Source: a virus (taxonomy: Duplodnaviria; Caudoviricetes). Taken from it: DNA of 64,000 nucleotides. Both the position numbers and the translations under genes were made by a program. Position 1 is the stretch's first letter; the number at the start of each line of letters is the position of its first letter. The DNA lies in the IMG/VR virus record IMGVR_UViG_3300038393_000457, positions 19,809 through 83,808 of that record. One strand, written 5' to 3'. Shown here one piece after another: positions 1-64,000 of the stretch. The notes below the pieces were generated by a model, which had not been told where the DNA came from, searched no databases, and saw nothing but the letters and a program-made list of their open reading frames with translations.

Positions 1-114
1 ATTGTTCATGAACGTATCGCATTTTGTCAACGGATTGTTGCAAATGATCCAAGTCAAGGTATCTTCCTTGATGGTTGGAATAATCGTTCCAATCGTTTCC
101 TAGTGGAGGTTTAA
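1..114 (+). CDS. 3' end of endolysin, GH108-type with C-terminal peptidoglycan-binding domain (partial)
   Basis: Frame 1 reads IVHERIAFCQRIVANDPSQGIFLDGWNNRSNRFLVEV*; the P-Q--FL-GW-NR pattern is typical of GH108 lysozyme C-termini; directly upstream of a holin. Confidence 0.7.
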   Translation: MVHERIAFCQRIVANDPSQGIFLDGWNNRSNRFLVEV

Positions 115-115
115 A

Positions 116-706
116 ATGGGTATCCTGTCTGGTCTTAATCCAGTATCAGCCATTGTCGATTCAGTCTCCGGCGCTGTACAAGGTGTCGGAAAAGTTTTCT
201 TTGGATCAACCGAGGAACGTGACCAACAGGCTTCCGATGAAATCAAATCAGTTCAAGCTGGCTACCAAGCTGAATTTATGGCACCTGAGAAGAAGGGTAA
301 ATTCAACCAGTTTGTTGACGGAGCTAATCGTCTTGTAAGACCATTCTTCACTTTTGGTGTTGTTGCTTTGTTTGCATGGTGTGTTTATGATCCGGCTCAG
401 TTCTCGGTCGCGATGCAGGCATTACGATTGATGCCCGATAATCTCTGGTATGTGTTATTTGCAATCATCACTTTCTGGTTTGGATCCAGAACACTTATCG
501 ATCATGCTGCAGCAAAAGCTCAAATCACAGGCCCAACAGAACAGCAAGTCTCTGATGTTCTCAATAGCCAAAGGCAATTGCAGGAATTGCGGGCTGCGGC
601 ACAACAAGATAAGTATGCATCCAAGATCAAAGACGGCGCTTCTACGGTAAACACTACGGATAATCCATCTATCCAGGATTGGATTAATAAGTTCAAGGGT
701 CTATAA
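116..706 (+). CDS. Holin of 3TM family (GTA-type holin-like)
   Basis: F--FVDGANRLVRP + TM helices + W---AIITFWFG-R pattern; follows endolysin. Confidence 0.75.
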   Translation: MGILSGLNPVSAIVDSVSGAVQGVGKVFFGSTEERDQQASDEIKSVQAGYQAEFMAPEKKGKFNQFVDGANRLVRPFFTFGVVALFAWCVYDPAQFSVAMQALRLMPDNLWYVLFAIITFWFGSRTLIDHAAAKAQITGPTEQQVSDVLNSQRQLQELRAAAQQDKYASKIKDGASTVNTTDNPSIQDWINKFKGL

Positions 707-903
707 TGACCCCGGATTTCTGGGTGACACTTCTCCAGGGTGGAAATATTATGATCGCCGCTATTATTGCGGAAGGTCTTATTATTGTCTATTTGGGTCG
801 TTATGTTGCCAAGTTGGTTGACAAGATCATTGATATGTCTCAAAAGACGGCGGAGGTGATGGAAAAGCTTTCGAGTGACTATAGAGAAAGGAACAAACAT
901 TGA
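706..903 (+). CDS. Small membrane protein (lysis cassette-associated)
   Basis: One hydrophobic helix then coiled charged tail; stop/start coupled to holin. Confidence 0.55.
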   Translation: MTPDFWVTLLQGGNIMIAAIIAEGLIIVYLGRYVAKLVDKIIDMSQKTAEVMEKLSSDYRERNKH

Positions 904-1082
904 AATTCCTTCCTTTTTTGTGTCCCAAAAAAATAAAAGACCTGGATAAATGTCTAGAACGCTTTGATCATGCTTTTGATGACATAAGTAATTTTCTCCC
1001 CATTGATTTATTACCCGAAAATACGGTTGGTTCATTAATTCAACAGCTACCAGACCATAAGAAGGAAACCAAGAATGGTTGA
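900..1082 (+). CDS. Hypothetical protein
   Basis: 60-aa ORF coupled to neighbours. Confidence 0.45.
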   Translation: MKFLPFLCPKKIKDLDKCLERFDHAFDDISNFLPIDLLPENTVGSLIQQLPDHKKETKNG

Positions 1083-1404
1083 ACCATTTTCCTTTAATAT
1101 GATACTGATAGTAACAACCGCACTATTAACAGTTGTTGCAATTCTTTATACATTAATGCGCCAAAGAATCACAAAGCTGGATCGACGTGTCCGCTTGTTT
1201 CTTTTTGGCATTTTCGTTACATGGACAGGATTCATAACAATACCTTTCCTTACAACTTCCGTTGCATTTATATCCTCTGGAATGATCGTGATCGGAAGCT
1301 TGATCACGGTCCAAATTCTTTTGGAATGGAAGTATGGAAGAATGGTTTGGTTAAAATTCCTTGGATTGATCCTATTGATATCTCTCCTGATCTTCTTCAT
1401 GTAA
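1075..1404 (+). CDS. Multi-pass membrane protein
   Basis: Four hydrophobic segments in 109 aa. Confidence 0.6.
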   Translation: MVEPFSFNMILIVTTALLTVVAILYTLMRQRITKLDRRVRLFLFGIFVTWTGFITIPFLTTSVAFISSGMIVIGSLITVQILLEWKYGRMVWLKFLGLILLISLLIFFM

Positions 1405-1439
1405 TTGACAAAACCATAGGTTAATGCTATAACCTATGA

Positions 1440-2465
1440 ATGTCCGTATTCATTTGTAGAAAATATGCAAACGCTCTAGGCACTCGCCTAGAGCGTTTTT
1501 CACCTAAAGGCAACGACACTTGGATGTTTCGTTGTCCGCTTTGCGGCGACTCCAAGAAAAACAAATACAAAGCTCGTGGTCATATCTATCGCAAGAAGGA
1601 TAGTTTCTACTATCGTTGCTTCAATTGCAACGTCAGCACCACTTTCGAGTCTTTCCTAAAACAAGTTGCACCTGATCTTAACAACGAATTTCGATATGAG
1701 CGATTCGCAGAAATGCGTGCTGATCGCAAGACATTTGAAGTGGACCAGGTAATCGAGAAAATGAATGAGCGCAATGAAAGACTTAACAATCTGTCATTGA
1801 AAAATGTGTTGACTCCTTTGAGTGATCTTCCCAAAGATCACAAGGCACGATTGTATATCGAAAAACGAAAAATTCCTCAGGATGCTTGGAAGTATTTGTC
1901 TTATTCAGATGATTTCCGGAAAGTTGTCCGGGAGCTTGATCCTGAAAAAGCGAACAAAATGCCCGATAATGATGAACGTGTGGTGATCACAACATTTGGT
2001 CCTAATCACGAAATCATCGGTGTTGCCGGCCGTTCACTCGATCCGAACAATGAGAAGAAATATATTCATATCAAGGCCTCTGACAAGTACCCGAAGTTAT
2101 TTGGGATGGATCGTACACCATTTCATCATGGTGCTTTGGTATTTGAAGGGCCGATTGATGCATTGTTTTTTGACAATGGCATAGCAACTTGCGATTCCGA
2201 TTTGACATTTGCTTGCAGATATTACAAAGATGTTATATTGGTCTATGATAATGAACCAAAGAATCCATATATCGTCAAAGGAATAAAGAACGCAATTGAC
2301 AGGGAGTTTCGTGTCTGTATTTGGCCTTCAGATATCTCTTTCAAAGATGTTAATGATATGGTTATGGGAGGAATGTTGATTCAGGATATCAGAAGAATTA
2401 TCCTGGACAATACAGTTGAAGGTATGCGAGCACAGATATATTTCAATCGCTGGAAAAAAGTATAA
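1440..2465 (+). CDS. 61: DNA primase, T4 gp61-like
   Basis: N-terminal FRCPLCGDS...CFNC zinc finger, TOPRIM EGPIDALF and YDNEP motifs, KDVNDMV near C-terminus. Confidence 0.93.
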   Translation: MSVFICRKYANALGTRLERFSPKGNDTWMFRCPLCGDSKKNKYKARGHIYRKKDSFYYRCFNCNVSTTFESFLKQVAPDLNNEFRYERFAEMRADRKTFEVDQVIEKMNERNERLNNLSLKNVLTPLSDLPKDHKARLYIEKRKIPQDAWKYLSYSDDFRKVVRELDPEKANKMPDNDERVVITTFGPNHEIIGVAGRSLDPNNEKKYIHIKASDKYPKLFGMDRTPFHHGALVFEGPIDALFFDNGIATCDSDLTFACRYYKDVILVYDNEPKNPYIVKGIKNAIDREFRVCIWPSDISFKDVNDMVMGGMLIQDIRRIILDNTVEGMRAQIYFNRWKKV

Positions 2466-2639
2466 AAATTCCCCGAGTAATGTTAATGGAATGGAGTGCT
2501 GAAACCTCAATAGGATCAGCACTCTATTAGGCCTATATGGTTCCGAAAATCTCGCAATAGATAGTATGGCTATTGCCTTTTTAGGCAAAATGAGATAAAT
2601 AAAAAATCAAACAATAAGAAGAAGAGAGAGTATCAAGAA

Positions 2640-4589
2640 ATGCCGGATAATGTCGCGGGCAAGCGCAATAATTTTTTCCCAACCGATCTACAAAATTACG
2701 TTCACATTTCGAAATATGCCCGTTGGCTACCTGATGAAAACAGACGTGAAAACTGGCCAGAAACAGTTGGACGCTATTTCAATCATTTCGAGAAGCATCT
2801 AAAAGGGTCTACACTTTACACCTTGACTCCAAAGGATCGTGCTGAACTGGAAGATGCTGTATTGAACCAGAAGATCGTACCATCAATGCGTGCGTTGATG
2901 ACTGCTGGTCCAGCCATGGAGCGTTGTGGTGTTTGTGCCTATAATTGTGCATACGTTGCCGTTGATTCACCCCGCACTTTTGATGAAATTGTGTATGTTC
3001 TCATGTGTGGTACTGGCGTTGGTTTTTCTGTCGAAAAGAAATATGTAAGCAAACTACCAATAATCGAAGAGGAATTCCACGAAACCGATACGACTATCAA
3101 GGTACGTGATTCCAAGATCGGATGGGCGAAAGCTTATCGTGAGCTTGTTCATTTGCTTTATGGTGGACAGATTCCCAAGTATGATGTATCTGCTGTACGC
3201 CCTGCTGGTGCACCTCTAAAGACATTTGGTGGTCGTGCATCTGGACCGGAACCTCTTGTCGATTTGTTTGAATTCACAATCAAGATGTTCCAACAGGCCG
3301 CTGGTCGCAGACTTAAGCCAATCGAATGTCATGATATCGTGTGCAAGATTGCTGAAATTGTTGTTGTTGGCGGCGTTCGTCGTTCCGCTTTGATTTCTTT
3401 GTCTGATATGGATGACAGAGAAATGCGCGATGCAAAGAGTGGCAAGTGGTGGGAAACCCATCCGCATCGTCGTCTCGCAAACAATTCCTGGGTAGCTACA
3501 GAGCCAGAAATCAATCCTGGCATCTTCATGGAAGAATGGTATTCTCTTTACAAGTCCAATTCTGGTGAAAGAGGCATCTATTCCCGTTATGCTGCGCAAC
3601 AACAGGTAGAGAAGATTGGTCGTCGCAAGATGGATGATGATTTTGGTGTCAATCCTTGTTCTGAAATCATCTTGCGCAATCGTCAATTCTGCAACCTCAC
3701 CGAAGTGGTTGTCCGTTCAACTGATGGACCAAAGGAATTAAAGGAAAAGGTTCGTCTTGCAACTATTCTCGGCACATTCCAATCTACTGTGACAAACTTC
3801 AAATACATCACAAAGAAATGGTCCGAGAATTGTAAGGAAGAAAGATTGCTTGGTGTGTCCTTAACAGGCATCTTGGATAACAAGTATCTCAATGGTCGTC
3901 ATAATGGTTTGAATGAAACCATAAAGCTTCTAGAAGAGATGAAGCAAGTAGCAATTGACACAAACAAGGAATGGGCGGCAAAGCTTGGTATCAATCAAGC
4001 AACAGCCATCACTTGTGTCAAACCATCTGGTTCTGTTTCTACTCTTATGGATACTTCTGCTGGCATCCACACTCGTCATTCGCAGTATTATATTCGCACT
4101 GTGCGTAATGACAAGAAGGATCCATTATATTTCATGATGGCAGATTCTGGTTTCCCAGTTGAAGATTGCGTTATGAATCCAACTCAAACTGCGGTGTTTT
4201 CTTTCCCAGTAAAAGCCCCGAAGGATGCTGTATTCCGTAAGGATTGGGATGCTATTGTTCAGTTGGAAGTGTGGAAGGTTTATCAGGATCATTGGACAGA
4301 ACACAAGCCATCTGTGACAATCTCAGTCAAGGAAGACGAATGGGTCAAAGTTGGCTCTTGGGTCTATGATCACTTTGATAATATTTCTGGTGTGTCGTTC
4401 CTGCCTTATTCCGATGCTGAATATAAGCAAATGCCTTATCAGGAATGCAGCAAGGAAGAATACGAGGAACTCCTTGCGAAGATGCCCAAGGATGTTGACT
4501 GGTCACGACTTCAGATGTATGAAATGTATGACCAGACCACGGGCATGGCCGAGCTTGCGTGCACCGGTGGAAGTTGCGATATTACATAA
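2640..4589 (+). CDS. nrdJ: Class II (adenosylcobalamin-dependent) ribonucleotide reductase
   Basis: PSMR, GGVRRSA, NPCSE catalytic motif, TCVKPSG, C-terminal ELACTGGSC; no small-subunit gene adjacent. Confidence 0.92.
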   Translation: MPDNVAGKRNNFFPTDLQNYVHISKYARWLPDENRRENWPETVGRYFNHFEKHLKGSTLYTLTPKDRAELEDAVLNQKIVPSMRALMTAGPAMERCGVCAYNCAYVAVDSPRTFDEIVYVLMCGTGVGFSVEKKYVSKLPIIEEEFHETDTTIKVRDSKIGWAKAYRELVHLLYGGQIPKYDVSAVRPAGAPLKTFGGRASGPEPLVDLFEFTIKMFQQAAGRRLKPIECHDIVCKIAEIVVVGGVRRSALISLSDMDDREMRDAKSGKWWETHPHRRLANNSWVATEPEINPGIFMEEWYSLYKSNSGERGIYSRYAAQQQVEKIGRRKMDDDFGVNPCSEIILRNRQFCNLTEVVVRSTDGPKELKEKVRLATILGTFQSTVTNFKYITKKWSENCKEERLLGVSLTGILDNKYLNGRHNGLNETIKLLEEMKQVAIDTNKEWAAKLGINQATAITCVKPSGSVSTLMDTSAGIHTRHSQYYIRTVRNDKKDPLYFMMADSGFPVEDCVMNPTQTAVFSFPVKAPKDAVFRKDWDAIVQLEVWKVYQDHWTEHKPSVTISVKEDEWVKVGSWVYDHFDNISGVSFLPYSDAEYKQMPYQECSKEEYEELLAKMPKDVDWSRLQMYEMYDQTTGMAELACTGGSCDIT

Positions 4590-4602
4590 TTGAGGATTTA
4601 CT

Positions 4603-4767
4603 ATGTGGAAACCAATTTCTGAATGTCCAGAAGATACTAAAGGTGTTTTTGGATATTGGGATCAATTTGATAGTTGGGTATTCAACATTTTCGGGTCAAA
4701 AGACCAACCCGAAAAGTATGGATATACTCATTGGCTTGATATGAATCCTCCACAAAGGGATGTGTAA
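4603..4767 (+). CDS. Small hypothetical protein (W-PI-E-PE...THW pattern, DUF551-like)
   Basis: Hand translation MWKPISECPEDTKGVFGYW...YTHWLDMNPPQRDV*; GAGG RBS. Confidence 0.45.
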   Translation: MWKPISECPEDTKGVFGYWDQFDSWVFNIFGSKDQPEKYGYTHWLDMNPPQRDV

Positions 4768-4985
4768 TGCCTGCTGAATATAGAAATCCAGATGGTACTT
4801 GGTCGCAAGGATACTATTGCATGACTTGCGGTGAATGTTGCAACATGTACGCTACTGGTCATGGTGATGGTAAGTGTAAGCCAAATCCAAAGTTGGTTGC
4901 AGCATTAATTGAAGTAAATAAGAGAGAAAATGATTATCCAAGACACTCTGGTATGAAAAATGTTGACACTACTAGAACAAGCTAA
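4767..4985 (+). CDS. Small Cys-rich hypothetical protein
   Basis: CMTCGECC..H..C pattern; coupled start. Confidence 0.5.
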   Translation: MPAEYRNPDGTWSQGYYCMTCGECCNMYATGHGDGKCKPNPKLVAALIEVNKRENDYPRHSGMKNVDTTRTS

Positions 4986-5409
4986 TCATAGTAAAGGTAC
5001 ATATTTCGCGTTGCAGCCATCTGGGGCGACGCGAAATCGCCTGCAGGATTTGGTGTCAGAATTGAACATCGACAATGCAGTCAAACCTATGGAATATCAT
5101 TGCACGGTGATTTATTCCAAGACACCTTGCCCGCAAATGAGAAATTTCAGACCTAAACTGCCGGTTTGGGCAATGGGTGTTGAATTTCTGTTGTTCGGGG
5201 AAAACAAGAATATTTTGGTATTGAAGTTGGAGTCCATCTCTCTCCATAAGTTATATGATGATCTTCAAGTCTATAATCCATCAAGTGATTACGATCAATA
5301 CAATCCTCATATCACTCTTTCATATAATTGGGAGGAAGAACTTCCTAAATTGAAGGAGGTAATTCCAGTGTGTTTTGATACGTTCCTTTGCACTCCTTTG
5401 GAGGACTAA
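4960..5409 (+). CDS. acb1: 2H phosphoesterase, Acb1/T4 gp57B-like anti-CBASS nuclease
   Basis: Two HxT motifs (YHCTVIYS and PHITLSYN), G-Y-A N-terminus and LVLKL strand match the T4 gp57B layout; about 150 aa. Confidence 0.85.
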   Translation: MLTLLEQANHSKGTYFALQPSGATRNRLQDLVSELNIDNAVKPMEYHCTVIYSKTPCPQMRNFRPKLPVWAMGVEFLLFGENKNILVLKLESISLHKLYDDLQVYNPSSDYDQYNPHITLSYNWEEELPKLKEVIPVCFDTFLCTPLED

Positions 5410-5435
5410 GTATCCAGACTTAAGGAGTCTGGATG
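5404..5435 (+). promoter_or_regulatory. Late-promoter-like motif plus RBS-sequestering hairpin for resolvase gene
   Basis: GACTAAGTA at 5404-5412; ATCCAGACT-TAAGG-AGTCTGGAT 9-bp stem (5412-5434) covers AAGGAG and the AT of the start codon. Confidence 0.65.
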
Positions 5436-5999
5436 TCAACAAATTTACTAGTCGGAATTGATTATAGTCTTAGCTGCCCGTGCATTGGTTTTCTTGATGG
5501 AGGACAGATGCATTTTCGGTTCCTAACAGACACCAAGAAATACATCAATAAATGGAAATACAAGAACCTGATCATAGAAGGAATTGAACATAAGAATTGG
5601 AGTCATCCACTAGAACGCTACAACAATATTGCTGTTCAGATACTTGGTGACACTGATTATGAAGTCAAGACTTTAAGAAATGCCAAAAACATTAACATCG
5701 AAGATTATTCTATGGGCTCTAAGGGAAAGGTATTTGGGATTGCAGAGAATACGGCAATCCTTAAGAACCATCTTTGGTCAAAAGAAATAACATATGGAAC
5801 AATCCCACCAACTGTTGTGAAGAAATTTGCAACCACAAAGGGTAATTCCAAGAAAGAACAGATGTATGAAGCATGGTTAGATCAAGTTGGGATCGATCTA
5901 AAGAAGCTCATGGATATTGAAACTGATAAAGTAACTTCACCTTTGTCAGATTTAGTAGATGCGTTTTTCTTAGCTAAACTTGACAAGTGGCATAAGTAG
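5433..5999 (+). CDS. RuvC-like Holliday junction resolvase (phage type)
   Basis: VGIDYS, IEDY, PPTVVKKFAT-KGN--KEQM and DLVDAFFLA acidic motifs. Confidence 0.8.
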   Translation: MSTNLLVGIDYSLSCPCIGFLDGGQMHFRFLTDTKKYINKWKYKNLIIEGIEHKNWSHPLERYNNIAVQILGDTDYEVKTLRNAKNINIEDYSMGSKGKVFGIAENTAILKNHLWSKEITYGTIPPTVVKKFATTKGNSKKEQMYEAWLDQVGIDLKKLMDIETDKVTSPLSDLVDAFFLAKLDKWHK

Positions 6000-6012
6000 T
6001 ATATAAGTAAAA

Positions 6013-6061
6013 GGAGAACGACAGACGTTCTCCACAAATATAAGAAGTTAGGGGTTCTAAC
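6013..6061 (+). promoter_or_regulatory. Two-hairpin leader, copy 1 (upstream of NadM-Nudix)
   Basis: GGAGAACG-ACAGA-CGTTCTCC, 13-nt spacer, GTTAG-GGGTT-CTAAC, then G-ATG. Confidence 0.7.
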
Positions 6062-6062
6062 G

Positions 6063-7121
6063 ATGTATGAATTAGCTGTGTTTATCGGCAGATTTCAGCC
6101 GTTTCATTTAGGTCATAAGCTCGTTCTAGATAACGGCTTCAAGGTCGCCAAGAATGTCTTGGTGTTCCTCGGTTCGCATGATTCTCCTCGCACGATGGTC
6201 AATCCGTGGACGAGTGAAGAACGTGCCGGACTAATCAATTCGATCTATGCAAAGACTGAATTTGCTCATAGAATCGACTTCAAACCAATTGTAGATTTCC
6301 CATATAACGATACACTTTGGATGCGTCAAGTCCAGCAGGAAGTATATTCTCGCGGATTGACTGACGATCAGGTTTGTCTAATTGGTGAAAAGAAAGATGA
6401 AGGAACATCCTTCTATCTCAAGATGTTCCCACAATGGGATTATGTCGGTGTTCCTGATGTTCCAGACATCAATGCGACCGATATCCGTGAGTCATATTTT
6501 GAATATGAGAAGGCTCGAAATCATATTGGTTATTTCGACGGGTTTCAAAAGAATGTGCCGAAAGAAACTTTTGATTTCTTGGTTGATTTTTTCTCAGCAG
6601 AGGAAGATTATGAATATGTTAAGAACGAATTTGAATTCCAGTACCAATACGACAAAAAGTGGGAAAATTCTCCTTATCCACCGATGTTCATTACTGTTGA
6701 TTCCGTTGTTGTGCAAAGTGGACATGTGTTATTGGTCAAACGCCGTGCCCATCCTGGAAAAGGGCTTTGGGCTCTTCCAGGTGGTTACCTAAACAAAAAT
6801 GAAAAGTTGTTTGATGGGGCTATTCGTGAATTGATGGAAGAAACAAAGATCAAGGTGCCAATTGATGCACTCAAGGGATCATTCGTTGAAGTCCAAGTTT
6901 TCGATGCACCAAATAGATCAACTCGCGGCCGTATTGTAACTCATGCTCATTCCTTCAAACTGAAGGATGGCGGTAAGCTTCCCCGCATTAAAGGAAGTGA
7001 TGATGCAGAGAAAGCAAAATGGATACCTTTCTCTGATATCAAGCGTAGTGAACTTTTTGAAGACCACCACGCGATTTTAGAAACAATGATATCCAGACTT
7101 AACGGCGATAGACGCCAATAA
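6063..7121 (+). CDS. nadM: Bifunctional NMN adenylyltransferase / Nudix (ADP-ribose) hydrolase
   Basis: FIGRFQPFHLGH, NPWTSEER, Nudix box PGG-L---E------RELMEET, GSDDA-KAKW, FEDH. Confidence 0.95.
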   Translation: MYELAVFIGRFQPFHLGHKLVLDNGFKVAKNVLVFLGSHDSPRTMVNPWTSEERAGLINSIYAKTEFAHRIDFKPIVDFPYNDTLWMRQVQQEVYSRGLTDDQVCLIGEKKDEGTSFYLKMFPQWDYVGVPDVPDINATDIRESYFEYEKARNHIGYFDGFQKNVPKETFDFLVDFFSAEEDYEYVKNEFEFQYQYDKKWENSPYPPMFITVDSVVVQSGHVLLVKRRAHPGKGLWALPGGYLNKNEKLFDGAIRELMEETKIKVPIDALKGSFVEVQVFDAPNRSTRGRIVTHAHSFKLKDGGKLPRIKGSDDAEKAKWIPFSDIKRSELFEDHHAILETMISRLNGDRRQ

Positions 7122-7145
7122 TAACGAAAGGTTAGGGGTTCTAAC
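7104..7145 (+). promoter_or_regulatory. Two-hairpin leader, copy 2 (upstream of NAMPT)
   Basis: GGCG-ATAGA-CGCC, 14-nt spacer, identical GTTAGGGGTTCTAAC, then ATG. Confidence 0.7.
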
Positions 7146-8519
7146 ATGACAAATCCTATTCTAAATGTTGACAGTTACAAGCATTCTCATTTTCTACAGT
7201 ATCCACATGGCACGACCGAGGTGTATTCCTATATTGAGTCACGTGGTGGAGAATTCGGCAAGTTTGTATTCTTTGGTTTACAAGCTTATCTCAAGAAGTC
7301 TTTGAGTCGTGTTCCGACTCTTGATGAAATCGACCAGGCAGAAAAGATTGTTGTTGCCCATGGTCTACCTTTCAATCGTCAGGGGTGGGTCGATCTTCAT
7401 ATCCTCGGATATTGGCCTGTTGAAATCAAGGCACTTCCAGAAGGTATGGTTGTTCCTACACATGTGCCTTGTGTGACTATTTGCAACACCGATCCTCGCT
7501 TCTATTGGATTACTTCGTTCTTGGAAACCGCATTGCTTCGTGCTGTTTGGTATCCATCAACAGTGGCGACTATTTCATATAATGCAAAGAAGATCATTTC
7601 TAAATATTTGGAAGAAACCTGTGATGTTCCTGATTGGAAGACAAACATTCTTCCTTTCCGTCTGCATGACTTTGGTGCTCGTGGTGTAAGTTCGGAAGAG
7701 TCTGCTGCTCTTGGTGGTCTTGGTCACCTTGTGAATTTCATGGGCACAGACACCATGTCGGCGCTTATTGCGGCCATGGAATTCTACAATGCCAAGGATG
7801 TTGTTGGATATTCCATTCCTGCCGCCGAACATTCCACCATTACTTCATGGGGCGAATCTGGTGAACCTGATGCATATCAGAACATGATTACACAGTTTGG
7901 TGGTGGTCTGTATGCGGTTGTGTCCGATTCTTATGATCTTGACTTTGCGGTAAGGTCTATCTGGGGAGAAGAATTGCGGCACGATGTTCTGGATGCAAAA
8001 GGTACCTTGGTTGTTCGTCCTGATTCAGGCGATCCTGCAACGATTGTTGTCAATACCTTGAATATCCTTGGTACCAAATTTGATTATACCACAAATTCTA
8101 AGGGGTATATGGTACTTAATCCGAAAGTTCGCGTAATTCAGGGTGATGGTATCAATTTGAAGAGTATTCCTCAAATTCTAGAAGCTGTTAAGCAATCTGG
8201 ATGGTCAACAGAGAATTTGGCCATGGGTATGGGTGGAATGCTCTTGCAGGGCTGTAATCGTGACACTCTCAAGTGGGCAATGAAGGCCTCAAGTGTCACG
8301 ATCAATGGAAACGAGAAAGGTGTTAACAAGAATCCTAAGACTGATCCAGGAAAGGCTTCCAAGAAAGGTAAGTTTTCTGTGGTTGCAGAAAATGGTACTC
8401 TTGTCTGCAAGCCACGCAATGGCTTTGCTGCATGGGATACAATGCAGACAGTCTATCGTGATGGTAAGCTTTTGGTGGATTGGACGTTTGATGATGTGCG
8501 TTCTTTTGCTAATAGATGA
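7146..8519 (+). CDS. nadV: Nicotinamide phosphoribosyltransferase
   Basis: DSYKHSH, LHDFGARG, SIPAAEHS, VSDSYD, VRPDSGDP, IQGDG, MGG-LLQ-CNRDT motifs. Confidence 0.95.
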   Translation: MTNPILNVDSYKHSHFLQYPHGTTEVYSYIESRGGEFGKFVFFGLQAYLKKSLSRVPTLDEIDQAEKIVVAHGLPFNRQGWVDLHILGYWPVEIKALPEGMVVPTHVPCVTICNTDPRFYWITSFLETALLRAVWYPSTVATISYNAKKIISKYLEETCDVPDWKTNILPFRLHDFGARGVSSEESAALGGLGHLVNFMGTDTMSALIAAMEFYNAKDVVGYSIPAAEHSTITSWGESGEPDAYQNMITQFGGGLYAVVSDSYDLDFAVRSIWGEELRHDVLDAKGTLVVRPDSGDPATIVVNTLNILGTKFDYTTNSKGYMVLNPKVRVIQGDGINLKSIPQILEAVKQSGWSTENLAMGMGGMLLQGCNRDTLKWAMKASSVTINGNEKGVNKNPKTDPGKASKKGKFSVVAENGTLVCKPRNGFAAWDTMQTVYRDGKLLVDWTFDDVRSFANR

Positions 8520-8570
8520 TTGACAACACGATTAAATAAGATATGATGCTCCGGAGATAGTCTCCGGAGC
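8520..8570 (+). promoter_or_regulatory. Sigma70-like promoter followed by perfect 10-bp hairpin (probable terminator of the nad operon)
   Basis: TTGACA-N16-TATGAT; GCTCCGGAGA-TAG-TCTCCGGAGC. Confidence 0.5.
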
Positions 8571-8577
8571 ATTTATT

Positions 8578-8805
8578 ATGATTGTTGCATTTGTCCATAT
8601 CATGGAAGATGAAAGACTACCACAATTTGGGGTGCGAGATATTCAGCCTGGAAATCCTCTCTTTGATAAGATTAGACAGTGTAAGGTGAGGCAGGAAATT
8701 CAAATTAAGATCGAAAGTTTGGAATTCTTTCAAAACAATTTTATCAACCTACCGGAAGTTGATCTTCCGGCGACTGTTGAAAAATTTTTAACTATTTGGT
8801 CATAA
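8578..8805 (+). CDS. Hypothetical protein
   Basis: 75-aa ORF in operon context. Confidence 0.55.
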   Translation: MIVAFVHIMEDERLPQFGVRDIQPGNPLFDKIRQCKVRQEIQIKIESLEFFQNNFINLPEVDLPATVEKFLTIWS

Positions 8806-8806
8806 C

Positions 8807-9370
8807 ATGAGATATTATGCAGGGATAGGCTCCCGAAAAACACCAAAAGATGTTCTGTTCATCATGGAACGGATTGGTCAGAGTCTCGCCTCCAGATTTG
8901 TTCTTCGATCTGGTGGTGCCGGAGGTGCTGATACCTCCTTTGAAAGAGGGGCCAATCGAGGTCAAGGTGTCACAGAAATCTTCCTTCCATGGAAAGGTTT
9001 CAATGCGGATGACGAGGACCGTGAGTTTCTTCCGGTATCTGATTTGTTTCTTGACAATCTGCCTCAGAAAATACAATATGAGGCTGCTGAGATTGCAAAG
9101 CAGTTTCATCGCCATTGGAATGAATTGACTATCGGAGGAAAAAAGCTTCATACCAGAAATGTTTTACAAATTCTTGGTCGTGATCTAAATACCCCAAGTG
9201 AATTTGTTATCTGTTGGACAAAAGATGGTAAAGCAACCGGCGGAACCGGTCAGGCAATGCGTATTGCGAAATCTAAGGGAATTCCAATCTATAATCTAAA
9301 GAATAACGATGACAGGGATTCTTTGGTGAAGTGGTGGAATATGGAATATGGGTCTGATCCCATCGTCTGA
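8807..9370 (+). CDS. SLOG-superfamily protein (DprA/Smf-like Rossmann fold, phage type)
   Basis: YAGIGSRKTP, LRSGGAGGAD, GGTGQA motifs. Confidence 0.72.
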   Translation: MRYYAGIGSRKTPKDVLFIMERIGQSLASRFVLRSGGAGGADTSFERGANRGQGVTEIFLPWKGFNADDEDREFLPVSDLFLDNLPQKIQYEAAEIAKQFHRHWNELTIGGKKLHTRNVLQILGRDLNTPSEFVICWTKDGKATGGTGQAMRIAKSKGIPIYNLKNNDDRDSLVKWWNMEYGSDPIV

Positions 9371-9575
9371 TCTTGAAACTACTCGTTGGCCAGAAGATCA
9401 TCCAAATCTTCGTCCTGGCGGTCAACATGTCGGTAGTGGCCCTTTCGGAATCAAGGTAAAACACATTCCTTCTGGAATTGAAGCATGTGTGGATATTGGG
9501 TCTTCACAACATCGCAATAGACAGATTGCCATAGAGATGATAGAAGCAGCATTAACAAGTGAGTGGTACAGATGA
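9348..9575 (+). CDS. Minimal class I release-factor / peptidyl-tRNA hydrolase domain protein with GGQ motif
   Basis: IPSSDL...PGGQHV...VKHIPSGI...SQHRNRQIA aligns with RF-1 domain consensus PGGQHVN...HLPTGI...SQHKN. Confidence 0.75.
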   Translation: MGLIPSSDLETTRWPEDHPNLRPGGQHVGSGPFGIKVKHIPSGIEACVDIGSSQHRNRQIAIEMIEAALTSEWYR

Positions 9576-9738
9576 TTGTTTATTTCTTCACAGCCTTATG
9601 GGTATTAACTTGGGCCCATTTTTTCCATGCATCTGTCACGATACACAATTTACCAAAAGGTATTGGATATCTTGGTATGATTGTATTAATGATTATTGGC
9701 GGTTTTATCGCTAATGGTCTCTTGTCTCTTTAATTTTA

Positions 9739-10101
9739 GTGGTTAATATGATTGATATTACAGAAAAGTACGGCAAGGATGTTTTCGATCTTATTTGCAA
9801 GATTGATGATTTCATTAAGAAGGGTTTGGAACATCGTTCCTTTGGGCAAGGAGTGTATGCAAAGGATAGTGGTTTCAAGATGACAGGTATTATGGATTAT
9901 GGATCATTCTATGTCCAATTTCCTGAATCGGCTCCGGTTTCTCTTGCTGTTATCGATCTCAATTCCGGTGAATATTTCTTTGAGTCGTTTGAAATTCTTG
10001 GTAAGAAACTAAATATCTATGCTTTGGACGATTTCAATATTGAACGTGTGATCAAGCGTGCTGAGGCTGAATGGGCAATGGATTCACAGGAGAACGTTTA
10101 A
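9739..10101 (+). CDS. Hypothetical protein
   Basis: 120-aa ORF with phage-like codon use. Confidence 0.6.
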   Translation: MVNMIDITEKYGKDVFDLICKIDDFIKKGLEHRSFGQGVYAKDSGFKMTGIMDYGSFYVQFPESAPVSLAVIDLNSGEYFFESFEILGKKLNIYALDDFNIERVIKRAEAEWAMDSQENV

Positions 10102-10392
10102 TTGCGTGCGTCTTATTTGGCGGCTTTCGTTTATTGGTTGTTTAAGAAGTTTTGGTTTCCGTTATTCCGAGATACCAGACTTCTGGCAATTTTCTTATCA
10201 GAAATAGAGGTATATAGAAGTATCCATGGAACCATCAATAATGAACCAGAAGAAGAATGAATGGGAACATTGGTGTCATTGTAATGAGATGTTTATAGTC
10301 CTGGAAGTAGGACTTTCATGTGAAACGTGCCATAGAACAGAACCAGAAAAGCCTCCTTTACAAACACAAGAGACTATGATAAGGTCAGAACT

Positions 10393-10572
10393 ATGAAAAG
10401 GATCATTACGGCTATTCTTTTAGCTATTGGTTTGTCGAGTTGTGCCTATTATGGCCCGGCTCCGATTTACTCTGTGCCGGTCGCCGTATATACGCCACCG
10501 GTCGTTGTATATCACTATCCCAGTTATCCAAGGTATTATTACCACTATCGATATTGTCATCGTTGCTATTAA
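10393..10572 (+). CDS. Small Pro/Tyr-rich lipoprotein
   Basis: Hand translation MKRIITAILLAIGLSSC... with lipobox LSSC. Confidence 0.55.
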   Translation: MKRIITAILLAIGLSSCAYYGPAPIYSVPVAVYTPPVVVYHYPSYPRYYYHYRYCHRCY

Positions 10573-10583
10573 GGACGTAAATT

Positions 10584-10868
10584 ATGGATGAAGATAAGAA
10601 ACAAGATATCTTAAATCTCCTCAAGACCGGAGAGGTCAAGGTAGTTTTTAAGAAGGTTGATGGTGGTGAACGTGTAATGCGATGCACTCATGCATTGCAC
10701 CTAATTCCGGTACGAGAGGAATCTTTCCAAGATAAGGAAAGAACAGAAAGAAAGAAGAATCCGGATGTTTGTCCGGTATTCGATCTTGACAAGAATGCTT
10801 GGCGCTCTTTTCGTTGGGACTCACTTACTCGGGTTTCTGTAGAAATCCAAATGGATAAAGTAGCATGA
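10584..10868 (+). CDS. SH3/Sm-like WYL_2 (DUF2693-like) protein common in T4-like phages
   Basis: V-F-KVDG-ER-M-CT...VFDLDKNAWRSFR pattern. Confidence 0.65.
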   Translation: MDEDKKQDILNLLKTGEVKVVFKKVDGGERVMRCTHALHLIPVREESFQDKERTERKKNPDVCPVFDLDKNAWRSFRWDSLTRVSVEIQMDKVA

Positions 10869-11047
10869 ATGCTTTCATTCTGGCAATTGCCATTCTTACA
10901 GCTTCCCATGTGATTGTATATCCTGACAAGCCTGAATATCCAACTATTGAGGCTTGTCAGCAGGAGCAACTTACCTTGATTGACAAAAATCGTGACCTGT
11001 ATTATGAAGGTCGCTTGATTTTGGTGTGTCAACCTAAGTAAAATTCT

Positions 11048-11267
11048 GGTGGATGGCACCGGCGCGCGGCGGGGACTAAGGTATGAATTGGTAACATCTT
11101 ACATGGAATAAATTTGCTTCTATGGTGTAACGGCAGCACGGTGTCCTTATAAGACATAAGCGGTAGATGACCGCGCGGAACAGGTTCGAATCCTGTTAGA
11201 AGTACCAATCCTGGAGATCGGCTAGATTAGCTGGAACGGCACGGTTCGAAACCGTGATCCACTACCA
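11048..11267 (+). ncRNA. Interrupted type II tRNA-like element whose anticodon loop contains a complete tRNA-Ile
   Basis: GGTGGAT (11048) pairs with ATCCACT-ACCA (11257-11267); T arm CACGG-TTCGAAA-CCGTG; V arm CGGCTA-GAT-TAGCTG; GGGA-CT ... AA-TCCT anticodon-stem halves flank a 130-nt insert. Confidence 0.55.
11116..11207 (+). tRNA. tRNA-Ile(UAU) with long variable arm
   Basis: GCTTCTA/TAGAAGT-ACCA; GTGTC-CTTATAA-GACAT; V arm GCGGT-AGATG-ACCGC. Confidence 0.8.
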
Positions 11268-11281
11268 AAATTGAGGATACA

Positions 11282-11566
11282 ATGAATATATATTTGGTTT
11301 GGGGTAGATATTGCGTTCAATATGAAGGATGTGAGGAATGGTTTGTCTGCGCCTATTTCTCTGAGAAAGATGCTGAGAAGCATGTAGAATATGCAAATAA
11401 ATGGGTATCTGAACATATTGACTCTAGGGTAAAGGATTTCCCTAATCCTTATGATTCATATTGCACCGAATATTTTTGGCGTAGTGAGACCGAGTATCAT
11501 TACAGCCCCATCCTCATAAAAAATTATTTTAAACCAATGTTGGAGCTTGACATTGAGTGTATCTAA
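11282..11566 (+). CDS. Hypothetical protein
   Basis: 94-aa ORF with GAGG RBS. Confidence 0.6.
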   Translation: MNIYLVWGRYCVQYEGCEEWFVCAYFSEKDAEKHVEYANKWVSEHIDSRVKDFPNPYDSYCTEYFWRSETEYHYSPILIKNYFKPMLELDIECI

Positions 11567-12053
11567 AGTGCGAATTGGTGATGAATCCAAAGGAAAACCA
11601 GAATTTGAAGGACTATTTGGTCCGGGAATTTATGGGTTCTTTGGTGAATATAGATGGCTCTCCAATTTTTATGGATTTTCCATTGAATATAATGGAAACA
11701 AATTTCGATCAACAGAACATGCTTATCAAGCTGCAAAATGCCTTGATCCGAACGATATCAATTTGTTTTCTGGATGCACAATGGCAGAAGCCAAGTTATA
11801 TGGTCGCAAAGTTGCTAGGCGTCCTGACTGGGAACAGGCCAAAGATGGTGTTATGCTTGACGTACTCCGGATTAAGTATATGAATCCGGAATTGAAACAG
11901 AAGTTAATCGACACCAATGGCCTTTATCTTGAAGAGACAAATTGGTGGGGAGATCAATATTGGGGTGTTTGTGAAGGCAAAGGTCTAAACAAACTTGGTA
12001 AACTGATTATGCGAGTACGAGATGAAATCGATTCTGGACAATTACACGGATGA
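11547..12053 (+). CDS. NADAR family protein (YbiA / T4 gp30.3-like)
   Basis: WLSNFY, STEHAYQAAK, LEETNWWGDQYWGV, GLNKLGKLIMRVR motifs. Confidence 0.9.
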   Translation: MTLSVSKVRIGDESKGKPEFEGLFGPGIYGFFGEYRWLSNFYGFSIEYNGNKFRSTEHAYQAAKCLDPNDINLFSGCTMAEAKLYGRKVARRPDWEQAKDGVMLDVLRIKYMNPELKQKLIDTNGLYLEETNWWGDQYWGVCEGKGLNKLGKLIMRVRDEIDSGQLHG

Positions 12054-12198
12054 AGTGTTCAATAACCTGGCTATCCAGGTTGGAGTAAAAGCTGCAGATA
12101 CTCTCTGCACATTAGAAAATATGGTTCATTACTTCCTTGAAAATATCAGTCCTGAGGAGGCTGCCAAGGAATTAGTAATACAGGTAGTGGAGATTTGA

Positions 12199-12486
12199 TT
12201 GGCTAAGACTAGACGACATGAGGAATATGAAGATAGTGGTTACAACCAACTATCTTTTGCGCCTTTTTGTGATGATTTCAGACATTTAGTTTGTCTACCA
12301 TATTCAGTGGAAAACCTACATATTATAGCAAAAGAACTTGGTATTGGTAGGTCTTGGTTCCACGAAGGTAGACTTCCTCATTATGATATTCCAAAGAAGC
12401 GCGTTGATGAAATCACATCTCTGTGCAATGTCATTTCAACACGTGATATTGTGAGGATTATCAAAGGTCAAATTGGTAATACCTAA
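12199..12486 (+). CDS. DUF4031-like protein
   Basis: LH--A-ELGI-RSWFH-----HYDIP pattern; start codon uncertain. Confidence 0.55.
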   Translation: MAKTRRHEEYEDSGYNQLSFAPFCDDFRHLVCLPYSVENLHIIAKELGIGRSWFHEGRLPHYDIPKKRVDEITSLCNVISTRDIVRIIKGQIGNT

Positions 12487-12494
12487 AAAAGGAT

Positions 12495-12522
12495 TTGACA
12501 AAAATTAAGAGTGGTGTATAAG
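12495..12522 (+). promoter_or_regulatory. Sigma70-like promoter overlapping a late-like TATAAGTA motif
   Basis: TTGACA-N16-TATAAG, 6 nt upstream of the allo-tRNA-like pair. Confidence 0.65.
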
Positions 12523-12528
12523 TAATAC

Positions 12529-12623
12529 GGATGCTGAACTGGACAAGCGCGCCGGCCACGACTTGAAATCGTGTGGAGCCTCAGAGATGGGGTTTGGAGG
12601 GCAGGACTACCCGGCATCCGCCA
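12529..12623 (+). tRNA. Non-canonical 8/4 (allo-tRNA-like) tRNA-Ser(UGA)
   Basis: 8-bp acceptor GGATGCTG/CGGCATCC, G73, CCA; CACGA-CTTGAAA-TCGTG; long V arm; T loop lacks TTCG. Confidence 0.65.
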
Positions 12624-12625
12624 TT

Positions 12626-12714
12626 GGAAAGTAAATTGCTCGGGCGGGCAACCACGCTTGGAAAGCGTGTGGTTCTTTAAAAGGAATACGGATCAAGACC
12701 GTTGCTTTCCTCCA
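12626..12714 (+). tRNA. Non-canonical 8/4 or 9/3 (allo-tRNA-like) tRNA with GGA (Ser) anticodon
   Basis: GGAAAGTA(A)/(T)TGCTTTCC-TCCA; 6-bp D stem TTGCTC-GGGC-GGGCAA; CACGC-TTGGAAA-GCGTG; T arm ACGG-ATCAAGA-CCGT. Confidence 0.7.
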
Positions 12715-12740
12715 TTTTCTAAACCAAAAGGTAAATTGTT

Positions 12741-13337
12741 ATGAAGTCTTTGATGAACAAGATTCCTTGCACTTCTGCAACGAAGATGATGATGTGGCAT
12801 TTCATGGATGCCCCTGAGAAGTTTGCTACGGAAGACCATAAGAAGCTCTTCCATAGAATGGCTATGGCTGATGAATTTTGTCTGATGGACCTGCTGTCCT
12901 TGATGGATTATATAAATCGGCACCCTGTTACTGGAAATTATGACTATTCCAATCTTGGTGGGGCAGGACCTGATTTCATCATTGGTCAGTTGGAAGTCAT
13001 GTTCCAGACAACTGCAATGACCGAGAGTATGCATTATTATGATGTTCTCGTTGGTTTTGCGGAGAATCGTGCTACGAGTTATCAGGAATTGGTTGATTAC
13101 CTTGCAACTAATCCTATTCTCCCTTCTCCGACTGAGATCAGGGCTCAGTCGGATAAGGTTACCCGTGACACCAAGAAGATTATCTTGGATAAGATTGCCA
13201 AGCTCGACCCTTCTCTCGTGAACCAGTTCGGTTTGGATGATATTGCAGACAAGTACCTGGACGATGTTGGTGGTCAGGAAGGAAGTGATCTTTCTGATTG
13301 GGGCAGCGCAGAAGGAATGAAGAGAAAGCTTCACTAA
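12741..13337 (+). CDS. Hypothetical protein
   Basis: 198-aa ORF, codon use like highly expressed genes. Confidence 0.7.
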   Translation: MKSLMNKIPCTSATKMMMWHFMDAPEKFATEDHKKLFHRMAMADEFCLMDLLSLMDYINRHPVTGNYDYSNLGGAGPDFIIGQLEVMFQTTAMTESMHYYDVLVGFAENRATSYQELVDYLATNPILPSPTEIRAQSDKVTRDTKKIILDKIAKLDPSLVNQFGLDDIADKYLDDVGGQEGSDLSDWGSAEGMKRKLH

Positions 13338-13402
13338 CACAGTTACATTGCTTTCTCTCTGAGGTGATGATATAAAAGAGAAGAGTAATGTAAAGGTGTT
13401 AT

Positions 13403-13990
13403 GTGCAAATTCTTTCACTTGACAAGTCTGGGTATCCTAGAGGGTTTATTACGATCCAAAATGCAATCGAAATGATTGCGAAGGATAAAATCCTTTGGAG
13501 TCTTGGTAACCCAATTGCAACTTATCGTGGTGGTTATAACAATGATGGTGTGCGTTCCGTAATCGAAACGCCACCTATCATTGCTATCACCGGAACAGAG
13601 TTTGCAAAACAAAAGCGTTTTCCTAAAGTTATCCTGACGAACAATTCGCTTTTTAGTAGGGATCGTCATATTTGCGCTTATTGTGGTGGAAAATTCATGC
13701 CACGAAAGCTATCACGTGATCATGTAATACCTGTTTCTCGTGGTGGTCCGAATACCTGGAAGAATGTGGTGACTGCATGTATCCCATGTAACACCAAGAA
13801 GGATAATCGGACCCCAGAAGAAGCTGGAATGAAACTTCTGTATGTTCCTTATGAGCCCTCTCATGCGGAACATCTAATATTGAAGAATCGCAACATCACA
13901 GAAGATCAAATGGATTATCTATCAAACCATGTGTCGCCGGAGTTTCTCCGGCGCATGACGGATGTAGAATTATTTGGTGAGGATAAATAA
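13403..13990 (+). CDS. HNH endonuclease (McrA-like HNH_5 type)
   Basis: [10 protein letters not shown]...[38 protein letters not shown]. Confidence 0.9.
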   Translation: [195 protein letters not shown]

Positions 13991-14361
13991 TGAAACTCGC
14001 TTTCTATAAAGTCGCACCTATGGCTGATGATGTGGACAATCTTGTTCCAATCAAATATGCTTACATGGATGGATATGTCTTTGGTGATCGTATACTTGAA
14101 GATGTAATGTTCAAATATTGGATTGATGACAAAGGTAAATTGAAGTCTGATTTTGCTAAACCGAATGGTTATACCAAAGGTTTGAATAAAAAGAAATGGC
14201 TCAAGGAATCTATTGGTTATGTTACCGCCGTGGAAGGTGTTGTTGAATTTCAGTTAATTGAGGATGTGCTTTCTGAAGCGGTATTGTGGGACCATGATAG
14301 ATCATGGAATGATCAACCATATACATTCTTTGATGAAGAACCACGATTTGTGACTAAGTAA
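13990..14361 (+). CDS. Hypothetical protein
   Basis: 123-aa coupled ORF. Confidence 0.6.
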   Translation: MKLAFYKVAPMADDVDNLVPIKYAYMDGYVFGDRILEDVMFKYWIDDKGKLKSDFAKPNGYTKGLNKKKWLKESIGYVTAVEGVVEFQLIEDVLSEAVLWDHDRSWNDQPYTFFDEEPRFVTK

Positions 14362-14369
14362 GGAATTAT

Positions 14370-14444
14370 TCCCTATTAGACTAACTGGAAGGTCGCTAGA
14401 CTCTGAATCTAGAAGTCCTGGTTCGAATCCAGGGTTGGGAGCCA
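14370..14444 (+). tRNA. tRNA-Gln(CUG)
   Basis: CTAGA-CTCTGAA-TCTAG; TTCGAAT T loop; GCCA end. Confidence 0.88.
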
Positions 14445-14457
14445 ATTCGAGGTTATC

Positions 14458-14721
14458 ATGGAATATGGTTATCGTCTAATTAATCCATCATATACAGAAG
14501 CCGCCGAATTGTGGCTCGCTAAATTGAATGTCGATTATGATTATGTAGATATTGGTTATTGGCGTCTCTATCGTATTCATTCGGATCAATTCAACAAGTT
14601 ACCTGATGACAGAGGCCCATATATCCCGGTTGATGAAGATCAAGGTTTCGGTCTGATGGATGACCAGATAGCAGAATCTGAAGCGGAAGAGGCTGGTGGA
14701 TGGATTAAGGTAGCACAATGA
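14458..14721 (+). CDS. Hypothetical protein
   Basis: GAGG RBS, coupled to next ORF. Confidence 0.55.
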   Translation: MEYGYRLINPSYTEAAELWLAKLNVDYDYVDIGYWRLYRIHSDQFNKLPDDRGPYIPVDEDQGFGLMDDQIAESEAEEAGGWIKVAQ

Positions 14722-14903
14722 GAAATATATTGGAATATCCTATAACCAAAGAAGAAGTAGAGACTGTTTTTGTTGATGCTTTCAATGACCATAATGGTGA
14801 AGTTGGTGGTCATCAACAAATGGTAATCCAGGACTTACTAGATAACTTTGATGAAATTTGGGAAAAGTATTATAAAGACAAGTTTGGATATGCCAATCAA
14901 TAG
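14718..14903 (+). CDS. Hypothetical protein
   Basis: Coupled ORF. Confidence 0.5.
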   Translation: MRNILEYPITKEEVETVFVDAFNDHNGEVGGHQQMVIQDLLDNFDEIWEKYYKDKFGYANQ

Positions 14904-15111
14904 TGATACATTCCTGGTAAATTCCATTATTGATTTATTGGAAGATCATGGTTTCAAAGGCTTGGACGGTCCAGCTATTGTATTCGAAATGCAATCCAGA
15001 CATTGGACCGCTGAGGAAACCAGAAAAGCATATATTGAATTGTGTAATGAAGGTATTGTAACTTACGTGCCTTCTGGTCGCTACAAATTGACTAAGTTTA
15101 TACCAAGATAA
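14890..15111 (+). CDS. Hypothetical protein
   Basis: Start at MPINSD overlapping previous stop. Confidence 0.5.
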   Translation: MPINSDTFLVNSIIDLLEDHGFKGLDGPAIVFEMQSRHWTAEETRKAYIELCNEGIVTYVPSGRYKLTKFIPR

Positions 15112-15204
15112 GGATGGTTGTCAGAGTGGGTTATTGTCCGACTTTGCTAAAGTCGCGAGTGTCTGAAAAGGCCTCCATGGGTTCGAATCCCATACCATCC
15201 TCCA
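15112..15204 (+). tRNA. tRNA-Ser(GCU)
   Basis: GGATGGT/ACCATCC-TCCA; CGACT-TTGCTAA-AGTCG; long V arm; U73 rather than the usual G73. Confidence 0.88.
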
Positions 15205-15264
15205 TTTTTTTAATTTATTTTTGTAATTTTGGTAAAAAAGAATACTAAGTAAACTCTCAAAGGC

Positions 15265-15292
15265 TTGACTACCTCAAATATTCTGATATTAT
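15265..15292 (+). promoter_or_regulatory. Sigma70-like promoter (late-like TACTAAGTA at 15243-15251 upstream)
   Basis: TTGACT-N16-TATTAT. Confidence 0.5.
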
Positions 15293-15304
15293 ATAGAAAT
15301 GAAG

Positions 15305-15503
15305 CATTGATTTAGGCAGATTCATTCGCCTGTAAAGAGCATTATCGCTCACCGCTGTAAGGTTGGTTATTGAATGAATCTTCCTAAATTAATGAATCCT
15401 CGATGCTAGTTTGTAACTGAGATTGTATCAAGAAGTGCAGGAATGATTGCAAAATTCCTGAAAAACAAACGACCCATCGGCTCCAGAGTCGTAATTCTGG
15501 AGA
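15305..15503 (+). ncRNA. Structured ncRNA candidate
   Basis: 12-bp stem 15305-15316/15383-15394 and 10-bp stem 15318-15327/15372-15381 around a multiloop; three further hairpins; no ORF. Confidence 0.5.
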
Positions 15504-15512
15504 CTTTACAAT

Positions 15513-15587
15513 GCACCGTTCGTCTATAGGAAGGACACTTGGCTTTCAACCAGGGCAGCAGGGGTTCGAATCCCCTACGGTGCACCA
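15513..15587 (+). tRNA. tRNA-Glu(UUC)
   Basis: GCACCGT/ACGGTGC-ACCA; CTTGG-CTTTCAA-CCAGG. Confidence 0.92.
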
Positions 15588-15645
15588 ATTACTACCCCTA
15601 CCAAGGGATCGAATAAAAGATCATAACTTTGGTAGTTTCATTTAT

Positions 15646-15695
15646 GCTCGCTCGCCGTAAGGTGTGCAACTGATCGAAAGATCAAGCGAGCACCA
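15646..15695 (+). ncRNA. 50-nt CCA-terminated mini tRNA-like RNA
   Basis: GCTCGCT/AGCGAGC-ACCA acceptor stem closing two GNRA hairpins (CGCC-GTAA-GGTG, TGATC-GAAA-GATCA). Confidence 0.65.
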
Positions 15696-15731
15696 ATTAT
15701 AATGTCCCTATAGTGAAACTGAATAGTCAAT

Positions 15732-15809
15732 GGTGCTGTATCCCTCGACGCTACGAACGTCGTGAAAGGTAATTGGATCATGCAGGTTCGACCCCTGTCA
15801 GCATCTCCA
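15732..15809 (+). tRNA. tRNA-Arg(ACG)-like RNA lacking a D arm at the normal position
   Basis: GGTGCTG/CAGCATC-TCCA; CGACG-CTACGAA-CGTCG starts 7 nt after the acceptor; T arm GCAGG-TTCGACC-CCTGT. Confidence 0.7.
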
Positions 15810-16386
15810 TTATTCTATTAGGTTCTCCATATAGAAGCTTAATAGATTTTTTTACTTGATCTAATTTCTCCTGTTGTTTGATGACAACGATTGGATTCTT
15901 TGGATCAAGAAATATGTTAAGATTAGGAAGATAGAAATCTGGAAAGTATTTGTGTTCTTTCCCATTTTTATCGATCCAAGGAATTGATGTTTTTGGTTGT
16001 TCCCAAATAATATTGGCTTCATCAAGTAATTGGGCCATTTTTACTTCCCAACCAGAATCAAAGATAAAGTTTTTGTAAATTTGACGTTTTATACCGGAAG
16101 CATTCTTTCTTTTGACCGCGATGAAACATTGGTCAGAACAAGTTGTTCCAATTTTCTTTTGTGACGCAAAATATTTTTGGCATACAGAACATTGTCGAAA
16201 ATATACCTTGGAATTGGGTCCACAAACATGTCTCTTGCTGAAGAAGCCTCTTTTACCAATTGTTGTTGATTTTATCCTTGTATAATTACGACCGCGTTTA
16301 AGGTTATTGTATGTTGCGGAACAAGATGAACCACAGAATTTTCTTTTTAATGGTATAAGTAAGTTGCAATTTAAACAATTATGCAT
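15778..16386 (-). CDS. Free-standing homing endonuclease-like protein (Zn-finger repeats + PD-(D/E)XK/TnsA-like domain)
   Basis: CLNC..KFCGSSC and CSVC..CSDQC; FDSGWEVKMAQLLD...YFPDFYLP...LDPK; AT-rich; 3' end overlaps the tRNA-like T arm. Confidence 0.75.
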   Translation of the reverse strand: MHNCLNCNLLIPLKRKFCGSSCSATYNNLKRGRNYTRIKSTTIGKRGFFSKRHVCGPNSKVYFRQCSVCQKYFASQKKIGTTCSDQCFIAVKRKNASGIKRQIYKNFIFDSGWEVKMAQLLDEANIIWEQPKTSIPWIDKNGKEHKYFPDFYLPNLNIFLDPKNPIVVIKQQEKLDQVKKSIKLLYGEPNRIMEMLTGVEPA

Positions 16387-16481
16387 TATAAATCTCCTTC
16401 TAAATGCTAATTGTATTTAGTAAAATTTCGACTCAAGATGTGGGTTCGAGTCCTGCTAGGGACGCCATTTAAGAGGTTGTT

Positions 16482-16712
16482 ATGACAGATTGGGGAACAG
16501 GTTGCACAGAGACGAGTGATGATTGTACTCTTCACAACCTTCATTGTGGTTATCCAAATTATCCTAAAGGTAAAAGGGATAAAGCAAAGATCAAAACTCC
16601 AACGGAGTTGATCGTGGAAAGAATGAGAAGTCTTGGTCTAGCTATCAATGACGCTCAGAGAATCGCCAATGAAGTTGTTCATGTACTTGGACAAAATGGT
16701 TATTTGAAATAG
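16482..16712 (+). CDS. Hypothetical protein
   Basis: GAGG RBS, 76 aa. Confidence 0.55.
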   Translation: MTDWGTGCTETSDDCTLHNLHCGYPNYPKGKRDKAKIKTPTELIVERMRSLGLAINDAQRIANEVVHVLGQNGYLK

Positions 16713-16718
16713 AAATTT

Positions 16719-16798
16719 GGGGGACGGGACTGCTTGGGGTGGTCGTCGCACTTGCAATGCGAATATTCAGCAGGGTTCAAATCCCTGGTTCTCCACCA
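16719..16798 (+). tRNA. tRNA-Ala(UGC)
   Basis: TCGCA-CTTGCAA-TGCGA; G3:U70 pair; ACCA end. Confidence 0.9.
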
Positions 16799-16800
16799 AA

Positions 16801-16919
16801 ATTAACATACACCAGCGCCGCGTGGTTATACTAATCACCTAAGACGTGAAAGCATTCGAAAGAATGGGCCTGTTGGAGCAAAATACGGTGCGGATAAACT
16901 TGCTTTCATGTATGTTAAT
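16801..16919 (+). ncRNA. Structured ncRNA candidate (about 120 nt)
   Basis: Terminal 10-bp stem ATTAACATAC/GTATGTTAAT; internal GTGAAAGCA/TGCTTTCAT. Confidence 0.5.
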
Positions 16920-16931
16920 ATTCTAGAAATA

Positions 16932-17174
16932 GTCAGCTAACAACTTCCCCGTAGAAGGGGTGGCCAGTCACAAATCGACGGCCTGACAAATGGTTAGCAC
17001 AATTCAGAGCTTAGACCGGGATCGATTCACTCAGAAGCTATCAGTGACCGGCTATGTGGTTGTTGTCTCGCAATGCTTCTGGCACGCAACCAGAAATTAT
17101 GCAGGTACCATTCGCGTGAAGATTTGGCTAAGCTAATGTGATAATCTGAGGCCTGCACCACATTAGATGTTGAC
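16932..17174 (+). ncRNA. Structured ncRNA candidate (about 240 nt) with probable pseudoknot
   Basis: Closing GTCAGC/GTTGAC; TGCAGG/CCTGCA crossed by CTAATGTG (17133-17140)/CACATTAG (17159-17166). Confidence 0.5.
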
Positions 17175-17204
17175 AGTAAGTAGAGTTTTTGTTAGTATGT
17201 GTTT

Positions 17205-17636
17205 GTTCGTTCTTAGAGAAATGCCGTGACAGAGTGATCACGTTTTACTTTTCGGACGGAATGTGCCCTGGTAAACAACTACGGGGCGGGAGTAGGAGTG
17301 AGAAGGATAAAGTCCTTGAAGACTGGAAAGTATGTTGTAGCGTCCAGTTGGAGAGAGCAACACGACAGAACATAGTCTAGAAAAGCGTGTTGTATCCGTT
17401 AATAACGGATGAGTCGTTGATAATGTACTAAGCGGCCACTTGGTAAGTTTGAGACTCTGACTGATTAATCCCCTCATGTTTGAAACTCGGAGGCCTTGAC
17501 AGCCACCCGGCATTTCTCTAAGATCGAATGATTGTAGACGCTAAGGTTTAATTTGACCTCAGAAGTGAAAACCAATAAAGATTGTTGGTGATAGTATCTT
17601 CGATTACGAGACGATTTGAAAGGGTCGGTTCTACAT
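17205..17636 (+). ncRNA. Large structured ncRNA candidate (about 430 nt)
   Basis: Perfect 16-bp long-range stem 17211-17226/17508-17523 plus many internal helices; no credible ORF. Confidence 0.6.
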
Positions 17637-17646
17637 TTGTTTTTAT

Positions 17647-17721
17647 ACGGGAGTAGCTCAGTGAAAGAGCGTCTGGCATCAGGTCAGAAGGTCGGTGGTT
17701 CAAGTCCATCCTTCCGTGCCA
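17647..17721 (+). tRNA. Degenerate tRNA with UCA at the anticodon position (probable pseudo-tRNA, Pro-like body)
   Basis: ACGGGAG/CTTCCGT-GCCA; TCTGG-CATCAGG-TCAGA; A33, and D loop lacks GG. Confidence 0.55.
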
Positions 17722-17726
17722 ATTAT

Positions 17727-17781
17727 GGAGGGCTTCCTAAGGGTATGGGAGCTAAGTGCGCTAGAGGTGCAACCTCCACCA
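17727..17781 (+). ncRNA. 55-nt CCA-terminated mini tRNA-like RNA
   Basis: GGAGG/CCTCC-ACCA closing two short hairpins. Confidence 0.55.
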
Positions 17782-17848
17782 GTTTTTGATATAGACAACG
17801 ACGATGATGATCTTACCTGTATTTGGAGAAATTTAATTTCTTCTTAGT

Positions 17849-17921
17849 ACACCAGTGTTCCGACAGGTAAGGGAGACGTCTTTTAAACGTCTATATGTGG
17901 GTTCAAATCCCACCTGGTGTA
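17849..17921 (+). tRNA. tRNA-Lys(UUU), encoded end ACTA not ACCA
   Basis: ACACCAG/CTGGTGT; GACGT-CTTTTAA-ACGTC. Confidence 0.85.
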
Positions 17922-18634
17922 CTAAGAAGAAATTTTTTCTTTACAGTATTATAATTAGCACCTCTTGGACTTTTTCCTTGTGCAATAAGATATTGACGAA
18001 TAGAAGGATATCCTTCTATTTCAATTTTCTTGGTGTTCTTTCTACGTCTTATATTTCTACCTCTCCATGTATCTGTTTGTGAATGACAATTTGGGCATAG
18101 AAATTCCACATTTTCTCTTGTGTTATTATGATGATTACCATCCTTATGTTCAAATTCCAATGTAATTGGTTTACCTAACCAAGTGTCATTATGACATTTA
18201 TTGCACCTATTTTCTTGATCTCTTAATACCTGTTCTTTAAGTTCTTTGACATATGATAATGGATTTCTTTCTCGTCTTTTTGCATGTTCTATTTTCCATT
18301 TAAGACCATCCATTAATCTTTTATGTTCCATTGAACAAAATTTCTTTTGTTTTCTGCTAAGTATATTATAACAACCATCAATTCCACAATAACAATTTTT
18401 ATTATCTAAATCCTTTAGACGTTGGAAATTGTTGACTCTGGTGGAACAACTATTGCAGCAATATTTTGGATTTCTTGTGTTTTTGTTGCATTCTTGGTTC
18501 ATACATTGATGTGGTTGTCTCATTATTTGACTTTCATTTTTTGTTATGTTAGTATTTACCATACTAAATAATTGATCAAAAGTCAATTGGATATTATAAA
18601 TAGGATTTCCGGCACGATGTAATGGTGCCGCCAA
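17903..18634 (-). CDS. HNH homing endonuclease with N-terminal Cys-rich repeats
   Basis: CNKC...LEFEHKDGNHHNNTRENVEFLCPNCHSQT; AT-rich; true start may be downstream of the listed one. Confidence 0.85.
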   Translation of the reverse strand: MAAPLHRAGNPIYNIQLTFDQLFSMVNTNITKNESQIMRQPHQCMNQECNKNTRNPKYCCNSCSTRVNNFQRLKDLDNKNCYCGIDGCYNILSRKQKKFCSMEHKRLMDGLKWKIEHAKRRERNPLSYVKELKEQVLRDQENRCNKCHNDTWLGKPITLEFEHKDGNHHNNTRENVEFLCPNCHSQTDTWRGRNIRRRKNTKKIEIEGYPSIRQYLIAQGKSPRGANYNTVKKKFLLSTPGGI

Positions 18635-19045
18635 GAACGTCGGTCAGATATGGCCGATTGGATCGCTCAGGTGGTCCTAGGTTCTTGGACAAGTTTTGCG
18701 GTAGCTTACGGATGTTTGTCTAGGTCGAAAGACTAAATTTCGGAGTGTGAAGGAAGCACGGTGGTCTTTTAGACGACCAGAATCGGATCGTTACCGGTCG
18801 AAATTTTCCGCAACTAAATAGACAACCGTAGTGTGAAGAACACGTAAATCGGATGAATTTTTGGCATTGAGTGTTTGGGAAAGTATGATATCTGACTGCA
18901 CTGGTTGATGCATTCCAGACGGTCTAACTCAACTATCACCGTTGGTTATCATGGTACATGGTGGAAATGGTATACACGCACGTTTTGAAGACGGGCGCTC
19001 GAAAGAGATTGCAGGTTCGAATCCTGTTGTACACTGTGACGATCC
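18610..19045 (+). ncRNA. Large structured ncRNA candidate with an embedded tRNA-like domain
   Basis: Stems 18631-18638/18681-18688; 10-bp long-range stem 18785-18794/19036-19045 encloses the tRNA-Leu-like module. Confidence 0.5.
18952..19035 (+). pseudogene. tRNA-Leu-like module (UGA at anticodon position), incomplete acceptor, no CCA
   Basis: TGGTGGAAATGGTATACAC D arm typical of Leu; CTC-GAAA-GAG V arm; GCAGG-TTCGAAT-CCTGT; only 5 acceptor pairs. Confidence 0.55.
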
Positions 19046-19062
19046 ATTCACTTGATTTTTGT

Positions 19063-19136
19063 TGCTCTTTCGTCTAACGGCAGGACCGGTGCCTTTGACT
19101 CACCAGATTGAGGTTCGAATCCTTGAAGAGCAGCCA
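19063..19136 (+). tRNA. tRNA-Gln(UUG)
   Basis: TGCTCTT/AAGAGCA-GCCA; loop CTTTGAC. Confidence 0.85.
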
Positions 19137-19194
19137 ATTCTCGTTTTAAGGTAAGGGTTTTCCTCAGCGTTAAAAATCCTTCCAACAGGATTAT

Positions 19195-19269
19195 ACTCTC
19201 GTCGTCTAGTGGCTAAGGCGCGCGCTTGATAGGCGTGAAAACGGGGATCGAAACCTCGCGGGAGTACCA
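19195..19269 (+). tRNA. tRNA-Ile(GAU)
   Basis: ACTCTCG/CGGGAGT-ACCA; CGCGC-TTGATAG-GCGTG; T loop ATCGAAA. Confidence 0.82.
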
Positions 19270-19285
19270 ATTTAAGAGGTATATT

Positions 19286-19492
19286 ATGTCTGATAATAGC
19301 AGTAGTTCTAGTAGCGGTGGTATTGGTGTTTTCGGTTTGCTTGGTGTTGCATTCGTTGTTCTCAAGCTGACTGGATATATTGATTGGTCTTGGTGGTTAG
19401 TCACTCTACCATTTTGGGGTGGATTGGCTTTTGTTATTGCCTTTCTACTGATTATCTTCCTCGGTGCGGTTTTCTTAGAAATGAGAAAATAA
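19286..19492 (+). CDS. Small phage transmembrane protein
   Basis: MSDNSSSSSSGGIG-FGLL-VAFVVLKLTG-IDWSWW-V--P-W pattern widespread in phages; GAGG RBS. Confidence 0.75.
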   Translation: MSDNSSSSSSGGIGVFGLLGVAFVVLKLTGYIDWSWWLVTLPFWGGLAFVIAFLLIIFLGAVFLEMRK

Positions 19493-19495
19493 GTA

Positions 19496-19567
19496 GTCTC
19501 TCAGGTGTTGCAGGCGGCACAAGACTGTGGTATAGTTTAGGGCGCGTTTCGATTACGCGGAGAGGCA
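19496..19567 (+). pseudogene. Degenerate tRNA (GGU, Thr-like), no CCA
   Basis: GTCTCTC/GAGAGGC; CGCGT-TTCGATT-ACGCG; AGACT-GTGGTAT-AGTTT. Confidence 0.55.
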
Positions 19568-19572
19568 CATAG

Positions 19573-19629
19573 ACGGTGGATTTCCCTAAGTAAGCATAGG
19601 TAAGACTTGCTTAAAGGAAATCCACCGTG
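19573..19629 (+). promoter_or_regulatory. RBS/start-sequestering hairpin of GIY-YIG gene
   Basis: ACGGTGGATTTCC (19573-19585) / GGAAATCCACCGT (19616-19628) covers the RBS and GTG start; late-like CCTAAGTA at 19585. Confidence 0.7.
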
Positions 19630-20256
19630 TTCTATACGATTTATAAGATAACTAATAAAATTAATGGAAAATATTACATTGGTAAACATCAAACTGAAAA
19701 TTTAGATGATGGTTATTTTGGTTCTGGTAAATTAATCAAAAAAGCCATTAAAAAATATGGCATAGAAAATTTTATTAAAGAAATCTTGTTCGTGTATGAT
19801 AATGAACAAGAAATGAATGAGAAAGAAAAGGAATTAGTAACCTTAAGAGAAGATAGTTATAACCTTTGTCCTGGTGGACAAGGTGGATTTGGTTATATTA
19901 ATAAAATAATATCGAAAGATGATAGATCAAAATATGGTAAAATTGGCGGCATCAAAATATCCACAGAAATTCAAACAAAAGGATTGTTCTTCAAAAATCT
20001 TACCAACAAATTTTCTAAAGGAAATCCATACCGATTTACTAAAGAAAATAATTACATGGCAGGTAAACAACATTCCTTAGAAGTGAAGAAAAAAATTGGT
20101 GAAGCGAATTCTTTACATCAGTCTGGTAAAAAGAATTCTCAATATGGTACTTGTTGGATATATCATCCACAACTAGGTAATAAGAAGATTGACAAAGAAG
20201 AACTAAATAAATATATTGAATTGGGCTATATTAAAGGCCGTCAAAAGTGGTATTAG
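19627..20256 (+). CDS. GIY-YIG homing endonuclease, Seg-like, with NUMOD3-like segment
   Basis: IYKITNKINGKYYIGKH...GYFGSG; GKQHSLEVKKKIGE; KNSQYGTCWI. Confidence 0.9.
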   Translation: MFYTIYKITNKINGKYYIGKHQTENLDDGYFGSGKLIKKAIKKYGIENFIKEILFVYDNEQEMNEKEKELVTLREDSYNLCPGGQGGFGYINKIISKDDRSKYGKIGGIKISTEIQTKGLFFKNLTNKFSKGNPYRFTKENNYMAGKQHSLEVKKKIGEANSLHQSGKKNSQYGTCWIYHPQLGNKKIDKEELNKYIELGYIKGRQKWY

Positions 20257-20277
20257 AGTTTGTAGAATGAGATTTGC

Positions 20278-20352
20278 TCCATCCGGACGATCAAGGTGAA
20301 CGTGCTCGCCTGTTAAGCGAGATTAAGACAGGTTCGATGCCTGTGGATGGAG
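20278..20352 (+). tRNA. tRNA-Asn(GUU), encoded end GCTA not GCCA
   Basis: TCCATCC/GGATGGA; CTCGC-CTGTTAA-GCGAG. Confidence 0.85.
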
Positions 20353-20553
20353 CTAATCTCATTCAATAATTTTGGAGTTGTGATGAATAAGTTGTTGAAT
20401 GCCTTTGAACGTTGGATGTGCGAATATCCACCCCTGTTGGATGACACCAAGGATATGAATGAACGTCCTGGTGGTTTTTGGACCTATCGTGCGAAGAAAG
20501 CATATCCACCTGGTCGCGGTCCAGAAAAATATTGGGATGATTTAGAAAAGAAT

Positions 20554-20626
20554 GCCTAGTGGTCTCGGGTACCAATCTGGTCTCATAAGCTGGATGTGAT
20601 TGGTTCAAATCCAATACGAGGCACCA
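20554..20626 (+). tRNA. tRNA with CAU anticodon (Met or Ile2), reduced D arm
   Basis: GCCTAGT/ACGAGGC-ACCA; loop CTCATAA; ATTGG-TTCAAAT-CCAAT. Confidence 0.7.
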
Positions 20627-20723
20627 AAATTGCGGAAAGACTACCATGGATGTCGTCACAGGGACCGTGACCTTGCGCGTTGAGGATAGACTGTTGACCC
20701 GCAATAGTATTTGTGTATAATTT

Positions 20724-20805
20724 GCCAAGTTCGCATAGCGGCGATTGCAGCACTTTTGTAAAGTGCCATTCCACATCGGGGGTTCGAGTCCCTCACTTGG
20801 CTCCA
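20724..20805 (+). tRNA. tRNA-Thr(UGU), enlarged variable region
   Basis: GCCAAGT/ACTTGGC-TCCA; GCACT-TTTGTAA-AGTGC; 11-nt variable region. Confidence 0.88.
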
Positions 20806-20891
20806 ATTAATGTTGACCTTGTGACTATGCCGGTGGAAGTTGATAGCCCCATAGATATGGAAGAATCAGCGACTCAAGGAAGCCGTCAACA

Positions 20892-20921
20892 TTGACAAGA
20901 TTTTGTATTATGGTATAAATA
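20892..20921 (+). promoter_or_regulatory. Composite promoter: sigma70-like -35 and T4-late consensus TATAAATA
   Basis: TTGACA at 20892 and TATAAATA at 20914-20921. Confidence 0.55.
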
Positions 20922-21079
20922 GATCATGTTTAGAGTTTTAGTTAGTTGGGCAGTTATTGCAGCTTTTATATTGGGATTGATGGATTGGGCGTATGATCTA
21001 TCTGAACGTTACAATCAACCAAACCCAAATAGAGCAGTAATTGTGGTTCCAAAGGAGCCAATAAAATATTAATTGTAAT

Positions 21080-21152
21080 GCGGGTGTTCTCCTGGGAGAG
21101 GACATTGCCTTCCAAGCAATTGAAGAGGGTTCGAATCCCTTCACCCGCTCCA
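21080..21152 (+). tRNA. tRNA-Gly(UCC)
   Basis: GCGGGTG/CACCCGC-TCCA; ATTGC-CTTCCAA-GCAAT. Confidence 0.88.
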
Positions 21153-21163
21153 TTATTTCTGAA

Positions 21164-21715
21164 GTGATGTTAAATAAAATAGAATGTCAAAAATTATATG
21201 ACCAAGGTTTCTCTTTAAAAGAGATTGCAGAAAAATTTGGTACCTATAAATTGAAGATTCAAAGACTTGGTCTGGATATTAGGACAAGTCATGAGTCAAG
21301 AGAATTTCGTAATAACCACAAGTTAACAACGGAACAAAAGAAAAAATTATCATTGATAGCCATCAAAAGAGGTTTTGGTGGTACAAACAGAAGAAAGACA
21401 TTTCTATACAAAAATGTTATTTTGGAAAGTTCTTATGAATTGAAAGTGGCTAAAGAATTAGATAATAATGGAATTTTGTGGGAACGACCCAAAAGATTTC
21501 ATTGGATTGATAATTTTGGAATTAAGCACCATTATACGCCAGATTTTTATCTTCTAGATTATGATCTATATCTTGATCCCAAAAATGATTATCTAATTAA
21601 AAAAGATAAAGACAAAATTGAAAGAGTTCAAAACCAAAACAACATAAAGATATTTGTTATTGATAAGTATCATTTGACGTGGAAAGATATTTCTGTTATA
21701 ATAGGTAAATCTTAA
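21164..21715 (+). CDS. Free-standing endonuclease-like protein (HTH + PD-(D/E)XK/TnsA-like domain)
   Basis: LESSYELKVAKELD...HYTPDFYL...LYLDPKND; same family as 15778-16386; AT-rich. Confidence 0.75.
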   Translation: MMLNKIECQKLYDQGFSLKEIAEKFGTYKLKIQRLGLDIRTSHESREFRNNHKLTTEQKKKLSLIAIKRGFGGTNRRKTFLYKNVILESSYELKVAKELDNNGILWERPKRFHWIDNFGIKHHYTPDFYLLDYDLYLDPKNDYLIKKDKDKIERVQNQNNIKIFVIDKYHLTWKDISVIIGKS

Positions 21716-21728
21716 ATAGAGGTGTATT

Positions 21729-21935
21729 GTGATGGTATTTCTTGCTTGGATTGTTGTTGCTTTTGTCATTATCGGAGGTGCCCTTGCTATGATGAAGGGT
21801 TTCAATAAGGGTCCAGACTATTCGTCTGAAACCGACGGTAAGGTTCTGGATACTTCTGACAATACCTGGAAGACACCAGAAGAACTGATGTCGTCTGCTA
21901 ATTCTTTTACGCAAATTGTAAATTCGGTTCAATAA
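21729..21935 (+). CDS. Small membrane protein
   Basis: N-terminal TM helix; GAGG RBS. Confidence 0.55.
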   Translation: MMVFLAWIVVAFVIIGGALAMMKGFNKGPDYSSETDGKVLDTSDNTWKTPEELMSSANSFTQIVNSVQ

Positions 21936-21943
21936 GTTTGAAT

Positions 21944-22019
21944 GCCGCTTTGGCTGTGATGGTTCAAGCACCGCGCTGAAGACGTGGATATCTCGGTTCG
22001 ATCCCGAGGGGCGGCTCCA
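21944..22019 (+). tRNA. tRNA-Phe(GAA)
   Basis: GCCGCTT/GGGCGGC-TCCA; CCGCG-CTGAAGA-CGTGG. Confidence 0.88.
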
Positions 22020-22036
22020 TTTTCTATGAGGTTAAA

Positions 22037-22480
22037 ATGGTAATTGTTGGTCTAGTTTTGATTCTTGGCATTCTTGGTTGGATCGTATATGAAAAGATTG
22101 TCAAGAATGAAAGGATTGCAGCACAAGTAATTCGTGAACGTGAATTGGATGAAGAAGTTGTCCGAGATAGGGTTTATGATCCGGTACTGAATGATATTGT
22201 TTTGGATCGTATCAATAAGCTTCGTGTCTACAATGGACGTACTCCATTGACAATGGAACAAGCAAAGTCTGCGATCGATATGCGTAAACTTCATTCCGTA
22301 GACACCATTATTTCAAGTGCTCCTGGTGGTAAGCGTCAATGTGTTGACACCAATGAGAAATTTTTGGAATATTTGAATCCTGATTATGCTGTTGAAATTG
22401 AAAAGCCTGGTACTCCTTTGAATAAAGGAATCTTTGCTGCTATTGACAAAGATATGCAAAAGAATAAGAAGACTAAGTAA
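22037..22480 (+). CDS. Membrane-anchored hypothetical protein
   Basis: N-terminal TM helix; GAGG RBS. Confidence 0.6.
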   Translation: MVIVGLVLILGILGWIVYEKIVKNERIAAQVIRERELDEEVVRDRVYDPVLNDIVLDRINKLRVYNGRTPLTMEQAKSAIDMRKLHSVDTIISSAPGGKRQCVDTNEKFLEYLNPDYAVEIEKPGTPLNKGIFAAIDKDMQKNKKTK

Positions 22481-22489
22481 AGAGTAATT

Positions 22490-22574
22490 GCGGGTGTCGG
22501 ATAGCGGCTATTCCGCTTCCTTGCCAAGGAAGAGCCGAAAGGCATCATGGGTTCGAGTCCCATTACCCGCTCCA
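22490..22574 (+). tRNA. tRNA-Gly(GCC) with long variable arm
   Basis: GCGGGTG/TACCCGC-TCCA; CTTCC-TTGCCAA-GGAAG; V arm GCC-GAAA-GGC. Confidence 0.88.
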
Positions 22575-22824
22575 ATCCCTCCCATCTAACGTGTCTCAAT
22601 GGATGGTGTATGATTGCTGGTTCAATTTTCTGTCAGATGCGGCACGCGACTTTGGCAGTAAACGGTAGTCTCTCCAGCTATAAAAAGGATGAAACCGAAT
22701 ATTTCTTTGTGTGATCAGTAGTGAATTTTGCGACACGTAAGTCTAGCTATTGGTTCCACCTTGTATGATCTGTGTCGAGGAGTGGCGGATGCTTAAACTT
22801 GACAAGTGTGAATATGAGTTTTAT

Positions 22825-22908
22825 ATCGGTGCTAGGGTAGTGGGATACCTAACTGTCTCCAAAACAGTCGCCTAGAGCTAGGGGGTTCGATTCCTCACAC
22901 CGGTGCCA
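22825..22908 (+). tRNA. tRNA-Trp(CCA), enlarged variable region
   Basis: ATCGGTG/CACCGGT-GCCA; ACTGT-CTCCAAA-ACAGT; 12-nt variable region. Confidence 0.82.
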
Positions 22909-22914
22909 TAGCGT

Positions 22915-23143
22915 GCTAGACGTTATCTAGCCTGGTCCTATGACAGTTCCATAGGAAGGGATTTGTTGATTGTTCCTGGAACAATACAATCATCGCGAAA
23001 TTCTCTGCCCCTATAGTTTACTTTAGGGCCCCCCGAGTCCTTCGTGACACGGGACGATGCCTGCAAGTGTGACCTTGCAGGGACCAATGGAGTAATCTGT
23101 TGGTATAGGGTAGCCAGCGTTCCCCATGTCACAGAAACGCTGG
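22915..23143 (+). ncRNA. Tandem hairpin array, ncRNA candidate
   Basis: At least six consecutive 6-8 bp hairpins, e.g. CCTGCAAG/CTTGCAGG and CCAGCGTT/AACGCTGG. Confidence 0.45.
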
Positions 23144-23152
23144 GTTTATTTT

Positions 23153-23228
23153 GGTTCCGAAGAGCAAAGGATAGAGCCTCTTCCCTGTCTAGGAAGAGTA
23201 GGGGGTTTGAGTCCCCCCGGAATCGCCA
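23153..23228 (+). tRNA. tRNA-Asp(GUC)
   Basis: GGTTCCG/CGGAATC-GCCA; CTTCC-CTGTCTA-GGAAG; T loop TTTGAGT; weak D stem. Confidence 0.8.
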
Positions 23229-23229
23229 T

Positions 23230-23396
23230 TTTCTCCACGCGGCAGGAAGCGGGGTCCACTGAAACAGCCCGTAAGGATAAAAGGAATTAGGAGTCCAGTA
23301 GAATAAGATTTCATTTGAAAGTTGCCGTCTGAGACGGATTTGGTATAACTGCGGTGGATATTATTCGTGAAGCTTGTCCCTTGGTCCTTGGAGAAA
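23230..23396 (+). ncRNA. Structured ncRNA candidate (about 170 nt)
   Basis: Closing stem TTTCTCCA/TGGAGAAA between tRNA-Asp and tRNA-His; no ORF. Confidence 0.4.
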
Positions 23397-23405
23397 GTTA
23401 TTGAC

Positions 23406-23478
23406 GTGGGCGTGGTGTAGTGGTAGCACAGGAGATTGTGATTCTCCAGGGATGGGTTCGAACCCCAAGCTCACCCCA
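23406..23478 (+). tRNA. tRNA-His(GUG)
   Basis: GGAGA-TTGTGAT-TCTCC; C73-CCA; acceptor/T junction one nucleotide short. Confidence 0.82.
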
Positions 23479-23488
23479 GATTTTTATG

Positions 23489-23928
23489 ATGTTTGGAAAG
23501 ACTGTATAATGAGTAGGAATAATTTGAAGGCGACCTAAGGATAGGGTAGTCCCGCGTGTAGTCACAGGTCCAATTAAAGTCTCCCATCTTATTGAAAATT
23601 ATACATCTTCTCCGACTGCCTGCACATTACGGTGTGTGATTGGAGCATCTGGTATTCCAATGTCTAGAAATAGGCGGCAGAGCAATTGAACAAATAAGTA
23701 GAATAGGAAATTCCCAACGGAGGGTGAGTGTCAACCACTGGAATGACATTTGCAAGTCTAGTATACATGAGTGGCCAGCCGTAAGGTAAAGCGCACGTGA
23801 AGGTCGACAACAGCCCGTATGTACTCTTTTGAAGTGCTATGCTACCCAAGAGTGGTAGGAAAGTAATAAGAAGGATGATGACGGTCCCCTGGATAACCGA
23901 AAGCCGAAGAACGTCAGACTTCCAACGT
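23489..23928 (+). ncRNA. Large structured ncRNA candidate (about 440 nt; ROOL/GOLLD size class)
   Basis: Ends pair (ATGTTTGGAAAG/CTTCCAACGT); purine-rich internal loops, GTAA/GAAA tetraloops; lies between tRNA-His and tRNA-Cys; no credible ORF. Family assignment not verified. Confidence 0.55.
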
Positions 23929-23961
23929 GTATATTAGAGACTGCAAGGGAATATTTTTTTT

Positions 23962-24039
23962 GGTGCCGTGGACTGAATGGATTTAGGCACGAGACTGCAA
24001 ATCTCGTTTATGTGGGTTCAAGTCCCACCGGCTCCTCCA
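23962..24039 (+). tRNA. tRNA-Cys(GCA)
   Basis: CGAGA-CTGCAAA-TCTCG; U73-CCA. Confidence 0.9.
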
Positions 24040-24060
24040 ATTTATATAATAAGGAAGATA

Positions 24061-24705
24061 ATGAAAGTAGCGTTGAAGGCTATTACCAAGCCAGTTGATG
24101 ATACCATGACAGTGGAAGACTTCGTTGCATATGTTGCACGAGTCTCCAATCCAGATAATCAAAACAACAAACTCACTTCCAAGAAGCTTCTAAAATATCT
24201 TCGGAAAAATAAGCATTTTTCCCCATTTGAGATGGTTAGTTTGGTAATAGAAGTCAATACTACTCGTGATATTGGTCGTCAGATTTTGCGTCATAGAAGT
24301 TGCCATTTCCAGGAATTTTCCCAGCGATATGCTGATCCAACTAAAATGGAATTTGTTTATCGAGAAGCCCGATTACAAGATAATAAAAATCGTCAAAATA
24401 GCATTGAGATTGATGACCCAGAATTGCAAAAAGAATGGGAAGCAATCCAATATGATATAATCTCTCGCGCAAAGGCAGGTTATCAATGGGCTGTTTCTAA
24501 AGGTATTGCCAAGGAACAAGCTAGAGTTGTATTACCGGAGGGATTAACAGCATCAAAAATGTATATTAGTGGCACTCTAAGAGATTGGTATTTTTATTGT
24601 CAACTTCGTATGTCCAACGGTACCCAGAAAGAACACATGGAAATTGCAAAAGCATGTTGGGATATCATCATTCAACAATTCCCTTCTTTGGCTGAAACAG
24701 AATGA
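24061..24705 (+). CDS. thyX: FAD-dependent thymidylate synthase
   Basis: H-SPFEM, QILRHRS-HFQEFSQRY signature, EQARVVLP, TQKEH. Confidence 0.95.
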   Translation: MKVALKAITKPVDDTMTVEDFVAYVARVSNPDNQNNKLTSKKLLKYLRKNKHFSPFEMVSLVIEVNTTRDIGRQILRHRSCHFQEFSQRYADPTKMEFVYREARLQDNKNRQNSIEIDDPELQKEWEAIQYDIISRAKAGYQWAVSKGIAKEQARVVLPEGLTASKMYISGTLRDWYFYCQLRMSNGTQKEHMEIAKACWDIIIQQFPSLAETE

Positions 24706-25133
24706 AGATTGATCCAGAACGTCTAAATAGTATGTTCCAGTTTGCTGGAATTGATAAAACCAAATTATATGATGCTCTCAGGACTATGGGCATCAAGCAA
24801 CTCAAGAAAGAAATGAGAGAGGGTTGGAGTCCTGACAATCCGACAAGGTGTTTCTGCTATGTGGTTTCGGAATTTGTTTACTGGTATGTCGCCCCTAACG
24901 GCTCAATTCCTTACTCTGTTGGCGTTCCTGGTGATCCTTGGATTCATCGGTATCTTCGGTGGCCTGATGGTACCGTTGTCGATCTAACAGCGGAACAATT
25001 TGACAACCATGAATTGGTAGATTATAATCTTGGTAAAAGGAGAATGTTTCTCCAAACTGGCTGTAAAGGCCCAAGCAAGCGCGCAAGAATGCTTGCAGAA
25101 TTGATGGGATATGACACTATTATCGCAAAGTGA
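24702..25133 (+). CDS. Hypothetical protein
   Basis: CYVVSE...H-YL....VDLTAEQF pattern; coupled to thyX. Confidence 0.65.
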   Translation: MKIDPERLNSMFQFAGIDKTKLYDALRTMGIKQLKKEMREGWSPDNPTRCFCYVVSEFVYWYVAPNGSIPYSVGVPGDPWIHRYLRWPDGTVVDLTAEQFDNHELVDYNLGKRRMFLQTGCKGPSKRARMLAELMGYDTIIAK

Positions 25134-25923
25134 AGAAGCTTCCGAATTTTTGAAATCTATTGGTAATTGGAGAGACCCTAATCCTGATCCAGTCATTACC
25201 GTACATGAAGGCATCCATGTTGTTCGGGATGATCTTCTAAATGCCGGCACCAAAGTAAGAGCAATTGACTATATCATTGGTCATATGAATCATGAAGTCA
25301 ACGAATGGGTAATGGGATCATGCCCTGCCATTGGTTATGCTCAAATTTCACTTCCAATAGTTTGTGCAAAACATGGAAAAAAGGCCGTAATCTTCGCTGC
25401 CAAAAGAGGGATGAATAATCTCCACCCATATCAGAAACGTGGAATTGAATTGGGTGTTAAATACTATTGGGTGGACAACGGAATGTTGACAGTTACCCAG
25501 AAGCGTGCTAGAGATTATGTCAATGCAAGTCCTGAGACGCGCAAGACTCTTCCGATGGGTCTTGAACATCCAACAGTATTTGGGTCGTTCATCAAAGTAG
25601 CGAGAAGTCTGCCAATCAAACCAGATTATGTCTGGTCGGCAGGGTCTTCTGGAACAGTCAATCGTTCTTTGCAGATGGCTTGGCCTGATGCTGAAGTTCA
25701 TGTTGTTTCAGTTGGACATAAAATGTCTGAACGGGAAATTGGAAGAGCGATTCATCATCGTTCATCCTATGCTTATACAGCAAGCGTAAAGGAAGTAGAT
25801 AAACCACCTTTTCCGTCTGTTCCCGAATATGACGCTAAAGTATGGCCTGTATTGAGAGAGTGGAAGTTGACAAACAAGATACCTGATAGTAAAATTGTGC
25901 TTTTCTGGAACGTAGGCGGATAA
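25111..25923 (+). CDS. PLP-dependent fold-type II enzyme (PALP / ACC deaminase-like)
   Basis: VVRDDLLNAGTKVR (Schiff-base Lys position), AGSSGT phosphate loop, YDAKVW, LFWNVG. Confidence 0.72.
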   Translation: MTLLSQSEEASEFLKSIGNWRDPNPDPVITVHEGIHVVRDDLLNAGTKVRAIDYIIGHMNHEVNEWVMGSCPAIGYAQISLPIVCAKHGKKAVIFAAKRGMNNLHPYQKRGIELGVKYYWVDNGMLTVTQKRARDYVNASPETRKTLPMGLEHPTVFGSFIKVARSLPIKPDYVWSAGSSGTVNRSLQMAWPDAEVHVVSVGHKMSEREIGRAIHHRSSYAYTASVKEVDKPPFPSVPEYDAKVWPVLREWKLTNKIPDSKIVLFWNVGG

Positions 25924-25954
25924 GCAAAAGACAACCCTTAAAAAGGAATCTCAA

Positions 25955-26125
25955 ATGGTAGACGTAGTAAAGACTGCTCAAGATGCGGCTAACACCGTAA
26001 ATCAGACTGCACAGACTGTAGAAACCAAGGTAGAGGTTTCCGAAAGCTGGGTGAAACAGCACCCTCTTATCACTCTAGCTATTGGTGCTGGTCTAGTTCT
26101 ATTGGTTCTAGCTCTGGTTCTTTAA
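25955..26125 (+). CDS. Tail-anchored small membrane protein (ElaB/YqjD-like topology)
   Basis: Hand translation ...WVKQHPLITLAIGAGLVLLVLALVL*; AAGGA RBS. Confidence 0.55.
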   Translation: MVDVVKTAQDAANTVNQTAQTVETKVEVSESWVKQHPLITLAIGAGLVLLVLALVL

Positions 26126-26137
26126 TCAATTTTTTAT

Positions 26138-26222
26138 GCGGGTATGGCGGAATTGGTAGACGTCCCGGCTTCAAACTCCGGCGAGGAAACTCATGGGGGT
26201 TCAAGTCCCTCTACCCGTACCA
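26138..26222 (+). tRNA. tRNA-Leu(CAA)
   Basis: GCGGGTA/TACCCGT-ACCA; GGCGGAATTGGTAGAC D arm; loop TTCAAAC; V arm GAG-GAAA-CTC. Confidence 0.88.
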
Positions 26223-26241
26223 GTTTTGTATAAAGGTAATT

Positions 26242-26412
26242 ATGAGTAATTTGTGGAAGACAGATACCGAATATAAAGTCGGTGATAGAGTTATGGTCCT
26301 TGGTAAGGAATATGAATGTACCAAGGATCATAAATCTAACGTCTTCGCAGACCAATTCTTTGGAAAGAACACCTCTCATAAGATAGAGGAAAAGGTCTGG
26401 AAGAAGGTTTAA
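26242..26412 (+). CDS. Stand-alone carbohydrate-binding-module-like protein (CBM5/12 pattern)
   Basis: Hand translation MSNLWKTDTEYKVGDRVMVLGKEYECTKDHKS...VWKKV*. Confidence 0.55.
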   Translation: MSNLWKTDTEYKVGDRVMVLGKEYECTKDHKSNVFADQFFGKNTSHKIEEKVWKKV

Positions 26413-26421
26413 AAATATTTT

Positions 26422-26498
26422 GCTACCGTAGCCCAACGGCAGGAGGCACGAGTCTTAGGAACTCGCCAGTGTCAGTTCGAATCTGACCGGTAGTACCA
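26422..26498 (+). tRNA. tRNA-Leu(UAG) with short variable loop
   Basis: GCTACCG/CGGTAGT-ACCA; CGAGT-CTTAGGA-ACTCG; 5-nt variable loop. Confidence 0.88.
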
Positions 26499-26511
26499 AT
26501 TTTGGTTTATT

Positions 26512-26745
26512 ATGCAATCTTTGATTGAAAGCTTCTTCAAGAATTTTAAATCAGCCAATATCTTATTGGAATGCATTCTTGACGGAACACATGTGGGATA
26601 TTGTGTTATTCACATCCCCAAGACAAAGAGACCAGATGATGGTGTGTCGTATAAACCCATCTGGCACGGTGAATGTAAGTATTGCAACAAACCAATCCAA
26701 TGTAATGAATTCGGAATGTGGGAATTAGAGAAGGATAAAAAATGA
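26512..26745 (+). CDS. Small Cys/His-containing hypothetical protein
   Basis: C..HIP...WHGECKYC pattern. Confidence 0.5.
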   Translation: MQSLIESFFKNFKSANILLECILDGTHVGYCVIHIPKTKRPDDGVSYKPIWHGECKYCNKPIQCNEFGMWELEKDKK

Positions 26746-27047
26746 AAGTGAATGATAATGTTGGTTTCCGTCCAATTGGAAACCAAGTATTGATTAGAGC
26801 AGAAGCAAATGCTTCGAAGAGTGCCGGTGGAATTTTAATTCCAGATAGCGCACAAGGTAGACCGACTGAAGGTGTTGTATTGGCAGTTGGTCAAGGTTCA
26901 CGAAACGACAAGGGTGAATTGATCCCTCTTGACGTTAAGCCTGGCGATAAGATCATGTTTGGTAAGTTTACTGGCACCGAGCTTTCCTTGAATGGAAATC
27001 GCTTGCTAATTATGAAAGAAACTGATATATTGGGTATTCTTAGTTAA
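26742..27047 (+). CDS. groES: Co-chaperonin GroES
   Basis: RPIGNQVLI, SAGGILIPDSA, G-VLAVG-G, VKPGDKIMFGKFTGTE, LLIMKETDILGI. Confidence 0.95.
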   Translation: MKVNDNVGFRPIGNQVLIRAEANASKSAGGILIPDSAQGRPTEGVVLAVGQGSRNDKGELIPLDVKPGDKIMFGKFTGTELSLNGNRLLIMKETDILGILS

Positions 27048-27125
27048 AGAAAAGTGGTATAGCGGAGAAATCGTAGCCACCACTCCTTCGACCAAAGGCG
27101 CTACATAAAGGTCGAAACAATTCAT

Positions 27126-27208
27126 GCACACGTCCCATAGCGGCCATTGGAGCAGACCCTTAATCTGTCGCGAAAGCATCGTCGGTTCGAGTCCGACCGT
27201 GTGTACCA
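27126..27208 (+). tRNA. tRNA-Lys(CUU) with long variable arm and C33
   Basis: GCACACG/CGTGTGT-ACCA; GCAGA-CCCTTAA-TCTGT; V arm GC-GAAA-GC. Confidence 0.82.
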
Positions 27209-27216
27209 ATTCTAAC

Positions 27217-27293
27217 GTCCTTGTGGTATAAAGGAATAGTGCCCCTCTTTCCTAAAGAGGTGTATGCAGGTTCGAATCCTGTCAAGGGCACCA
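27217..27293 (+). tRNA. tRNA-Arg(CCU)
   Basis: GTCCTTG/CAAGGGC-ACCA; CCTCT-TTCCTAA-AGAGG. Confidence 0.88.
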
Positions 27294-27308
27294 AAAAGGT
27301 ATTTTATT

Positions 27309-27698
27309 ATGAGCAAGATGAATAGACTGGGTAATGCCCACAACAAATATCAGAACTTCGATATGTATCCACGCGCACTATCCGTATGTTCTGCGGGTAT
27401 GCTTCGCTCTCCAACAGCAGCTTGGGTTCTCTCAAATGACCCTTTCAATTTCAACACGCGCGCTGTTGGTGCCAGTGACGAATATGCATTGATGGAAGTT
27501 GATGATGTTCATTTGGAATGGGCTGATTACGTCTTCTTTATGGAGGAGAAACATCACCGAGTTGTTAGTGAGAGATTTCCTAGCGTTCTTTCTGCCAAGA
27601 AATTTTTTGTATTGGATGTGCCGGACGATTTCCCGTATCGCCATCCTGAATTGGTGAAGATGATCACCGATAAGGTTAAGGGTGTTTTAGGTATCTAA
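27309..27698 (+). CDS. Low-molecular-weight protein tyrosine phosphatase-like protein
   Basis: P-loop VCSAGMLRSPTA (CX5R), EWAD-VFFME, LDVPDDF. Confidence 0.8.
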   Translation: MSKMNRLGNAHNKYQNFDMYPRALSVCSAGMLRSPTAAWVLSNDPFNFNTRAVGASDEYALMEVDDVHLEWADYVFFMEEKHHRVVSERFPSVLSAKKFFVLDVPDDFPYRHPELVKMITDKVKGVLGI

Positions 27699-28135
27699 TG
27701 CCACACAAAACGCCATATCTTGTCAGGACCGAAGTAATAATCCATCACGATTGGAATCCAGAATTCGATCAAGATGCCTTATGTGTTTGTGGTCATCCAT
27801 ATGAGCGACATTTCGATGGTTACGAAAATATGGAACCTATTGGTTGCAAATATTGCCATTGCCATATGTTTGGCGATACCGTTGAAAAATGGGAAGAAAG
27901 AAATAGACTGAAATATTGGAATGAACCTGAAAAAGAGAATTTGTACAGAGTCATCTCACTTCAGGATTATAAAGAAAAGATTGAGAAAAACAGACAAGGT
28001 AATTGGAATCTAAAATTGGGTCATGGATATCCAATGAAAGACGGTAAGGTCTGTTACTTGGTTTTCTTGGGTGCATATGATATAAAGAAGCTACCGTTTG
28101 AACCAGATGCATATTATTGGGTGGAGGAGGATTGA
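27698..28135 (+). CDS. Hypothetical protein with Cys/His cluster
   Basis: CVCGHPYERHFD...CKYCHC. Confidence 0.6.
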   Translation: MPHKTPYLVRTEVIIHHDWNPEFDQDALCVCGHPYERHFDGYENMEPIGCKYCHCHMFGDTVEKWEERNRLKYWNEPEKENLYRVISLQDYKEKIEKNRQGNWNLKLGHGYPMKDGKVCYLVFLGAYDIKKLPFEPDAYYWVEED

Positions 28136-28598
28136 TTATGCCGTGGCCAAAGAAGTGTGGAAATGGACGCCGTAAGAAGGGTAAGAAGAAGCGACTAAAG
28201 GCCTGGAGAAACAGGAACAAGAAGTCATGATGGATCACGAAAAGAACAATCCTTATATGCAGGAAAAGTTTGATTACTTTCCTCCTGCGTATAAGATGAC
28301 TCCACAAAGTCAGATAGAATCATTTCAGAAACGGTTCAGATATTTTAACCCAAAGTGTTCAGAAACAATTTTGGTGAATGAAACCTATAAATTTTGTGTG
28401 GATTATGTTCAGGATACATTGGAAGACCGGATTGGAATGATATGATAAACATGCTTAATTCTGAAGCATATAAGAATGCACCAAAATTAATTCAACGTAT
28501 TTGGGATAGATTCCCTGATAAGTCGGAATTGGAACTCTGTGATATCCTTATCAAAATGTGGTCCGAACAACCAACCTATGAAGATTGGAAATGGTTTG

Positions 28599-29009
28599 AT
28601 GAAACAGTTAAACGATATTCCAAGTAATGAAATCTTTGTGTTCGGCAGCAACCTGCGGGGGATTCACGGTGCCGGGGCGGCGTTGTATGCCAAACGCTAC
28701 TATGGAGCCGTTTATGGTGTTGGTGAAGGACGTACTGGTCAAGCTTATGCACTTCCAACTAAACGGACTCCATATCAATCATTGACATTGGCTGAAGTGG
28801 AAAATCATGTAACAAACTTCATCACATATGCCTATGAAAACCTCGATTTGCGTTTTATTGTAACACCTGTCGGATGTGGCCTAGCAGGGTTTCGTCATGA
28901 AGAAATTGGTCCCATGTTCACTTGTTCTCCAGACAATTGTATCCTTCCCAAAGGTTGGTGGCCATATAGTCTAGGTCAAAGATTGGAATATCACGATAGG
29001 TCTGAATGA
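28599..29009 (+). CDS. Phage protein with macro-domain-like glycine loop
   Basis: IFVFGSNLRGIHGAGAA...G-G-TGQAYALPTK...VTPVGCGLAG; fold assignment is inference. Confidence 0.6.
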   Translation: MKQLNDIPSNEIFVFGSNLRGIHGAGAALYAKRYYGAVYGVGEGRTGQAYALPTKRTPYQSLTLAEVENHVTNFITYAYENLDLRFIVTPVGCGLAGFRHEEIGPMFTCSPDNCILPKGWWPYSLGQRLEYHDRSE

Positions 29010-29193
29010 GAAGTAATCATCTGATACCACCAAACGCTCAACCAGGTGATTTCAACCTAAAAGGAAAACGAGGACCATTTCTTTTGAGTTGTGGTTGTTG
29101 TACAATCAGAAATCTCAAATGCCGTGAGCTAAATAAGATTGCCAAGAAAGAGTTGAAACAAGATTTGAACGAATATCATAATAAGGAAAAATA

Positions 29194-30243
29194 ATGAGTC
29201 GTAATGTTCTTATTTCCGGCGGAGCCGGCTTCATTGCCCATACAGTTATTGGCCATCTGTTGAAGAATACAGATTGGAATATAGTAGCATTAGATAGGTT
29301 GGATTTTTCTGGCAACCTAAATCGTCTAGCAGACATGATGCAGGATTTTGATCCAGAAACACGTAAGAGGGTTCGTGTTGAGTTCCATGATCTAAGAGCG
29401 GAACTAAATCCTCAACTCATTCATCAAATTGGTCCCGTAGATATCGTGTTGCATTTGGCAGCAGGATCACACGTTGACCGCTCTATTGAATTCCCGATGG
29501 AATTCGTTCAGGACAATGTTGTTGGTACATGCAACATCCTGAATTATGCACGACAACAGGATAAGTTGGAACGCTTCGTCTATTTCTCTACCGATGAAGT
29601 GTTTGGTCCTGCTCCAGATGGGATTGCTTACAAGGAACGTGATCGTTACAATTCAACGAATCCTTATTCAGCATCAAAGGCCGCCGGCGAGGAGCTTTGT
29701 GTTGCTTTCGAGAACACTTATAAGATGCCGATCTTTGTCACCCATACAATGAACGTCTTTGGTCAGAGGCAACATCCGGAAAAATTCATCCCGATGGCTA
29801 TCCAGAAGGTTCGTGACGGAGAGACTGTCAGCATCCATTCCGATAGCACTAGAACAAAGCCAGGTTCTCGTCATTACATCCATGCAGAAGACGTAGCGAG
29901 CGGTCTCCTTCATCTTCTGCATCTTCCAGACAATTGGAATAATAGTTTGGCAGCACAAGCAAACTGGGATCTTGGCGGTGCGCATTGTCCTAAGTTCAAT
30001 CTTGTTGGCAAGGAAGAGATTGACAATCTTACACTAGCACGTTATATTGCTGAGGCTCAAAACAAGCCATTGAACTATGAGCTTGTTGACTTCCATTCAT
30101 CAAGACCCGGACATGACTTGCGTTATGCATTGTCTGGTGACTATATGCGTAAGCTTGGATGGGAACCACAAATTTCTCTCAAGGAACGCATTACGGAAGT
30201 GGTTGATTGGACCCTTAAAAACCCTCGTTGGTTACGTCGTTAA
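29194..30243 (+). CDS. NDP-glucose 4,6-dehydratase (RmlB-like extended SDR)
   Basis: GGAGFIA, HLAAGSHVDRS, STDEVFG, NPYSASKA, RPGHDLRY. Confidence 0.9.
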   Translation: MSRNVLISGGAGFIAHTVIGHLLKNTDWNIVALDRLDFSGNLNRLADMMQDFDPETRKRVRVEFHDLRAELNPQLIHQIGPVDIVLHLAAGSHVDRSIEFPMEFVQDNVVGTCNILNYARQQDKLERFVYFSTDEVFGPAPDGIAYKERDRYNSTNPYSASKAAGEELCVAFENTYKMPIFVTHTMNVFGQRQHPEKFIPMAIQKVRDGETVSIHSDSTRTKPGSRHYIHAEDVASGLLHLLHLPDNWNNSLAAQANWDLGGAHCPKFNLVGKEEIDNLTLARYIAEAQNKPLNYELVDFHSSRPGHDLRYALSGDYMRKLGWEPQISLKERITEVVDWTLKNPRWLRR

Positions 30244-30289
30244 TCCGCGACAGACAAGCTTTTAACGTATTATTTATGGTTTCAGATAA

Positions 30290-30997
30290 ATGAAATATAC
30301 ATTCATAGTAACAAGCGCGGTCAATTCCAAATTCGGCAAGTTTAGTCCTGCCGAACGTTTGATCGACACTGAGAAGACAATTCAATCAGTCCAGGAAAAA
30401 GCACCTGAGGCTGATATTGTTTTGGTTGACATGTGTGGTGACCCTCTAACTGAGGATCAGAAGAAACGTCTTGCGGCACAAGTCACCGAAATTGTAGACT
30501 ATTCTGGTGTTCCTGATGTACAGGCAATCTATCAGATTCCAAATCATGATATCGTGAAGAACCTGACGGAAATGCTTTGCTTTGAAAGCCTGCTTCGTTC
30601 CAAGAACTGGAAGAAGTATGACCGCGTGTTCAAGATTTCTGGACGCTATCAATTGACCGACAAATTCAACATCGATGATTACAAGACTATGGGAACCCGG
30701 ATTGTATTTTCTGGTATTCACAAAAGTCAATTCGACCCCGCAGTCACCGGTAATCCTCCAGAAGATAACTTTCAGTTTATGAGTCGCCTCTGGTCGTTTC
30801 CAACATCATTGATAAATGAAATCACTGACGCATATTCCGCTATGGTGAAGAACATGGTGGAACGTATCAATTCTGGTGGATATATTGATATTGAACACCT
30901 GTTATACAAGCATATGCCAATAAACAATATCTCCTTTAAGATTCCGATTGGTTTGACTGGTGGCATTGCCCCTAATGGAATGGTTGTGAATGATTAA
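30290..30997 (+). CDS. Glycosyltransferase-like hypothetical protein
   Basis: FIVTS, FKISGRY, SRLWSF, DIEHLLY pattern; position in sugar cluster. Confidence 0.55.
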   Translation: MKYTFIVTSAVNSKFGKFSPAERLIDTEKTIQSVQEKAPEADIVLVDMCGDPLTEDQKKRLAAQVTEIVDYSGVPDVQAIYQIPNHDIVKNLTEMLCFESLLRSKNWKKYDRVFKISGRYQLTDKFNIDDYKTMGTRIVFSGIHKSQFDPAVTGNPPEDNFQFMSRLWSFPTSLINEITDAYSAMVKNMVERINSGGYIDIEHLLYKHMPINNISFKIPIGLTGGIAPNGMVVND

Positions 30998-32024
30998 GAA
31001 ACGTATTCTTATTGTTGGTGGTGAAGGTTATATTGGTTCTTATCTTTGTAATAACCTTCAGTATCAGTATGATATACTATCAATCGACCTTGGCTGGTTT
31101 ACACCAGATTCATGGAGAGCCTCAAGCCGTAGACCATCTGCTAAGAAAGTAACTTTTGTTCATGGTAGGATAACAACAGATTTAATTTTACCAATAGAAA
31201 GTTTTGATGCAATAATTTGGGTGGCAGGTCATTCCAGCGTCAAAATGTGTGAAAATGATTTCAATAGCGCCTATGAAAATAATGTCGTTGAATTTACTGG
31301 TTTTCTCGATGAATATATTAATACGTATAGAGATAGACGGCCACTTTTGATATTTACATCAAGTTCAAGTGTGTATGGTAATGTGGATCGTATGGCAATT
31401 GAGACTGAAGTTGACGATGGAAACATCCGAGGTCCATATGATCAGACAATGCGCCTGCGTGAAATTGATGCCAACAAGACGATGAAGAATGGTTGCAATA
31501 AAATTATCGGTTTAAGACTTGGCACCGTTTGTGGGTTTTCTCCAAACCAAAGAGAAGAATTGATGCTCAATAGCATGGTGCATTCTGGTCTCACAGAAGG
31601 TAAAATCTACTATTCGAATCCAGACACAAAGAGAGCTATTCTAGACCTGGATGATTTATCTGATATCATTGATACGATTCTCGACAAATATTTCGATGAC
31701 GAATATCAGGCAACCATTGATGATGGAAATTTTGCAGGTCTGTATAATACATCATCCTACAATTCTACAGTCGGTGAATTAGCTGAAATTTGTTTAGATA
31801 CCATGAGGAATAGAGGATTTAAGGTTGAATTGGTAGAATCTGATGCTCCAGCTTCCCCCTATTCATTTCATTTGGATCGATCTTTATTCCGAAAAAGATT
31901 GGGATTTATTAATAATTCTATAACTCCTAAAAATACAATCAATACCATCATTGATGGATATCTGAATAAGCCTTCGTACTATAATTTTGGTGATAGAAAT
32001 GAGCCACGACACTTCCGATACTAA
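30990..32024 (+). CDS. NAD-dependent epimerase/reductase (extended SDR)
   Basis: ILIVGGEGYIGS, TSSSSVYG, GLRLGTVCG. Confidence 0.85.
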   Translation: MIKKRILIVGGEGYIGSYLCNNLQYQYDILSIDLGWFTPDSWRASSRRPSAKKVTFVHGRITTDLILPIESFDAIIWVAGHSSVKMCENDFNSAYENNVVEFTGFLDEYINTYRDRRPLLIFTSSSSVYGNVDRMAIETEVDDGNIRGPYDQTMRLREIDANKTMKNGCNKIIGLRLGTVCGFSPNQREELMLNSMVHSGLTEGKIYYSNPDTKRAILDLDDLSDIIDTILDKYFDDEYQATIDDGNFAGLYNTSSYNSTVGELAEICLDTMRNRGFKVELVESDAPASPYSFHLDRSLFRKRLGFINNSITPKNTINTIIDGYLNKPSYYNFGDRNEPRHFRY

Positions 32025-33285
32025 ACATTTGCTGAATTGCCTTGCATGTGGATCAAACAAGCTCAAGAATATCCTTGATTTGGGGGAGCAACCTCTAGCC
32101 AATTCATATGTCAAGAACATCAATGATCCAGAATCAAAATATCCTCTGGCATTGAATGTTTGTGAAGAATGTTTCCACTGTCAGTTGTCTCATGCCGTCA
32201 ATCCAGATTTGATGTTCAAACATTATCTCTATGTTTCTGGAACATCTCAGACGCTCAAAGATTACTTCAAGTGGTTTGCCCAGTTTGCTTACAATGTATG
32301 CTATCAACGCAATACGTTATACAAACCAAAGACTTTCCTCGATATTGCGTGTAATGATGGAACACAATTGGATGTTGTCAGAGAAATCTATCCTACACAA
32401 TTAATGACTTTTGGTATTGACCCAGCAAGGAATCTCTTTGAAAAGACTTCAAAGAACCATGTTGTGATTTGTGACTATTTGAACGAAAATAGTGTAAAGG
32501 CTCTTCTTGGTGAAGCAAAGAGTTATGGTGAAGGACCATTTGATATTATCAATGCTCAGAACGTCTTTGCTCATAATGACAATCCAATGAAATTTCTGGA
32601 ATGTTGTCGTGAAATGATGCATGGTGATAGCTTCTTGTTCATTCAAAATTCACAGACATACATGATCGAAAATGGTGAATTCGACACCATGTACCATGAA
32701 CACATTAGTTTTTGGAATATGTCTTCAATGTCAATGGTAGCAGCCATGGCAGGTTTGAGAGTTGTTGATCGAATTCGAGTCCCTGTCCATGGAGTTTCCG
32801 ATCTCTTCATTCTCCAGAAGAAGAATATCTTTGAACCATTCGGTTATTTTAGAGCCGATAACGCTCTTGCAATGGAGAATCTTGATGGAATGCATAATCT
32901 TAGTAAATATGTTGCATTTGGTTATAAAGCGGATGAAGTAATAACAGAATTTGCTGCTGCATTAGAAATGATGCGGCAGAAGCATCCTAATTTCCTATTT
33001 GTTGGATTTGGTGCCGCTGCTAAAGGAAATACATTTCTTAATGCTGGAAATTTCAAGTTGGATTATGTAATCGATGAAAATCCATTGAAACAAGGACTCT
33101 ATACTCCTGGTACTCACATTCCGATTGTTGGTCCAGAATTACTACAGACAAACAACAATCTTGTCGTTATCCCTCTTGCCTGGAATTTCAAGGAAGAAAT
33201 TTTCAAGAAAATCAAGGCGGCAAGACCAAATCGCATTGATCATTACATCACCTATTTCCCTAAAGTTAATACTGGAATTATTTGA
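31999..33285 (+). CDS. NDP-hexose C-methyltransferase (Zn-binding N-domain, SAM domain, C-terminal domain)
   Basis: CLACGS...LDLGEQPLAN, C--CFHCQL, LDIACNDG, NVFAH, FDTMYHEH, GFGAAAKGNT, VIPLAWNFK-EI. Confidence 0.88.
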   Translation: MSHDTSDTKHLLNCLACGSNKLKNILDLGEQPLANSYVKNINDPESKYPLALNVCEECFHCQLSHAVNPDLMFKHYLYVSGTSQTLKDYFKWFAQFAYNVCYQRNTLYKPKTFLDIACNDGTQLDVVREIYPTQLMTFGIDPARNLFEKTSKNHVVICDYLNENSVKALLGEAKSYGEGPFDIINAQNVFAHNDNPMKFLECCREMMHGDSFLFIQNSQTYMIENGEFDTMYHEHISFWNMSSMSMVAAMAGLRVVDRIRVPVHGVSDLFILQKKNIFEPFGYFRADNALAMENLDGMHNLSKYVAFGYKADEVITEFAAALEMMRQKHPNFLFVGFGAAAKGNTFLNAGNFKLDYVIDENPLKQGLYTPGTHIPIVGPELLQTNNNLVVIPLAWNFKEEIFKKIKAARPNRIDHYITYFPKVNTGII

Positions 33286-34043
33286 TGGAAAAGACACTTT
33301 TATGTCATTTTTTTAATGAGGAATTTCTTTTGTATGATTGGTTAGAACATCATACCAAGATATTCGATAAGATCATTATGATTGACTACCAATCGACAGA
33401 TCAATCTACTGATCTTATCGAATATTGGTATAAACACAGCCCAAAAGCGGATATCAAATATGTTGAATCTAGCAATAAAGATTTTGGTGCCATGAATGTT
33501 GACTTAGAAGTAGAACGTTACGAACATACGTTAGATGGTTGGCGTATGTGTCTCAATGTAACAGAGTTTCTCCATGGGGATTTCTCCGTGTTGACTGAAC
33601 AACCCAGCCAGCATGTGGTTCCAAGCTTTATGGTAGTCGATGATCAGTTTCGGGATTATCCAGAAACTTTGAATCTCGACAATGCAAATAATGGGATACC
33701 ACATTGGGTTTGGAACGAACGTGCTGGTAGGTCGTTCCACAATTTCAACAATACCTACCCAAAACCAGGTAGACACTACTTTGTTGATCCATCACAATAT
33801 TCAAAGGATTTTGTCATTTTCCATTATGGTTGGTATCCAATGTGTGATGCCACACTAAACCGTAAACTTCAAATCCAAACAAGGATACCAGAAACAGATA
33901 AAAATAATCGTTTGGGATGGCATCATATCACAGATCGTGAATCATTACTAAATAAATGGAAGAATGATTATCTCACTAAAATAAAGAACCATTCTGAATA
34001 TTTAGATTATTGGAGAAAAAGGACCAAAAAATGTGCGTCGTAA
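33285..34043 (+). CDS. Glycosyltransferase family 2-like protein
   Basis: FFNEE-LL-DWLEHH...IMIDYQSTDQS; W--CLNVTEFL; TGATG coupling to methyltransferase. Confidence 0.75.
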   Translation: MEKTLLCHFFNEEFLLYDWLEHHTKIFDKIIMIDYQSTDQSTDLIEYWYKHSPKADIKYVESSNKDFGAMNVDLEVERYEHTLDGWRMCLNVTEFLHGDFSVLTEQPSQHVVPSFMVVDDQFRDYPETLNLDNANNGIPHWVWNERAGRSFHNFNNTYPKPGRHYFVDPSQYSKDFVIFHYGWYPMCDATLNRKLQIQTRIPETDKNNRLGWHHITDRESLLNKWKNDYLTKIKNHSEYLDYWRKRTKKCAS

Positions 34044-34441
34044 GTATGATTTCCGATCATTATGATAAAAAATGGGATGAAGAATATAAGAAAATTATTC
34101 AACAACCACATCCTGGTACATTATATCCACCAACTACTATTATGCCAATTGATACGAGTGGAATGGCACCAATTTTTACTCAAATCTCTCGCACAGAATT
34201 TGAAAACCTCAAGAAACAAGTTGAGGAGATGCGGGAATTATTGACAAAGGCACTTGCCTATGACAGAATGACTAATCAAGCCGAATGCTCAAACGAGGAG
34301 AAACTTGATCGGTTGGAAAAGGTTGCTAAATTTGTAGGGATCGATTGTGATGATCTATTCAAGGAACTCCGAAAGGTCCATGCAAAGAAGCCAAGGAAAC
34401 GTAGACGTAAGACAACAAGGAAGACACTTCCGAATCTATAA
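34031..34441 (+). CDS. Hypothetical protein
   Basis: CVVSMISDHY...coiled segment, basic tail. Confidence 0.6.
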   Translation: MCVVSMISDHYDKKWDEEYKKIIQQPHPGTLYPPTTIMPIDTSGMAPIFTQISRTEFENLKKQVEEMRELLTKALAYDRMTNQAECSNEEKLDRLEKVAKFVGIDCDDLFKELRKVHAKKPRKRRRKTTRKTLPNL

Positions 34442-34445
34442 ATTT

Positions 34446-34532
34446 GTCCCTGTGCTCGGAATTGGTAGACGGCACAAACTTAAAATTTGATGGGCTTCGG
34501 CCGTGGGGGTTCAAGTCCCTCCAGGGACACCA
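34446..34532 (+). tRNA. tRNA-Leu(UAA)
   Basis: GTCCCTG/CAGGGAC-ACCA; loop CTTAAAA; V arm GGC-TTCG-GCC. Confidence 0.9.
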
Positions 34533-34538
34533 AAAATT

Positions 34539-34615
34539 GCGCCTGTCGGCAACTGGAAAGTCGGCTGGTCTTCTAAACCGGCATAGTATCCGTTCGAATC
34601 GGATCAGGCGCACCA
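34539..34615 (+). tRNA. tRNA-Arg(UCU)
   Basis: GCGCCTG/CAGGCGC-ACCA; CTGGT-CTTCTAA-ACCGG. Confidence 0.9.
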
Positions 34616-34672
34616 TTATTAACTTTAAGGTTACATGTGGCAAATAGCAATTCTTTATTTTGAGTTAAATAA

Positions 34673-35191
34673 ATGATAACACCAATAAATTCAAATGAAA
34701 AATGTTATATTAATCTAACCATTGCTGATTTTGGTCATGGTGTATCACTCAATTTAGATAGTGATGGAAGACTTCGTATCTACAAAAATTGTGGAACTAT
34801 TGTGATCGATTGTAATCAGGGTCAATATGGTAAAGCTTTTGCGGAAATGATCCGAAAAGCCTTGTTGGTAACCCATGAACCAGAAATTGATGATGAAGTT
34901 ATTGTACGTACTCGTGTAGGTACAATTCATAAGGTGATCAATTCTGGAATAAAGAAGTTTTATCTTGTGAGATTTGGTGATAATATGTGCCGTGAGATTA
35001 TCAATTGGCACGACAAATGGAACGTGTTTATCAATCCAGCAGAATCTATAATGGTAAATCGTGAGCAGATTACGCTTGTCAAGTCACCTAAAGTTGATAC
35101 GGCGGCAACATTAGAGACAATGCAATTGATAGCCGATCCTAAATTATACCTAACAAAGAATCCACAATGGGCTAGTCTCCATGCCTTCTAA
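34673..35191 (+). CDS. Hypothetical protein
   Basis: 172-aa ORF. Confidence 0.6.
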   Translation: MITPINSNEKCYINLTIADFGHGVSLNLDSDGRLRIYKNCGTIVIDCNQGQYGKAFAEMIRKALLVTHEPEIDDEVIVRTRVGTIHKVINSGIKKFYLVRFGDNMCREIINWHDKWNVFINPAESIMVNREQITLVKSPKVDTAATLETMQLIADPKLYLTKNPQWASLHAF

Positions 35192-35573
35192 AAACGATCC
35201 TGTAATCTTTACCCCTGTCTTTCCATCTTCTCTATTTGATTGGTTTCCAGATATTAAAAAAGGACTTACATCTGTTCCAAAGATCGTTGAATTTTATCAA
35301 AAACGAGGCTCCAGGAGAACGCCAATTGATTTGAATGGTCAAATCAAAATCGAATCTATTGAAACCAAAAAAATTATTGTAGGATTTGCAGAAGGTGGCG
35401 CAAAAGATTATACCTCTTATCATATCAAGGAAGATGACCTTATGGATGACCTTATGAAAGGTTGGTTTATTTTTGTAATGCATAATGAGGAGCGATATCA
35501 ACAAGAAATCGACCTCCTTAACGAACGCTTGACATGTGGTCAGAGTTGCCGTAAAGTCGCGAAAGATCAATAA
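35181..35573 (+). CDS. Hypothetical protein
   Basis: 130-aa coupled ORF. Confidence 0.6.
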   Translation: MPSKNDPVIFTPVFPSSLFDWFPDIKKGLTSVPKIVEFYQKRGSRRTPIDLNGQIKIESIETKKIIVGFAEGGAKDYTSYHIKEDDLMDDLMKGWFIFVMHNEERYQQEIDLLNERLTCGQSCRKVAKDQ

Positions 35574-35586
35574 GAAAGCGGGAAAC

Positions 35587-36687
35587 ATGGCCAGACAGAA
35601 AAAAATGGGCAAGCTTGCTATTGCCATGACAGAAAGGCAGTTTGTTGGTCCCGAGCCAATGTGGTCTGGAATGGCCACCCAAAACCAACTTGTTCACTAT
35701 TACAATTGGTGCAGCTACCGCTTCGAAGCAAAGGAAACCAAGGAATTTGTCATCTCCTATCTTGAGAAGAATGGAGAGGATACAGGAAGACTCCGGGAGC
35801 TTCCTGCGGAACTGTTCATGACGCTCGGCGCTACAGCACGGCTACATGACTCTGGCAGGCAAGTACCTCTTGATGTGATGGAACGCTTCAGAGACAAGAT
35901 TACGACGCTCCGCGAGCGGTCCCCAAGTGTCGAGACTAGCACAAAACGTGCGACCTCTGTTGCCAATGACAATAACTTTCGGGAAGCCTGCATCTTTGCT
36001 GATCGCGTCTTTGATCAGTTGGTGATCCATTATGATTACACGGAAGAGATGCGTAAAGATGTGGATAATGGAATCGTGACCAAGAAGGTTGCAGATTCCT
36101 TGATTCCTCAGTATCGCAAGGAACTTGCCGAGATTGAGCTTGCATTGTCTGGCAAGGACCCAGAAATTGCGGAAGGTTTCATGCATTACGACCGAAAGGA
36201 CCTCAAGCGTCTTTGTGTCGGAATGGATGACTTCATTTCACATCTTAGTGTTCTGGCTCTCAAGGAAGAACCGAAGATCAAGAAAGCGCGCAAGCAGCGG
36301 ATCAGTCGGCCGAAGTCTCCCGACAAGCAAATCAAGAAATTAAAATTCGCCAGAAATGACGATAAATATAAATTGAACAGTATCGATCCTCGCTCTATCG
36401 TCGGAGCAGCAGAGTTGTGGTTGTTCAATGGAGAATATCGAAAGCTAACGGTTCTCCGAGCCGCTGATAATATGCAAGGTCTTTCTGTCAAAGGCTCCAC
36501 AATTTGTGGATTTGATGACAAGAATTCCTTTTCAAAGCGTGTTCGTAAGCCGGAAGTCATCCTGCCTGAGATAATGAATGGCGGTAAAGTCTCTGCCCGC
36601 AAGGCTTTCGAGGGGTTGAAGACGCAATTGATTGAAGCGAAAGGCCGTGTCAACGCCGATACAATCTTGATGCGAGTCTTCCGATAG
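35587..36687 (+). CDS. Conserved hypothetical protein of T4-like phages
   Basis: C-terminal SIDP--IVGA-ELWLFN--YRKL...SVKGSTI-GFD...RKP...GRVNADTIL pattern. Confidence 0.75.
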   Translation: MARQKKMGKLAIAMTERQFVGPEPMWSGMATQNQLVHYYNWCSYRFEAKETKEFVISYLEKNGEDTGRLRELPAELFMTLGATARLHDSGRQVPLDVMERFRDKITTLRERSPSVETSTKRATSVANDNNFREACIFADRVFDQLVIHYDYTEEMRKDVDNGIVTKKVADSLIPQYRKELAEIELALSGKDPEIAEGFMHYDRKDLKRLCVGMDDFISHLSVLALKEEPKIKKARKQRISRPKSPDKQIKKLKFARNDDKYKLNSIDPRSIVGAAELWLFNGEYRKLTVLRAADNMQGLSVKGSTICGFDDKNSFSKRVRKPEVILPEIMNGGKVSARKAFEGLKTQLIEAKGRVNADTILMRVFR

Positions 36688-36694
36688 GAGAATA

Positions 36695-37087
36695 ATGGAA
36701 GAGACTACTGAACAACAAGAACAAGAAACCAAAGTAGTACAATTCAATAGAATTGGTAAGAAAAAACCTCAAGAAAAGAAGTTGATAAACTGGTCGGCTT
36801 CTAATGAAGAGGAAGCAATCTATAACAGAGCCGTCAATGTTATTGACGCACATACGGACAATATGATTGACGTTCTCGCCTCCTATATGAAGGAGAACGA
36901 GATCATTGACCCAGAAAAATTGAGTGTCGGTGAATTCAAGGATATGGTGCTTGTCAAAGAGGCACTAAAATCCTTGATGTTTCGCGTCTTGGGTTTCGAG
37001 CATGAATTGCAAACCATCGTGGAAAATTTTATGGAAATTCCTCTACCAACCGAAGAGGAATTAAATGGTGAAGAAAATAATGAGTGA
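36695..37087 (+). CDS. Conserved hypothetical protein of T4-like phages
   Basis: KDMVLVKEALKSLMFR--G-EHELQ pattern; GGAG RBS. Confidence 0.7.
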   Translation: MEETTEQQEQETKVVQFNRIGKKKPQEKKLINWSASNEEEAIYNRAVNVIDAHTDNMIDVLASYMKENEIIDPEKLSVGEFKDMVLVKEALKSLMFRVLGFEHELQTIVENFMEIPLPTEEELNGEENNE

Positions 37088-37364
37088 TTCATATCATGAT
37101 GGCTATATCTCCAATTATATAATGACTGGGGGTACATTTGAAGAATACAAGAAATTTCTGGTTAATGTTTCCAAATTAACCAAAGATTTGGAAACAGCCA
37201 AACCATATATCACCAAAGCTATTGAAATTGCTGAAAGTCTGGAATCTCATAGAGGTTTCGAGGAATACAAATATGAAGGCCCAAATATGACCGATTTGTT
37301 GCAACTGATCAAGTATCAGTTGTACGATCTAGCTAAGTATACCGATGTGAAATTAGAGGATTAA
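37080..37364 (+). CDS. Hypothetical protein
   Basis: Overlapping start, 94 aa. Confidence 0.55.
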   Translation: MSDSYHDGYISNYIMTGGTFEEYKKFLVNVSKLTKDLETAKPYITKAIEIAESLESHRGFEEYKYEGPNMTDLLQLIKYQLYDLAKYTDVKLED

Positions 37365-37373
37365 TCAAAACCA

Positions 37374-37856
37374 ATGAAACAGTTTAGTGAAGTATTTGAC
37401 GAAATTAAAGCTGCCAGACGTAAGCATGATAAGATTGCCGTTATGGTAAAGTATGGAACCAACGATTATAACTACCCTTCAGCAAGGACGTTTCAGGCTA
37501 TGTTGCTTGGCAACTTCCATCCTGGAGTTAGATTCGATACACCGATCCCTGACTATAAGCCCATGGATGTACCGGTGACGTTCGGCTACACGAGCCTTTA
37601 CGATGCTATGCAGCGTATCTATATCTTTCAGACTAATGACTCGGTCATTCGTGATCTATGGCGACCACAGAACCCAAGATCATCCGTTCTCCCTGTTACC
37701 AGAAAGACGGAAATTTTGATCCAGATATTGGAAGGTCTCCAGAAAGATGATGCGGTTGTGTTGTCAAATCTCTTGACCAAGAATTTCCAGAAAGCTTATG
37801 GTATTACGGAAGCGATGGTCAGAGAAGCATTTCCGGGTCTACTTGGACCGAACTAA
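37374..37856 (+). CDS. Conserved hypothetical protein of T4-like phages
   Basis: FSEVF---...K-EILIQILEGL--DDA--L...Y-GIT---V-EAFP-LL pattern. Confidence 0.7.
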   Translation: MKQFSEVFDEIKAARRKHDKIAVMVKYGTNDYNYPSARTFQAMLLGNFHPGVRFDTPIPDYKPMDVPVTFGYTSLYDAMQRIYIFQTNDSVIRDLWRPQNPRSSVLPVTRKTEILIQILEGLQKDDAVVLSNLLTKNFQKAYGITEAMVREAFPGLLGPN

Positions 37857-37944
37857 AGATTATTCGGCTCAGAGACGTTTTAATAATGGAAGGTGCCGAA
37901 TAAGCATTTTGTCATGATATATCTTACCAACACTAGGAGTATCC

Positions 37945-38355
37945 ATGACAAAGAAAAAGCTCAAAGCTCTAAAGCGTGCATACGAAGAATGTGAGGATGA
38001 TACCGACGTATTCTTTCCAAGAAAATCTGATATAAAGCATTGGTTTGATTTCATAAATGAAATGATGTTCAATGGTCTCGTGGAACGTCCATCGTATATA
38101 GAGATCAAAAGGATGCGAGATTTGGGGCAGGCAGAAGGGGATTTAGATACCGGGGTCACCTACATGAGACTCAGGGATCGCTTCCGTGCCGTATCTCAAC
38201 GTAACCTCATCGCTTCCGCGTCACAGATGTTCATCTCTACAGTCGCACACGAGATGGTCCATTTATGGCAATTTCAAACTGATTATACCATGAATCATGG
38301 TCGAGGTTTTCAAGAATGGAAAACCAAATTTAAAAAAATTGGAATCATCATATAA
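37945..38355 (+). CDS. SprT-like zinc metalloprotein
   Basis: TVAHEMVHLWQ (HExxH) and NHG-GF. Confidence 0.8.
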   Translation: MTKKKLKALKRAYEECEDDTDVFFPRKSDIKHWFDFINEMMFNGLVERPSYIEIKRMRDLGQAEGDLDTGVTYMRLRDRFRAVSQRNLIASASQMFISTVAHEMVHLWQFQTDYTMNHGRGFQEWKTKFKKIGIII

Positions 38356-38396
38356 AGAGAACCCCGGGAGTCTAAGAAGTCCCGGGGTTCTTTTCT
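38355..38396. terminator. Bidirectional intrinsic terminator at the +/- convergence
   Basis: AAAGAGAACCCCGGGA-GTCTAAGAAG-TCCCGGGGTTCTTTT. Confidence 0.85.
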
Positions 38397-38798
38397 TTAG
38401 TGTAAAATCATAGCGTCACTGACTTCAGGAAAAAGACCTTCCTCGAATTCATCAATCTGTTCTTCCTCGGGATTCCATTCTACCCAACCTGGCATTCCAC
38501 TACCGTCATCTTTCGACCAAATCTGGAGACCACCATGATTTGTGTAGTCCCCTTTAATCTTGTTTTCAAACTGGAACAAATCATACTTGGCAAGCATGTC
38601 CAACATAGACACTGCATGTTCTAGAGAATCCACAGGATATGTGAACATCTTTCCACCAACCTGAGGGAACCAATATATTTGGAGGGAACCAACAAGCGGG
38701 ACCTCCTCACTTTCTGTCTCAGACACGTTTTGCATACGACCCACATCCCTGTCCTTGATGATAATTTGATTTCTGTTTGTGTGATCAAACAGTGACAT
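38397..38798 (-). CDS. P22 gp17-like (superinfection/abortive-infection countering) protein
   Basis: LQIYWFPQV....F-YPV-S-E-A---LD-LA-YD-FQFEN-IK-DY-N--GLQIW pattern. Confidence 0.7.
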   Translation of the reverse strand: MSLFDHTNRNQIIIKDRDVGRMQNVSETESEEVPLVGSLQIYWFPQVGGKMFTYPVDSLEHAVSMLDMLAKYDLFQFENKIKGDYTNHGGLQIWSKDDGSGMPGWVEWNPEEEQIDEFEEGLFPEVSDAMILH

Positions 38799-38887
38799 AA
38801 TAGTAACACGATTCATCACAGACGCAACAAAAAACCGGCGAGGAAAAACCAATCTCCTCGCCGGTTCTTTTGTGCGGAGCGGACTGA

Positions 38888-39235
38888 CTACGCTTCCGTA
38901 CGAGCATCCTTCAACGGCACGATCTTGGCCGTTTTGGAACTCCCCCTCACCGCGAACCGCGACTTGGGGATCGACCGACTGCCAAGCGTTCCGCTGCCCC
39001 TCTGCAGCGAAAAACCCAGGAGCTTGCGCCCCTCGCGCACAGGCACGATATTGTGGGTCATCTTCACTGCTGCAAGCGAACGACGGACCCACTTTTTACC
39101 CGTCGCTTCCTGCATCTCCTTGAGGGAGACGACCTTCTTGCGCTTCATCGCGCCGAGGATCGCTTCCACGTTGTCTGCGGTGGTCTTCGGAAAGGCCCGA
39201 CCGCTATACGCAATAACGTTCTTTTCCTTCGTCAT
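38888..39235 (-). CDS. Basic hypothetical protein, paralogue A
   Basis: MQEATGKKWV and VPVREGRKLLGF shared with 48554-48967. Confidence 0.7.
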   Translation of the reverse strand: MTKEKNVIAYSGRAFPKTTADNVEAILGAMKRKKVVSLKEMQEATGKKWVRRSLAAVKMTHNIVPVREGRKLLGFSLQRGSGTLGSRSIPKSRFAVRGSSKTAKIVPLKDARTEA

Positions 39236-39390
39236 GTTGAACTCTCCTTAATGATGATTAACTTGTGTTAAGTTGTCAATAGCAATTACGTCCACTGACA
39301 ACGAATATAACACCTACCCTCATCGGAAGATGCAGAACAAATATTGCGTTGTTGGGTGTGAATGTGAACTTTTATTATAACGTGGAAATG

Positions 39391-40470
39391 CTACCCTTCT
39401 CCTCTGTATACTTTGATGGTGTTTCCAGCTTCGGTATGTACAGTTTCTTGAATGATCAATTTAGTAATTGGACCAATCGGGGTAATCCGACTTCTACCCC
39501 ATCTATAATGATTGAGGTCTGAATATTGGATAACGCCATTGTTAACCAGTGCAGCTTGATCTATTTCATAAAGATCAAGGCTTCCGTAATTCTGATAGTG
39601 ATAGTATTTACCATTATATTCACAAATACCATTGTATTGTCGATCAACGGGACGATTATCCGTAACCAGGTCAATTTCACGCTTGACGATATTGCTTAGA
39701 TAGAAAGCGTAACAGTTTCCCTTTGCAATATCTTGGACAATTTGATTTTCAAGATATTTCTGAGTTTGTTCAGCAGTATCGAGGATTTCCGAGGCTTTAA
39801 CCTCTGTACGAGTGTAGACATATTCGACACCATCTTTATTGGTACAAATGAATGTATGGCTTGGCTTTTTGGTCCGTCGATATTCCGAATAACCATTCAT
39901 ACGACCACAATAAATGCCAGTGATTCCGTTTTCCAGGATCACTTTGTTGCCAATCTTTACATTCTTCATTGGAATGTAAGCCTTCTTGGCACCATCAATT
40001 GCCTTGGTGGCCTTCACCGCATTCTTGTATTCATCTGAATTGACAGACAACAGGATGTTGTTCCCGCCACGTCTTGCCCAGATACACTCTCCCGAAATAT
40101 CTCCCTTGTCAATCGCGCAATCCATCATCAATTCGGCAAGATTTTCATTCTTGATTTCCAGTTCGAAACCACGAGGATCAAGCACCCGCCATGAGTCGGG
40201 ACCACTATATCGGTAGGCACGTCTTACATCCAACGTGAGCTTGAAGCCCTTCATTGGATGGTTGTTCAGGATTTCAGGAGCCTTGTTCTTCGCATTTTTT
40301 GGATTGTTCTGCCAAGAATAACCATTGACCCAACGATCAACAGTCTCCTTGCGCTTGTCAAACGCCTTCGTCTTATCATATGGCGTCATGAAACCAAGTT
40401 GTGGTTCACCATCACCACGATGCTTGTAGCCAATATAACAGCTTTCAGGAATCTTGGTAATCTGGGTCAT
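39391..40470 (-). CDS. Conserved large-phage hypothetical protein
   Basis: LGFMTPY...GFK...WRV-DPRGFELEI--ENL..G-I-GECIWAR pattern. Confidence 0.7.
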   Translation of the reverse strand: MTQITKIPESCYIGYKHRGDGEPQLGFMTPYDKTKAFDKRKETVDRWVNGYSWQNNPKNAKNKAPEILNNHPMKGFKLTLDVRRAYRYSGPDSWRVLDPRGFELEIKNENLAELMMDCAIDKGDISGECIWARRGGNNILLSVNSDEYKNAVKATKAIDGAKKAYIPMKNVKIGNKVILENGITGIYCGRMNGYSEYRRTKKPSHTFICTNKDGVEYVYTRTEVKASEILDTAEQTQKYLENQIVQDIAKGNCYAFYLSNIVKREIDLVTDNRPVDRQYNGICEYNGKYYHYQNYGSLDLYEIDQAALVNNGVIQYSDLNHYRWGRSRITPIGPITKLIIQETVHTEAGNTIKVYRGEG

Positions 40471-43087
40471 CGAAAATCTACTTTTTCAACACATAGAATA
40501 GACCGGCATCCTTGTACATCTTGTAGATGCCAACATTCAGTCGATTTTTTGTTTTAGTGGGAATAATAAAAGGCGTATAATGTTTATCATAACCAGTCCA
40601 AAAATCTCCCTTATGAGCCCACCTTCTATTATTGGCAGGCAAGGAATCATGTTCTGCCATTACAAGATCGGCATTTTGTTTCAAGATGTCACCTTCAGTG
40701 AAGATTTTAGACTTCAACATTTAAGCCATGCTCCCAACCTTCGGTGCCCCAATAATCCTCGGCTGCAAGTGGATCCAAAACTTCTTCCACAAGCATCTTG
40801 AGGAATTCCTTGCAGTTCTCAGGATTGTTCTCAAAGAACATCTTGAGACCATCGCAGATTTCATTGATGGTGTCAACCGCACCCTCGTCAGACATTTTCT
40901 TTATATTCATTTCACTATAAACCTAACCATGATTGCAACAAATAATTCTGTAAATACCACAGTCAACAAAAGATCAAATCCCATCAGGGCCTATATTTCT
41001 TGGTCGTCTTGAGGTAAGCAATTCCCAATGGAGTGATTTCGAGCTTAGTTTGACAAGGGCTACTAATTTTGGATGATTTAGAACTACCGTGGTTTTTAGG
41101 ATATATTTTAGGTGTTCTCGTCACCTTAGCATAACCTTTTTTGACCAATTCAAGATGACGTTTGGTCATTCTTGGTTGATATTTGTTATTGACATAACCT
41201 CGATCTTTATAAATTAAATCAAGGATATCATCCAATTCTTCTCGTCTGGTTTTCTTTGCTTGGACTGGAATACCGTATAAGGGAATAAGTTTTTTCATGG
41301 TTCAAAGAACAACCAATGTGTCACCATTAGGTCCAATTTTCTGGAGCTTTTCTTCAACTTTGATGGACAATTCAACCAACTGTTCACCGACTATAAGACC
41401 CGGATTATGTTTATAGATCTTTGGAATAGCGGTCTTGCCGGTTCCTGCCCGGAACTTACCAGTCGCCTTCTCCCGGACAAGGTAGACCTTGTCCGGCATG
41501 TTGACATAATTTGTCATGATTAATTGGCTTCATCCAAAGCAAGAGCCAAGATAATAGTACCGGTCATCATGATTTCCTCAAGACGAGCCCTGGTGTTCGG
41601 ATATTTCGTCCAATCACTCTGTTTGAGATGCGCGCCGACTGCACCAAGAAGTTGCGCAAGCATGGCAGCATTGATCTCGACAGTGGTGTTCTTCAGAACC
41701 TCATAGGTATTGGCGGCTTCAGGGTCTATCGCCAAGAATTCCTCGGTTGTCAGTTCATCTCTCTTCATTTGGTCTATCCTCATTAATTGGGAACAAAGGA
41801 TCGGAATTTATCACATTTGAGATGGCTTCCTTTAGGAAGGCTCGATCCGTATCGTTGAACCCATCGATTTTTTCTTCTGACATGCCGGCCACAACAATAC
41901 CAGCAGTCAACAGGATCGATAAGTCATCCGCATGAACCTTGACATAGGCATCAGTTGGCAGGCCAGTAGGATTGATTTGATCCAAATATGTTCGCATGGT
42001 TTCACGAGACATTGGAAGAGTCCTCGTAAGCATCGACGGCATCCTGCGCCAACGATTCGATGCGATTCACCGTGTCAATAAGTGACTGGGCGTTGTGACT
42101 GCCGTTCATGATTGCAACGTCGCAACCGCCCAACATGATCGAAACAGTGGCACAATCAACTTCGACCGTCATTGGATCACTTGTTGGCACCAAGCAAAGC
42201 GCCTCGACGTGCTTGATAACGTCGCTCACCAGTTCCGGATGCATACAGCCGAAGGAAATCGCTTCCCGGCAGCCCATCAGAAGCATGGAAATATCGTAAC
42301 GATCAATCTTGACCTTGATCTTTGAAACCCTCGCGGCGGCAGCCGCGATATGTGGCGGAGCCTGATCAAAAAGAGGAGACAACATGAAAACTTCCCATAA
42401 AATGTTTATTGACTACGACCACAATCTCACAGAAATTCAAATTGTCAAATCGACTTCATCTTATCAAAGGAGTCTCGCATTTCCTTGAACGTCTGTTCCA
42501 ATCCCTTGATCATCTTGTCGAATTCCGCTCTTTCCTCGTCTGTCATCTCACGACCAGAAGTCTTGACCGTTCGTTTGCCGTCGGCGTCTACTGTGTAGGT
42601 GACATTGGAAATAGTGGTCGTCCAAAGTGGAGAAGGGTCTGGGATATAGTCTACCCTCCAGTTTCCGACAAGAGCATTCCAGAAAGACTTGAAAAATTGA
42701 ATCATCTTGGTTTCCTTAAAATTTGGTGGAGCTAGTCAGAGTGCGTAACGTCCTGACACACCGGCAAATCCCCGGGCCCGATTAGCCGCTTTCGGGTTAG
42801 CCCCCTAACGTTGTGCCGTTCGATAAGTCAGACAATGAAAGCGCGCCGTTTCTTCTGGAATGATCACCCACTCACGACCACCACCTTGTGGATAAACCTT
42901 GACCGAGATTTCATGGCAAGTCGGGCACTCCAGGACATGGCCATAAGGGATATGCTCTCCCTCAGTCTCGTGGCCTTTGCTGCAAACATAGGTGACTTTC
43001 ATGTTTCCCATTCCGTCACAGGAAAGACATAATCGACCTGCATAGTCAGCCTGACGACCTGATACCTCTGTTTGTCCGTCATCATAC

Positions 43088-43168
43088 TCAGAATGCTCCG
43101 AGTTGCGCGGACAGGAAAACGAGTGTCGCTATGAACAATACAAACCAGATAATGTCAAGAAGTCTCAT
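43088..43168 (-). CDS. Membrane microprotein 4 (26 aa)
   Basis: MRLLDIIWFVLFIATLVFLSAQLGAF*; ATGA overlap with previous stop. Confidence 0.55.
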   Translation of the reverse strand: MRLLDIIWFVLFIATLVFLSAQLGAF

Positions 43169-43239
43169 CCCCAAACCCCGGAAACCGTCAGAATGAAAAC
43201 TTGGAAGAACAACACCACCAAGAGAAAGCGATAGAACAT
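43165..43239 (-). CDS. Membrane microprotein 3 (24 aa)
   Basis: MFYRFLLVVLFFQVFILTVSGVWG*; TGATG overlap. Confidence 0.55.
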   Translation of the reverse strand: MFYRFLLVVLFFQVFILTVSGVWG

Positions 43240-43337
43240 CACATCCACCGGAAGTCAAGAACCATGGCACAGAACACCACCGTCACACCAAGAGTGACAC
43301 TGGCAACCGCCAACCAGTCAAGCCAGAAACGAGTCAA
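43239..43337 (-). CDS. Membrane microprotein 2 (32 aa, TTG start)
   Basis: MTRFWLDWLAVASVTLGVTVVFCAMVLDFRWM*; TTGA overlap. Confidence 0.5.
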   Translation of the reverse strand: MTRFWLDWLAVASVTLGVTVVFCAMVLDFRWM

Positions 43338-43414
43338 CGTACCACAACTTTCAGGAGGCAGCACCCGGTCCAGAAAATGGCAAGACTGCCACCGAAGACG
43401 AGTAGATTAGTCAT
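43334..43414 (-). CDS. Membrane microprotein 1 (26 aa, probably leaderless)
   Basis: MTNLLVFGGSLAIFWTGCCLLKVVVR*; ATG 6 nt after TTGACG-N17-TAGTCT. Confidence 0.55.
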   Translation of the reverse strand: MTNLLVFGGSLAIFWTGCCLLKVVVR

Positions 43415-44558
43415 GCCACGAGACTAGCAGAACATGACTAGAGCGTCAAGGAGAAACCGGCAGCAAGCCCGAAATTGCATCTTCCTTGGCTTTGATCGCC
43501 GCTTCCACCTTGTCAATTGCCGCCCTAGTCAAAATCACGACATGTTCTCTTGTATCGACTTCGGAGATCGCCTGCTCCGATGCCGCAACCAACAACACCA
43601 ACGATTTGGCATCAATGGTGATTTCCACCTTCTCAAGGAAGTCAAGCATGTCAAGAAGTTTCATCAAAATACCTCAAAGTTAAGATGTCATAGCTCTAAC
43701 AGCGACCACAAAGAAAGTCAAGAAGAACGATATGCCTCAGAAACCTCCTGCTCAGTATGCGTCCTGTCGGGGTTCCTCCGGTAAATCGCCATGACTTGAT
43801 CGTGTGTCAAGGCGCCTTTCATGGCTCTTGCCCAAGTCAAGGAATCAGGGTAGGGTATAAAAGAAGTGTTCTTGGCGACTTCCACCGACGGCTTCTTGGC
43901 AGGAGCCAGCATCATCTCACGACAGCGGTTGACTTTCATCCGGTCCATGAAAGTCTCCTTTCGAGACTTGTCTACCTTGGAGGTTTCCCTAAAAGAAAGG
44001 GGAAGAAAGAAAAAGAGAAAAAGAAAGAAGGGGAAAGAAAGTGCGGAGCATAACTCCACGGAGTCCAAAAGTCAACCCCTTGTCAAGGCCTCCACGCAAA
44101 TAAATCTGTGGGTAACTTCCTATGCGTAGTATTCCTATGCGCAACAATGGCGCTCTATACGCAATTCTGGTCTCCAATCTTGCGCATAGGACTTCTACTT
44201 GAACAGTCCGCGCGCCTTCATGTCTGCCAACGTCCGCTGGGCGGTCTCCACTTGATCCGCCGTCATCGTCCACTCCGCGATGCTACCGTCCAAGACCAAC
44301 GCACCGTGGTGGCTCATGAACGTCTCCACGTAGTAGCGCGAAACGAATTGACCAAGCTCGGTGTGCGGAAAGCGCGCATCATAGAATTCCACCATGGACG
44401 CTTCCGCCGTCAGGGAGCCGCTCCGGCCGTAGGAATGCCCCCTCGGAACGACCCTCATGTTGAAATGCAGCATAGCAGGAAAGCTCCCTCTAGATGATCG
44501 CTCCATCATGAATGATCTTAGCAGCGCCGTCAAGAGGAAAACCACCGAAGAAAAAGCC

Positions 44559-44712
44559 TTGACCCGCTGTGGCAGATCACGTAAGATGCCTCCACAGGGT
44601 CGGACCGACCGGGGAAGACACCGACCATGGAAACACCGTCAACCAATAAACCAAATTGATTGAAAGAATTGGTTGACCAAAGACAAAAGAAAAGCGGCCC
44701 GAAAGCCGCTTT
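44559..44712 (+). ncRNA. Opposite-strand sRNA-like cassette 1
   Basis: TTGACC-N17-TAAGAT, GGGTCGGACCGACCGGGG at 44597, GC-rich hairpin at 44691-44712. Confidence 0.5.
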
Positions 44713-44912
44713 CCGCTTGACTTACTTACCAAACTCGACCCGACGCCTGGCTTCCGCCTTCCAGGCCCTGCCAAGGGCCCGACGCTGCTCCGCAGAAAGC
44801 GTGCTCTTGCGCGGATACATCCGCTCGTGCTTCGCCATTCGGCGCGCCTTGTTCCTCTGGGTGTTCGCAACACTCATTTTTCTCTCTCCTCTTACTGAAA
44901 ATTGATGGAAGC

Positions 44913-44941
44913 AGTCTAGCAGAGACCGCTCCCATCGTCAA
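44913..44941 (-). promoter_or_regulatory. Repeated early promoter cassette
   Basis: TTGACG-N17-TAGACT-GCTTCCATC. Confidence 0.7.
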
Positions 44942-44951
44942 GGAAAACCTC

Positions 44952-45380
44952 TCAGTTGAAGCGTTTCGCACATTCCGGCCCCAACCCGCTATCGATGCTG
45001 GCAGGAACCGTCAGCTTGCGGCCACAGCGGCCGCACTTGCCCTCGTGACGGACCTCCAAGGAGGGAGCGATCGCCCCTGCCATCGCGTGCTGGAGGAAGT
45101 ACCGGAAGGCGGCCACCGGCTTGCTGTCAGGAGCCATCTTGCTCTTGGCAGTCAGCACCACCTGGCCGTCCCGCACCAAGCCCAGATAGCTATAAGACCG
45201 CTCGTTGTCAGAGCCGGTCAGCAGCGACAGGAAGCGGATCAATTGATTGCCCTCGCGCGGCTGACGGACGCGATACGTGTAGCGTGCGCCCGTCTTGAGG
45301 GACGACAGGGTGAGAGTGGCATTGCCAGCGAGAGCATAGTCGCAAGCGGCTTTGCCGTTGCAGAACGTGTGGCAGTTCAT
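44952..45380 (-). CDS. DUF6011-like protein
   Basis: AGNA-LTL-S-KTG--YTYRV...Y-YLG...HEGKCGRCGRKLT-P-SI-SG-GPECA. Confidence 0.75.
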   Translation of the reverse strand: MNCHTFCNGKAACDYALAGNATLTLSSLKTGARYTYRVRQPREGNQLIRFLSLLTGSDNERSYSYLGLVRDGQVVLTAKSKMAPDSKPVAAFRYFLQHAMAGAIAPSLEVRHEGKCGRCGRKLTVPASIDSGLGPECAKRFN

Positions 45381-45479
45381 GGAAGACCTCTCCGAAATCA
45401 TGGAGAAAGCATACGTGAAAGAGCCACAAAGATCAAGGAGAAAAGATGCCAAAATCCAACTTTCTTGAAAGAATTGGAC

Positions 45480-45605
45480 TTGACCTGCCTCCGGTCTTCC
45501 TCTATGATGCCTTTCAAGGGGTCGGACCGACCAGGGCAGACACCAAGCCTGGGCGAATGCCAACTAGCACGTGAAACAAAAAAGAGGGGCCAATGACCCC
45601 TCTTT
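45480..45605 (+). ncRNA. Opposite-strand sRNA-like cassette 2
   Basis: TTGACC-N17-TATGAT, GGGTCGGACCGACCAGGG at 45519, bidirectional terminator AAGAGGGG/CCCCTCTT. Confidence 0.55.
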
Positions 45606-45843
45606 TGGTCGTCTCCTTTCTGGGATTTAGAGCTTTGTCAAGTCAGCAACCACCGATTCCGGATACACCTCGATCCGAGTCACAAATTTCCTGGCAACCG
45701 TCTCGTCCAGGCACGCCGCCGACATGAGATAGCAAACGGCAGAATTCGTGCCCCGGGTGCGGATGAAATGAGCAGTGGCAGCCACCACTTCGCGGGCTTC
45801 GGCAATCGTCATCTGCATTTGTCGTCTCCTTGATGTTGGAGAG

Positions 45844-45872
45844 AGCTTATCAGAAGCCCCCTCCAACGTCAA
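45844..45872 (-). promoter_or_regulatory. Repeated early promoter cassette
   Basis: TTGACG-N17-TAAGCT. Confidence 0.65.
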
Positions 45873-46204
45873 AAGAAAAATGGAAATCCTACCTAGCGGT
45901 AGGACCCCTCATAGACGCCGCGAGAAGCGACCAGATTGCGAGCCCGCTCCAAAGCGTCACCATCGTACCGACTAAAGCCGGTGAGCAGCGTGAAGCCGTT
46001 GAAACCGTTGTCCTGGTGGACATAGATATACAGCCCATACATGTTGGACTCGGTACGGAACGTGGAGTGATGGAACGAGCCGTCAGCCAGGCAATCCTGG
46101 AGCATCTTGGTACGCACCGCCAGGGAGATCGCTTGACCCAGCATTTCGAAGGGAGCCAGCGGAATGTTCAGTCGCATGTCAGTCTCCGTCTTGATGATGG
46201 AAGC

Positions 46205-46233
46205 AGTCTACATGAGACTGCCTCCAACGTCAA
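46205..46233 (-). promoter_or_regulatory. Repeated early promoter cassette with internal perfect palindrome
   Basis: TTGACG-N17-TAGACT; GCAGTCT-ACATG-AGACTGC at 46203-46221. Confidence 0.75.
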
Positions 46234-46505
46234 TAAGAAAATGGATTTACTTGCGCCCAGCTTTCTCCAGAATCTCCTTGACAGACTCGCGCATAGCGAG
46301 AGCGACCTTGGCCTTGAGCGGATCACCGTGTCGGTGCTCGCTCCAATACACCTCATTGTGACCAGCCCGGAGACCCTCCAGGTAATCGAACCAAGCGAAA
46401 GTATGCGGGGTGTAGAAGTCCAGATTGGAGGGGAGACCCGCCTCGGCATGATACTTGCCGGCACGATATGCATCAGACATTTGCATCTCCTTGGATGATG
46501 GAAGC

Positions 46506-46534
46506 AGTCTACTCGCTCCCATCATCCAAGTCAA
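46506..46534 (-). promoter_or_regulatory. Repeated early promoter cassette
   Basis: TTGACT-N17-TAGACT-GCTTCCATCATC. Confidence 0.75.
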
Positions 46535-47104
46535 CGGAAAAATGGATGTTCAATCGTTGAATATCGTCACTCGCATACGATCCACCCCCTGTCCCAAGAG
46601 CGGGCGATAGCGCCAGGCCTTGATCTCTCCGTCTTGCTTGTCAGTCTCACAGTGAACGAAAACGATCTCCCTGCCCGTCTTGTGCGACTTGATGATAAAG
46701 CCACAATCAATCGCGTCATTGAACACACTGCCAGCGAGTGTCTTGCCGTTGAAGTCAGAGGCCTCGGCACAGAACACTTGATCCCCGCTATAGAAGCGGA
46801 AACACTGTGACGAATGCACTGGCAGATTGCGCCGATTGACACTCGGATGATTGATATGACAAAGCATTTAGACCCCCTACCAACCGAAAACCCACATGAA
46901 CCCTCGGAAGATGACAGGATTAGCATCCTTGTCAACGAAGACCGCCGTAACACGACCGTCTGCTGTATAGACGAGAATATGAGCAAGGTCCTGGAACCCA
47001 TACTTTTCAAGCGCCTTGTCCAGATTGGCAACGGTCTTGAAGGTCTTGGTCCCTTCTTTCACTTCGAGGCACTTGCTCATGCGTCAGTCTCCTTTGATGA
47101 TTGA

Positions 47105-47133
47105 AGTCTATCAAAGATCATAGATCATTGCAA
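47105..47133 (-). promoter_or_regulatory. Repeated early promoter cassette
   Basis: TTGCAA-N17-TAGACT. Confidence 0.6.
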
Positions 47134-47166
47134 CAAGAAAATGGTCCATCCAATCCAATTTTTTTC

Positions 47167-47310
47167 TTGTAATTGGAATTGGAATCCGATATACTGGACT
47201 CATGGGTCGGACCGGACCAGGAAGGCCACCCCACCTGGAACAATGGTTAATCGTCAACCACCTATTATTAATTAACCACGAGCACAAAAAAGGAGGCCTT
47301 GACAGGCCTC
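47167..47310 (+). ncRNA. Opposite-strand sRNA-like cassette 3
   Basis: TTGTAA-N17-TATACT, GGGTCGGACCGGACCAGG at 47204, GGTTAAT..ATTAACC stem, hairpin GGAGGCC/GGCCTCC. Confidence 0.55.
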
Positions 47311-47739
47311 CAATTCTATGTCTAGCGATACGTTGATCTAGCGATACGTACGATCAATGAAGAAAAGACACTCTTGCAAGTTAGCGAATGTCATAGAGAT
47401 ATATTCATCACATTCCGGAGCTTCCCCTACTGTCACATCATACGCGCTATCAACGTCGTAATAGACGCGCAAACAGACTGGATTACACTCAGTCTCGTCT
47501 GTCGGAGACATCAAGAAGTCATCGTTATGCAGTGACGAGTCGCGCGACGTGCTTCCCCCAATAGAGATGATAGTAGACGGATTGACGCGCTTCCAGAAAG
47601 CGTCCCCCCAAATCCCTCCAGCTTTCACAAAGCAGCGTGAAGTCATTTCGTTCTGAACAGTCATCGTTGTCTCCGTTCTGATAAAGACATCATAACAGAA
47701 TCGGAGAACAATGCAAGAGAAAAGATTCCAATTTTTTTG

Positions 47740-47895
47740 TTGTAATTGGATCCAATTTAGTCTATACTCCTGGACATTGGGTCGGATCGGACCAGGACCG
47801 CCACCCACCCTGGTCGTTTGGTTAATTGGTTGATTTGGTATTATTAATTAACCTACCAACAAAAAGAAACCTAGGATGGTTTCCTTTCCTAGGTT
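47740..47895 (+). ncRNA. Opposite-strand sRNA-like cassette 4 (close paralogue of cassette 3)
   Basis: TTGTAA-N17-TATACT, GGGTCGGATCGGACCAGG at 47779, same GGTTAAT..TTATTAATTAACC element, hairpin CCTAGGA/TCCTAGG. Confidence 0.55.
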
Positions 47896-48553
47896 CCCTC
47901 AGAGTGACTGGCCTAAACCCAGTCCGTATTAACTCTTGCGCATGGACCCCGGCATACGATATGCGGCAGGGTTCTTCGAATTCTTCATTGTCACCGACAT
48001 TGCATTGCGTCGATTGTTGAGCTTCCTTTGCTGCTTCTTGAGTATCTTCACTTATCTACTGCCCCTCTATTGAGTGTGGCAGCATCATACCACACTCAAG
48101 TATGAGCGTCAAGGCTTTTTGAAATGATAGATGCCGCGATTGATAAGCCAACGCTTGCGGACCCCCTGACTATGAAACCGCTTCATGTGCTGGCCCAGCA
48201 TGTCTTCCATGAATTCAAGCTCAAGCTTGATAGCTAACAGAAGATTATCGAACATGGCATTCTCCGTATCTGATTTAGAGAGTATCGTTTCGAGTGCAAC
48301 GAGAATATCGCATATGCTAGAAGATAGATCAAGGACTATTTCCAATTAAAAAGTATGTTTTGGACCCCTCCTAGATACTTTTTTTGTCAAATCTTTTCCA
48401 ACTATTTCCACTAAGTCCTTGATTTATAAGGAAACTTGGAAAATATATGGTTTTGACCCCCTTTCCAATCTTTTTGAAAGAATTGGCTTGACTTCCAATA
48501 AAAGAGAGGGGGATGAGCCCCCTCTTTGCTACTCGTTGGAGAAGAGGGGCCGC

Positions 48554-48967
48554 TTACGCGGCCGCCTCCTGCTGGGCCTCGGCTTCCTTGGCGGCCTGCT
48601 CGGCGCGCACGACCAGCTTGCTCTCCCACTTGCCGATCACGTTCGTCGGCTTGACGAGATGCCCCTTGGCGTTGCGGAAGCGCTCGGCGGTCGTGCCCTT
48701 GAAGATATAGCCGACAACCTTGCGATCCTTCTTGACAGCAACGAGCGGGAACGACTCGGGCGCGTTGGGGTCAAGCGACTCACGGGTCGTGTAGTAGATG
48801 AAGCCGTTGACCCACTTCTTGCCAGTCGCCTTCTGCAGGGCAGCAATGTCAAACAGCTTGCCCTTGTTATTCGAGAACAGATCACGGAGCAGGGCGACCA
48901 TGCCCGGGGTGCTCTTGGTGATCGCATAGCTCTGCGGCAGCTTGGTAGCAACATTCTTCTTAGCCAT
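48554..48967 (-). CDS. Basic hypothetical protein, paralogue B
   Basis: LQKATGKKWV and VAVKKDRKVVGY; GGAG RBS; followed by a terminator hairpin. Confidence 0.75.
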   Translation of the reverse strand: MAKKNVATKLPQSYAITKSTPGMVALLRDLFSNNKGKLFDIAALQKATGKKWVNGFIYYTTRESLDPNAPESFPLVAVKKDRKVVGYIFKGTTAERFRNAKGHLVKPTNVIGKWESKLVVRAEQAAKEAEAQQEAAA

Positions 48968-50826
48968 TGTCAGTCTCCTTTGTCAGTCTAGAGCGGTAGA
49001 GCGGAATGCTCTTCCTATTGCTCTCTTGATGTTTTGAGTATAGTGGAAGCTCCAGTCCATGTCTAACAAAATCGGAGAAATATTCTTGCTTTCTGGAGTA
49101 GTGGATTTGACAGGGTATATGTTAGAAAAAGACCAAAAAGTGTCAAATATTCTCCAACAATATCAATAGTTTAGGATCCCCTATAAATTGGATATTAAAA
49201 TAAACGTTGACTTATCCAATTTTGTGTAGGGAGATGCGGTTTTCACTAAAATGCCAATAGGATCCATGTTTCAGGACCCTATTGGCTTGTCAAGGAGTTT
49301 AATATCTAATTGTCGTTGGATGCGGCCTTGACTAGAGCGTCAATCCAATCCAACCATTCTTGTTCGGTCAATTGGAGTCTCCTTCATTCTTAAAGGTGAA
49401 CAACCACCCATTGATTGTCACACATTCTTGCAAATCACAATCCCATGCCAAGAAACGATCATTAAGATCGGTATCAAACTTGACAAACAAATAGCGTTCA
49501 CCGTGCCATTGGTCGTTGTCATTGGTAGATGAATGAAACCCAATAGCTACCACCAAACGATTGTAGCCTAGTTCCGTTGCTTCGTTGTCGCATGTCGGCT
49601 TCATTCGTTGTTCTCCTTAGTGTGGGAGAATGATATCAGAGTGTGGATGTATGTTCAAGGATTTTATATGTAATTTCCTGTCTTTTTTAGAACGTGCACC
49701 CCTTCTTTTGGAACAGTTACTTTTAGAGAATGAGTTTCCAGGACTTAAAAAATGATCTTCAATAATGCCAGTATGCAAGCCAATATTACCAGGAATGCAA
49801 GGAATATTCCGATTTTCAACAATTGTAAGTGTTTCTGCATTGCTGTTCACCAAAAATACATAGTGCTGGCCATCATGTATCAAGCAAGGAGTTGTTTGCA
49901 AGCGTCATCGTGTAGAAAATGCAGAATTCATCCAATCTTTCCACATAGGGTGTTGCATCCAATGTGAAGAATTTACCATGATTCTTTTCAATCATTTCAG
50001 CATACTTCACGTTGTCTGAAGTGTATTTCCACTTTTGACGGAATTGTGTCATGCTGATTGACAAAGTGGCGGAATTCATGTCCAGGCCTCCATGAATTGG
50101 GTATAGCTCTCGGGATTCTGGAATCCCATCGCATCACGGAAGCCTTCGCGGTCATTGGAGTAATTGTAACGCTCCAACTCATCCTTGGACTTCTGATACC
50201 AGACTTCCAGAACGATAGCGATCCAAAGCTCGGTCATCTGTTCTCTCCTTGATGTTGAATAGACTATATCAAGGATTTTAGACTTTGTACAGGACTATTT
50301 TTGTCTTTTTATTCTTGATTTAGTTTTTGGATTGTGATCGGATCCAAATCTTCTTCGTTTGTCAAAGATTCCAAAAAATCAATTGACTCCTGGATTTCCT
50401 CGTCATTCTGTTTCAATTGTGCGCGGGTCATACCATCATAGAGTGATGAATGATTCTGATAAAGAGTTTGGAGCAATCGCAATTGGCCGATCGCTGTTTC
50501 CAACTTGTCAACCTTGTTTGACATTGTTATCTCCACATCTTAGCTAAAAGCGCCGCGCGCAATCGTTGTTTCGCATACATCATGATCCGTTATAATATGG
50601 CCCATGAATTCATGAGTCGATACATAACGGATTTCCACTAATTCATTTGCGCTGTTATACGTGCGCAGAATATCGGTCACAATGAAAAGACGCGGATGTT
50701 TTCCTTGCGTCATATATTGCTGACCAATTTCGAATCTCGGTGTGGTCATTTCTGGCACCCTCTCTTTGTTGTCTCGGAGAGAATATCAAATATCTTGTAT
50801 CTTTGCAACACTTATTTGTCCAAATT

Positions 50827-51189
50827 TTAGAAGCAATCGGACAGTCTTGTCCAATTTCTCGGAGTTGTGTTTGACTTCGAATAGAACCAGGCTTGTTCGC
50901 TCTTGTTCCAATAGTATACAATTTCGCGACGGCATATCAAGAGTGCCCCTGCCAGACATGAATTGATCCCCATTGCACTATCCGAATCGTTATAGGGATT
51001 GCAATCTTGCAATGTTTCGCCCAGCGATGACATATCCCCGAGTGCAACAAGGCTCTCAGCCTGCTCTTGCGTTGTGTAATGAGCGAGCAAGAGTCTGCCG
51101 TTGTGCGACAGATAGCCGTCCCAGTGACAATAGACCGATCGGAAGCTATTGTCATTGCACTCGACAACGAAATAAGAATGGGTACTCAT
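50827..51189 (-). CDS. Conserved phage hypothetical protein (YCHWDGY family)
   Basis: SVYCHWDGY-SHNG--L--HY...LGD-S-L. Confidence 0.7.
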   Translation of the reverse strand: MSTHSYFVVECNDNSFRSVYCHWDGYLSHNGRLLLAHYTTQEQAESLVALGDMSSLGETLQDCNPYNDSDSAMGINSCLAGALLICRREIVYYWNKSEQAWFYSKSNTTPRNWTRLSDCF

Positions 51190-52654
51190 TTGTCTATCTC
51201 CTGGTCAGGGACACGGCTGCATTCCAAATCCAATAAAGAATGCAGCCGGCGCCGATTGCAATATAGAAATAGTCAATCATGCGCCGTCATCCAAAGCATA
51301 GCGGCAATTGTCATCGATCAGCAACAACCGCTCGCCAACATCAACCTCGGGCTTGTCAAGGGAAATTTCCCCTTCGGCCAGCTTTTCGCGCACCAGAATC
51401 TCCAACTCATTGGGAGTCAGGTCGTCATTGCCTTGACTGCGGTAGTAATCGCAAGCCTTGGTGAAATTGACGAAATGGTTTGTTCCGACGATCATTGTGT
51501 GCCTCGCTTGAATTTTTATCAGTAGGATCGTAGTCTAGCAAGGATCATAGATGTTTGCAAGGAGTATTTTCTGAAATATTCTTTTATTCAGAATAGAAAT
51601 TGCTTTTCTCACTGACCATATTCTTTGGTGGCAGACTTTGGCGGCTTCAGAGCGCCCTTCCTGAGATTGCGCATCACCCGTGCAATACTCTTTTGGTGAC
51701 GCTCAATTTCGCGGTTCTCCTTATATAGCCGGCGCTCGCGCAAATCAAGGATTCTCTGTTCACGAAAATACAATTGGGCCTTGTATTCATTCTTTGCAGC
51801 TTTCTCGGCGGCTCTCTTGTCAAACATTATTTTTCTCCGCTCTGTAACTCTTTAGATGTATGATCTTAGAACAATGAGGCAATACCGTCAATTGTTATTT
51901 GTATTTGGTGGAATTTTTTAAAATTGGAAACAGACTAATCCAATATTTAAATTGATTTGGAAATATGGTCAAAAAGAAAGCGGACCCATTGCATTGGCAT
52001 CCGCCTTCTTCCCAAACTTGACAACTGCCTTATTTGTGGTCTTGACGTATTGAGAGTGTAACACATTCAAAGGTTGATGCAAGGACTATTTGTCCAAATC
52101 GTTTTCAGTCACCTTAGTTGCATCCTTGATGTAAGCAACAATTGTATGAACTTTCGAATTGGTAAAAAATTGTTTGAACTTGGCGGCCTGAACAATTTCG
52201 TTCCAATTCTCAAGCTTGACAATCATTTGTTCATTAGGGTTTCTTGTGAGAACAACAGTTGGAACGCTCTTGATTATCCAACCTTTGTTCAACAATCCCA
52301 ATAGCACTGGTACTGTGCTGGTCTTTTCGTCTTCGCTCATGTTTGCAGGCCCCTTCCCTATCATCTGCACAGGAACTGCTAAAACTTACTCTGCAGCAAC
52401 AATGCAGTATGACAGGGAACGAACATAGATGCAAGCGAATTATTGCACAGAATATGCATCAAGGAAGTCAGCAACGACACTCCGTTGATCGAGTGTCGGG
52501 TTACCATTCAGATAGGAAGCGAAACAATAGGCATTCGTCTTGAGTCGGAATACTTCGATAGGATGCCAATCTGGACCGCCGCCGATATCGTCCTGTGAAT
52601 AGATATGATAGCCGACTTCGTATTCCTTACCAATTTTCTTTACTGTATGCATGG

Positions 52655-52870
52655 TTATCCTCCAATCTTCAGCCACTTGCCGTCGGTTTGCTTCTCATAC
52701 TTCTGGCCTCGACCGAGGCCCAGACCAACACCAAAAACAGTATGGCATCGCTCACAAAGATTGCCCCAAGGGCCTTGGCGAGTCTTGCCATCGATCATGA
52801 TATTGCCAAAAGGATTGTGGCAGATATCACAATCCTTGAGAGGGCTCAACCAATAGACCTTTCTGGCCAT
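52655..52870 (-). CDS. Small Zn-binding phage protein
   Basis: CDIC...DGKT--GPW-NLC--CH---G-GLG-G-GQ-Y. Confidence 0.7.
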   Translation of the reverse strand: MARKVYWLSPLKDCDICHNPFGNIMIDGKTRQGPWGNLCERCHTVFGVGLGLGRGQKYEKQTDGKWLKIGG

Positions 52871-52936
52871 TTGTACGTCTCCTTGATCTTGTATCTATCT
52901 TAGATCAAAGATATTAGAACGTCAAGGTCTTTCCGC

Positions 52937-53536
52937 TTATCGTTCGTTGCCGATTGCGTTGCGCCCCTTCACAGTGATTGCGCCGCGCTTGTCTAGCAAT
53001 TCCTTAGTCACAAGCGACGCCTTTGCAGCATCCCACTCGGAACGGCTGGGGAACGTCTTAGAGCCGTTCCTGTAGTCACTCTTATACTCGCAATCACGCT
53101 GCATCATCTGATAACGGTCCTGGCCGCCGTACGATGACTTATAAGAACGAGTCGCAATGAGCACAAGCCGCTCATGGTCGCTCAATTCAGACGGTGCTGG
53201 CAGATATGCCGCCGCATTGTCAGAGTGCAGATAGAACGTGAGGCCCATGTCCTTGCCGCAGAACATAGAATGCATGACGACTGCATATCCAGGCTTTAGC
53301 GTGATTGTGTTGTCAGAACGATTGTCCCACGGAGCCGCCATATGGTCGGCCGCAGGCACCGTATGCCCGGATTCCAATTCAATAACGTGATAGGTTTCAC
53401 GCGAGCCGCCAGACCAAAGGCCAGCATCGGCCGGGATCGTGATCGTCTCACAAACACGTGCCTTGAATTTCTTGCCCGTATATGAGCCTCGCATGTTGGC
53501 GGGCACCTGATTGGCATCAAGATGGATCGTGTTCAT
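52937..53536 (-). CDS. Conserved phage hypothetical protein
   Basis: 199-aa ORF with own promoter; WSGGSR...H--FCGKDMG. Confidence 0.7.
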   Translation of the reverse strand: MNTIHLDANQVPANMRGSYTGKKFKARVCETITIPADAGLWSGGSRETYHVIELESGHTVPAADHMAAPWDNRSDNTITLKPGYAVVMHSMFCGKDMGLTFYLHSDNAAAYLPAPSELSDHERLVLIATRSYKSSYGGQDRYQMMQRDCEYKSDYRNGSKTFPSRSEWDAAKASLVTKELLDKRGAITVKGRNAIGNER

Positions 53537-54819
53537 CGTGTCTTCCTCTGTTCTGACTATCTAATATCTAAGATACGTGATAGTTAGAAAGAAGTAAAGG
53601 ATTATTTTGTTTCGTTCTCCTCCGGCTCTAAATGCACAATGGCATCCAAAGTGTAGAAAGACGCGACTTGATTCGTCTGTATCTTGCGATACGTATAAAC
53701 ACCAGTCTTTTCCATCAACGCCGCACCAATAGTGAATCGAAACTTACGTCTCGGTTCCACTTCTCCAAATGTTATGGTGCTTTGTTCAGATGCACGCTTT
53801 TTGATTGCCGCCAATTCTTGTTCGGCGCGACAGGCATTGCGTGCAACTTCTACCAAGGCATCACCTTCCTCGGCGGTGCCCAAGGCGTCTTGAATACGCT
53901 TGATCAAATCATCACTCGACATGTATCTAACCCCTTTTCAGGATCATTGACCACAATACTATATCAATGATCCTTGATTGTCAAGGAGTTTTATCTAACT
54001 GTCGTGAATATGCTCCATGATCTTTTCCAATTCATCACGAACCTTGCGCAACATGGACAATCTTTCACGATGTTCCTTTATCGCATCACTCGCTGCATTA
54101 GAATTGGCAATAGTCTGATAGTCTCGACCATGCACCTCGATTGCTTGGATCGCCGAAATGGCATCATTGACGGCACCCCAGCCGCGTTGATATTGATCAA
54201 GCAACGATTGCTTGGAGGTGCCATTAATATTGATGGCGGGCAATTGCATGACACGACTCCTTAATTGTTATAGAGAATGGTACCATTTGAATGGTAGAAA
54301 TCAAGGATAATATTATTACGTTTTTATATCCTCATAATATTCACCAGTATATTCTTTATATCCAGTTGGTGTCTTTTTACCTTTTGGACATTCTAGAGTT
54401 CCACTTCTATGTTGATTCTTGGCTTTACCACATTTGGCACATTTAGCGAACCACATCAAAGGTTTGTCTTTGATCATTTCCAACCTTTTAGATTGAATAT
54501 TTCTGGATGATCGGTTCAACAATACTGGCTATTGCCTCGCTTGCCGTGTAATCATAGATCACGTCTCTATCATGACCATAGATTAACGCTATGCAGCCGA
54601 CACTATCATGCACCGACTTGTTCATATCATAAGCATGAAGTCTCAGAACGTCAATGGGGCCAACTGCCATTGCCGATAAAATTGTATCGCGCGTTATTGA
54701 TGATATAACGCTGTATTGTGCGCCATCGAATAGCGAAATTTCATAACCATTGCTCAATAAGGCATCAACCAAATTTTTGACGATTGATGCCTCTATTGGA
54801 TTTTCAAGTTCATCCAATT

Positions 54820-55152
54820 TCATGCGATGATCCGACCGTTTCTCCTGGACTCCTCGGTATACTCATGGAGTGTCTTATCCGCCTCAAAAAAGCGGTCGCG
54901 TTCGATACCAAGACCAAAAGGCTGAAAGCGAATAGTCATGAGTTCCTTGAGACTCACATAACCAAGTTCAGGAGTGCCCATACCAAGATCACACAGACCA
55001 AAAAGACGGTCATTGTCTTCCGGGTCCATCTCGGTGATCAGCCAAGTGCAAGCGGCACCACCAAAAAGCTTTAGGACAGGCTTGTGATTGTGAGCCTTTG
55101 CGGCCCCATTTGCCAAAAGTTTCTTCTCAATAGCCTTGGTGAGAATCTTCAT
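54820..55152 (-). CDS. DUF2958-like protein
   Basis: KLF---ACTWLITE...LFGLCDLG-G-PELGYVSL-EL...IERD-FF. Confidence 0.8.
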   Translation of the reverse strand: MKILTKAIEKKLLANGAAKAHNHKPVLKLFGGAACTWLITEMDPEDNDRLFGLCDLGMGTPELGYVSLKELMTIRFQPFGLGIERDRFFEADKTLHEYTEESRRNGRIIA

Positions 55153-55156
55153 GATG

Positions 55157-55363
55157 CTACTCCTTATCATATCCATCGAACCAAGGACCACACCGGCGAG
55201 TCCTTGCAACATTGACAGACTGTGTGCAAGTCTTTGATGAGGTTTCTGGATCACGGCAATGCGCCTGTGCCTCTTGCAGGCTCAATCCCGTCTTGATTGT
55301 GCGATGACCGCCCTTAAAGAACGTTCGCACAATCTTATATGTCGGCTTATCTTCCCAAGACAT
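55157..55363 (-). CDS. Conserved phage hypothetical protein
   Basis: YKIVR-F....IKTGL-L-EAQAHC-DPETSS...WFDGY. Confidence 0.7.
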   Translation of the reverse strand: MSWEDKPTYKIVRTFFKGGHRTIKTGLSLQEAQAHCRDPETSSKTCTQSVNVARTRRCGPWFDGYDKE

Positions 55364-55623
55364 AATTAAAACCTCGATCTTTTATGACTTGATCACTATA
55401 TCAACAATCAAGGATCGTTGCAAGGTATATTTTACCAATTATTTGAACGGGAGGACTAATCCGAACACCTGGGCTCCAAGTACCCATGTCCAAATTGACA
55501 TGATAAGAAAGAACATCCGTGATAATTGGTTCTTCCAACCAACCTTATTCCAACAATGTAATGCGAATGGGAAAGCGAACATAAGACACGCCATGTAGAT
55601 ATATGATACCATTTTATATTCCC

Positions 55624-55962
55624 CTACAGATTAGCCATGAATTCATCGTCGCCAAATACAATCACGACATTACCAACCAGAACATCACTTGTAACGAGTG
55701 GCGCAAGATCGAAATGCCATGCCTTTGTGGCGGCATCATTGTATGGAAGATTCAACAATTTGCCTTCTTCGTTGCAGAATGCGACACAACTGAACGAGTC
55801 ACCGTCAAGACCGATAGACTCGAAATGTGGGACCAATTCAATGTATCCACCAACTATCTTGTGCAAGGTCGATGCCGTTGGCGGTTTGGTCAAGTCAATT
55901 CGTTTTGGATCAGTCACACCAGGCTTGAAAATCAACATGGAACCTTTCATCATGCTCTCCAC
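55624..55962 (-). CDS. DUF3846-like protein
   Basis: L-KIVGGYIE...NEEGKL--LP-N--AT...L-GNVVI. Confidence 0.75.
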   Translation of the reverse strand: MESMMKGSMLIFKPGVTDPKRIDLTKPPTASTLHKIVGGYIELVPHFESIGLDGDSFSCVAFCNEEGKLLNLPYNDAATKAWHFDLAPLVTSDVLVGNVVIVFGDDEFMANL

Positions 55963-56486
55963 ATTTCAAGTACGCTGCAAACTGTCAAATCCAAAACAAC
56001 TAAAACTAATCTGTATGCAATGTATCCAGGAACAAGATACATGCCAATTTGGAGATATGCGTCAATCATTTCCTTATTCATTTTGTGAATTTCACCAAAA
56101 TCATCAAAGCGACAGTTGAGAACAGAGTCCAACTAAGACAGAAAAGAGGAATGCTCACATATGAGCCTAAAATTTGTATCGTCATGTTTAATATCATAGA
56201 TCAAACATCATGACATTGCAAGGATTATTTTACCGTGAAACGAACACCCATTCAAATTTGGAATTCGGTAAGCGACCATAATTCCAATCAGTACATTCAT
56301 CATGAATAATTGTGTTGTGTTTTTCACGCATGAAATGCTTAAATGCCATTTGGATATCCATATCGGCGTCGTTGTGAAAATCTCCAATCGAATAGTATTT
56401 GGCATGAGACTCGGATATAATGAGCCAACGATCAGGTAATGTTTTGGTTGCGGGGAGGTTACGCACTATAACACACATCGACATTA

Positions 56487-56834
56487 TCAGTTCTCCTTTG
56501 GCATCGATACGTGAATACGCTTATCGATGGTGCCGTCCCACTTGACAGACAAACCTTCTGCCCGCAGGGCGGCACAAATCAACTTACCTTGCTTGACAGA
56601 ACTACCAAAAGTCAGGTAGGTTTCACCAGTTTCAAGCAAACTGGTATTGTCCTGGTTATGGTAAAAAACATAATTAACTTTCTCACCATGCTTCTTACTA
56701 ATAGCATAGGTGGCGCAACCTTGACAACACCAGAAATTTTGGCGCGCAAACATTCCAGTAGAACGGAGAGTCTTGAATGCCTTGGTAAGCCTTTCTTTGA
56801 CTCGCCCACTATCAGCGTGAGTAGCATAGCGCAT
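56487..56834 (-). CDS. DUF6891-like protein
   Basis: AF--L---G--ARQNFWCCQGC...YVFYH-QD...L--EGL-V-WDG----RI. Confidence 0.7.
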   Translation of the reverse strand: MRYATHADSGRVKERLTKAFKTLRSTGMFARQNFWCCQGCATYAISKKHGEKVNYVFYHNQDNTSLLETGETYLTFGSSVKQGKLICAALRAEGLSVKWDGTIDKRIHVSMPKEN

Positions 56835-57818
56835 TCTATTATCTATCCTTTCGAAATCTACAATCTTAGATTATAGATTTTCAGAGACCAAGTCAAGGTC
56901 TACTTTACCAAATTGAGTTGTGTTCGTCTTCGTGCAAATATGAAGACTGAATTTCACATTTGTAAAGATCATTTGCACGGAACTGTCTTTTGTTGGTGTC
57001 GTGACACCCATCCAAATGTGTATAGTGTTCATCGAATACACACATGGTCATACTGGTGGCGAGAAGAAACATTGGAGTGACGAGTATAAACAGAGCGTAC
57101 CTCATGTGGTTTCTCCAGTTTAAATTCGTTCTGAGTCCAAATTAAGCTTACTTTCGACTGATTGGTGTGCCAATACAATCAACTGGTCACAGATGATTGC
57201 AGTCGTGATATATGTTGCTTTGAGGTTTTGTGCTGACAACATCGACTCAACGCGAGGACGCACTATCGACGCACAAGGAGCGTCCCGTAACTCGCCTATC
57301 AAGGTCACAGCATGACCCAGAGCCTCTGAGCGATGCAGTACAGGAACCGTCAAACGGTCGCGGCGGCACGCTTTATAACTCAAAAGAAAGTTTTCTAATA
57401 TCATGTAAGAACTATACATGATACCATAAAAGTTATCAACAAGTATTTTTGATTTATGATCTATTCAAACGAGGTAGGAGGAAAAAGGAGGCGACCCAAT
57501 ACGAATCAGCTTTCTCGGCGGGAATACCGGTGGGGAAAAGCTGATCCGGCGCCCCCTCGGCATATGAGTCGCCTCTTCAAGTTATACACAGAATAACAAA
57601 CATACCGAAACATGTCAACAAACATGATTTAAATGTACGTTTGTGACCCGTTATTCCTTTTTCCAATCTTTCTTCTTGCGATTATACAACGTCTTGAGCC
57701 GAACCACCTTGGGTTTGCTCACGGCGTTCATGTTCTTTGCAACAGGATTGGTCTTACCTTTCATAGTGTCTGCACTCTAGATGAATGCAGACCATAAGTC
57801 AAGGATTATCTTTACTTG

Positions 57819-58196
57819 TTAGCGTTGAACCAATTCACCTTCGTAACGGTCGAACAACTTGATTGGCTGTCCAACATATGGGATATCTTGCTTGCACTTC
57901 AGGGTTTCTTCCAGTTCCTTGCGGACAGAAAGATCGAACCCCGAATGAGAAGTCCAGCAGAACGCGCCGCCGAACATCACCCATTTGTCTCGCAACTCAA
58001 GAGGAATGAGTCGGACAGAATTGCCCGGGCCGACTGCCAGCTTGACAATCGGCAAATCTACGGTAGCCGCGTGAATCTTGGGAATGTGATCCCCAATCAG
58101 AAGCACCTTCTTGTATCGATTGGATATACCGTTATTGGAACAATCTTCAAAACTCCATCGATAGATATCGAGGATCATTCCCTTAATTTCTACCAT
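57819..58196 (-). CDS. Conserved phage hypothetical protein
   Basis: DCSN-GIS...MFGG-F--TS-S-F...PI-L-DR-E. Confidence 0.7.
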   Translation of the reverse strand: MVEIKGMILDIYRWSFEDCSNNGISNRYKKVLLIGDHIPKIHAATVDLPIVKLAVGPGNSVRLIPLELRDKWVMFGGAFCWTSHSGFDLSVRKELEETLKCKQDIPYVGQPIKLFDRYEGELVQR

Positions 58197-59187
58197 CTAT
58201 CACTCCTGTAACATCTGACCAACACTATGACAGAACGCAAATGCCCTGTCAAGGATATTGTATGTTAGATTATTACTTTTCGGTGATACGTCGATGAGCC
58301 TTGGCAACATCGAGGCCGGCACCATATATTTGGCGCACCTTTTTGGTATGAAACACGCGCCATTCGCCAGTCCGAAACTTTGGACACTCGACTTGAAGTG
58401 CTTTCATCACTTCGTCTGCATTCTTGATACGCGCTCCAGAAGCACCATCCTTCAATCCAAGATTGAAGACAATGCCTGCATGGGTTGAGATATCACACGC
58501 GATATCTTCCAAAGCTTTCTCAATGACTGTTGACATGACAAAACTCCTCCATTATACCAACTTAATTTCAACCCAAAAATGGCTTGAATCTTTCACCTGA
58601 GCCTTTGGATTAAAATCTCTCGTCTTTTTATGTCCGAAAGCGACCAATTGAAATTCTATTTCATACTTTTTCAGTCGTGTTGTGATATGATCCCGAAATT
58701 TCGATGCTGTCATGTTGCGCGTCAGACCATTATAGCCAAAATCTTGAAGACGAAAGACGTAGTTGCCCCTTCTGCTCCCCTTTCGATTTGCTGCAATCGT
58801 ATCAAAACCTGAGATGCGGCCGCGACAAAACGCAACGAAATCTTGCATTTCTTCTAAGCTCCCTTAATTGGATGTCAAAATTGCACGATCTAATATGATC
58901 TTATCTAGATCATATATCAATTACTTTTTTTCCAATTTTAGTTATCATTTGCAATTGGTTTACGCATCACAACAATGCAGGTGATATCATAGATCGCCTG
59001 TCGTCTGCCCATATAATAGGCGACATATCCAGGTTCACCAATTTTATAAGGGCATGGTTCGGGTCGATCGGTTATAGAATTATAACCTTTGTTGTATGCC
59101 CCAATTTCAAAGGAATTTATCGGCATCATTGGCATTGTTTTACACCTTCATGTATAATCAATAATCTAATATCTCAGATGGTAAATG

Positions 59188-59511
59188 TCAATCTAATTTT
59201 TTGAAGGTGAAGCCTCGAAAGGGCTTTCCGCGCTTGATGTGCATAAAGACCACACTAGCTCTAGGCAAATTGGATTTCCTACAAAAATCAACCAAATTAT
59301 TGACAATTGTTACCTGCCCATTTGGGGCAGTTATCATCCATGTTTTGGAGCGCAATTTGCGTGCGGTTTCTTTTTGTTTATTGGATTGCTTGAAACCTTT
59401 TTTGGCGGCAATCATGTTGGCGATATGTTCCGCTGACTGTTTTCGTCCAGTCAATGTTGCGGATATTTTGTCGCAGGTTTCTCTTGTATGGCCTTGGCCT
59501 TTTTTCCACAA
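59188..59511 (-). CDS. NUMOD3-repeat DNA-binding fragment without nuclease domain
   Basis: HTRETCDKISATLTGRKQSAEH...KGFKQS; NL--FCR; no GIY-YIG or HNH motif. Confidence 0.6.
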   Translation of the reverse strand: MWKKGQGHTRETCDKISATLTGRKQSAEHIANMIAAKKGFKQSNKQKETARKLRSKTWMITAPNGQVTIVNNLVDFCRKSNLPRASVVFMHIKRGKPFRGFTFKKLD

Positions 59512-59570
59512 AAAATTGGTTTCCTTATAAAATAAAAGGGCCGATGCATATTGCAGAGCGGCCCTTTTAC

Positions 59571-59801
59571 TTAGTTGCCAGGAGTTGCCTTGGACGGATC
59601 ACCGCAACTGTAACCAGGGTTGACAGTTGCGGTGCCTGCCGGCACCGCCTTGCCGAGGATGGTGCCCTCGGCCTGATGACCAGGGACCTGGACGGTGCAT
59701 GAAGCAACGCTAGGGTCCTGAAGGTTGCTGGCCGGCGACATGTTGGAACAGGCGCTGGCGAGCATCGCGACCGCGAAAGCGGCCATAAGAGACTTAATCA
59801 T
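59571..59801 (-). CDS. Small lipoprotein
   Basis: Signal peptide with lipobox LASAC; GGAG RBS. Confidence 0.7.
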   Translation of the reverse strand: MIKSLMAAFAVAMLASACSNMSPASNLQDPSVASCTVQVPGHQAEGTILGKAVPAGTATVNPGYSCGDPSKATPGN

Positions 59802-61261
59802 AACAAACTCTCCTTACGCAATATGCGTTTTCAATAGGTTATTTTCCACTTTACACGACTTTGAGCCCGAATTGTGCGCTCATTGTATTTCTTAATCTAA
59901 CACAACTTTCGGGAAGATTCAACCCCTATTTGCAGGTATTCCACCATTTATTCGTTAGCGTGTATCTGCATTATAAGTGTTGAAATATTGTTGCTCAATA
60001 TACTTCTTCCAATTGACCGACAAGTTTGTTGTCGATCCAAGCTTTTGCCTGCTTGTCTGCCTCCAGATGATTGGAGGCATCCCCAAGATCAAATTCTGCC
60101 AATCCTACAGGAGGATAGGCATCGAACGTATAACGTTCTCCAACTTTGCTCACCTGGTAAGCATAGTCGCGATATGACTTCATGGCTTGACTTTCTTTTC
60201 CTTTCGTTCTGTCAACTGCTTACTTAGTTTAAGACACAATCCGGCTATCTCAATACCATTGTCAGCAAGCATCCGCATTTGTTCGTTGACAGATTTGGAG
60301 TCAACGATCTTTTGTGCCTGCTCTAAAAGCTTTGCGTCGGTCATTTAATTTCCTATCATCACTTCATATTATGCTTTATCCTTGAACGTGTCAATTGATT
60401 TTTCCGTATTTCATATCCAATTCATCATCATAAGGATCCAAGATCGCCACATACAACCCTTGTATATTTCCCCAATCTTCACCCTTTCCAGATTCAACTT
60501 TTGAAGGGGTTACATATAGACGGTCTCCAACTTTGAATTCAGAATTAATTCTGGTGGACCAAGATATTATCCATAATTTTTCATCTGCAAGTCTTGCGAC
60601 CACTTTATTGTTGTTACGTATAAGGTATATCTGACCAATAAGTGGTTTATTAGGTTTAAACATTAGGTGGCTCCTAGGTGGTCCTGCCATTATAGGGTAC
60701 CACTGGCAGGAATTCAAGAGGGTTGACTTATGGTTATTCTTCTGTAAGGTGCTCTCAATATCACCTTGATGTTGTAGTGAAAACATGAGCCTCTGTGACG
60801 GACGTTTCATGTTCATGCTAGTAATTGCTATGGTGATACTGTCCCAAAAGGTGGTGGCCTAGGGGTCACGTAAAGGCACTAACTTGTAAAGGTCGAGAAG
60901 TGTGATAGAATTATTTCGGATGATTGAATTCGCGGTTGGCCTCGGTAGTGAGATACTTTAGACCAATACCAATTCACACTTACACGTTACTATTGGCTTC
61001 ATACAAGCCGAATTGCCAGCGGATGGTGAAATAAAGGGTCCAATTAGACTCATATGTCCTTTCGAAATTTATTGGAGATAGTCATGAAGACGTTTGGTAA
61101 AGTTTTTCTAGTAATTTGTTGTGCATTGTTTATGTTTGGGATTATGTATGCATCGGGTCAGGTGCACGATCCTGTATTGTCAACATTGTTTGGTTCCATG
61201 GCTTTTTGTATGACAATGGGTGTACTTAATTTAACAGCCCAACAAGAAGATTTGGATTAAA

Positions 61262-61573
61262 ATGCCATCCTGGGCCGACAATTATATCGCAAATCTACGT
61301 CTTGGACAGACTACAAAATTTCGTCCACGTGGTAACTCTATGGTGGGGTTGATTAATTCGGGCGATCTTGTTACCATTGAGCCCATCGGTGATCGAATTC
61401 TTGAAAAGAATGATATTGTCTTATGCAAAGACAAGGGCAATATCTATCTACATAAGATCACAGCCTGCGATTATGTGAATGAACTATACCAGATTGGAAA
61501 CAATCGTGGTATAATCAATGGCTGGACTTCCAAAGATAAGATATATGGTATCTGTATGAAAGTGGAGACTTAG
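61262..61573 (+). CDS. Stand-alone peptidase S24/S26-like domain protein
   Basis: P-GNSM---I-SGD-V-I...DIVLCK...YLHKI...GNN. Confidence 0.7.
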   Translation: MPSWADNYIANLRLGQTTKFRPRGNSMVGLINSGDLVTIEPIGDRILEKNDIVLCKDKGNIYLHKITACDYVNELYQIGNNRGIINGWTSKDKIYGICMKVET

Positions 61574-61574
61574 A

Positions 61575-61937
61575 GTGGTAATCAAAGGCCCAAATAACCA
61601 ATTGTTTAACCTGAATAATATCGTCCGTATTCAGGATTTAGAAAATTGTTTCAAAATTGGTTACTATTATCTCAAGGAAGACCGTATCACCAAGCATTGG
61701 TTTGGACTCGTGTCGCGTGTGGAAAAGGCTGGTTATTATTGTAGAGATTTTATGTATGAGACAGCCATACCTGCTACACGGGAAGAAGCTCTCTATAACG
61801 ATAGGACGATTGATATTTGGTGGCCAAATAGAGATTGGCCATATGAATTGGAATTTTCCTCTAAAGAAGAAAAATTGGCGTTTATAGAAGCGTTTAAACA
61901 ATGCAAGGAAGGATGTCGTTATGAAAAACAAGCATGA
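61575..61937 (+). CDS. Hypothetical protein
   Basis: 120-aa ORF in operon. Confidence 0.55.
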   Translation: MVIKGPNNQLFNLNNIVRIQDLENCFKIGYYYLKEDRITKHWFGLVSRVEKAGYYCRDFMYETAIPATREEALYNDRTIDIWWPNRDWPYELEFSSKEEKLAFIEAFKQCKEGCRYEKQA

Positions 61938-62140
61938 ATGGTCCGAGCAGACTGTCGTTTATGGAGCAGATTCGGACGTTAAAACTCCGCGTAAGAGTCC
62001 ATATATCCTAATCGGTTTGCTTATTGCAATTCTGATGAGTGGTGGTTATCTTTATTATAATGCACCATCACACAATGTATCGATCGACCCGAAACCTATC
62101 TATACTAATTCCGAAATGTTGCGATAGAGAGAAAACAATA

Positions 62141-63124
62141 ATGGATCATTTGCAAAATAACAATAAGATTCCGGAATCAATCCTTTGTGATTTTAATGAT
62201 TGGATTTCGATCAATAGTATCAAACAGGCATATGCTAATAAAACCAATCATGTCGTGTTTGAAAAGAGGTGGGCTTTTGATGGTGATTTAGTAGAATTTT
62301 GTCAAAATTTTGGTTACCACCATCTGTTTCGTAGCACTCATAGTGTCTATTTGCTTTTTGATGGTGGATTCGCTCGGATCAGTCGCCAAACCAAAATTAT
62401 TGTTGTTACATTTTATGGGGAAATTAGCATCATTAATGAACTGATTACCAAATTCAATGATGTGCTTTCTGCAAACCCCGTTAATGTAGAATGGTATTTT
62501 AAATCTACTGGCGGTGTTTCCAGCACCACCATGCCTTTGCGCTATCGGCCGGCACACGACTCGCACTATCCTTGGCTCAAAGTACCAATGAAGGTTTATT
62601 TCCAGAATTTCCTGAAATCAAGTGCGAATATCCTTATCTTGATTGGTCCACCTGGCACTGGAAAGACGGCATTCATCGAAAATTTGATCCATTTTTCTGG
62701 AAAGAATGCCTGTGTCACTTATGATGAACAAGTCATGAATGACGATAATTTGTTCCAGCAGTTTCTGGAGAGTGATGCCAATACTATGATTTTCGAGGAC
62801 TCTGACAACCATATCAGACCTCGTCAAGATGGTAATTCCATGATGCATAAATTCCTTAACGTATCAGATGGAATTATTTCTTCTAGTGACAAGAAACTAA
62901 TCTTCTCCACAAATCTTCCTTCCTCGAATAACATCGATGAAGCTCTGTTGCGTCCTGGTCGTTGCTTTGATATCATGAATTTCAGAGCATTGAACAGAGT
63001 TGAAGCGGAGAAGGTATGCAAGGATATTGGAAGAGTCCTGCCTGACGGGAATGAATTCTTTCTCACCAATCTGTTCAATGGAGCAATGCCTTCAGAACAG
63101 GTTATAACCAAGATGGGGTTCTGA
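62141..63124 (+). CDS. AAA+ ATPase
   Basis: Walker A GPPGTGKT, Walker B MIFEDSD, FSTNL, IDEALLRPGRCFD. Confidence 0.9.
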   Translation: MDHLQNNNKIPESILCDFNDWISINSIKQAYANKTNHVVFEKRWAFDGDLVEFCQNFGYHHLFRSTHSVYLLFDGGFARISRQTKIIVVTFYGEISIINELITKFNDVLSANPVNVEWYFKSTGGVSSTTMPLRYRPAHDSHYPWLKVPMKVYFQNFLKSSANILILIGPPGTGKTAFIENLIHFSGKNACVTYDEQVMNDDNLFQQFLESDANTMIFEDSDNHIRPRQDGNSMMHKFLNVSDGIISSSDKKLIFSTNLPSSNNIDEALLRPGRCFDIMNFRALNRVEAEKVCKDIGRVLPDGNEFFLTNLFNGAMPSEQVITKMGF

Positions 63125-63550
63125 TATGTCTTATTTTATTTTTATGGTGATCTATTGGACAATTGCGATTGGAAATTTGGTTTTTTCTTTCCTCAATGCA
63201 GAGTTGGCATATAGGAATTGGAACATAAAAGATAAACGAATGAGCCATGGACTAGTTGCTCTAGGTAATTTCATAGCTGGGACGGGTATGATACTACTAA
63301 TGTTATTCATTTAAAATAAGGAATAATAATATGCCAACCAAGAAACAAATTCAATCCTGGAAGGAAAAAGGTTTCTCCTTTCGAGAGAAAGATAGAAACA
63401 ATAAGCGTTCGAACAATGAAGAATTGTCTTATGCCCTTGGAGGATTCGTTCTTACACGAGACAATCGTTTGAATGAAACTGGTCTCTATCAGATTCGCCA
63501 TTATGAAGATGGTATGCATATCAGGTCTTGGAGAAAGAATAGTTAAAAAA

Positions 63551-63973
63551 ATGTCGATTGACACCCCTGTCCAATCTCTTGCTTCCGCAATTGGAGCGGC
63601 CATCCATCGTGACTTGACTAAAATTGTTTCCGCCAGCGGTAAAGCAATTGAGATATATCCAAATGATGTTGAAATCATCATGTTCCCGCAAGGGTGGGGC
63701 TCGACTGCATTGGGGTATGGTGGAGTTGGAGGTCAGTCAATGACCACTTCATATACGGTCATCGTGCAATATTACAGCCAATATTGCGTGTATTTTGGTG
63801 GATCAAGATTAGCCTATAAGATCGACTATAATAAATTGAGCAAGGATGGTCAACAGAATTTCTGGAATGATATTCGTAATCATGATATGGCGTCTTGTCG
63901 AGAGAACCTGAACCGCTATTATCGTAAAGAAGAGAAAAAGAAGGACCCCGACACATGCGCCGTGCTGCCCTGA
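63551..63973 (+). CDS. Conserved phage hypothetical protein
   Basis: MFPQ-WGSTALG-GG-GGQ-MT--YTV...VYFGG-RLAY. Confidence 0.65.
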   Translation: MSIDTPVQSLASAIGAAIHRDLTKIVSASGKAIEIYPNDVEIIMFPQGWGSTALGYGGVGGQSMTTSYTVIVQYYSQYCVYFGGSRLAYKIDYNKLSKDGQQNFWNDIRNHDMASCRENLNRYYRKEEKKKDPDTCAVLP

Positions 63974-64000
63974 TTCTTATTCTCTGTATGATATCTTTGA

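What the first reader, a model, noticed from the sequence alone, without database searches (positions are those of the whole stretch)
9348..9575. 75-aa stand-alone GGQ release-factor domain
Seen: the catalytic GGQ loop with flanking RF-1 domain motifs (IPSSDL, PGGQHV, HIPSGI, SQHRN). There is no codon-recognition domain and no long basic C-terminal tail of the kind ArfB/YaeJ uses to enter the mRNA channel. Inference: a minimal ribosome-rescue factor for stalls caused by tRNA or mRNA cleavage, a partner of one of the tRNA-like RNAs, or a dominant inhibitor of host termination.
Basis: partly seen in the sequence, partly recalled or inferred. Interest (0 to 1): 0.75.

Follow-up and report, generated by a model that had tools for sequence, protein, structure and literature searches.

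The report
Phage bare GGQ release-factor domain
A large, tRNA-rich phage carries a well-conserved 75-residue gene that encodes only the peptide-releasing (Gly-Gly-Gln) domain of a bacterial release factor; it belongs to a widespread phage family that databases label but that no paper I could find has studied, and here it sits among known counter-defence genes.

Summary
ORF 9348-9575 (+) encodes 75 residues that align without gaps to domain 3 of RF1/RF2, with GGQ intact at 9417-9425. A profile of 50 relatives hits RF2 at E 1e-20 and RF1 at 1e-18; ArfB matches only in part, at 1e-5. The AlphaFold model has the strand-loop-strand-strand-helix core, and its best structural matches are RF1/RF2 domain 3.

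The gene is real. dN/dS is about 0.10 against a 75%-identical relative, and it overlaps both neighbouring genes.

It is not RF1/RF2, ArfB or PrfH. It has no codon-reading domain, no ArfB insert or basic tail, and no RtcB neighbour.

It belongs to a large, mostly viral family of about 70-residue proteins. This scan has met that family in at least 43 other genomes. GenBank and PHROGs label members as release factors, but I found no functional study.

Here the gene lies in a counter-defence island: Acb1, NMNAT-Nudix, NAMPT, SLOG, this gene, NADAR.

Best guess (about 0.45, inferred): it triggers peptidyl-tRNA hydrolysis, independent of codon, on ribosomes or 50S subunits whose A site stays empty. 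Main rival: a non-catalytic binder or decoy. The suggested link to tRNA-like RNAs has no support.

The parts
9348..9575 (+). Gene for the 75-aa stand-alone RF1/RF2-type domain 3 (GGQ) protein
   Evidence: ORF. Pfam, PHROG and NCBIfam hits. Family profile vs PDB: RF2 1e-20. AF2 model pLDDT 80.7, with RF2/RF1 domain 3 as top Foldseek hits. dN/dS about 0.10 vs L053.
9417..9425 (+). Codons of the catalytic Gly24-Gly25-Gln26
   Evidence: Read directly from the sequence. Invariant in alignments A1 and A3.
9333..9337 (+). GGTGG, a possible Shine-Dalgarno element about 10 nt before the ATG. It lies inside the 3' end of the upstream gene.
   Evidence: Sequence; inference only.
8807..9370 (+). Upstream gene: SLOG / DprA-like protein (187 aa). 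Its last 23 nt overlap the start of the GGQ gene.
   Evidence: phrog_768 E 2e-60. Weak Pfam matches to DNA_processg_A and LDcluster4. The same adjacency is seen in L053, where the SLOG homologue is 54% identical, and an upstream gene likewise overlaps the GGQ gene in the contig of P0002 (homology of that gene not tested).
9572..9733 (+). Downstream 53-aa hydrophobic ORF whose ATG overlaps the TGA of the GGQ gene (ATGA)
   Evidence: Sequence. Called as a gene on the identical contig L054. Absent from L053.
9739..10101 (+). Conserved downstream gene of unknown function (117-120 aa)
   Evidence: 46% identical homologue in the same position in L053. No Pfam, PHROG or PADLOC match.
8520..8573 (+). 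Best sigma-70-like promoter match of the region (TTGACA-16-TATGAT, 11 of 12), overlapping a 13-bp hairpin just after the NAMPT stop. It may be the start of the transcription unit ORF75-SLOG-GGQ-ORF53-ORF120.
   Evidence: Pattern scan only. The total number of promoter-like sites in the region is not above the shuffled expectation.
4960..8519 (+). Upstream counter-defence genes: Acb1 (4960-5409), NMNAT-Nudix (6063-7121), NAMPT (7146-8519)
   Evidence: Pfam on the window. Precomputed Pfam on contig L054, which is 100% identical to the window over 16.9 kb.
10584..12053 (+). Downstream accessory genes: WYL_2 protein (10584-10868), tRNA-Ile(UAU) (11116-11207), NADAR (11547-12053)

Best explanation
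Firm part. 9348-9575 is a real, selected phage gene. Its 75-residue product is only the peptidyl-hydrolase domain (domain 3, the GGQ domain) of an RF1/RF2-type bacterial release factor. It is one member of a large, mainly phage-borne family of about 70-residue proteins.

Inferred part. The protein is made early from an accessory (counter-defence) operon. Like domain 3 of RF1/RF2, it docks in the A-site side of the peptidyl-transferase centre of the 50S subunit and places its Gly-Gly-Gln loop so that the peptidyl-tRNA ester is hydrolysed. It has no decoding-centre or mRNA-channel sensor, so its action would not depend on a stop codon or on an empty mRNA channel. Selectivity would be only kinetic: it wins where the A site stays empty for long.

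Such targets could be ribosomes stalled after tRNA or mRNA cleavage by host defences or toxins, ribosomes stranded by phage-induced host mRNA decay, or split 50S subunits still carrying peptidyl-tRNA. The released ribosomes become available for phage translation.
For: Shown:
- Gapless homology to RF2/RF1 domain 3 (E 1e-20 and 1e-18 at profile level; NCBIfam prfA/prfB/prfH).
- Predicted strand-loop-strand-strand-helix fold with a low-confidence GGQ loop; the best Foldseek hits are RF2/RF1 on the ribosome.
- GGQ is invariant in the 50 nearest relatives. Family-wide, the other release-factor motifs are also kept: His39 99%, Pro41 91%, Gly43 93%, Arg52 80%, Ser53 93%, Gln54 87%, Asn57 82%. Selection therefore keeps the catalytic loop and its scaffold.
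- The two glycines (90% and 95%) are kept more strictly than Gln (87%, Met in 7%). From my own knowledge of RF mutagenesis, the glycines are the residues least tolerant of change.
- Strong purifying selection: pN 0.15 against pS 0.67, dN/dS about 0.10, which is tighter than both neighbouring genes.
- No conserved partner gene across 47 viral loci. The gene travels alone between very different phage settings: the region between the replication genes and the late antiterminator in lambda-like phages, the moron site beside the integrase, early regions of Otagovirus and Heverleevirus, and this large lytic phage. That pattern fits a single-component factor acting on a universal host target.
- Here it is flanked by Acb1, NMNAT-Nudix plus NAMPT, and NADAR, and it precedes an array of 27 tRNA genes.

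Inferred: ribosome binding, catalysis, the kind of stall and the benefit to the phage.
Against: - In ArfB/YaeJ the GGQ domain alone is not enough. Removing the last 10 residues of the tail abolishes activity, and single tail substitutions lower ribosome binding (PMC3950681).
- This protein has no such anchor and is not basic (pI 6.0; family median 6.8).
- Some family members lack the Gln (Met in about 7% of representatives; other replacements; RRW forms noted earlier in this scan). The scaffold can therefore be kept for something other than canonical catalysis.
- An unregulated release factor could be harmful to phage translation too.
- No RNA-repair or rescue partners (RtcB, Pth, CCA-adding enzyme, tmRNA) are present in the 83.8 kb held, though the contig is only about 47% of the genome.
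- The neighbourhood argument is guilt by association.
Confidence: 0.45

Rival explanations
1. A non-catalytic binder or decoy. The mini-domain occupies something that normally recognises RF domain 3 and so modulates termination or read-through instead of releasing peptides. Candidate targets are the 50S A site and peptidyl-transferase centre, the RF glutamine methyltransferase PrmC, or domains 2/4 of host release factors.
For: - Relatives keep the fold but replace Gln or the whole loop: Met at the Gln position in 7% of representatives, plus other replacements, and RRW forms in earlier notes of this scan.
- The protein is acidic to neutral, with no RNA-anchoring tail.
- Tail-less ArfB is inactive (PMC3950681).
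- The window holds a tRNA with a UCA (opal-reading) anticodon at 17647-17721, and one relative locus has a CUA-anticodon tRNA about 860 nt downstream (L027). A link to stop-codon competition is therefore conceivable.
Against: - In this gene's own clade and its 50 nearest relatives GGQ is invariant, and GGQHV is well conserved. A pure plug would not need that.
- I found no evidence that the phage uses TGA as a sense codon: the frames that lengthen under code 4 have no homologues.
- A domain-3-only protein cannot compete at the decoding centre.
- No test of PrmC binding was made.
Confidence: 0.25
2. One half of a two-component factor. A second protein supplies ribosome recognition, as ArfA does for RF2 or MTRES1 for MTRFR/C12orf65. 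The partner could be phage-encoded (for example the overlapping SLOG gene or the conserved downstream 120-aa gene) or a host protein.
For: - The order NAMPT-SLOG-GGQ-ORF120 is conserved in L053, and the contig of P0002 has the same three-gene layout around its GGQ gene (homology of its flanking genes not tested); both contigs show overlapping start and stop codons, as the window does.
- Pseudomonas phage PHB09 has a SLOG homologue 1.9 kb upstream of its RF-1-domain gene.
- The family profile also matches C12orf65 (E 7e-10), and C12orf65 works with a partner on split large subunits (my own knowledge).
Against: - Outside this lineage none of the neighbours recurs next to mini-GGQ genes in 47 viral loci.
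- No informative domain fusions: only extensions with no Pfam match and one DUF551.
- The shared gene order can be explained by common descent of three closely related phages.
Confidence: 0.15
3. A reused scaffold with a role unrelated to the ribosome, for example binding another RNA or a host protein.
For: RF-like proteins have been co-opted before; one example, from my own knowledge, is the plastid RF2-like protein PrfB3, which acts on mRNA stability. No direct evidence here ties the protein to ribosomes.
Against: Retention of GGQ, HxP(S/T)G and RSQHxN, the motifs shared with working release factors, is hard to explain if the ribosomal target were lost.
Confidence: 0.1
4. A decaying gene fragment or a chance ORF.
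For: It is short, and the single-sequence Pfam score is below the gathering cut-off.
Against: - dN/dS about 0.10.
- About 180 clusters of relatives at 50% identity, most of them of this size among the 150 listed.
- The identical gene occurs on 12 contigs, drawn from at least three samples.
- The model is confidently folded.
Confidence: 0.02

Closest known systems
[quoted passage not shown]
   Same: Colinear, gapless alignment from the strand before the GGQ loop to the first half of helix alpha7 (E. coli RF1 about 217-278; profile E 1e-18 to 1e-20). GGQHV, HxP(S/T)G and (R)SQHxN are kept. Same predicted fold.
   Different: Only about 70 residues. Domains 1, 2 and 4, the PxT/SPF tripeptide and the rest of alpha7 are absent. 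Family-specific features are Trp-Pro before the loop, Gly instead of Asn after GGQHV, and a short conserved C-terminal end with an aromatic and a basic residue. Encoded by phages.
ArfB (YaeJ) / ICT1 codon-independent rescue factors
   Same: A GGQ domain without a codon-reading domain. Expected to act independently of a stop codon.
   Different: Lacks the inserted helix (alpha-i) that marks the ArfB/ICT1 GGQ domain, and lacks the linker and basic C-terminal helix that ArfB needs for ribosome binding and activity (PMC3950681). The profile matches ArfB only over the first 30 or so positions, at E 1e-5.
PrfH (RF-H), the RtcB-linked rescue factor for damaged ribosomes
   Same: Similar level of sequence match in the GGQ domain (E 1.6e-16 at profile level; TIGR03072 is the best single-sequence NCBIfam hit). 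Proposed role in conflicts that damage the translation machinery.
   Different: PrfH keeps a domain 2/4-like recognition module (about 200 aa) and is paired with RtcB. Neither is present here.
MTRFR (C12orf65), the mitochondrial GGQ protein acting on split large subunits with MTRES1
   Same: A small GGQ protein without codon recognition. The family profile matches it (E 7e-10). It offers a precedent for action on 50S-peptidyl-tRNA (my own knowledge).
   Different: MTRFR has a C-terminal extension and a dedicated partner. No equivalent was found here.
Database-labelled phage proteins: phrog_20323 'RF-1 domain peptide chain release factor', phrog_35727; Agrobacterium phage OLIVR5 gp157 (65 aa); Otagovirus proteins such as phiPsa397 gp006 and PHB09 gp177
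   Same: Same kind of protein: a phage-encoded short RF-1 domain in early or accessory regions. ESM Atlas clusters of 70-81 aa, mostly viral.
   Different: Only 32-46% identical over part of the length. The Otagovirus proteins are longer (130-158 aa). None has a described function in the papers I could search.

Membership tests
RF-1 / bacterial release-factor peptidyl-hydrolase domain (PF00472) | Significant sequence match to the domain model | tested here: met
   The single sequence scores E 1.2e-6 but 28.8 bits, below the cut-off of 35. The family profile matches RF2/RF1 at 1e-20 and 1e-18. Relatives exceed the cut-off.
RF-1 / bacterial release-factor peptidyl-hydrolase domain (PF00472) | Gly-Gly-Gln loop between the first two strands | tested here: met
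   G24-G25-Q26 at 9417-9425. Invariant in A1 and A3.
RF-1 / bacterial release-factor peptidyl-hydrolase domain (PF00472) | Three-stranded sheet packed on a helix (domain 3 fold) | tested here: met
   AF2 model: pLDDT 80.7, strands at 9-14, 34-39 and 44-48, helix 54-70. The top 40-plus Foldseek hits are RF2/RF1/PrfH/C12orf65, with TM about 0.6. This is a prediction, not a solved structure.
RF-1 / bacterial release-factor peptidyl-hydrolase domain (PF00472) | Ribosome-dependent peptidyl-tRNA hydrolysis | not testable with these tools
   Needs biochemistry.
Class I release factors RF1/RF2 | Codon-recognition superdomain (PCRF, domains 2/4, PxT or SPF) and domain 1 | tested here: not met
   The ORF is 75 aa. 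There is no PF03462 match in the 83.8 kb contig. NCBIfam scores are 27-30 bits against cut-offs of 370-423.
ArfB/YaeJ-ICT1 | Inserted helix alpha-i within the GGQ domain | tested here: not met
   Gapless alignment to RF1/RF2 across that region. ArfB matches only profile positions 4-32. Topology of YaeJ taken from PMC3950681.
ArfB/YaeJ-ICT1 | Linker plus basic C-terminal helix that enters the mRNA channel | tested here: not met
   The protein ends at residue 75, five residues after the domain helix. pI 6.0.
PrfH-RtcB system | Domain 2/4-like module and an adjacent RtcB ligase | tested here: not met
   No such module in the ORF. No RtcB in the contig. The contig is about 47% complete, so absence from the whole genome is not shown.
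Phage mini RF-1 domain family (phrog_20323 / phrog_35727 and metagenomic relatives) | Phage-encoded protein of about 65-80 aa made of the RF-1 core only, matching the family models | tested here: met
   phrog_35727 E 1.2e-6 and phrog_20323 E 1.4e-5. 183 clusters at E <= 1e-3, most of the 150 listed 65-95 aa long. 47 viral loci. Atlas clusters 69-100% viral among members with known taxonomy.

The most novel reading that the evidence does not exclude
The bare GGQ domain is a sensor-less release factor used by phages as a counter-defence or take-over tool. Because it needs neither a stop codon nor an empty mRNA channel, it can discharge ribosomes stalled on intact mRNA. Such stalls arise, for example, after anticodon nucleases or other tRNA- and mRNA-targeting immunity, or after host mRNA decay, and no known bacterial factor releases this class of stall directly. 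This would explain why the gene sits with Acb1, the NAD-rebuilding pair and NADAR next to a large tRNA array.
Probability: 0.2. Interest if true: 0.8.

Novelty: new variant of a known kind. Interest (0 to 1): 0.5.

Why it matters
Every characterised GGQ factor (RF1/RF2, ArfB/ICT1, PrfH, MTRFR) couples the catalytic domain to a module that tells it which ribosome to act on. Several hundred phage lineages keep the catalytic domain alone under purifying selection.

- If it is active, it shows that the domain can find the peptidyl-transferase centre unaided, and it would define a new, minimal route of ribosome release used in phage-host conflict.
- If it is inactive, it is a natural mimic aimed at the termination machinery.

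Either answer is directly testable with a 75-residue protein and standard translation assays. Cultured relatives exist for genetics: Pseudomonas syringae Otagovirus phages and Agrobacterium phage OLIVR5.

The family is already labelled in databases and has been met repeatedly in this scan. This window therefore adds one member and a new context, not a new kind.

Tried and rejected
- Split release factor: no PCRF domain elsewhere in the contig, and only one RF-1 match in it.
- RNA-repair or rescue toolkit: no RtcB, Pth, CCA-adding enzyme or tmRNA in the 83.8 kb.
- TGA recoding served by the UCA tRNA: treating TGA as sense lengthens many frames, but the lengthened frames have no PHROG homologues beyond what the standard frames give. 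Not supported.
- Conserved partner gene: neighbours were clustered over 35 loci and searched with tblastn using the window's neighbours. Only the same-lineage contig L053 shares them, plus a distant SLOG in PHB09.
- Informative domain fusions in longer relatives: none, only one DUF551.
- PADLOC: no match for the GGQ protein; SLOG matches ShosA only weakly, E 0.0075.
- Nucleotide-level relatives among deposited phages: none by megablast.
- The giant top hits of the representative search were set aside. P0012 (1103 aa, 10 stretches), the one I read, is a low-complexity repeat protein and not a homologue; P0009 (2709 aa, 17 stretches) and P0024 (2675 aa, 9 stretches) show the same many-stretch pattern but I did not read their sequences.
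- I did not run a complex prediction. No partner is claimed, and a PrmC-RF pairing would pass merely by likeness to the solved RF1-PrmC structure.
- Literature searches for a functional study of phage GGQ mini-proteins found none. The survey of release-factor diversity, PMC6514570, does not mention them.
Full report
**1. The observation**

The window has an ATG-to-TGA ORF at 9348-9575 on the + strand that encodes 75 residues. The Gly-Gly-Gln codons are GGC GGT CAA at 9417-9425.

Taken alone, the sequence matches Pfam RF-1 (PF00472) at E 1.2e-6. At 28.8 bits it is under the curated cut-off of 35. It also matches the NCBIfam models for PrfH, RF2 and RF1 at E 2.5e-7 to 1.9e-6, over prfA positions 235-281, and PDB sequences of PrfH, RF1 and RF2 at about 5e-4.

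At family level the homology is beyond doubt. A profile of 50 relatives (alignment A3) matches RF2 at 1.3e-20, RF1 at 1.3e-18, PrfH at 1.6e-16 and C12orf65 at 7e-10. ArfB/YaeJ matches only over the first 30 or so positions, at about 1e-5. The alignment to RF1/RF2 is gapless, from the strand before the GGQ loop to the helix after SQHxN.

**2. Fold**

An AlphaFold2 model built on eight close relatives has mean pLDDT 80.7 and pTM 0.69. It has strands at 9-14, 34-39 and 44-48 and a helix at 54-70. Confidence is lower (62) over residues 21-30, the GGQ loop. That loop is disordered in free release factors and in free YaeJ (PMC3950681).

Foldseek against the PDB returns RF2 and RF1, free and on the ribosome, then C12orf65 and PrfH, as essentially all of the first 48 ranks. 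TM is about 0.6, normalised to the query. E-values of 2e-3 and weaker are expected for so short a query.

The protein is therefore the core of domain 3 and nothing else. It stops five residues after the helix. It has no basic tail (pI 6.0; family median 6.8). It lacks the inserted helix that marks the ArfB/ICT1 GGQ domain. No codon-recognition (PCRF) domain is encoded anywhere in the 83.8 kb held for this phage, and there is only one RF-1 match in it.

**3. Is it a real gene?**

Yes, on several counts.
- The closest relative with DNA in hand (L053, 75% protein identity) differs at 67% of synonymous sites but only 15% of non-synonymous sites. That gives dN/dS of about 0.10, with dS near saturation. 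The two flanking genes give 0.24 and 0.13.
- The ATG lies 23 nt inside the 3' end of the upstream gene, and the TGA overlaps the ATG of the next gene (ATGA). Comparable overlaps with the upstream gene (4 and 8 nt) are seen in the contigs of P0003 and P0002.
- The identical protein is on 12 contigs, drawn from at least three samples (two sequencing runs and one JGI metagenome are named). One of them (L054) is 100% identical to the window over 16.9 kb.
- The best sigma-70-like promoter match of the region (11 of 12) lies at 8520-8547, right after the NAMPT stop. This suggests a unit ORF75-SLOG-GGQ-ORF53-ORF120, but it is a pattern match only.

**4. The family**

An exhaustive HMMER search of 1.84 billion cluster representatives finds 183 clusters at E <= 1e-3. 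Most of the 150 listed are 65-95 residues long. The giant top hits were set aside: P0012, the one I read, is a low-complexity repeat protein; P0009 and P0024 show the same many-stretch pattern but were not read.

In 121 representatives of 55-100 residues the conserved columns are the release-factor ones:

| Position | Conservation |
|---|---|
| Gly24 | 90% |
| Gly25 | 95% |
| Gln26 | 87% (Met 7%) |
| His27 | 61% |
| Val28 | 79% |
| His39 | 99% |
| Pro41 | 91% |
| Gly43 | 93% |
| Arg52 | 80% |
| Ser53 | 93% |
| Gln54 | 87% |
| Asn57 | 82% |
| Ala61 | 86% |

Family-specific traits are an aromatic-Pro pair before the loop, Gly instead of the release factors' Asn after GGQHV, and a short C-terminal end with an aromatic and a basic residue.

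GGQ is invariant in the 50 nearest relatives. Some more distant members have GGM or other replacements. Earlier notes of this scan describe RRW and GGM forms in other phages.

The family is overwhelmingly viral:
- 47 IMG/VR loci.
- ESM Atlas clusters of 70-81 residues that are 69-100% viral among members with known taxonomy.
- Copies in genomes of Rhizobiales, Sphingopyxis, Devosia, Rhizobium and Rhodopseudomonas that are 46-55% identical to the query and have the same short size; they are probably in prophages, which I did not check.
- Deposited phages carry labelled members: 'RF-1 domain peptide chain release factor' in Agrobacterium phage OLIVR5, and 'peptide chain release factor 1' in Pseudomonas syringae Otagovirus phages. 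PHROGs has phrog_20323 for them.

I found no paper that studies them. The survey of release-factor diversity by Burroughs and Aravind does not mention them (PMC6514570).

**5. Surroundings here**

The contig is an IMG/VR viral record of 83.8 kb, estimated 47% complete. The window holds 27 tRNA genes and the first 19.8 kb hold four more. Its class II ribonucleotide reductase is closest to those of phages of marine and soil Alphaproteobacteria. Together with the hosts of the genomic relatives, this points to an alphaproteobacterial host. That is an inference.

The gene sits in a run of + strand accessory genes:

| Coordinates | Gene |
|---|---|
| 4960-5409 | Acb1 |
| 6063-7121 | NMNAT-Nudix |
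| 7146-8519 | NAMPT |
| 8807-9370 | SLOG/DprA-like protein (phrog_768) |
| 9348-9575 | GGQ gene |
| 9572-9733 | 53-aa hydrophobic ORF |
| 9739-10101 | conserved 120-aa protein |
| 10584-10868 | WYL_2 protein |
| 11547-12053 | NADAR |

From my own knowledge, Acb1, the NAMPT plus NMNAT pair and NADAR are established or strongly indicated counter-defence functions. They act against cyclic-nucleotide signalling, NAD depletion and DarT-type ADP-ribosylation respectively. So the gene lies inside a counter-defence island that leads into the tRNA array. No RtcB, Pth, CCA-adding enzyme or tmRNA is present in the part of the genome held.

**6. Surroundings elsewhere**

- The order NAMPT-SLOG-GGQ-ORF120 is kept in L053, and the contig of P0002 has the same three-gene layout around its GGQ gene, though I could not test the homology of its flanking genes. 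These are the same lineage, so this may be plain common descent.
- In a group of high-GC lambda-like contigs the gene lies after the replication genes, which are preceded by RusA, and before the Q-like antiterminator. In six of these loci a tRNA-Met lies 0.7-1.7 kb downstream, and in L027 a CUA-anticodon tRNA does.
- In marine temperate phages it sits at the end of the late region, near the integrase, a typical moron site.
- In Otagovirus and Heverleevirus it is among small early genes.
- No neighbour recurs across these settings, and longer relatives show no informative fusion.

The gene behaves as a mobile, self-sufficient accessory gene.

**7. How it most likely works**

Three things are shown:
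- The catalytic loop and the scaffold motifs that release factors share are under selection.
- No decoding or mRNA-channel module exists.
- No conserved partner gene exists.

What follows is inferred. The protein docks where domain 3 of RF1/RF2 docks, at the A-site side of the peptidyl-transferase centre. It then triggers hydrolysis of the peptidyl-tRNA without reading a codon. With no sensor, its only selectivity would be kinetic, for ribosomes or split 50S subunits whose A site stays vacant.

This would let it discharge stalls on intact mRNA. Examples are stalls after tRNA cleavage or depletion and the mass of stranded ribosomes after mRNA cleavage. It would return ribosomes to the phage.

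The main objection is experimental. ArfB loses all detectable activity when its last ten residues are removed, and single tail substitutions lower ribosome binding (PMC3950681). A bare GGQ domain would therefore need higher intrinsic affinity, high concentration, a 50S substrate or a host partner. I put this reading at about 0.45.

**8. Rivals**

- Non-catalytic binder or decoy (0.25). It would plug the peptidyl-transferase centre, compete for the RF methyltransferase PrmC, or mimic release factors. Support comes from family members without the Gln, the acidic charge, and the suppressor-like tRNAs near some members. The strict GGQ conservation in this clade argues against it.
- Two-component factor with a phage or host partner (0.15). 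Support comes from the overlapping, syntenic SLOG and ORF120 genes and the MTRFR-MTRES1 precedent. The lack of any recurrent neighbour argues against it.
- A role unrelated to the ribosome (0.10).
- A dead gene (0.02), contradicted by selection.
There is no tmRNA, and the family thrives in phages with few or no tRNAs nearby.

**9. Novelty and verdict**

The protein is a member of the RF-1 domain superfamily. It is not RF1/RF2, ArfB or PrfH, because the defining features of each were tested and not met. It is a new member of a phage family that databases already label, and that this scan has met in at least 43 other genomes (similar verdicts).

Measured against characterised systems it is a new variant of the release/rescue-factor kind: the catalytic domain with no targeting module. 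What this window adds is a GGQ-intact copy under strong purifying selection, embedded in a recognisable counter-defence island next to a large tRNA array. The function remains unproven. The decisive experiments are simple and are listed above.

Noticed in passing
window 17647-17721 (+): tRNA with anticodon UCA, which would read the UGA stop, called 'SeC' by ARAGORN and scored 50.9 bits by Rfam. By my reading the anticodon loop is CAUCAGG, so A stands where the near-universal U33 should be. I found no homology support for TGA being a sense codon in this phage.
   Followed up: partly
window 11116-34615 and L058 55-1337: 31 tRNA genes in the contig (27 in the window). Several are unusually long for their type, for example Ile-UAU 92 nt, Arg-ACG 95 nt and Phe-GAA 98 nt. 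9 of the 27 ARAGORN calls do not reach Rfam's tRNA gathering score. Introns or degenerate copies are possible.
   Followed up: no
window 13403-13990 and 19627-20256: HNH and GIY-YIG/NUMOD3 homing-endonuclease-like genes interspersed in the tRNA array.
   Followed up: no
window 8807-9370: The SLOG/DprA-like protein (phrog_768, E 2e-60) that overlaps the GGQ gene gives a weak match to ShosA, the DprA-like component of the Shosta defence system (PADLOC E 0.0075, 13.6 bits). It might be a phage mimic of that protein. A 37%-identical homologue lies in the same early region as the RF-1-domain gene of Pseudomonas phage PHB09.
   Followed up: partly
window 4960-12053: Dense counter-defence island: Acb1, NMNAT-Nudix, NAMPT, SLOG, WYL_2, NADAR and DUF4031, with several small unknown genes between them that are candidates for further anti-defence functions.
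   Followed up: partly
window 38000-64000: Few long ORFs under the standard code, on either strand. Reading TGA as sense more than doubles the total length of ORFs of 150 aa or more across the whole window, and several of the newly long frames lie here (for example 44585-47275, 896 aa), but they have no PHROG match. Many small genes, or something else.
   Followed up: partly
window 23977-34043: ThyX (23977-24705), GroES/Cpn10 (26742-27047) and a sugar-nucleotide modification cluster: dehydratase/epimerases, a C-methyltransferase and a glycosyltransferase (29194-34043).
   Followed up: no
L010, L014, L015, L017, L018, L025 (tRNA-Met) and L027 (tRNA with CUA anticodon): In lambda-like relatives the mini-GGQ gene lies between the replication genes (preceded by RusA) and the Q-like antiterminator, with a single tRNA gene 0.7-1.7 kb downstream. 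In L027 the tRNA about 860 nt downstream of the GGQ gene has an amber-reading anticodon, and a second tRNA (Thr) follows.
   Followed up: partly
L033, L034, L042, L046 (viral contigs): Intermediate truncated release factors of 122-139 aa that keep domain 3 plus the C-terminal part of domain 4. L033 has GGR instead of GGQ. Phages thus carry a graded series from full-length release factors (L030, L031, L036, L037, L044) down to the 70-aa core.
   Followed up: no

Follow-up and report, generated by a model that had tools for sequence, protein, structure and literature searches.

What does a phage keep in 16 kb of DNA crowded with tRNA-like RNAs: a supply of tRNAs, a shield for translation, or debris? 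Such a district lies at 11048-27293 of the stretch analysed here (the window, 64,000 nt), and an earlier note had read it as a possible translation-protection system of replacement tRNAs, decoys and scaffolds. The district is a tRNA gene array, and the uncultured phage that carries it is T4-like, as judged from the gp61-type primase, RNR and NAMPT on the contig, which represents only about 47% of the genome. Its tRNAs come close to a full decoding set. That the district is RNA-rich was partly confirmed and its interpretation partly supported, but nothing in the analysis shows a coordinated decoy or protection system. The tRNA genes, described as co-oriented, are indeed all on the + strand, but two endonuclease genes (15778-16386 and 17903-18313) are on the - strand. 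Nor is the sequence between the RNAs free of ORFs: about 30 protein genes, including those for NADAR, DUF4031, ThyX, YunG and GroES, lie among them.

Running ARAGORN and Rfam on the region, as had been suggested, gave 25 tRNA calls between 11116 and 27293, of which 18 reach the Rfam tRNA gathering score, in line with the first count of about 20 conventional tRNAs. ARAGORN misses three genes (the Ser(UGA)-like gene at 12529-12623, Asp and, at default settings, Met). About ten further tRNA-shaped genes score below or barely at the Rfam threshold or are missed by ARAGORN, which bears out the estimate of at least 10 non-canonical tRNA-like RNAs; this irregular set comprises Ser(GGA), two Ser(UGA)-like genes, Arg(ACG), Ala, Thr(GGU), Asn, Trp, Met and Asp. 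Genes of unusual build are the following.

11116-11207, + strand: tRNA-Ile(UAU) of 92 nt whose variable arm has 5 bp (ARAGORN; Rfam 55 bits)
12529-12623, + strand: irregular tRNA-Ser(UGA)-like gene (closure scan, fold)
12626-12714, + strand: tRNA-Ser(GGA) with 8-bp acceptor and 4-bp T stem, or 8/4 (ARAGORN drawing)
15732-15809, + strand: rewired ("D-armless") tRNA-Arg(ACG) (family alignments, model R1)
16719-16798, + strand: irregular tRNA-Ala, from the irregular set
17647-17721, + strand: tRNA with anticodon UCA and A at position 33 (ARAGORN; Rfam 50.9 bits)
18951-19036, + strand: irregular tRNA-Ser(UGA)-like gene, CCA not encoded (ARAGORN)
20554-20626, + strand: tRNA-Met(CAU) (ARAGORN at relaxed threshold; T-arm scan)
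22490-22574, + strand: tRNA-Gly(GCC), 85 nt, with a tetraloop hairpin inserted in the variable region (ARAGORN drawing; Rfam 50.4 bits)
27126-27208 (Lys(CUU)), 22825-22908 (Trp) and 20724-20805 (Thr(UGU)), + strand: window-only variable-region insertions similar to that of Gly(GCC)
23153-23228, + strand: tRNA-Asp(GUC) with irregular D arm and T loop (T-arm scan, sequence, fold)
26422-26498, + strand: 77-nt tRNA-Leu(UAG) of class I shape, its variable loop being short (ARAGORN; Rfam 52 bits)

Are these working genes, or dead tRNAs set among junk spacers? Many elements score low or not at all with Rfam, several lack an encoded CCA, clear gene fragments are present, and the majority of spacers show neither conservation nor unusual stability, all of which would fit decay. 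Relatives served as a yardstick: two phage lineages, B (L055/L046) and C (L053/L050), both represented in public assemblies and reached through a neighbouring 270-aa gene (68-70% identity). Array order is identical in both. Of the base pairs compared between orthologues in the acceptor, anticodon and T stems, 403 are unchanged, and 285 differ on both sides yet still pair; the remainder are 52 one-sided changes and 42 that are unpaired. The 285 two-sided changes indicate that the array tRNAs are working genes, not decaying copies. The irregular tRNAs preserve every stem by compensatory change, sit in the same slots in the relatives and provide anticodons otherwise missing (Arg ACG, Asp, Met, Ser GGA), and a 92-nt hairpin and the core of a His-Cys element (see below) are conserved where neutral DNA is not. 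The proposed check of conservation and covariation thus went against decay for most elements. As an account of the whole district decay is scarcely credible; for the full-length irregular tRNAs it is largely refuted, and it stands only for the tRNA halves and the unconserved spacers.

Both relatives have an orthologue of the tRNA-Ile(UAU), 93 and 94 nt long, and its variable-arm stem shows a compensatory change; this long-armed type is present in L060 too. The Ser(UGA)-like gene at 12529-12623, which combines an 8-bp acceptor and a long variable arm with a weak T arm and ends in GCCA, was called by neither ARAGORN nor Rfam and occupies a slot that holds a canonical tRNA-Ser(UGA) in the relatives. 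The 8/4 tRNA-Ser(GGA) had no match in the Rfam search; 8/4 tRNA-Ser of phage clusters have already been published (PMC5389517). The other Ser(UGA)-like gene, at 18951-19036, falls just under the Rfam threshold (28.5 bits), and a UGA-anticodon oddity fills the equivalent slot in lineage C. The tRNA-Met has an orthologue in lineage B, and the tRNA-Asp, uncalled by ARAGORN and Rfam, shares with tRNA-Asp of the relatives both the anticodon loop and the position between Trp and His. Orthologues of the 85-nt tRNA-Gly(GCC) are only 73-75 nt long, and the variable-arm insertions are lineage-specific. Whereas tRNA-Leu(UAG) of the window has the class I shape, that of the relatives is class II, 83-84 nt, in a different slot; L060 also has short tRNA-Leu genes. 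No orthologue of the UCA-anticodon tRNA was found in the relatives, and a search for TGA recoding gave no sign of it.

The tRNA-Arg(ACG) is rewired: its D-arm is re-ordered, with parts lying partly after the anticodon arm. It scores 100 bits with model R1 versus 24.9 bits with the Rfam tRNA model, and has an orthologue at L053 9697-9775. The family comprises eight distinct sequences from five phage contigs, with anticodons ACG, UCU, CCG and CCU only. In its alignments (A6 and A7) 98.5% of cells are paired, against 38-51% in slid-alignment controls, and 15 of the 17 pairs have changed on both sides; a 2-bp bridge across the anticodon arm also covaries, from C-G to G-C. We found no published description of this class. 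The main ArgRS identity base in E. coli is A20, in the D loop, and since the normal D loop is missing here, charging of the rewired tRNA-Arg can only be presumed. Sister lineages have canonical tRNA-Arg at slots held by the rewired ones, and to that extent the idea of replacement tRNAs was right. That they substitute for canonical tRNAs and are not added alongside them argues against a decoy role.

Could the odd shapes (rewired Arg, 8/4 Ser, variable-arm insertions in Lys, Gly, Trp, Thr and Ile) nevertheless have been selected to escape host tRNA-cutting defences, with the mini RNAs described below and the tRNA halves acting as acceptor-end decoys? Shape changes do recur independently, affecting different tRNAs from lineage to lineage: in the window Gly, Lys(CUU), Trp and Thr, in B Asn, Gln and Lys(UUU), in C Lys(UUU). 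The rewired design is limited to arginine tRNAs, mini RNAs occur in two lineages, and an RF-1 domain gene adjoins the array and lies within it in lineage C. There is also precedent, phage tRNAs that evade anticodon nucleases being documented (PMC10264068). However, published evasion consists of anticodon-loop changes and the odd tRNAs mostly have standard loops there, while the mini RNAs share no common sequence and closures like theirs are frequent by chance. We consider this explanation unlikely. It overlaps with the one favoured below and does not exclude it. For the partnership once proposed with the GGQ (RF-1 domain) protein at 9348-9575, proximity is the sole link.

What, then, are the places where a tRNA sits inside another RNA? 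Orphan pieces made of a T-arm, acceptor strand and CCA end at 11267 and 16467, with matching 5' pieces starting at 11048 and 15704. The 16 kb also contain at least five endonuclease-type genes.

11048-11078, + strand: gene X 5' half, acceptor strand and short D-like hairpin (7-nt strand pairs with 11257-11263)
11208-11267, + strand: gene X 3' part, hairpin, T arm, acceptor strand, A, CCA (T-arm scan)
15704-15730, + strand: canonical tRNA-Arg 5' remnant, acceptor strand and D arm (perfect 7-bp complement to 16457-16463)
16430-16467, + strand: split tRNA-Arg 3' remnant, variable loop, T arm, acceptor strand, G, CCA (T-arm scan)
13403-13990, + strand: HNH homing-endonuclease-like gene (Pfam HNH_5, E 4e-16)
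15778-16386, - strand: PD-(D/E)XK-type endonuclease gene, antisense to the array (strong coding score, ribosome-binding site)
17903-18313, - strand: HNH endonuclease gene, antisense (PHROG HNH families, E 2.6e-23)
19627-20256, + strand: GIY-YIG/NUMOD3 homing endonuclease gene (Pfam)
21164-21715, + strand: second PD-(D/E)XK-type endonuclease-like gene (PHROG endonuclease families)

Two of the three nests reported earlier (11048-11267 and 15704-16467) are real, and are best read as resident tRNA genes split by cassettes of an endonuclease gene and a spare tRNA. The third (18785-19045) is unsupported: it shows a single 7-bp complement, with neither CCA nor conservation, and such closures occur by chance at about 0.5 per kb. 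The pieces at 15704-15730 and 16430-16467 are the two ends of one canonical tRNA-Arg. Best matches of the first are tRNA-Arg genes (20-21 of 26 positions), about 18 nt of it being an insertion relative to lineage C; the second and the 3' end of the rewired tRNA-Arg(UCU) of lineage C share 89% identity. Together they enclose the rewired tRNA-Arg and the antisense PD-(D/E)XK gene, and in lineage B the tRNA-Arg that is split here is still intact. Lineage B also has a displaced tRNA-Asn 3' half behind a new tRNA-Asn. The gene X halves flank tRNA-Ile(UAU) in the window and a PD-(D/E)XK-like ORF (129 aa) plus tRNA-Ile(UAU) in lineage B; lineage C has tRNA-Ile(UAU) alone. The 5' half is kept at L055 7583-7612 (local score 40-48; shuffle maximum 26) and the 3' part at L055 8253-8313, where a T-stem pair has switched from C-G to G-C; the 3' part is absent from lineage C. 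One observation counts against a cassette scar at gene X: its halves share 77-82% identity across two lineages in which the other spacers do not align, and they include the compensatory T-stem change, which exceeds expectation for a dead scar.

The HNH gene at 13403-13990 is syntenic in both relatives, and the GIY-YIG gene, present in both, matches Seg-like endonucleases of many T4-like phages. The gene at 15778-16386 has weak Pfam matches (Phage_endo_I and TnsA), matches PHROG endonuclease families and is called as a gene on another assembly too. That at 17903-18313 overlaps the tRNA-Lys(UUU) 3' end and corresponds to a 136-aa gene call on another assembly, but is absent in the relatives. The gene at 21164-21715 shares families with the 129-aa ORF that the tRNA-Ile cassette of lineage B contains.

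A different account of the nests would make the inner tRNA an intron, removed by RNase P and 3' trimming, with the outer halves joined or held together as a working tRNA. In both outer pairs the 7-bp acceptor strands are indeed complementary and CCA is encoded, and the gene X halves are kept in two lineages. The outer tRNA-Arg, however, lacks the entire anticodon arm, and in gene X a 38-nt linker (in lineage B, the 129-aa ORF) precedes the inner tRNA, so trimming would give no clean ends. ARAGORN in intron mode found no matches, the Rfam search revealed no group I intron, joining in silico gave tRNA shapes at many arbitrary junctions with differing anticodons, and neither an RNA ligase nor RtcB was found in the half-genome fragment searched. 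We regard such introns as quite improbable.

Taken as a whole, the district is probably the phage's own tRNA array, with odd working tRNAs, halves split by cassettes and a few structured spacers, interleaved with what would be small early genes and the homing-endonuclease-type genes. Sigma-70-like promoters would probably yield multi-gene transcripts, which host tRNA-trimming enzymes would cut wherever a tRNA-shaped unit occurs: RNase P would act on the 5' ends, endo- and exonucleases on the A/U-rich trailers past the encoded CCA; the freed tRNAs would then serve phage translation. We predict from sequence three kinds of odd RNA: functional tRNAs of unusual build (Arg(ACG), 8/4 Ser, long-arm Ile(UAU), those with inserted hairpins, short Leu); broken halves of resident tRNAs, scars left where a selfish cassette inserted into its presumed target, a resident tRNA gene; and conserved structured spacers and CCA-ended minis, probably processing or stability elements. 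Neither decoys nor scaffolds are indicated by anything found, the real nests looking like selfish cassettes.

The third kind includes these candidates.

15265-15292, + strand: sigma-70-like promoter site (promoter scan 10/12), followed at 15305-15396 by a 92-nt stem with three-way tip
15646-15695, + strand: 50-nt mini RNA, 7-bp stem closing two tetraloop hairpins, A, CCA (fold, closure scan)
17206-17528, + strand: 323-nt element closed by 21-nt inverted arms (inverted repeat 95% complementary)
17727-17781, + strand: 55-nt mini RNA, short stem closing two hairpins, A, CCA (fold)
18604-18643, + strand: small hairpin with invariant loop (local alignments above shuffles)
23520-23950, + strand: ~440-nt ORF-free element between tRNA-His and tRNA-Cys (34-nt core in relatives)

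The common AATT(T) leader reported for many of the RNAs dissolves into an A/T-rich flank (T at position -1 in 22 of 28 tRNAs, ATT after CCA in 10), the hexamer being common genome-wide (57 copies on the + strand, 65 on the -). Of about seven ORF-free structured blocks, two turned out to be the - strand endonuclease genes. Ten gaps remain, and for four of them the + strand fold is clearly more stable than that of shuffled sequence: 15205-15512 (z -4.0), 15588-15714/15730 (-3.7 for 15588-15730), 17206-17528 (-3.96; a sub-element of gap 16799-17646) and, more weakly, 19270-19495 (-2.4). The 323-nt element follows a sigma-70-like site at 17170-17198 (promoter scan); it was not found in the relatives, and its inner ORFs have no Pfam family. 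The 50-nt mini, which lies within the 15588-15730 fold, lacks sequence conservation, and L053 9432-9695 holds three RNAs of like architecture; the 55-nt mini is weak alone because closures by chance are common. Several of the supposed large ncRNAs proved to be protein genes or unconserved spacers, but five noncoding stretches, and only five, are conserved in relatives: the 92-nt hairpin, the short hairpin, the His-Cys element and two further, short ones that recur in a single relative. The 92-nt stem, which matches no Rfam family, is conserved in lineages B and C with 10 pairs changed on both sides. For the His-Cys element no Rfam family was found at E up to 10 and the MFE z is only -0.15; RNAalifold gave 29 pairs changed on both sides from two sequences, where overfitting is possible. 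Its 34-nt core (23539-23572) is identical across all three lineages; it is not in IMG/VR, and in JGI metagenomes occurs on one contig only (L051, lineage C). The small hairpin at 18604-18643 is likewise kept in all three lineages, with two stem pairs changed on both sides.

The district, as we call the tRNA-bearing region at window positions 11048-27293, is a variation on known phage tRNA arrays. The best-supported reading is of a working, fast-evolving array whose oddities are genuine variant tRNAs together with footprints of endonuclease-driven cassette turnover. The source record, whose positions 19809 to 83808 make up the window, is of 83.8 kb (completeness estimate 47%). The large genes in the window include those for a gp61-type primase (<40% identity to cyanomyovirus primases), a ribonucleotide reductase, NAMPT and a NadR-like enzyme, and because of these the phage is classed, on gene content, as divergent T4-like. 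Cultured relatives gave no nucleotide match among 50,697 phage records except for Seg-like endonuclease pieces, and no close relative was found in IMG/VR. There, the 183-aa and 147-aa genes of the district returned nothing useful as queries, and four relatives of the 270-aa gene (25111-25923) have no tRNA cluster nearby. Useful relatives were reached only by searching 5.8 billion proteins and looking up the contigs: the 270-aa gene had matches at 70% and 68% identity, and the contigs concerned (L055/L046, here lineage B; L053/L050, here lineage C, with L051) share their genes and the order of their tRNAs with the window. Near-identical Logan assemblies of the phage itself also exist. It is of note that in lineage B an Acb1-family gene (anti-CBASS phosphodiesterase; L055 2690-3145) follows the ribonucleotide reductase gene. 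Farther along the window, positions 38000-62000 hold a single ORF of at least 250 aa in 24 kb, with a G+C content at 42-47 kb of 49-55% versus about 40% elsewhere; this part may consist of many small genes or be a foreign insert.

ARAGORN called 25 tRNA genes in the district (11116-27293, all on the plus strand), as well as 2 at 34446-34615 and 4 upstream of the window. Eighteen of the district genes reached the Rfam RF00005 gathering threshold of 29 bits, scoring 41.6-57.4 bits over model positions 1-71, that is, as full-length cloverleaves; the Rfam search of the window returned no family other than tRNA. A scan for a T arm followed by 7 nt, one base and CCA detected additional units ending at 11267, 16467, 20626 and 23228. 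Three genes to be added to the ordinary calls are as follows.

20554-20626, plus strand: tRNA-Met, read from the T-arm scan
23153-23228, plus strand: tRNA-Asp(GUC), read from the T-arm scan
12529-12623, plus strand: Ser(UGA)-like gene, acceptor stem of 8 bp

The tRNA-Asp(GUC) has an unusual anticodon loop and lies in the Trp/His slot, both as in the tRNA-Asp of the relatives. All told, about 18 tRNA genes are conventional and about 10 irregular (at least 28), close to the about 20 and at least 10 counted in the earlier note from the sequence alone. Standard finders missed or mis-drew at least five of them (Arg, Asp, Met, the Ser-like gene and tRNA halves).

Are the irregular genes simply decaying? 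General decay is ruled out because the stems are constrained to tRNA shape despite fast change. The array is syntenic, and when the acceptor, anticodon and T stems of window genes were compared with those of their orthologues, 403 pairs were identical, 52 were changed on one side, 285 were changed on both sides with pairing kept, and 42 were unpaired. By this comparison the array is old, fast-evolving and held to the tRNA shape. The AATT(T)-type leader described before many of the RNAs turned out to be an A/T-rich flank, with T at -1 in 22 of 28 tRNAs and ATT after CCA in 10; this would be the ordinary context for RNase P and endonuclease action. CCA plus ATT as a specific signal was discarded, the hexamer being just as frequent in the rest of the genome and on the opposite strand.

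Several smaller observations concern individual genes. The tRNA at 17647-17721 (Rfam 50.9 bits) has the anticodon UCA, which would read the stop codon UGA; it has A at position 33 versus the near-universal U, an A1-U72 pair and G73, and an orthologue was not found in two relatives. It prompted us to consider TGA/TAG recoding as the cause of the ORF-poor blocks, an idea dropped since the longer code-4 frames translate into nonsense-like protein. Upstream of the window (C1:935-1032), ARAGORN predicts a tRNA-Phe(GAA) of 98 nt, far above normal length, which may be another insertion-bearing or irregular tRNA. In lineage C, ARAGORN missed a tRNA-shaped gene (L053 12487-12561) with a 7-bp acceptor stem, a D arm, an AAC anticodon loop and almost no variable loop. 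In the stretch 23962-24060, the longest ThyX frame begins within tRNA-Cys (ATG at 23977). In the gene call on another assembly the start is at the position equal to 24061, and the real start is probably downstream of tRNA-Cys.

One tRNA-Arg(ACG), with a true span of 15732-15809, has a re-ordered D arm and is called rewired here. The 95-nt ARAGORN model of it is wrong, being forced and having acceptor mismatches, and its Rfam score (24.9 bits) is below threshold. It has a 7-bp acceptor stem, a 5-bp anticodon stem with a 7-nt loop and U33, a 5-bp T stem with the T-loop motif, and an NCCA end. No D stem-loop separates the acceptor stem from the anticodon arm; a 7-nt connector is all that is there. 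A 19-20-nt segment with a D-loop-like GG motif sits 3' of the anticodon arm, and two connector bases pair with this segment, with covariation. The lineage C orthologue shows four compensatory acceptor pairs and more in the anticodon stem. A third member, tRNA-Arg(UCU), stands in place of a canonical gene in lineage C, and a degenerate motif search found four more IMG/VR loci; a search with the strict motif pattern had no match. The family now has eight distinct sequences, with arginine anticodons only (ACG, UCU, CCG, CCU). In its alignments (A6 and A7) the acceptor, anticodon and T helices are paired in 98-100% of cells, with covariation; for the family as a whole 98.5% of cells are paired and 15 of 17 pairs have changed on both sides, against 38-51% pairing in slid controls. 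In the connector bridge, column pairs 11-38 (G-C in four, C-G in three) and 12-37 (C-G in six) are supported, and the outer two proposed pairs have no support among the eight sequences.

To our knowledge, textbook bacterial translation uses cloverleaf tRNAs only, and this covariation-supported arginine tRNA breaks the order so taught. A passage in a 2024 paper describes all known bacterial tRNAs as cloverleaves (PMC11551756), a 2020 review discusses loss of the D arm for mitochondria alone, and a literature search for D-arm-less or rewired tRNAs in phages found no paper. Mitochondrial tRNAs that lack the D arm, for example metazoan tRNA-Ser(AGY) (PMC7609411, PMC4013460), likewise have a short connector in place of the D hairpin between acceptor and anticodon arms. 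Unlike them, the rewired tRNA-Arg carries the GG-motif segment beyond the anticodon arm with two connector bases paired to it, keeps a canonical T arm and CCA, occurs in a bacterial virus, and represents a design limited to arginine.

The earlier note had proposed three cases in which a tRNA sits inside another RNA. That at 15704-16467 is real: the two ends of one canonical tRNA-Arg enclose the inner tRNA. Positions 15704-15730 are the acceptor strand and D arm (20-21 of 26 positions match Arg genes), and 16430-16467 are the variable loop, T arm, complementary acceptor strand, G and CCA of the same gene. In place of its anticodon arm are about 700 nt comprising the rewired tRNA-Arg(ACG) and an antisense endonuclease gene. 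In this slot lineage B has an intact canonical tRNA-Arg(ACG), and in lineage C the rewired gene stands with neither outer piece. The unbroken gene of the sister lineage gives a before/after pair, and since the rewired tRNA occupies the slot of the sister phage's ordinary gene the two can be compared directly. The case at 11048-11267 is real as well. Here a split tRNA-like gene, gene X (halves 11048-11078 and 11208-11267), flanks tRNA-Ile(UAU), and both parts are present in lineage B. There a T-stem pair of the 3' part has switched from C-G to G-C, and the 5' part lies some 580 nt farther upstream. Between the halves are a PD-(D/E)XK-like ORF (129 aa) and tRNA-Ile(UAU) in lineage B, and a 38-nt linker and the tRNA in the window; lineage C has just the tRNA. 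The third proposed case (18785-19045) was rejected, as it consists of a single 7-bp complement with neither CCA nor conservation. A third footprint of this kind was found at the tRNA-Asn of lineage B. At L055 14795-14844 an older tRNA-Asn, closely similar to that of the window, is represented by its displaced 3' half. Directly in front of this half is a new tRNA-Asn of 93 nt, which has a long variable arm.

We read the two real cases as selfish cassettes, known here from their insertion footprints, each of which would break a resident tRNA gene and supply a substitute tRNA. The logic is like that of intronless homing by T4 SegB. A caution is that conservation is stronger in the gene X halves than in the other spacers. 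Might the outer halves instead be spliced, the genes being intron-containing tRNAs? This is unlikely because there is no ribozyme and Rfam finds no intron families, no junction is defined or unique, the outer tRNA-Arg has no anticodon arm, the ARAGORN intron mode adds nothing, and arbitrary in-silico joins of the halves give many different 'tRNAs'. RNA ligase, RtcB and Rnl1 were not found on the contig, which is a half-genome fragment and on which the Rnl1 control gave no signal. On the cassette reading, the locus adds two things: the comparison with the sister lineage, and a cassette in which the spare tRNA, too, is rewired. It shows a tRNA gene before and after a selfish nuclease cassette has disrupted it and provided its own replacement, and such cassettes could plausibly drive the fast turnover of tRNA sets in phages.

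The district contains about 30 protein genes according to dicodon coding scores and family searches, and gene calls on another assembly of the same phage agree. Of the structured blocks described as ORF-free in the earlier note, two are minus-strand endonuclease genes. In all, the district has five endonuclease-type genes of three families (two HNH, one GIY-YIG and two PD-(D/E)XK-type), two of them antisense:

13403, plus strand: HNH gene
15778-16386, minus strand: PD-(D/E)XK-type gene (202 aa)
17903-18313, minus strand: HNH gene (family match E 2.6e-23)
19627, plus strand: GIY-YIG gene
21164, plus strand: second PD-(D/E)XK-type gene (183 aa)

These genes are free-standing among the tRNA genes, with their own start signals, and do not lie within a self-splicing intron; Rfam found neither group I nor group II introns in the window. 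The T4 tRNA region has eight tRNA genes, the stable RNAs known as species 1 and 2, and SegB, a free-standing GIY-YIG endonuclease. The district resembles it in its clustered, co-oriented tRNA genes, the embedded Seg-type GIY-YIG gene, the extra small structured RNAs among the tRNAs, and host tRNA enzymes as the expected processing route. It differs in being far larger (at least 28 tRNA genes versus eight), in scattering these over 16 kb with about 30 protein genes, in its five endonuclease-type genes, which belong to three families and of which two run antisense, and in having tRNA genes that cassettes have visibly split as well as several tRNAs that are non-cloverleaf or otherwise irregular.

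Other irregular genes keep closer to known types. tRNA-Ser(GGA) at 12626-12714 has, in its ARAGORN structure, an 8-bp acceptor stem and a 4-bp T stem (a 12-bp branch) and a long variable arm. This is the layout of the 8/4 tRNA-Ser that Mukai et al. (2017) reported in phage tRNA clusters, along with 'polycistrons of irregular tRNAs' (PMC5389517). The neighboring Ser(UGA)-like gene (12529-12623) has the 8-bp acceptor stem and the variable arm but, unlike 8/4 tRNA-Ser, a poor T arm with a doubtful T stem; the discriminator is G here and U in 12626-12714. Gene X is like the allo-tRNAs in its short D stem with a tetraloop and its long variable arm. tRNA-Ile(UAU), by contrast, is not an allo-tRNA(UAU) because it has the ordinary 7/5 layout and a normal D arm; its 5-bp variable arm is kept in all three lineages, with a compensatory change. 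Four tRNAs of the window have a hairpin inserted in the variable loop, namely Gly(GCC), Lys(CUU), Trp and Thr(UGU); in the relatives it is Lys(UUU), Asn and Gln that have one, so that these insertions evidently come and go between lineages. tRNA-Leu(UAG) is class I-shaped, and a passage in another paper places type I tRNA-Leu in Streptomyces (PMC6614811). The long-arm tRNA-Ile(UAU) recurs, at 92 nt, in an unrelated 167-kb IMG/VR phage contig (L060), where a single stretch (4646-5707) also has two rewired tRNA-Arg genes and three short, class I-shaped tRNA-Leu genes (77-78 nt). These oddities therefore travel together beyond this clade.

What remains of the structured blocks is listed here, with z scores of folding energy where obtained.

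15205-15512: z -4.0, sigma-70-like site and 92-nt stem with a three-way tip
15588-15730: z -3.7 to -4.5, hairpin and mini RNA 1
17206-17528: z -3.96, with 21-nt inverted arms closing it, not seen in the relatives
18604-18643: short hairpin, conserved in all three lineages
22619-22746: enclosing gap z +0.2, aligns with lineage C
23229-23307: aligns with lineage C
23520-23950: enclosing gap z -0.15, His-Cys spacer
Other gaps: near chance and not conserved, except 19270-19495 with z -2.4
15646-15695 and 17727-17781, plus strand: candidate CCA-ended mini RNAs

The 92-nt stem is kept in lineages B and C, although ten of its pairs have changed on both sides, and its G-U pairs favor the plus strand. 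The His-Cys spacer is unremarkable in overall folding energy. It has a 34-nt core identical in three lineages, patchy conservation with lineage C over about 440 nt, and flanking helices in which pairing is kept through changes (two to three sequences). A 501-nt Rfam search with lax filters, considering E up to 10, gave no match to any family, the large tRNA-linked phage ncRNAs GOLLD and ROOL included, and neither of these two was hit in the search of the whole window. An exact-pattern search for the core had no hit in IMG/VR, and in JGI metagenomes the core was found on one contig only, L051 of lineage C. The His-Cys element and the promoter-proximal 92-nt hairpin are concrete candidates for new phage RNAs. 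The CCA-ended mini RNAs are plausible candidates. Lineage C has three look-alikes in architecture, with no sequence in common, but such stem closures often arise by chance, and 7-bp closure plus NCCA was rejected as a detector, giving a background of 30-38 hits per strand. Hidden proteins in the gaps were sought by tblastx against the relatives, which showed no protein-level similarity, and the small gap ORFs have no Pfam family. The Trp-His spacer (22909-23405) has z -4.2 versus shuffles on the minus strand and -1.4 on the plus strand.

Of the earlier description, then, the tRNA counts and two nested cases stand, and two of the ORF-free blocks, the leader and the third nested case fall. Its proposal of a translation-protection system of replacement tRNAs and decoys fares similarly: the rewired Arg genes are at the slots of canonical genes and so behave as replacements, not decoys. 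It is doubtful that this phage clade has a partly re-engineered tRNA set adapted to sustain translation after ordinary tRNAs have been destroyed or disabled by the host, with the conserved halves and the minis as functional companions. The changed architectures would then be the re-ordered-D-arm Arg, the class I tRNAs with a variable-region hairpin and the 8/4 Ser, and the tRNA halves and CCA-ended minis would be decoys or partners in assembly or processing rather than debris. Escape from host tRNA nucleases would be an attractive explanation of the shape changes, though we likewise think it improbable. The GGQ mini-protein (9348-9575), suggested in the earlier note as a partner of the array, is linked to it by proximity only; it is a short RF-1 domain protein, below the Pfam threshold, with 35% identity to a 114-aa RF-1 domain protein encoded between tRNA-Asp and tRNA-His in lineage C.

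Follow-up and report, generated by a model that had tools for sequence, protein, structure and literature searches.

A phage tRNA-Ile(UAU) gene nested within the apparent remnant of a diverged paralogue

Introduction

Insertions are known to leave fragments of tRNA genes beside intact copies (PMC9897764). The fragments left by the insertion or integration of foreign DNA retain the T arm, the 3′ strand of the acceptor stem and the CCA, have no working 5′ half and adjoin an intact tRNA gene (Williams 2002; van der Gulik et al. 2023, PMC9897764). In archaea, the split and intron-containing tRNA genes of Nanoarchaeum equitans and Caldivirga have two halves that lie apart and can be paired via the acceptor stem, together with a bulge-helix-bulge motif, a splicing endonuclease, a ligase and a complete anticodon loop (PMC3218864, PMC4090602).

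In this work, we describe a locus in the tRNA array of a phage, positions 11048–11267 of the analysed sequence, in which a complete tRNA-Ile(UAU) gene lies between the two ends of another tRNA-like element. Like the insertion-derived fragments, the outer element adjoins an intact tRNA gene and presents a T arm, an acceptor 3′ strand and a CCA, whereas its 5′ half is not a working one. It differs from them in that both broken ends are kept and flank the intact gene, the insert is only about 150 nt long, no integrase is encoded in the available fragment, and the remnant appears to be a diverged paralogue rather than a copy of the 3′ end of its neighbour. As in the archaeal genes, two halves lie apart and can pair via the acceptor stem; however, no bulge-helix-bulge, splicing endonuclease, ligase or complete anticodon loop was seen, and the setting is a bacterial-type phage with an encoded CCA. 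The locus belongs to the known class of tRNA gene remnants, and what is new is the nested variant; a literature search turned up no description, in phages, of one tRNA lying within the remnant of another.

The phage record and its tRNA array

The analysed stretch of 64,000 nucleotides, hereafter the window, corresponds to bases 19809–83808 of an 83.8-kb IMG/VR phage record with a CheckV completeness of 47%. The phage has a GC content of 41%, and the record encodes a primase, a ribonucleotide reductase, NAD-salvage enzymes and HNH endonucleases. ARAGORN called 27 tRNA genes in the window, all co-oriented, and Rfam added one above threshold and one weak candidate; the 83.8-kb contig has about 30 tRNA genes. 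Of the two genes uncalled by ARAGORN, at 23153–23225 and 20554–20627, one reaches 32.6 bits in Rfam, more than the gathering score requires; the second, a weak candidate of 20.9 bits that resembles tRNA-Met(CAU), has a reduced D arm and overlaps the stop codon of the ORF before it. In most tRNAs of the array (window 11000–35000), the leader is AU-rich with U at −1, the CCA is encoded and the trailer is A/U-rich. Enlarged variable regions are present in several class I isoacceptors, namely Gly(GCC), Trp, Lys(CUU), Thr(UGU) and Ala, and the loops of the long variable arms elsewhere in the array are mostly of the GAAA type.

Some further elements of the window are also recorded here. A mini tRNA-like RNA of 50 nt (15646–15695), called by neither ARAGORN nor Rfam, has a perfect 7-bp acceptor (GCTCGCT/AGCGAGC) followed by ACCA and two small hairpins, CGCC-GTAA-GGTG and TGATC-GAAA-GATCA. 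At 18785–19045, a 10-bp long-range helix (GGATCGTTAC / GTGACGATCC) surrounds about 240 nt ending in a tRNA-Ser(UGA)-like gene (18951–19036), for which no CCA is encoded. The only match of a 75-aa ORF at 9348–9575 is to the RF-1 (GGQ) domain, with a Pfam score of 28.8 bits, below the cut-off of 35.

Structure of the nested locus

The nested locus occupies a 240-nt gap between two ORFs, and all its features lie on the plus strand. The upstream 58-aa ORF (10865–11041) has no family, and its stop codon lies 6 nt ahead of the outer 5′ end; the downstream 94-aa ORF (11282–11566) has a GAGGA ribosome-binding site 6 nt past the outer CCA. The outer element begins with the acceptor 5′ strand GGTGGAT (11048–11054), behind an AT-rich leader with U at −1 of the type usual in the array. 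A GC-rich segment (11055–11077), in which the small hairpin CCG-GCGCG-CGG can be formed, stands at the site expected for the D arm and the 5′ strand of the anticodon stem, and is followed by an AT-rich linker of 38 nt (11078–11115), the leader of the inner tRNA.

The inner tRNA-Ile(UAU) (11116–11207) has 92 nt including an encoded CCA, and was identified by both ARAGORN, as a cloverleaf with a long variable arm (GCGG-TAGATGA-CCGC, 11160–11174), and Rfam (55.1 bits). Its anticodon loop, CTTATAA, carries the anticodon UAU, which reads the rare isoleucine codon AUA. The inner CCA directly abuts the 3′ part of the outer element, which opens with a junction (11208–11218) composed of the putative remnant of the anticodon-stem 3′ strand and the 5′ flank of the variable arm. 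The variable-arm hairpin CGGC-TAGATTA-GCTG (11219–11233), the T arm CACGG-TTCGAAA-CCGTG (11240–11256), with a stem of 5 bp and a loop of the TTCRANN form, and the acceptor 3′ strand ATCCACT (11257–11263) come next. The discriminator A and the CCA (ACCA, 11264–11267) close the element, and the trailer AAAUU after them is usual in the array.

The two acceptor strands (11048–11054 and 11257–11263) pair at seven of seven positions, with G1-U72 as a wobble pair. This helix was closed in both the minimum free energy and the centroid structures of RNAfold, with pair probabilities of 0.60–0.72. The sequence of the locus was identical, with zero changes, in independent JGI assemblies, where the downstream protein occurs on 13 contigs, and the nested layout is therefore not an assembly artefact. 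The initial annotation of this DNA had described a 7-bp acceptor with ACCA, a canonical outer T arm and an inner tRNA-Ile(UAU) whose CCA abuts the outer 3′ half, all of which were recovered here; its 6-bp variable arm also stands if the T-A and A-T pairs at the tip of the hairpin are counted.

The inner part of the outer element is of a different quality. The region corresponding to the D arm (11055–11071, GG-CACC-GGCGCGC-GGCG) has neither U8 nor A14 and at most three of four stem pairs, so that no canonical D arm could be recognized, and the segment 11055–11077 is not homologous to the D arms of the tRNA-Ile(UAU) family described below. The anticodon-stem halves that had been proposed for this element are reduced to GGGA/TCCT, that is, 4 bp including one G-U; 130 nt stand where the loop would be, the outer element has no anticodon, and the inner gene and its leader sit in the place of the UAU anticodon arm. 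No outer tRNA was called by ARAGORN with introns allowed. The same was true, at the default threshold, of 1000 spliced constructs, in which each 5′ end point from 11068 to 11117 was joined to each 3′ start point from 11196 to 11215. At relaxed thresholds, the acceptor/T-arm frame was accepted only with anticodons that were arbitrary, among them those for Pro, Arg and Ile(AAU). In an Infernal search with all Rfam models at E≤10, the inner tRNA was the sole match. Because it has no anticodon, no U8 or A14 and no call by ARAGORN or Infernal, the outer element, as judged from its sequence, is not a working tRNA.

Other candidate identities were also discarded. A tmRNA was rejected since ARAGORN with the -m option and Rfam found none and the outer pair 3-70 is U-A, not G3-U70. 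For a group I intron or another Rfam family in the anticodon loop there was no match at E≤10 in 10980–11330, the insert consisting of the tRNA and its 38-nt linker. An intrinsic terminator in the GC-rich part was discarded for the lack of a U run, and the promoter-like site at 11015–11044 is no more than shuffled sequences give. The 25 bases of the GC-rich island at 11046–11070 are identical to transporter-like bacterial coding sequences (L329, L331 and L332; peptide LVDGTGAR). A 22-mer of this 5′ part had matches in seven loci of bacteria, of which three or more are transporter-like coding sequences, and one match reached 25 nt; these matches probably reflect GC and codon bias and not homology.

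A family of tRNA-Ile(UAU) genes with a GAU-bearing variable arm

The inner gene belongs to a set of seven distinct long tRNA-Ile(UAU) genes. The other six, of 91–95 nt, are located on unrelated IMG/VR contigs: L114 (588–681, minus strand), L140 (705–797), L176 (7682–7776), L009 (1146–1236), L024 (4173–4264) and L076 (1750–1841). The sequence AGAT is present in the variable loop of six of the seven genes (five of six without that of the window), with the tips CAGATTA, TAGATGA or TAGATAA, and the variable stem covaries at all five pairs. With its UAU anticodon and the tip TAGATGA, the inner gene is a member. A literature search found no paper on this kind of phage tRNA-Ile(UAU).

The outer 3′ half shares the hairpin design of the family, with the tip TAGATTA, the spacing to the T arm, with the hairpin 5–6 nt ahead of the T stem, and also the A73-CCA end. 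Hairpins of at least 4 bp with the motif [CT]AGAT[TGA]A at the tip occur only three times on both strands of the window (128 kb), namely in the inner gene, in the outer element and in one unrelated palindrome. A covariance model of the 3′ halves of the family aligned 11212–11267 end to end, with the loop on the consensus, at 29.1 bits, a score that is not specific, since ordinary tRNAs score similarly with their anticodon arm placed in the slot of the variable arm. The 3′ part of the outer element has 59 nt, against 55–57 nt from position 39 in family members. The combination of G1-U72 with A73 was dropped as a mark of the isoleucine family, several other tRNAs of the array having both.

By these likenesses, the outer element is best read as the 3′ half and the 5′ acceptor strand of a second tRNA-Ile(UAU) gene with a GAU-bearing variable arm. 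It differs from the members of the family in having neither an anticodon arm nor a D arm, and is at best a remnant. Because its T stem and acceptor differ from those of the inner gene, it is a diverged paralogue and not a fresh duplicate. The same differences, together with the absence of a Phage_integrase match in the 83.8-kb fragment, led us to reject an att-type fragment from integrase-mediated integration. Being of the Ile(UAU) type, the outer element is not Ser/Sec-like, contrary to the initial annotation.

Relatives of the locus

No relatives of the locus were found in the phage collection at either near or distant sensitivity, save for a 91-nt match in a neighbouring gene. Exact motifs of the outer T arm and acceptor, and of the inner tRNA, retrieved nothing from IMG/VR, the JGI metagenomes or GTDB. 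Relatives of the flanking proteins presented only 33–61% identity and had no tRNA nearby or were not syntenic; the closest NadV relative (61% identity) had no tRNAs in the flanks fetched. The search for an intact tRNA with the outer acceptor pair gave at least 120 matches, and among the matches listed these were random non-tRNA sequences. An uninterrupted version of the outer gene, for which the initial annotation had asked, was not encountered in these searches. The 94-aa downstream protein had no homologue beyond identical copies, whose DNA is that of the window.

A second nested arrangement

The heptamer GTCCCTA at 15704 pairs exactly with the acceptor strand of an orphan 3′ end at 16440–16467 (GTGGG-TTCGAGT-CCTGC-TAGGGAC-GCCA, of which TAGGGAC-GCCA is 16457–16467). 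Between the two strands lie a tRNA-Arg(ACG)-like gene without a D arm (15732–15809) and an antisense 202-aa ORF (15778–16386), which has weak matches to PD-(D/E)XK endonucleases and to treble-clef zinc fingers, all below the Pfam cut-offs. Homing endonuclease genes of the T4 segB type sit inside phage tRNA clusters, and the arrangement at 15704–16467 resembles them in having an endonuclease-like ORF beside a tRNA-like gene in a broken tRNA. By this analogy, the ORF suggests a nuclease-driven turnover of tRNA genes. The nest at 11048–11267 differs from the segB type in that it contains no endonuclease gene and has no known cleavage site or donor.

Origin of the outer element

The nested locus is probably the scar of a gene replacement, the ends of which are processed as by-products. 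The site would once have held a tRNA-Ile(UAU) gene with a GAU-bearing arm and the AU-rich leader and trailer typical of the array. About 150 nt of foreign DNA would then have entered the middle of this gene, bringing in the GC-rich stretch, the leader of 38 nt and another tRNA-Ile(UAU) from this family, complete and diverged; the D arm and the anticodon of the resident gene would have been removed, its ends would have survived, and the inner gene would now supply the function. We infer the insertion from the arrangement of the locus, no relative with an uninterrupted outer gene having been found. An insertion that killed a tRNA had been one of the two origins offered by the initial annotation, and this part agrees with the missing anticodon, the unusable D arm and the two ends that match each other; the Ser/Sec type of the victim is the part that had to be given up.

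If general bacterial tRNA maturation applies, RNase P would free the inner cloverleaf from a long co-directional transcript at 11115/11116, and trimming of the 3′ side would proceed to the encoded CCA at 11207. The outer remnants could pair as an acceptor/T-arm minihelix with ACCA. Since an acceptor/T-arm stack with RCCA is the minimal substrate of RNase P, a second cut at 11047/11048 is possible. The remnants would be unable to decode and would represent processing by-products, which at most may mark the ends of the neighbouring mRNAs.

Comparable debris is present beside other phage tRNA genes. Among the matches listed in our control scan of IMG/VR (see below), at least six of the 20 orphan T arms with all five stem pairs repeat the 3′ end of the tRNA beside them, either exactly or in diverged form. 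In L140 the tRNA-Ile(UAU) gene of the family is followed by a remnant with 13 of 17 identical positions, and L145, L193, L134, L157 and L172 (IMG/VR) repeat their own T arm and acceptor 3′ strand within 23–37 nt (12–17 of 17 positions identical). Partial 3′ duplicates beside phage tRNA genes are therefore recurrent. A point against the scar is the uneven damage, in which a flawless acceptor, T arm, variable arm and CCA contrast with 23 unrecognizable nucleotides beside the intact 5′ strand. Simple neutral decay would not leave perfect helices beside 23 nt unlike any D arm, and the pattern suggests that either the middle was exchanged in a single step or selection has preserved the closing helix.

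The weight of this explanation depends on whether GGTGGAT is a true partner of the 3′ end. When the 74-nt 5′ flank was shuffled, a seven-of-seven partner for ATCCACT arose in 4.2% of cases, and 1.6% of the other 74-nt windows of the genome contain one. The control scan of IMG/VR was directed at pairs of T loops too close for two tRNAs and gave at least 118 loci. Among the matches listed, 52 have an uncalled T loop behind a called tRNA, and all five T-stem pairs are present in 20 of these; nine of the 52 have a seven-of-seven partner in the 160 nt upstream, as many as chance would give, and in none does an orphan T arm with CCA enclose its tRNA. Given these chance frequencies and the outcome of the scan, the acceptor pairing alone is suggestive and not decisive. 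It is possible, although we think it rather improbable, that nothing is nested here and that a tandem second tRNA-Ile(UAU) gene simply lost its 5′ part by deletion, GGTGGAT being a chance complement. The absence of a tRNA-like D arm from the 5′ part agrees with such a deletion, and so do L114 and L140, in which the family genes are followed by 3′ remnants (orphan T arms) with no seven-of-seven 5′ partner upstream. On the other hand, GGTGGAT stands right where the intergenic region begins, after a typical leader with U at −1, the outer ACCA is followed by the usual AAAUU trailer, and the only other true orphan 3′ end of the array (16440–16467) also has an exact upstream partner at 15704, all of which argue for a real partner. 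In addition, the 30 nt from this strand to the CT at 11076–11077 are close to the 33–35 nt of a 5′ half.

Alternatively, the outer element might have a function of its own. After excision of the inner tRNA, the segments 11048–11115 and 11208–11267 could stay annealed as a two-piece tRNA-like RNA, an acceptor/T-arm minihelix with ACCA and a GAU arm and without an anticodon. IleRS might bind or charge this RNA, or it might serve as a decoy for nucleases that target tRNAs, or give defined, protected ends to the flanking mRNAs. No damage is seen in the acceptor, T arm, variable arm or CCA, and the helix probability (0.6–0.7) is accompanied by a cofolding gain of about −11.7 kcal/mol relative to the monomers on their own. 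Moreover, the array has other non-canonical CCA-ended RNAs, such as the element at 15646–15695 and the D-armless Arg-like gene, and the outer ends fall 6 nt past a stop codon and 6 nt ahead of a ribosome-binding site. Against this stand the identity of all available copies, by which conservation can not be shown, the absence of enclosing orphan T arms from the control matches listed, a folding z-score of just −0.83 for the region and the lack of a dedicated enzyme in the 83.8-kb fragment, and we regard a functional two-piece RNA as unlikely. Its boldest form, in which the phage deliberately makes an anticodon-less mimic of isoleucine tRNA with a GAU pseudo-anticodon arm, bound or charged by the host IleRS or serving as a decoy for defence nucleases, with 15704–16467 as another instance, is a speculation to which we give little credence. 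Ligation of the halves into a decoding tRNA, one form of the programmed precursor of the initial annotation, is very improbable. Only the geometry speaks for it, in that RNase P and 3′ processing would leave a 3′-OH and a 5′-phosphate joinable by an ATP-dependent RNA ligase, but the joined loop would keep the 38-nt linker without an anticodon triplet in a 7-nt loop, on an anticodon stem of 4 bp with a G-U. By eye, the junctions 11077/11078 and 11207/11208 present no bulge-helix-bulge, only a 4×2 internal loop beside GGTA/TACC without staggered 3-nt bulges, and no group I intron or other Rfam family was found there. The record, where the initial annotation would have looked for a ligase, encodes no RNA_ligase, RtcB, Rnl1 or CCA-adding enzyme in its 83.8 kb, which is weak evidence at 47% completeness, and no conserved relative was found.

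Implications for phage tRNA arrays

Taken as the scar of a gene replacement, the locus offers a picture of tRNA gene turnover in the arrays of large phages, in which a new isoacceptor copy would lie inside the old one and the old ends would remain as a pairing frame. Two diverged copies of an undescribed family of tRNA-Ile(UAU) with a GAU-bearing arm would have met at one site in a phage. For annotation, the locus calls for caution, as remnants composed of acceptor, T arm and CCA can mimic nested or split tRNAs. If the remnants were stable or charged, the locus would provide the first case, among bacterial viruses, of a tRNA-like RNA made of two pieces.

Follow-up and report, generated by a model that had tools for sequence, protein, structure and literature searches.

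Tandem (8/4) tRNASer genes in an uncultured phage: a further instance of a described class, with one atypical member

Two adjacent tRNA genes in an uncultured virus of the Caudoviricetes are tandem (8/4) tRNASer genes, a further instance of a described class, and one of the two is atypical. In both, the coaxial acceptor/T helix is still 12 bp long, but it is split 8+4 rather than 7+5. The genes lie in the window, the whole 64,000-nt stretch analyzed here, which is part of an 83.8-kb IMG/VR record (IMGVR_UViG_3300038393_000457) with an estimated completeness of ~47%. A first-pass annotation, made from the letters of the window alone, had reported two adjacent CCA-ended tRNA genes with 8-bp acceptor stems; these are real and lie 2 nt apart (Table 1), and we refer to the upstream gene as t1 and the downstream gene as t2. 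They belong to a large phage-borne family, for the most part unannotated, that forms a subgroup of the allo-tRNAs, and it is probable that both are elongator tRNAs for UCN codons, charged by the host SerRS. Allo-tRNAs were defined by Mukai et al. (2017, NAR 45:2776; PMC5389517), who also reported (8/4) tRNASer in phages. Thus, the novelty initially claimed for the pair was overstated, as phage (8/4) tRNASer with serine anticodons are already in that paper (PMC5389517).

Table 1. Positions of the tRNA pair, its structural elements and the candidate promoter in the window, and of homologs in cultured phages (R1 and R2, covariance models described in the text)
Feature	Position	Strand	Remarks
Candidate sigma-70-like promoter	12495-12522	+	TTGACA 12495-12500, 16-nt spacer, TATAAG 12517-12522
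t1, (8/4) tRNASer(UGA) variant	12529-12623	+	95 nt; R2 53.1 bits, E = 1.6e-10
t1 acceptor stem	12529-12536 / 12612-12619	+	8 bp, GGAUGCUG/CGGCAUCC; AA linker after the 5' strand
t1 D arm	12539-12555	+	
t1 anticodon UGA	12564-12566	+	anticodon loop CUUGAAA
t1 V arm	12576-12595	+	8 bp, closed by GAGA loop
t1 T arm	12596-12611	+	4 bp, bulged A at 12609
t1 G73; encoded CCA	12620; 12621-12623	+	
Spacer between t1 CCA and t2 G1	12624-12625	+	TT, 2 nt
t2, (8/4) tRNASer(GGA)	12626-12714	+	89 nt; R2 84.6 bits, E = 4.7e-18, no mismatch, no indel
t2 acceptor stem	12626-12633 / 12703-12710	+	8 bp; AA linker after the 5' strand
t2 D arm	12636-12651	+	6-bp stem, GGGC tetraloop
t2 anticodon GGA	12660-12662	+	5-bp anticodon stem
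t2 V arm	12672-12687	+	6 bp, abuts the T stem directly
t2 T arm	12688-12702	+	ACGG-AUCAAGA-CCGU, 4-bp stem, 7-nt loop
t2 U73; encoded CCA	12711; 12712-12714	+	
(8/4) tRNASer homologs, MT188704.1	41613-41704; 41789-41877; 42130-42221		found with R1
(8/4) tRNASer homologs, OP186293.1	14214-14299; 14904-14994; 16027-16116		found with R1
(8/4) tRNASer homologs, OR257569.1	13289-13374; 14635-14721; 15910-16003		found with R1

The 12-bp acceptor branch reads as 8+4 in both genes, with standard pairs throughout in t2 and one bulged A in t1. The long V arms recorded at first inspection are present, 8 bp in t1 and 6 bp in t2, as are the T loops that differ from TTCG (GGCAGGA in t1 and AUCAAGA in t2) and the anticodons UGA (t1) and GGA (t2), which separate (8/4) tRNASer from the suppressor allo-tRNAs. 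Both anticodon stems have five standard pairs; extending them by a sixth would require C.U, or else C-G and a bulged U. For SerRS of the E. coli type, the established identity set comprises G1-C72, G2-C71, A3-U70, G73 and a long V arm (see also PMC5389517); the long V arm is accompanied by G73 in t1 and by U73 in t2. A Sec-like D arm occurs in the two genes, as a 6-bp stem with a GGGC tetraloop in t2, where it had been noticed before, and as a variant with AAGC in t1, and the long D stem covaries in homologs (compensatory change in six of six pairs). Chance is ruled out by the E-values of both genes over the 64-kb window (Table 1), since the family model R2 was built without the window's sequences.

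Of the pair, t2 is the regular one, and its minimum free energy (MFE) fold matches the 8/4 cloverleaf exactly (-29.9 kcal/mol, z = -2.27). It is also the only one of the two reported by ARAGORN, whose drawing shows an acceptor stem of 8 bp and a T stem of 4 bp. A ninth acceptor pair (A9-U77) is possible in t2 only, and the 8/4 and 9/3 folds of this tRNA are nearly equal in energy (-27.7 versus -27.3 kcal/mol). Nevertheless, the 9-bp acceptor stem once considered for t2 is not conserved, as the pair forms in just one of 11 homologs, t2 itself. It is very probable that t2 is active.

Comparison among homologs makes the 8/4 reading of the family firm, with covariation rejecting both 7/5 and 9/3. 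With 11 distinct sequences, pairing holds in 94.6% of cells and compensatory change occurs in 22 of 29 pairs; with 84 sequences, the values are 95.5% and 27 of 29. These pairing counts are somewhat inflated by the fitting of the alignments (A2 and A3) to the structure of the model. The reading stays firm despite this fitting owing to the number of pair types and to the slide controls, in which only 41-49% of cells are paired. In particular, the eighth acceptor pair occurs as five pair types in the 84 sequences (GC 42, AU 22, UA 12, CG 7 and GU 1) and is unpaired in none of them. By contrast, the fifth T pair required by a 7/5 tRNA is formed in 2 of 11 sequences, and the ninth acceptor pair required by a 9/3 tRNA is the one restricted to t2.

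Three other tRNA classes were accordingly set aside. The (9/3) allo-tRNA class fails on the ninth pair. The canonical 7/5 class fails on the fifth T pair, which would be U.U in t2 and U.C in t1, and on the lack of a match to the Rfam tRNA model (RF00005). The tRNASec class is excluded by anticodons other than UCA, by the 8/4 branch and by the lack of a match to the Rfam tRNA-Sec model (RF01852); neither gene matched either model at E <= 10 in a 401-nt search.

To place the pair among relatives, a covariance model (R1) was built from t1 and t2 with the 8/4 structure. R1 gave nine full-length matches, with E-values between 1e-13 and 1e-7, in three cultured α-proteobacterial phages (Table 1), namely Mesorhizobium phage Cp1R7A-A1, Rhodobacter phage RcXuper and Ruegeria phage RpAliso; in the feature tables of the first two (MT188704 and OP186293), the matches fall in unannotated gaps of tRNA clusters. 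In addition, a scan of IMG/VR with the family T-arm motif returned 60 loci, a sample biased by the use of a single motif, and R1 found 100 full-length matches, 84 of them distinct, in 44 of these loci. ARAGORN calls only 20 of the 100. Family members sit inside phage tRNA clusters, with 575 tRNAs called by ARAGORN in the same 44 loci. Tandem arrays are common, with spacers of 1-10 nt in 18 adjacent family pairs of other phages.

The 84 distinct members are uniform in identity, as all have serine anticodons (GGA in 27, CGA in 20, UGA in 19 and GCU in 18). The discriminator is G73 in 76 of 84 and U73 in 7 of 84, the 5' end starts with GGA in 75, and the AA linker is present in 73. The most frequent T loop is the consensus AUCGAGA (41 members), which has A54 instead of U54, followed by UUCGAGU (10), AUCAAGA (8, as in t2) and GUCGGGA (5).

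The reciprocal model R2, built only from IMG/VR sequences, recovers t1 and t2 in the window and scores every other tRNA there at 34 bits or less, and the whole contig yields no family member beyond the pair. For the phage itself, no close relative was recovered. Searches of 50,697 phage records with the region, by megablast and by blastn, gave no match, blastn of t1 and t2 singly gave chance matches only, and protein-seeded IMG/VR scans with two neighboring genes gave nothing. Relatives of the ribonucleotide reductase are only 49% identical, and no family member was found within the stretches examined around them, up to 10 kb on each side of the gene. Two narrower probes were discarded: the exact D-arm 17-mer had one match in IMG/VR, a coding sequence hit by chance, and a metagenome scan with the shared anticodon-arm motif returned ordinary cellular tRNASer (29-37 bits).

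The family is abundant in phage contigs, and its distribution bears on why the 8/4 form is kept. In prokaryote genomes, the same T-arm motif picked out 80 loci, none matching R1, and in five α-proteobacterial genomes the best family-model matches (41-47 bits) are canonical 7/5 tRNASer with a mismatch at the forced eighth pair. One may argue from this distribution, and from the A54 of the consensus T loop, that the 8/4 form shields phage serine decoding against tRNA-targeting factors of the host or of competitors, such as anticodon or acceptor nucleases and tRNA-depleting defences, or lets it escape host T-loop modification, and that the genes serve counter-defence as much as codon supplementation. 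We regard this as unlikely, as the anticodon loops are ordinary and the distribution is accounted for just as well by plain inheritance within the phage tRNA gene pool. We know of no nuclease that discriminates an 8/4 from a 7/5 tRNA. Moreover, (8/4) tRNASer also occur in some bacteria (Mukai et al. 2017, PMC5389517). A bolder proposal, to which we give a slim chance, holds that the lineage is largely confined to phages and absent from the sampled hosts, that its shifted junction and A54 loop are kept for insensitivity to host tRNA-targeting defences or modification enzymes, and that t1, with A18/G55 and a bulged T stem, is a further specialized form and not a wreck.

The status of t1 is less clear than that of t2. 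The family model R2 lays out its T stem as G-C, G-C, A-U and G-C with A 12609 bulged, leaving the loop GGCAGGA. Thus, of the T stems of 3-4 bp described by the first-pass annotation, the 4-bp form stands for both genes, and no 3-bp stem is found, t1 having 4 bp plus the bulged A. By eye, this arm can be read in several ways; readings as 7/3, as 8/2, as 8/5-like, or with a G.A mismatch and an extra C were dropped, the family model favoring the bulged A with four standard pairs. The D arm, CUGG-ACAAGCGCG-CCGG, has 4 bp, an A.G mismatch, a C-G pair closing the AAGC tetraloop and one bulge. The 8/4 cloverleaf of t1 lies at -31.8 to -32.6 kcal/mol, 1.2-2 kcal/mol above the MFE of -33.8 kcal/mol. 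The 16-mer of the t1 T arm has four matches in IMG/VR, all by chance and none fitting the family model.

It may be either a working variant or a decaying copy; with its bulged T stem and G55, t1 may be weaker or inactive. There is a substantial, though minority, chance that t1 is a decaying duplicate, a pseudo-tRNA of (8/4) tRNASer, in which case only t2 would translate and t1 would be a 5' passenger of the transcript. Against the family model, its score is 31 bits lower than that of t2, its fold gains no stability over shuffled sequence (z = -0.64), and ARAGORN misses it even at lowered thresholds. What sets it apart is the inserted or bulged T-stem A, absent from all other members (0 of 100 relatives), together with G55 in place of the near-universal U55, and its D loop has A18 instead of G18. 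Against decay, however, the four T-stem pairs, the eight acceptor pairs, the V arm, G73 and CCA are all intact, as is the anticodon arm with U33 and A37, and the D-arm variant is common to many family members. In addition, relatives carry T loops with G54/G58 (GUCGGGA), and in one relative, L077:155-249, a D loop reading AAGC goes together with a T loop bearing G55 (AGCAUGU). The window also holds a 7/5-type tRNASer(UGA)-like gene at 18951-19036, with two mismatches atop its acceptor stem and no encoded CCA. This gene scores only 17 bits with R2 and shares the t1 anticodon, and its presence could make t1 redundant.

Upstream of the pair, the arrangement TTGACA-N16-TATAAG named by the first-pass annotation is confirmed directly ahead of t1 (Table 1), and the stop of a 95-aa ORF (12199-12486) precedes its TTGACA. 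Reading it as a promoter is reasonable on three grounds. An identical TTGACA-N16-TATAAG is found at 5980-6007, ahead of an NMN adenylyltransferase/Nudix gene; a -10 match of at least 5/6 accompanies 9 of the 59 plus-strand TTGACA sites in the window but none of the 50 minus-strand ones; and G1 of t1 begins 7 nt past the end of the -10 hexamer. This 7-nt gap also points to a transcript whose leader is short or missing. The weakness of the candidate is the G at the last -10 position, as TATAAG is without the conserved T there. TTGACA itself is in excess in the whole window: base composition predicts ~20 sites per strand, and the plus strand has 59 and the minus strand 50.

The neighbors of the tRNA pair are a small ORF, a 198-aa ORF of unknown function and an HNH endonuclease. 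The last is a homing-endonuclease gene at 13403-13990, ~700 nt downstream of the pair (phrog_16726, E = 1.4e-25). ARAGORN counts 27 tRNAs in the window and 31 on the whole contig.

For the pair as host-charged elongator tRNAs, the following course can be proposed. An early sigma-70-type promoter would start transcription at G1 of t1, or one or two bases away, giving a dicistronic precursor that RNase P would cleave within the 2-nt spacer to free the 5' end of t2, with the CCA ends supplied by the genome. The host SerRS would charge both tRNAs through the long V arm, the G1-C72, G2-C71 and A3-U70 pairs and G73 or U73, and EF-Tu would accept the 12-bp helix. In decoding, GGA would read UCU/UCC and UGA would read UCA/UCG, the commonest serine codons of this AT-rich phage. 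We infer expression, processing, charging and decoding from what has been published on other 8/4 allo-tRNAs, which are active in E. coli and insert serine there (Mukai et al. 2017, PMC5389517). That the host enzyme does the charging is suggested by the result that no class II synthetase core (PF00587), and so no phage-encoded SerRS, was found on the 84-kb contig. Serine codons in 78 ORFs of the contig are UCU (27.5%), UCA (22.2%), UCC (15.4%), AGU (14.8%), AGC (10.4%) and UCG (9.8%), and the two anticodons would thus serve the four UCN codons, ~75% of the total.

It is very improbable that t1 and t2 are regulatory or decoy tRNA-like RNAs instead of adaptors, as proposed for the inactive allo-tRNA(UAU) near toxin-antitoxin loci: some allo-tRNAs found near toxin-antitoxin systems are indeed without activity in E. 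coli, and the T and D loops of t1 are unusual, but every family member has a serine anticodon and SerRS identity elements, the members sit among the 575 tRNAs of phage clusters, and no toxin-antitoxin genes flank the pair.

Among known systems, the closest are the (8/4) tRNASer of Mukai et al. (2017). The likeness extends to the 8-bp acceptor and 4-bp T stems, the long V arm, G73 or U73, the long D stem with a tetraloop, the serine anticodons and the location in phage tRNA clusters, and the homologs found here are in α-proteobacterial phages, a group named in that paper. The differences lie in the T arm of t1, with its GGCAGGA loop and a bulge in the 3' strand of the stem. In addition, (8/4) tRNASer and (8/4) tRNAHis co-occur in α-proteobacterial phages (PMC5389517), whereas the phage of the window keeps a 7/5 tRNASer(GCU), and its tRNAHis is not 8/4. 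The latter, tRNAHis(GUG) at 23406-23478, had been a candidate 8/4 tRNA, and a recount gives 7/4, with a 4-bp T stem, junction mismatches G7.A66 and A49.A65, and C73.

With the 8/4 and 9/3 suppressor allo-tRNAs, the pair shares a 12-bp branch shifted to 8/4, a Sec-like D arm and serine identity elements. However, the anticodons of those tRNAs are for Leu, Ile, Arg, Asp or stop codons, and the tRNAs either are inactive or serve as missense or nonsense suppressors, whereas t1 and t2 have cognate serine anticodons and 9/3 is unsupported for them. Similarly, the pair resembles bacterial tRNASec (8/5; RF01852) in the 8-bp acceptor stem, the 6-bp D stem with a 4-nt loop, the long V arm and, probably, serylation by SerRS, but differs in a T stem of 4 bp instead of 5 (12 bp in total instead of 13), an anticodon other than UCA and the lack of an Rfam match, and there is no sign of a SelA/SelB pathway for t1 and t2. 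Canonical 7/5 class II tRNASer share the GGA 5' start, the V arm and G73, and t2 has exactly the anticodon arm of α-proteobacterial tRNASer(GGA), CACGCUUGGAAAGCGUG. They differ in that the pair has an acceptor/T junction shifted by one base pair, a V arm directly adjoining the T stem, a Sec-like D arm and a T loop with A54.

The abundance of the family confirms that tRNAs outside the 7/5 plan are no rarity in phage tRNA clusters but belong there regularly. Serine tRNAs are undercounted in phage tRNA inventories, given the low ARAGORN recovery and the copies left unannotated in GenBank phage genomes. The gains are modest and lie in the abundance and under-annotation of the family and in the atypical t1, the window itself being ordinary. 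Why phages keep the 8/4 form would be better addressed in the cultured RcXuper, RpAliso and Cp1R7A-A1 than in an uncultured contig.

Several other features of the window deserve mention. From 40500 to 62000 (~21 kb), it has only seven ORFs of at least 150 aa under table 11, the longest of 222 aa; reading TGA, TAG or TAA as sense in the 40-62 kb stretch gave no clear answer on recoding as a reason for the short ORFs. GC content rises to as much as 55% at 44-46 kb. A 75-nt 7/5 tRNA with anticodon UCA at 17647-17721, labeled SeC by ARAGORN, is opal-suppressor-like and scores 50.9 bits with the Rfam tRNA model. Moreover, five tRNAs of 80-85 nt have enlarged variable regions, namely Gly(GCC) at 22490-22574, which has a 4-bp extra arm, Lys(CUU) at 27126-27208, Thr(UGU) at 20724-20805, Trp(CCA) at 22825-22908 and Ala(UGC) at 16719-16798, and 88-nt tRNA-Lys genes are annotated in Cp1R7A-A1 and RcXuper.
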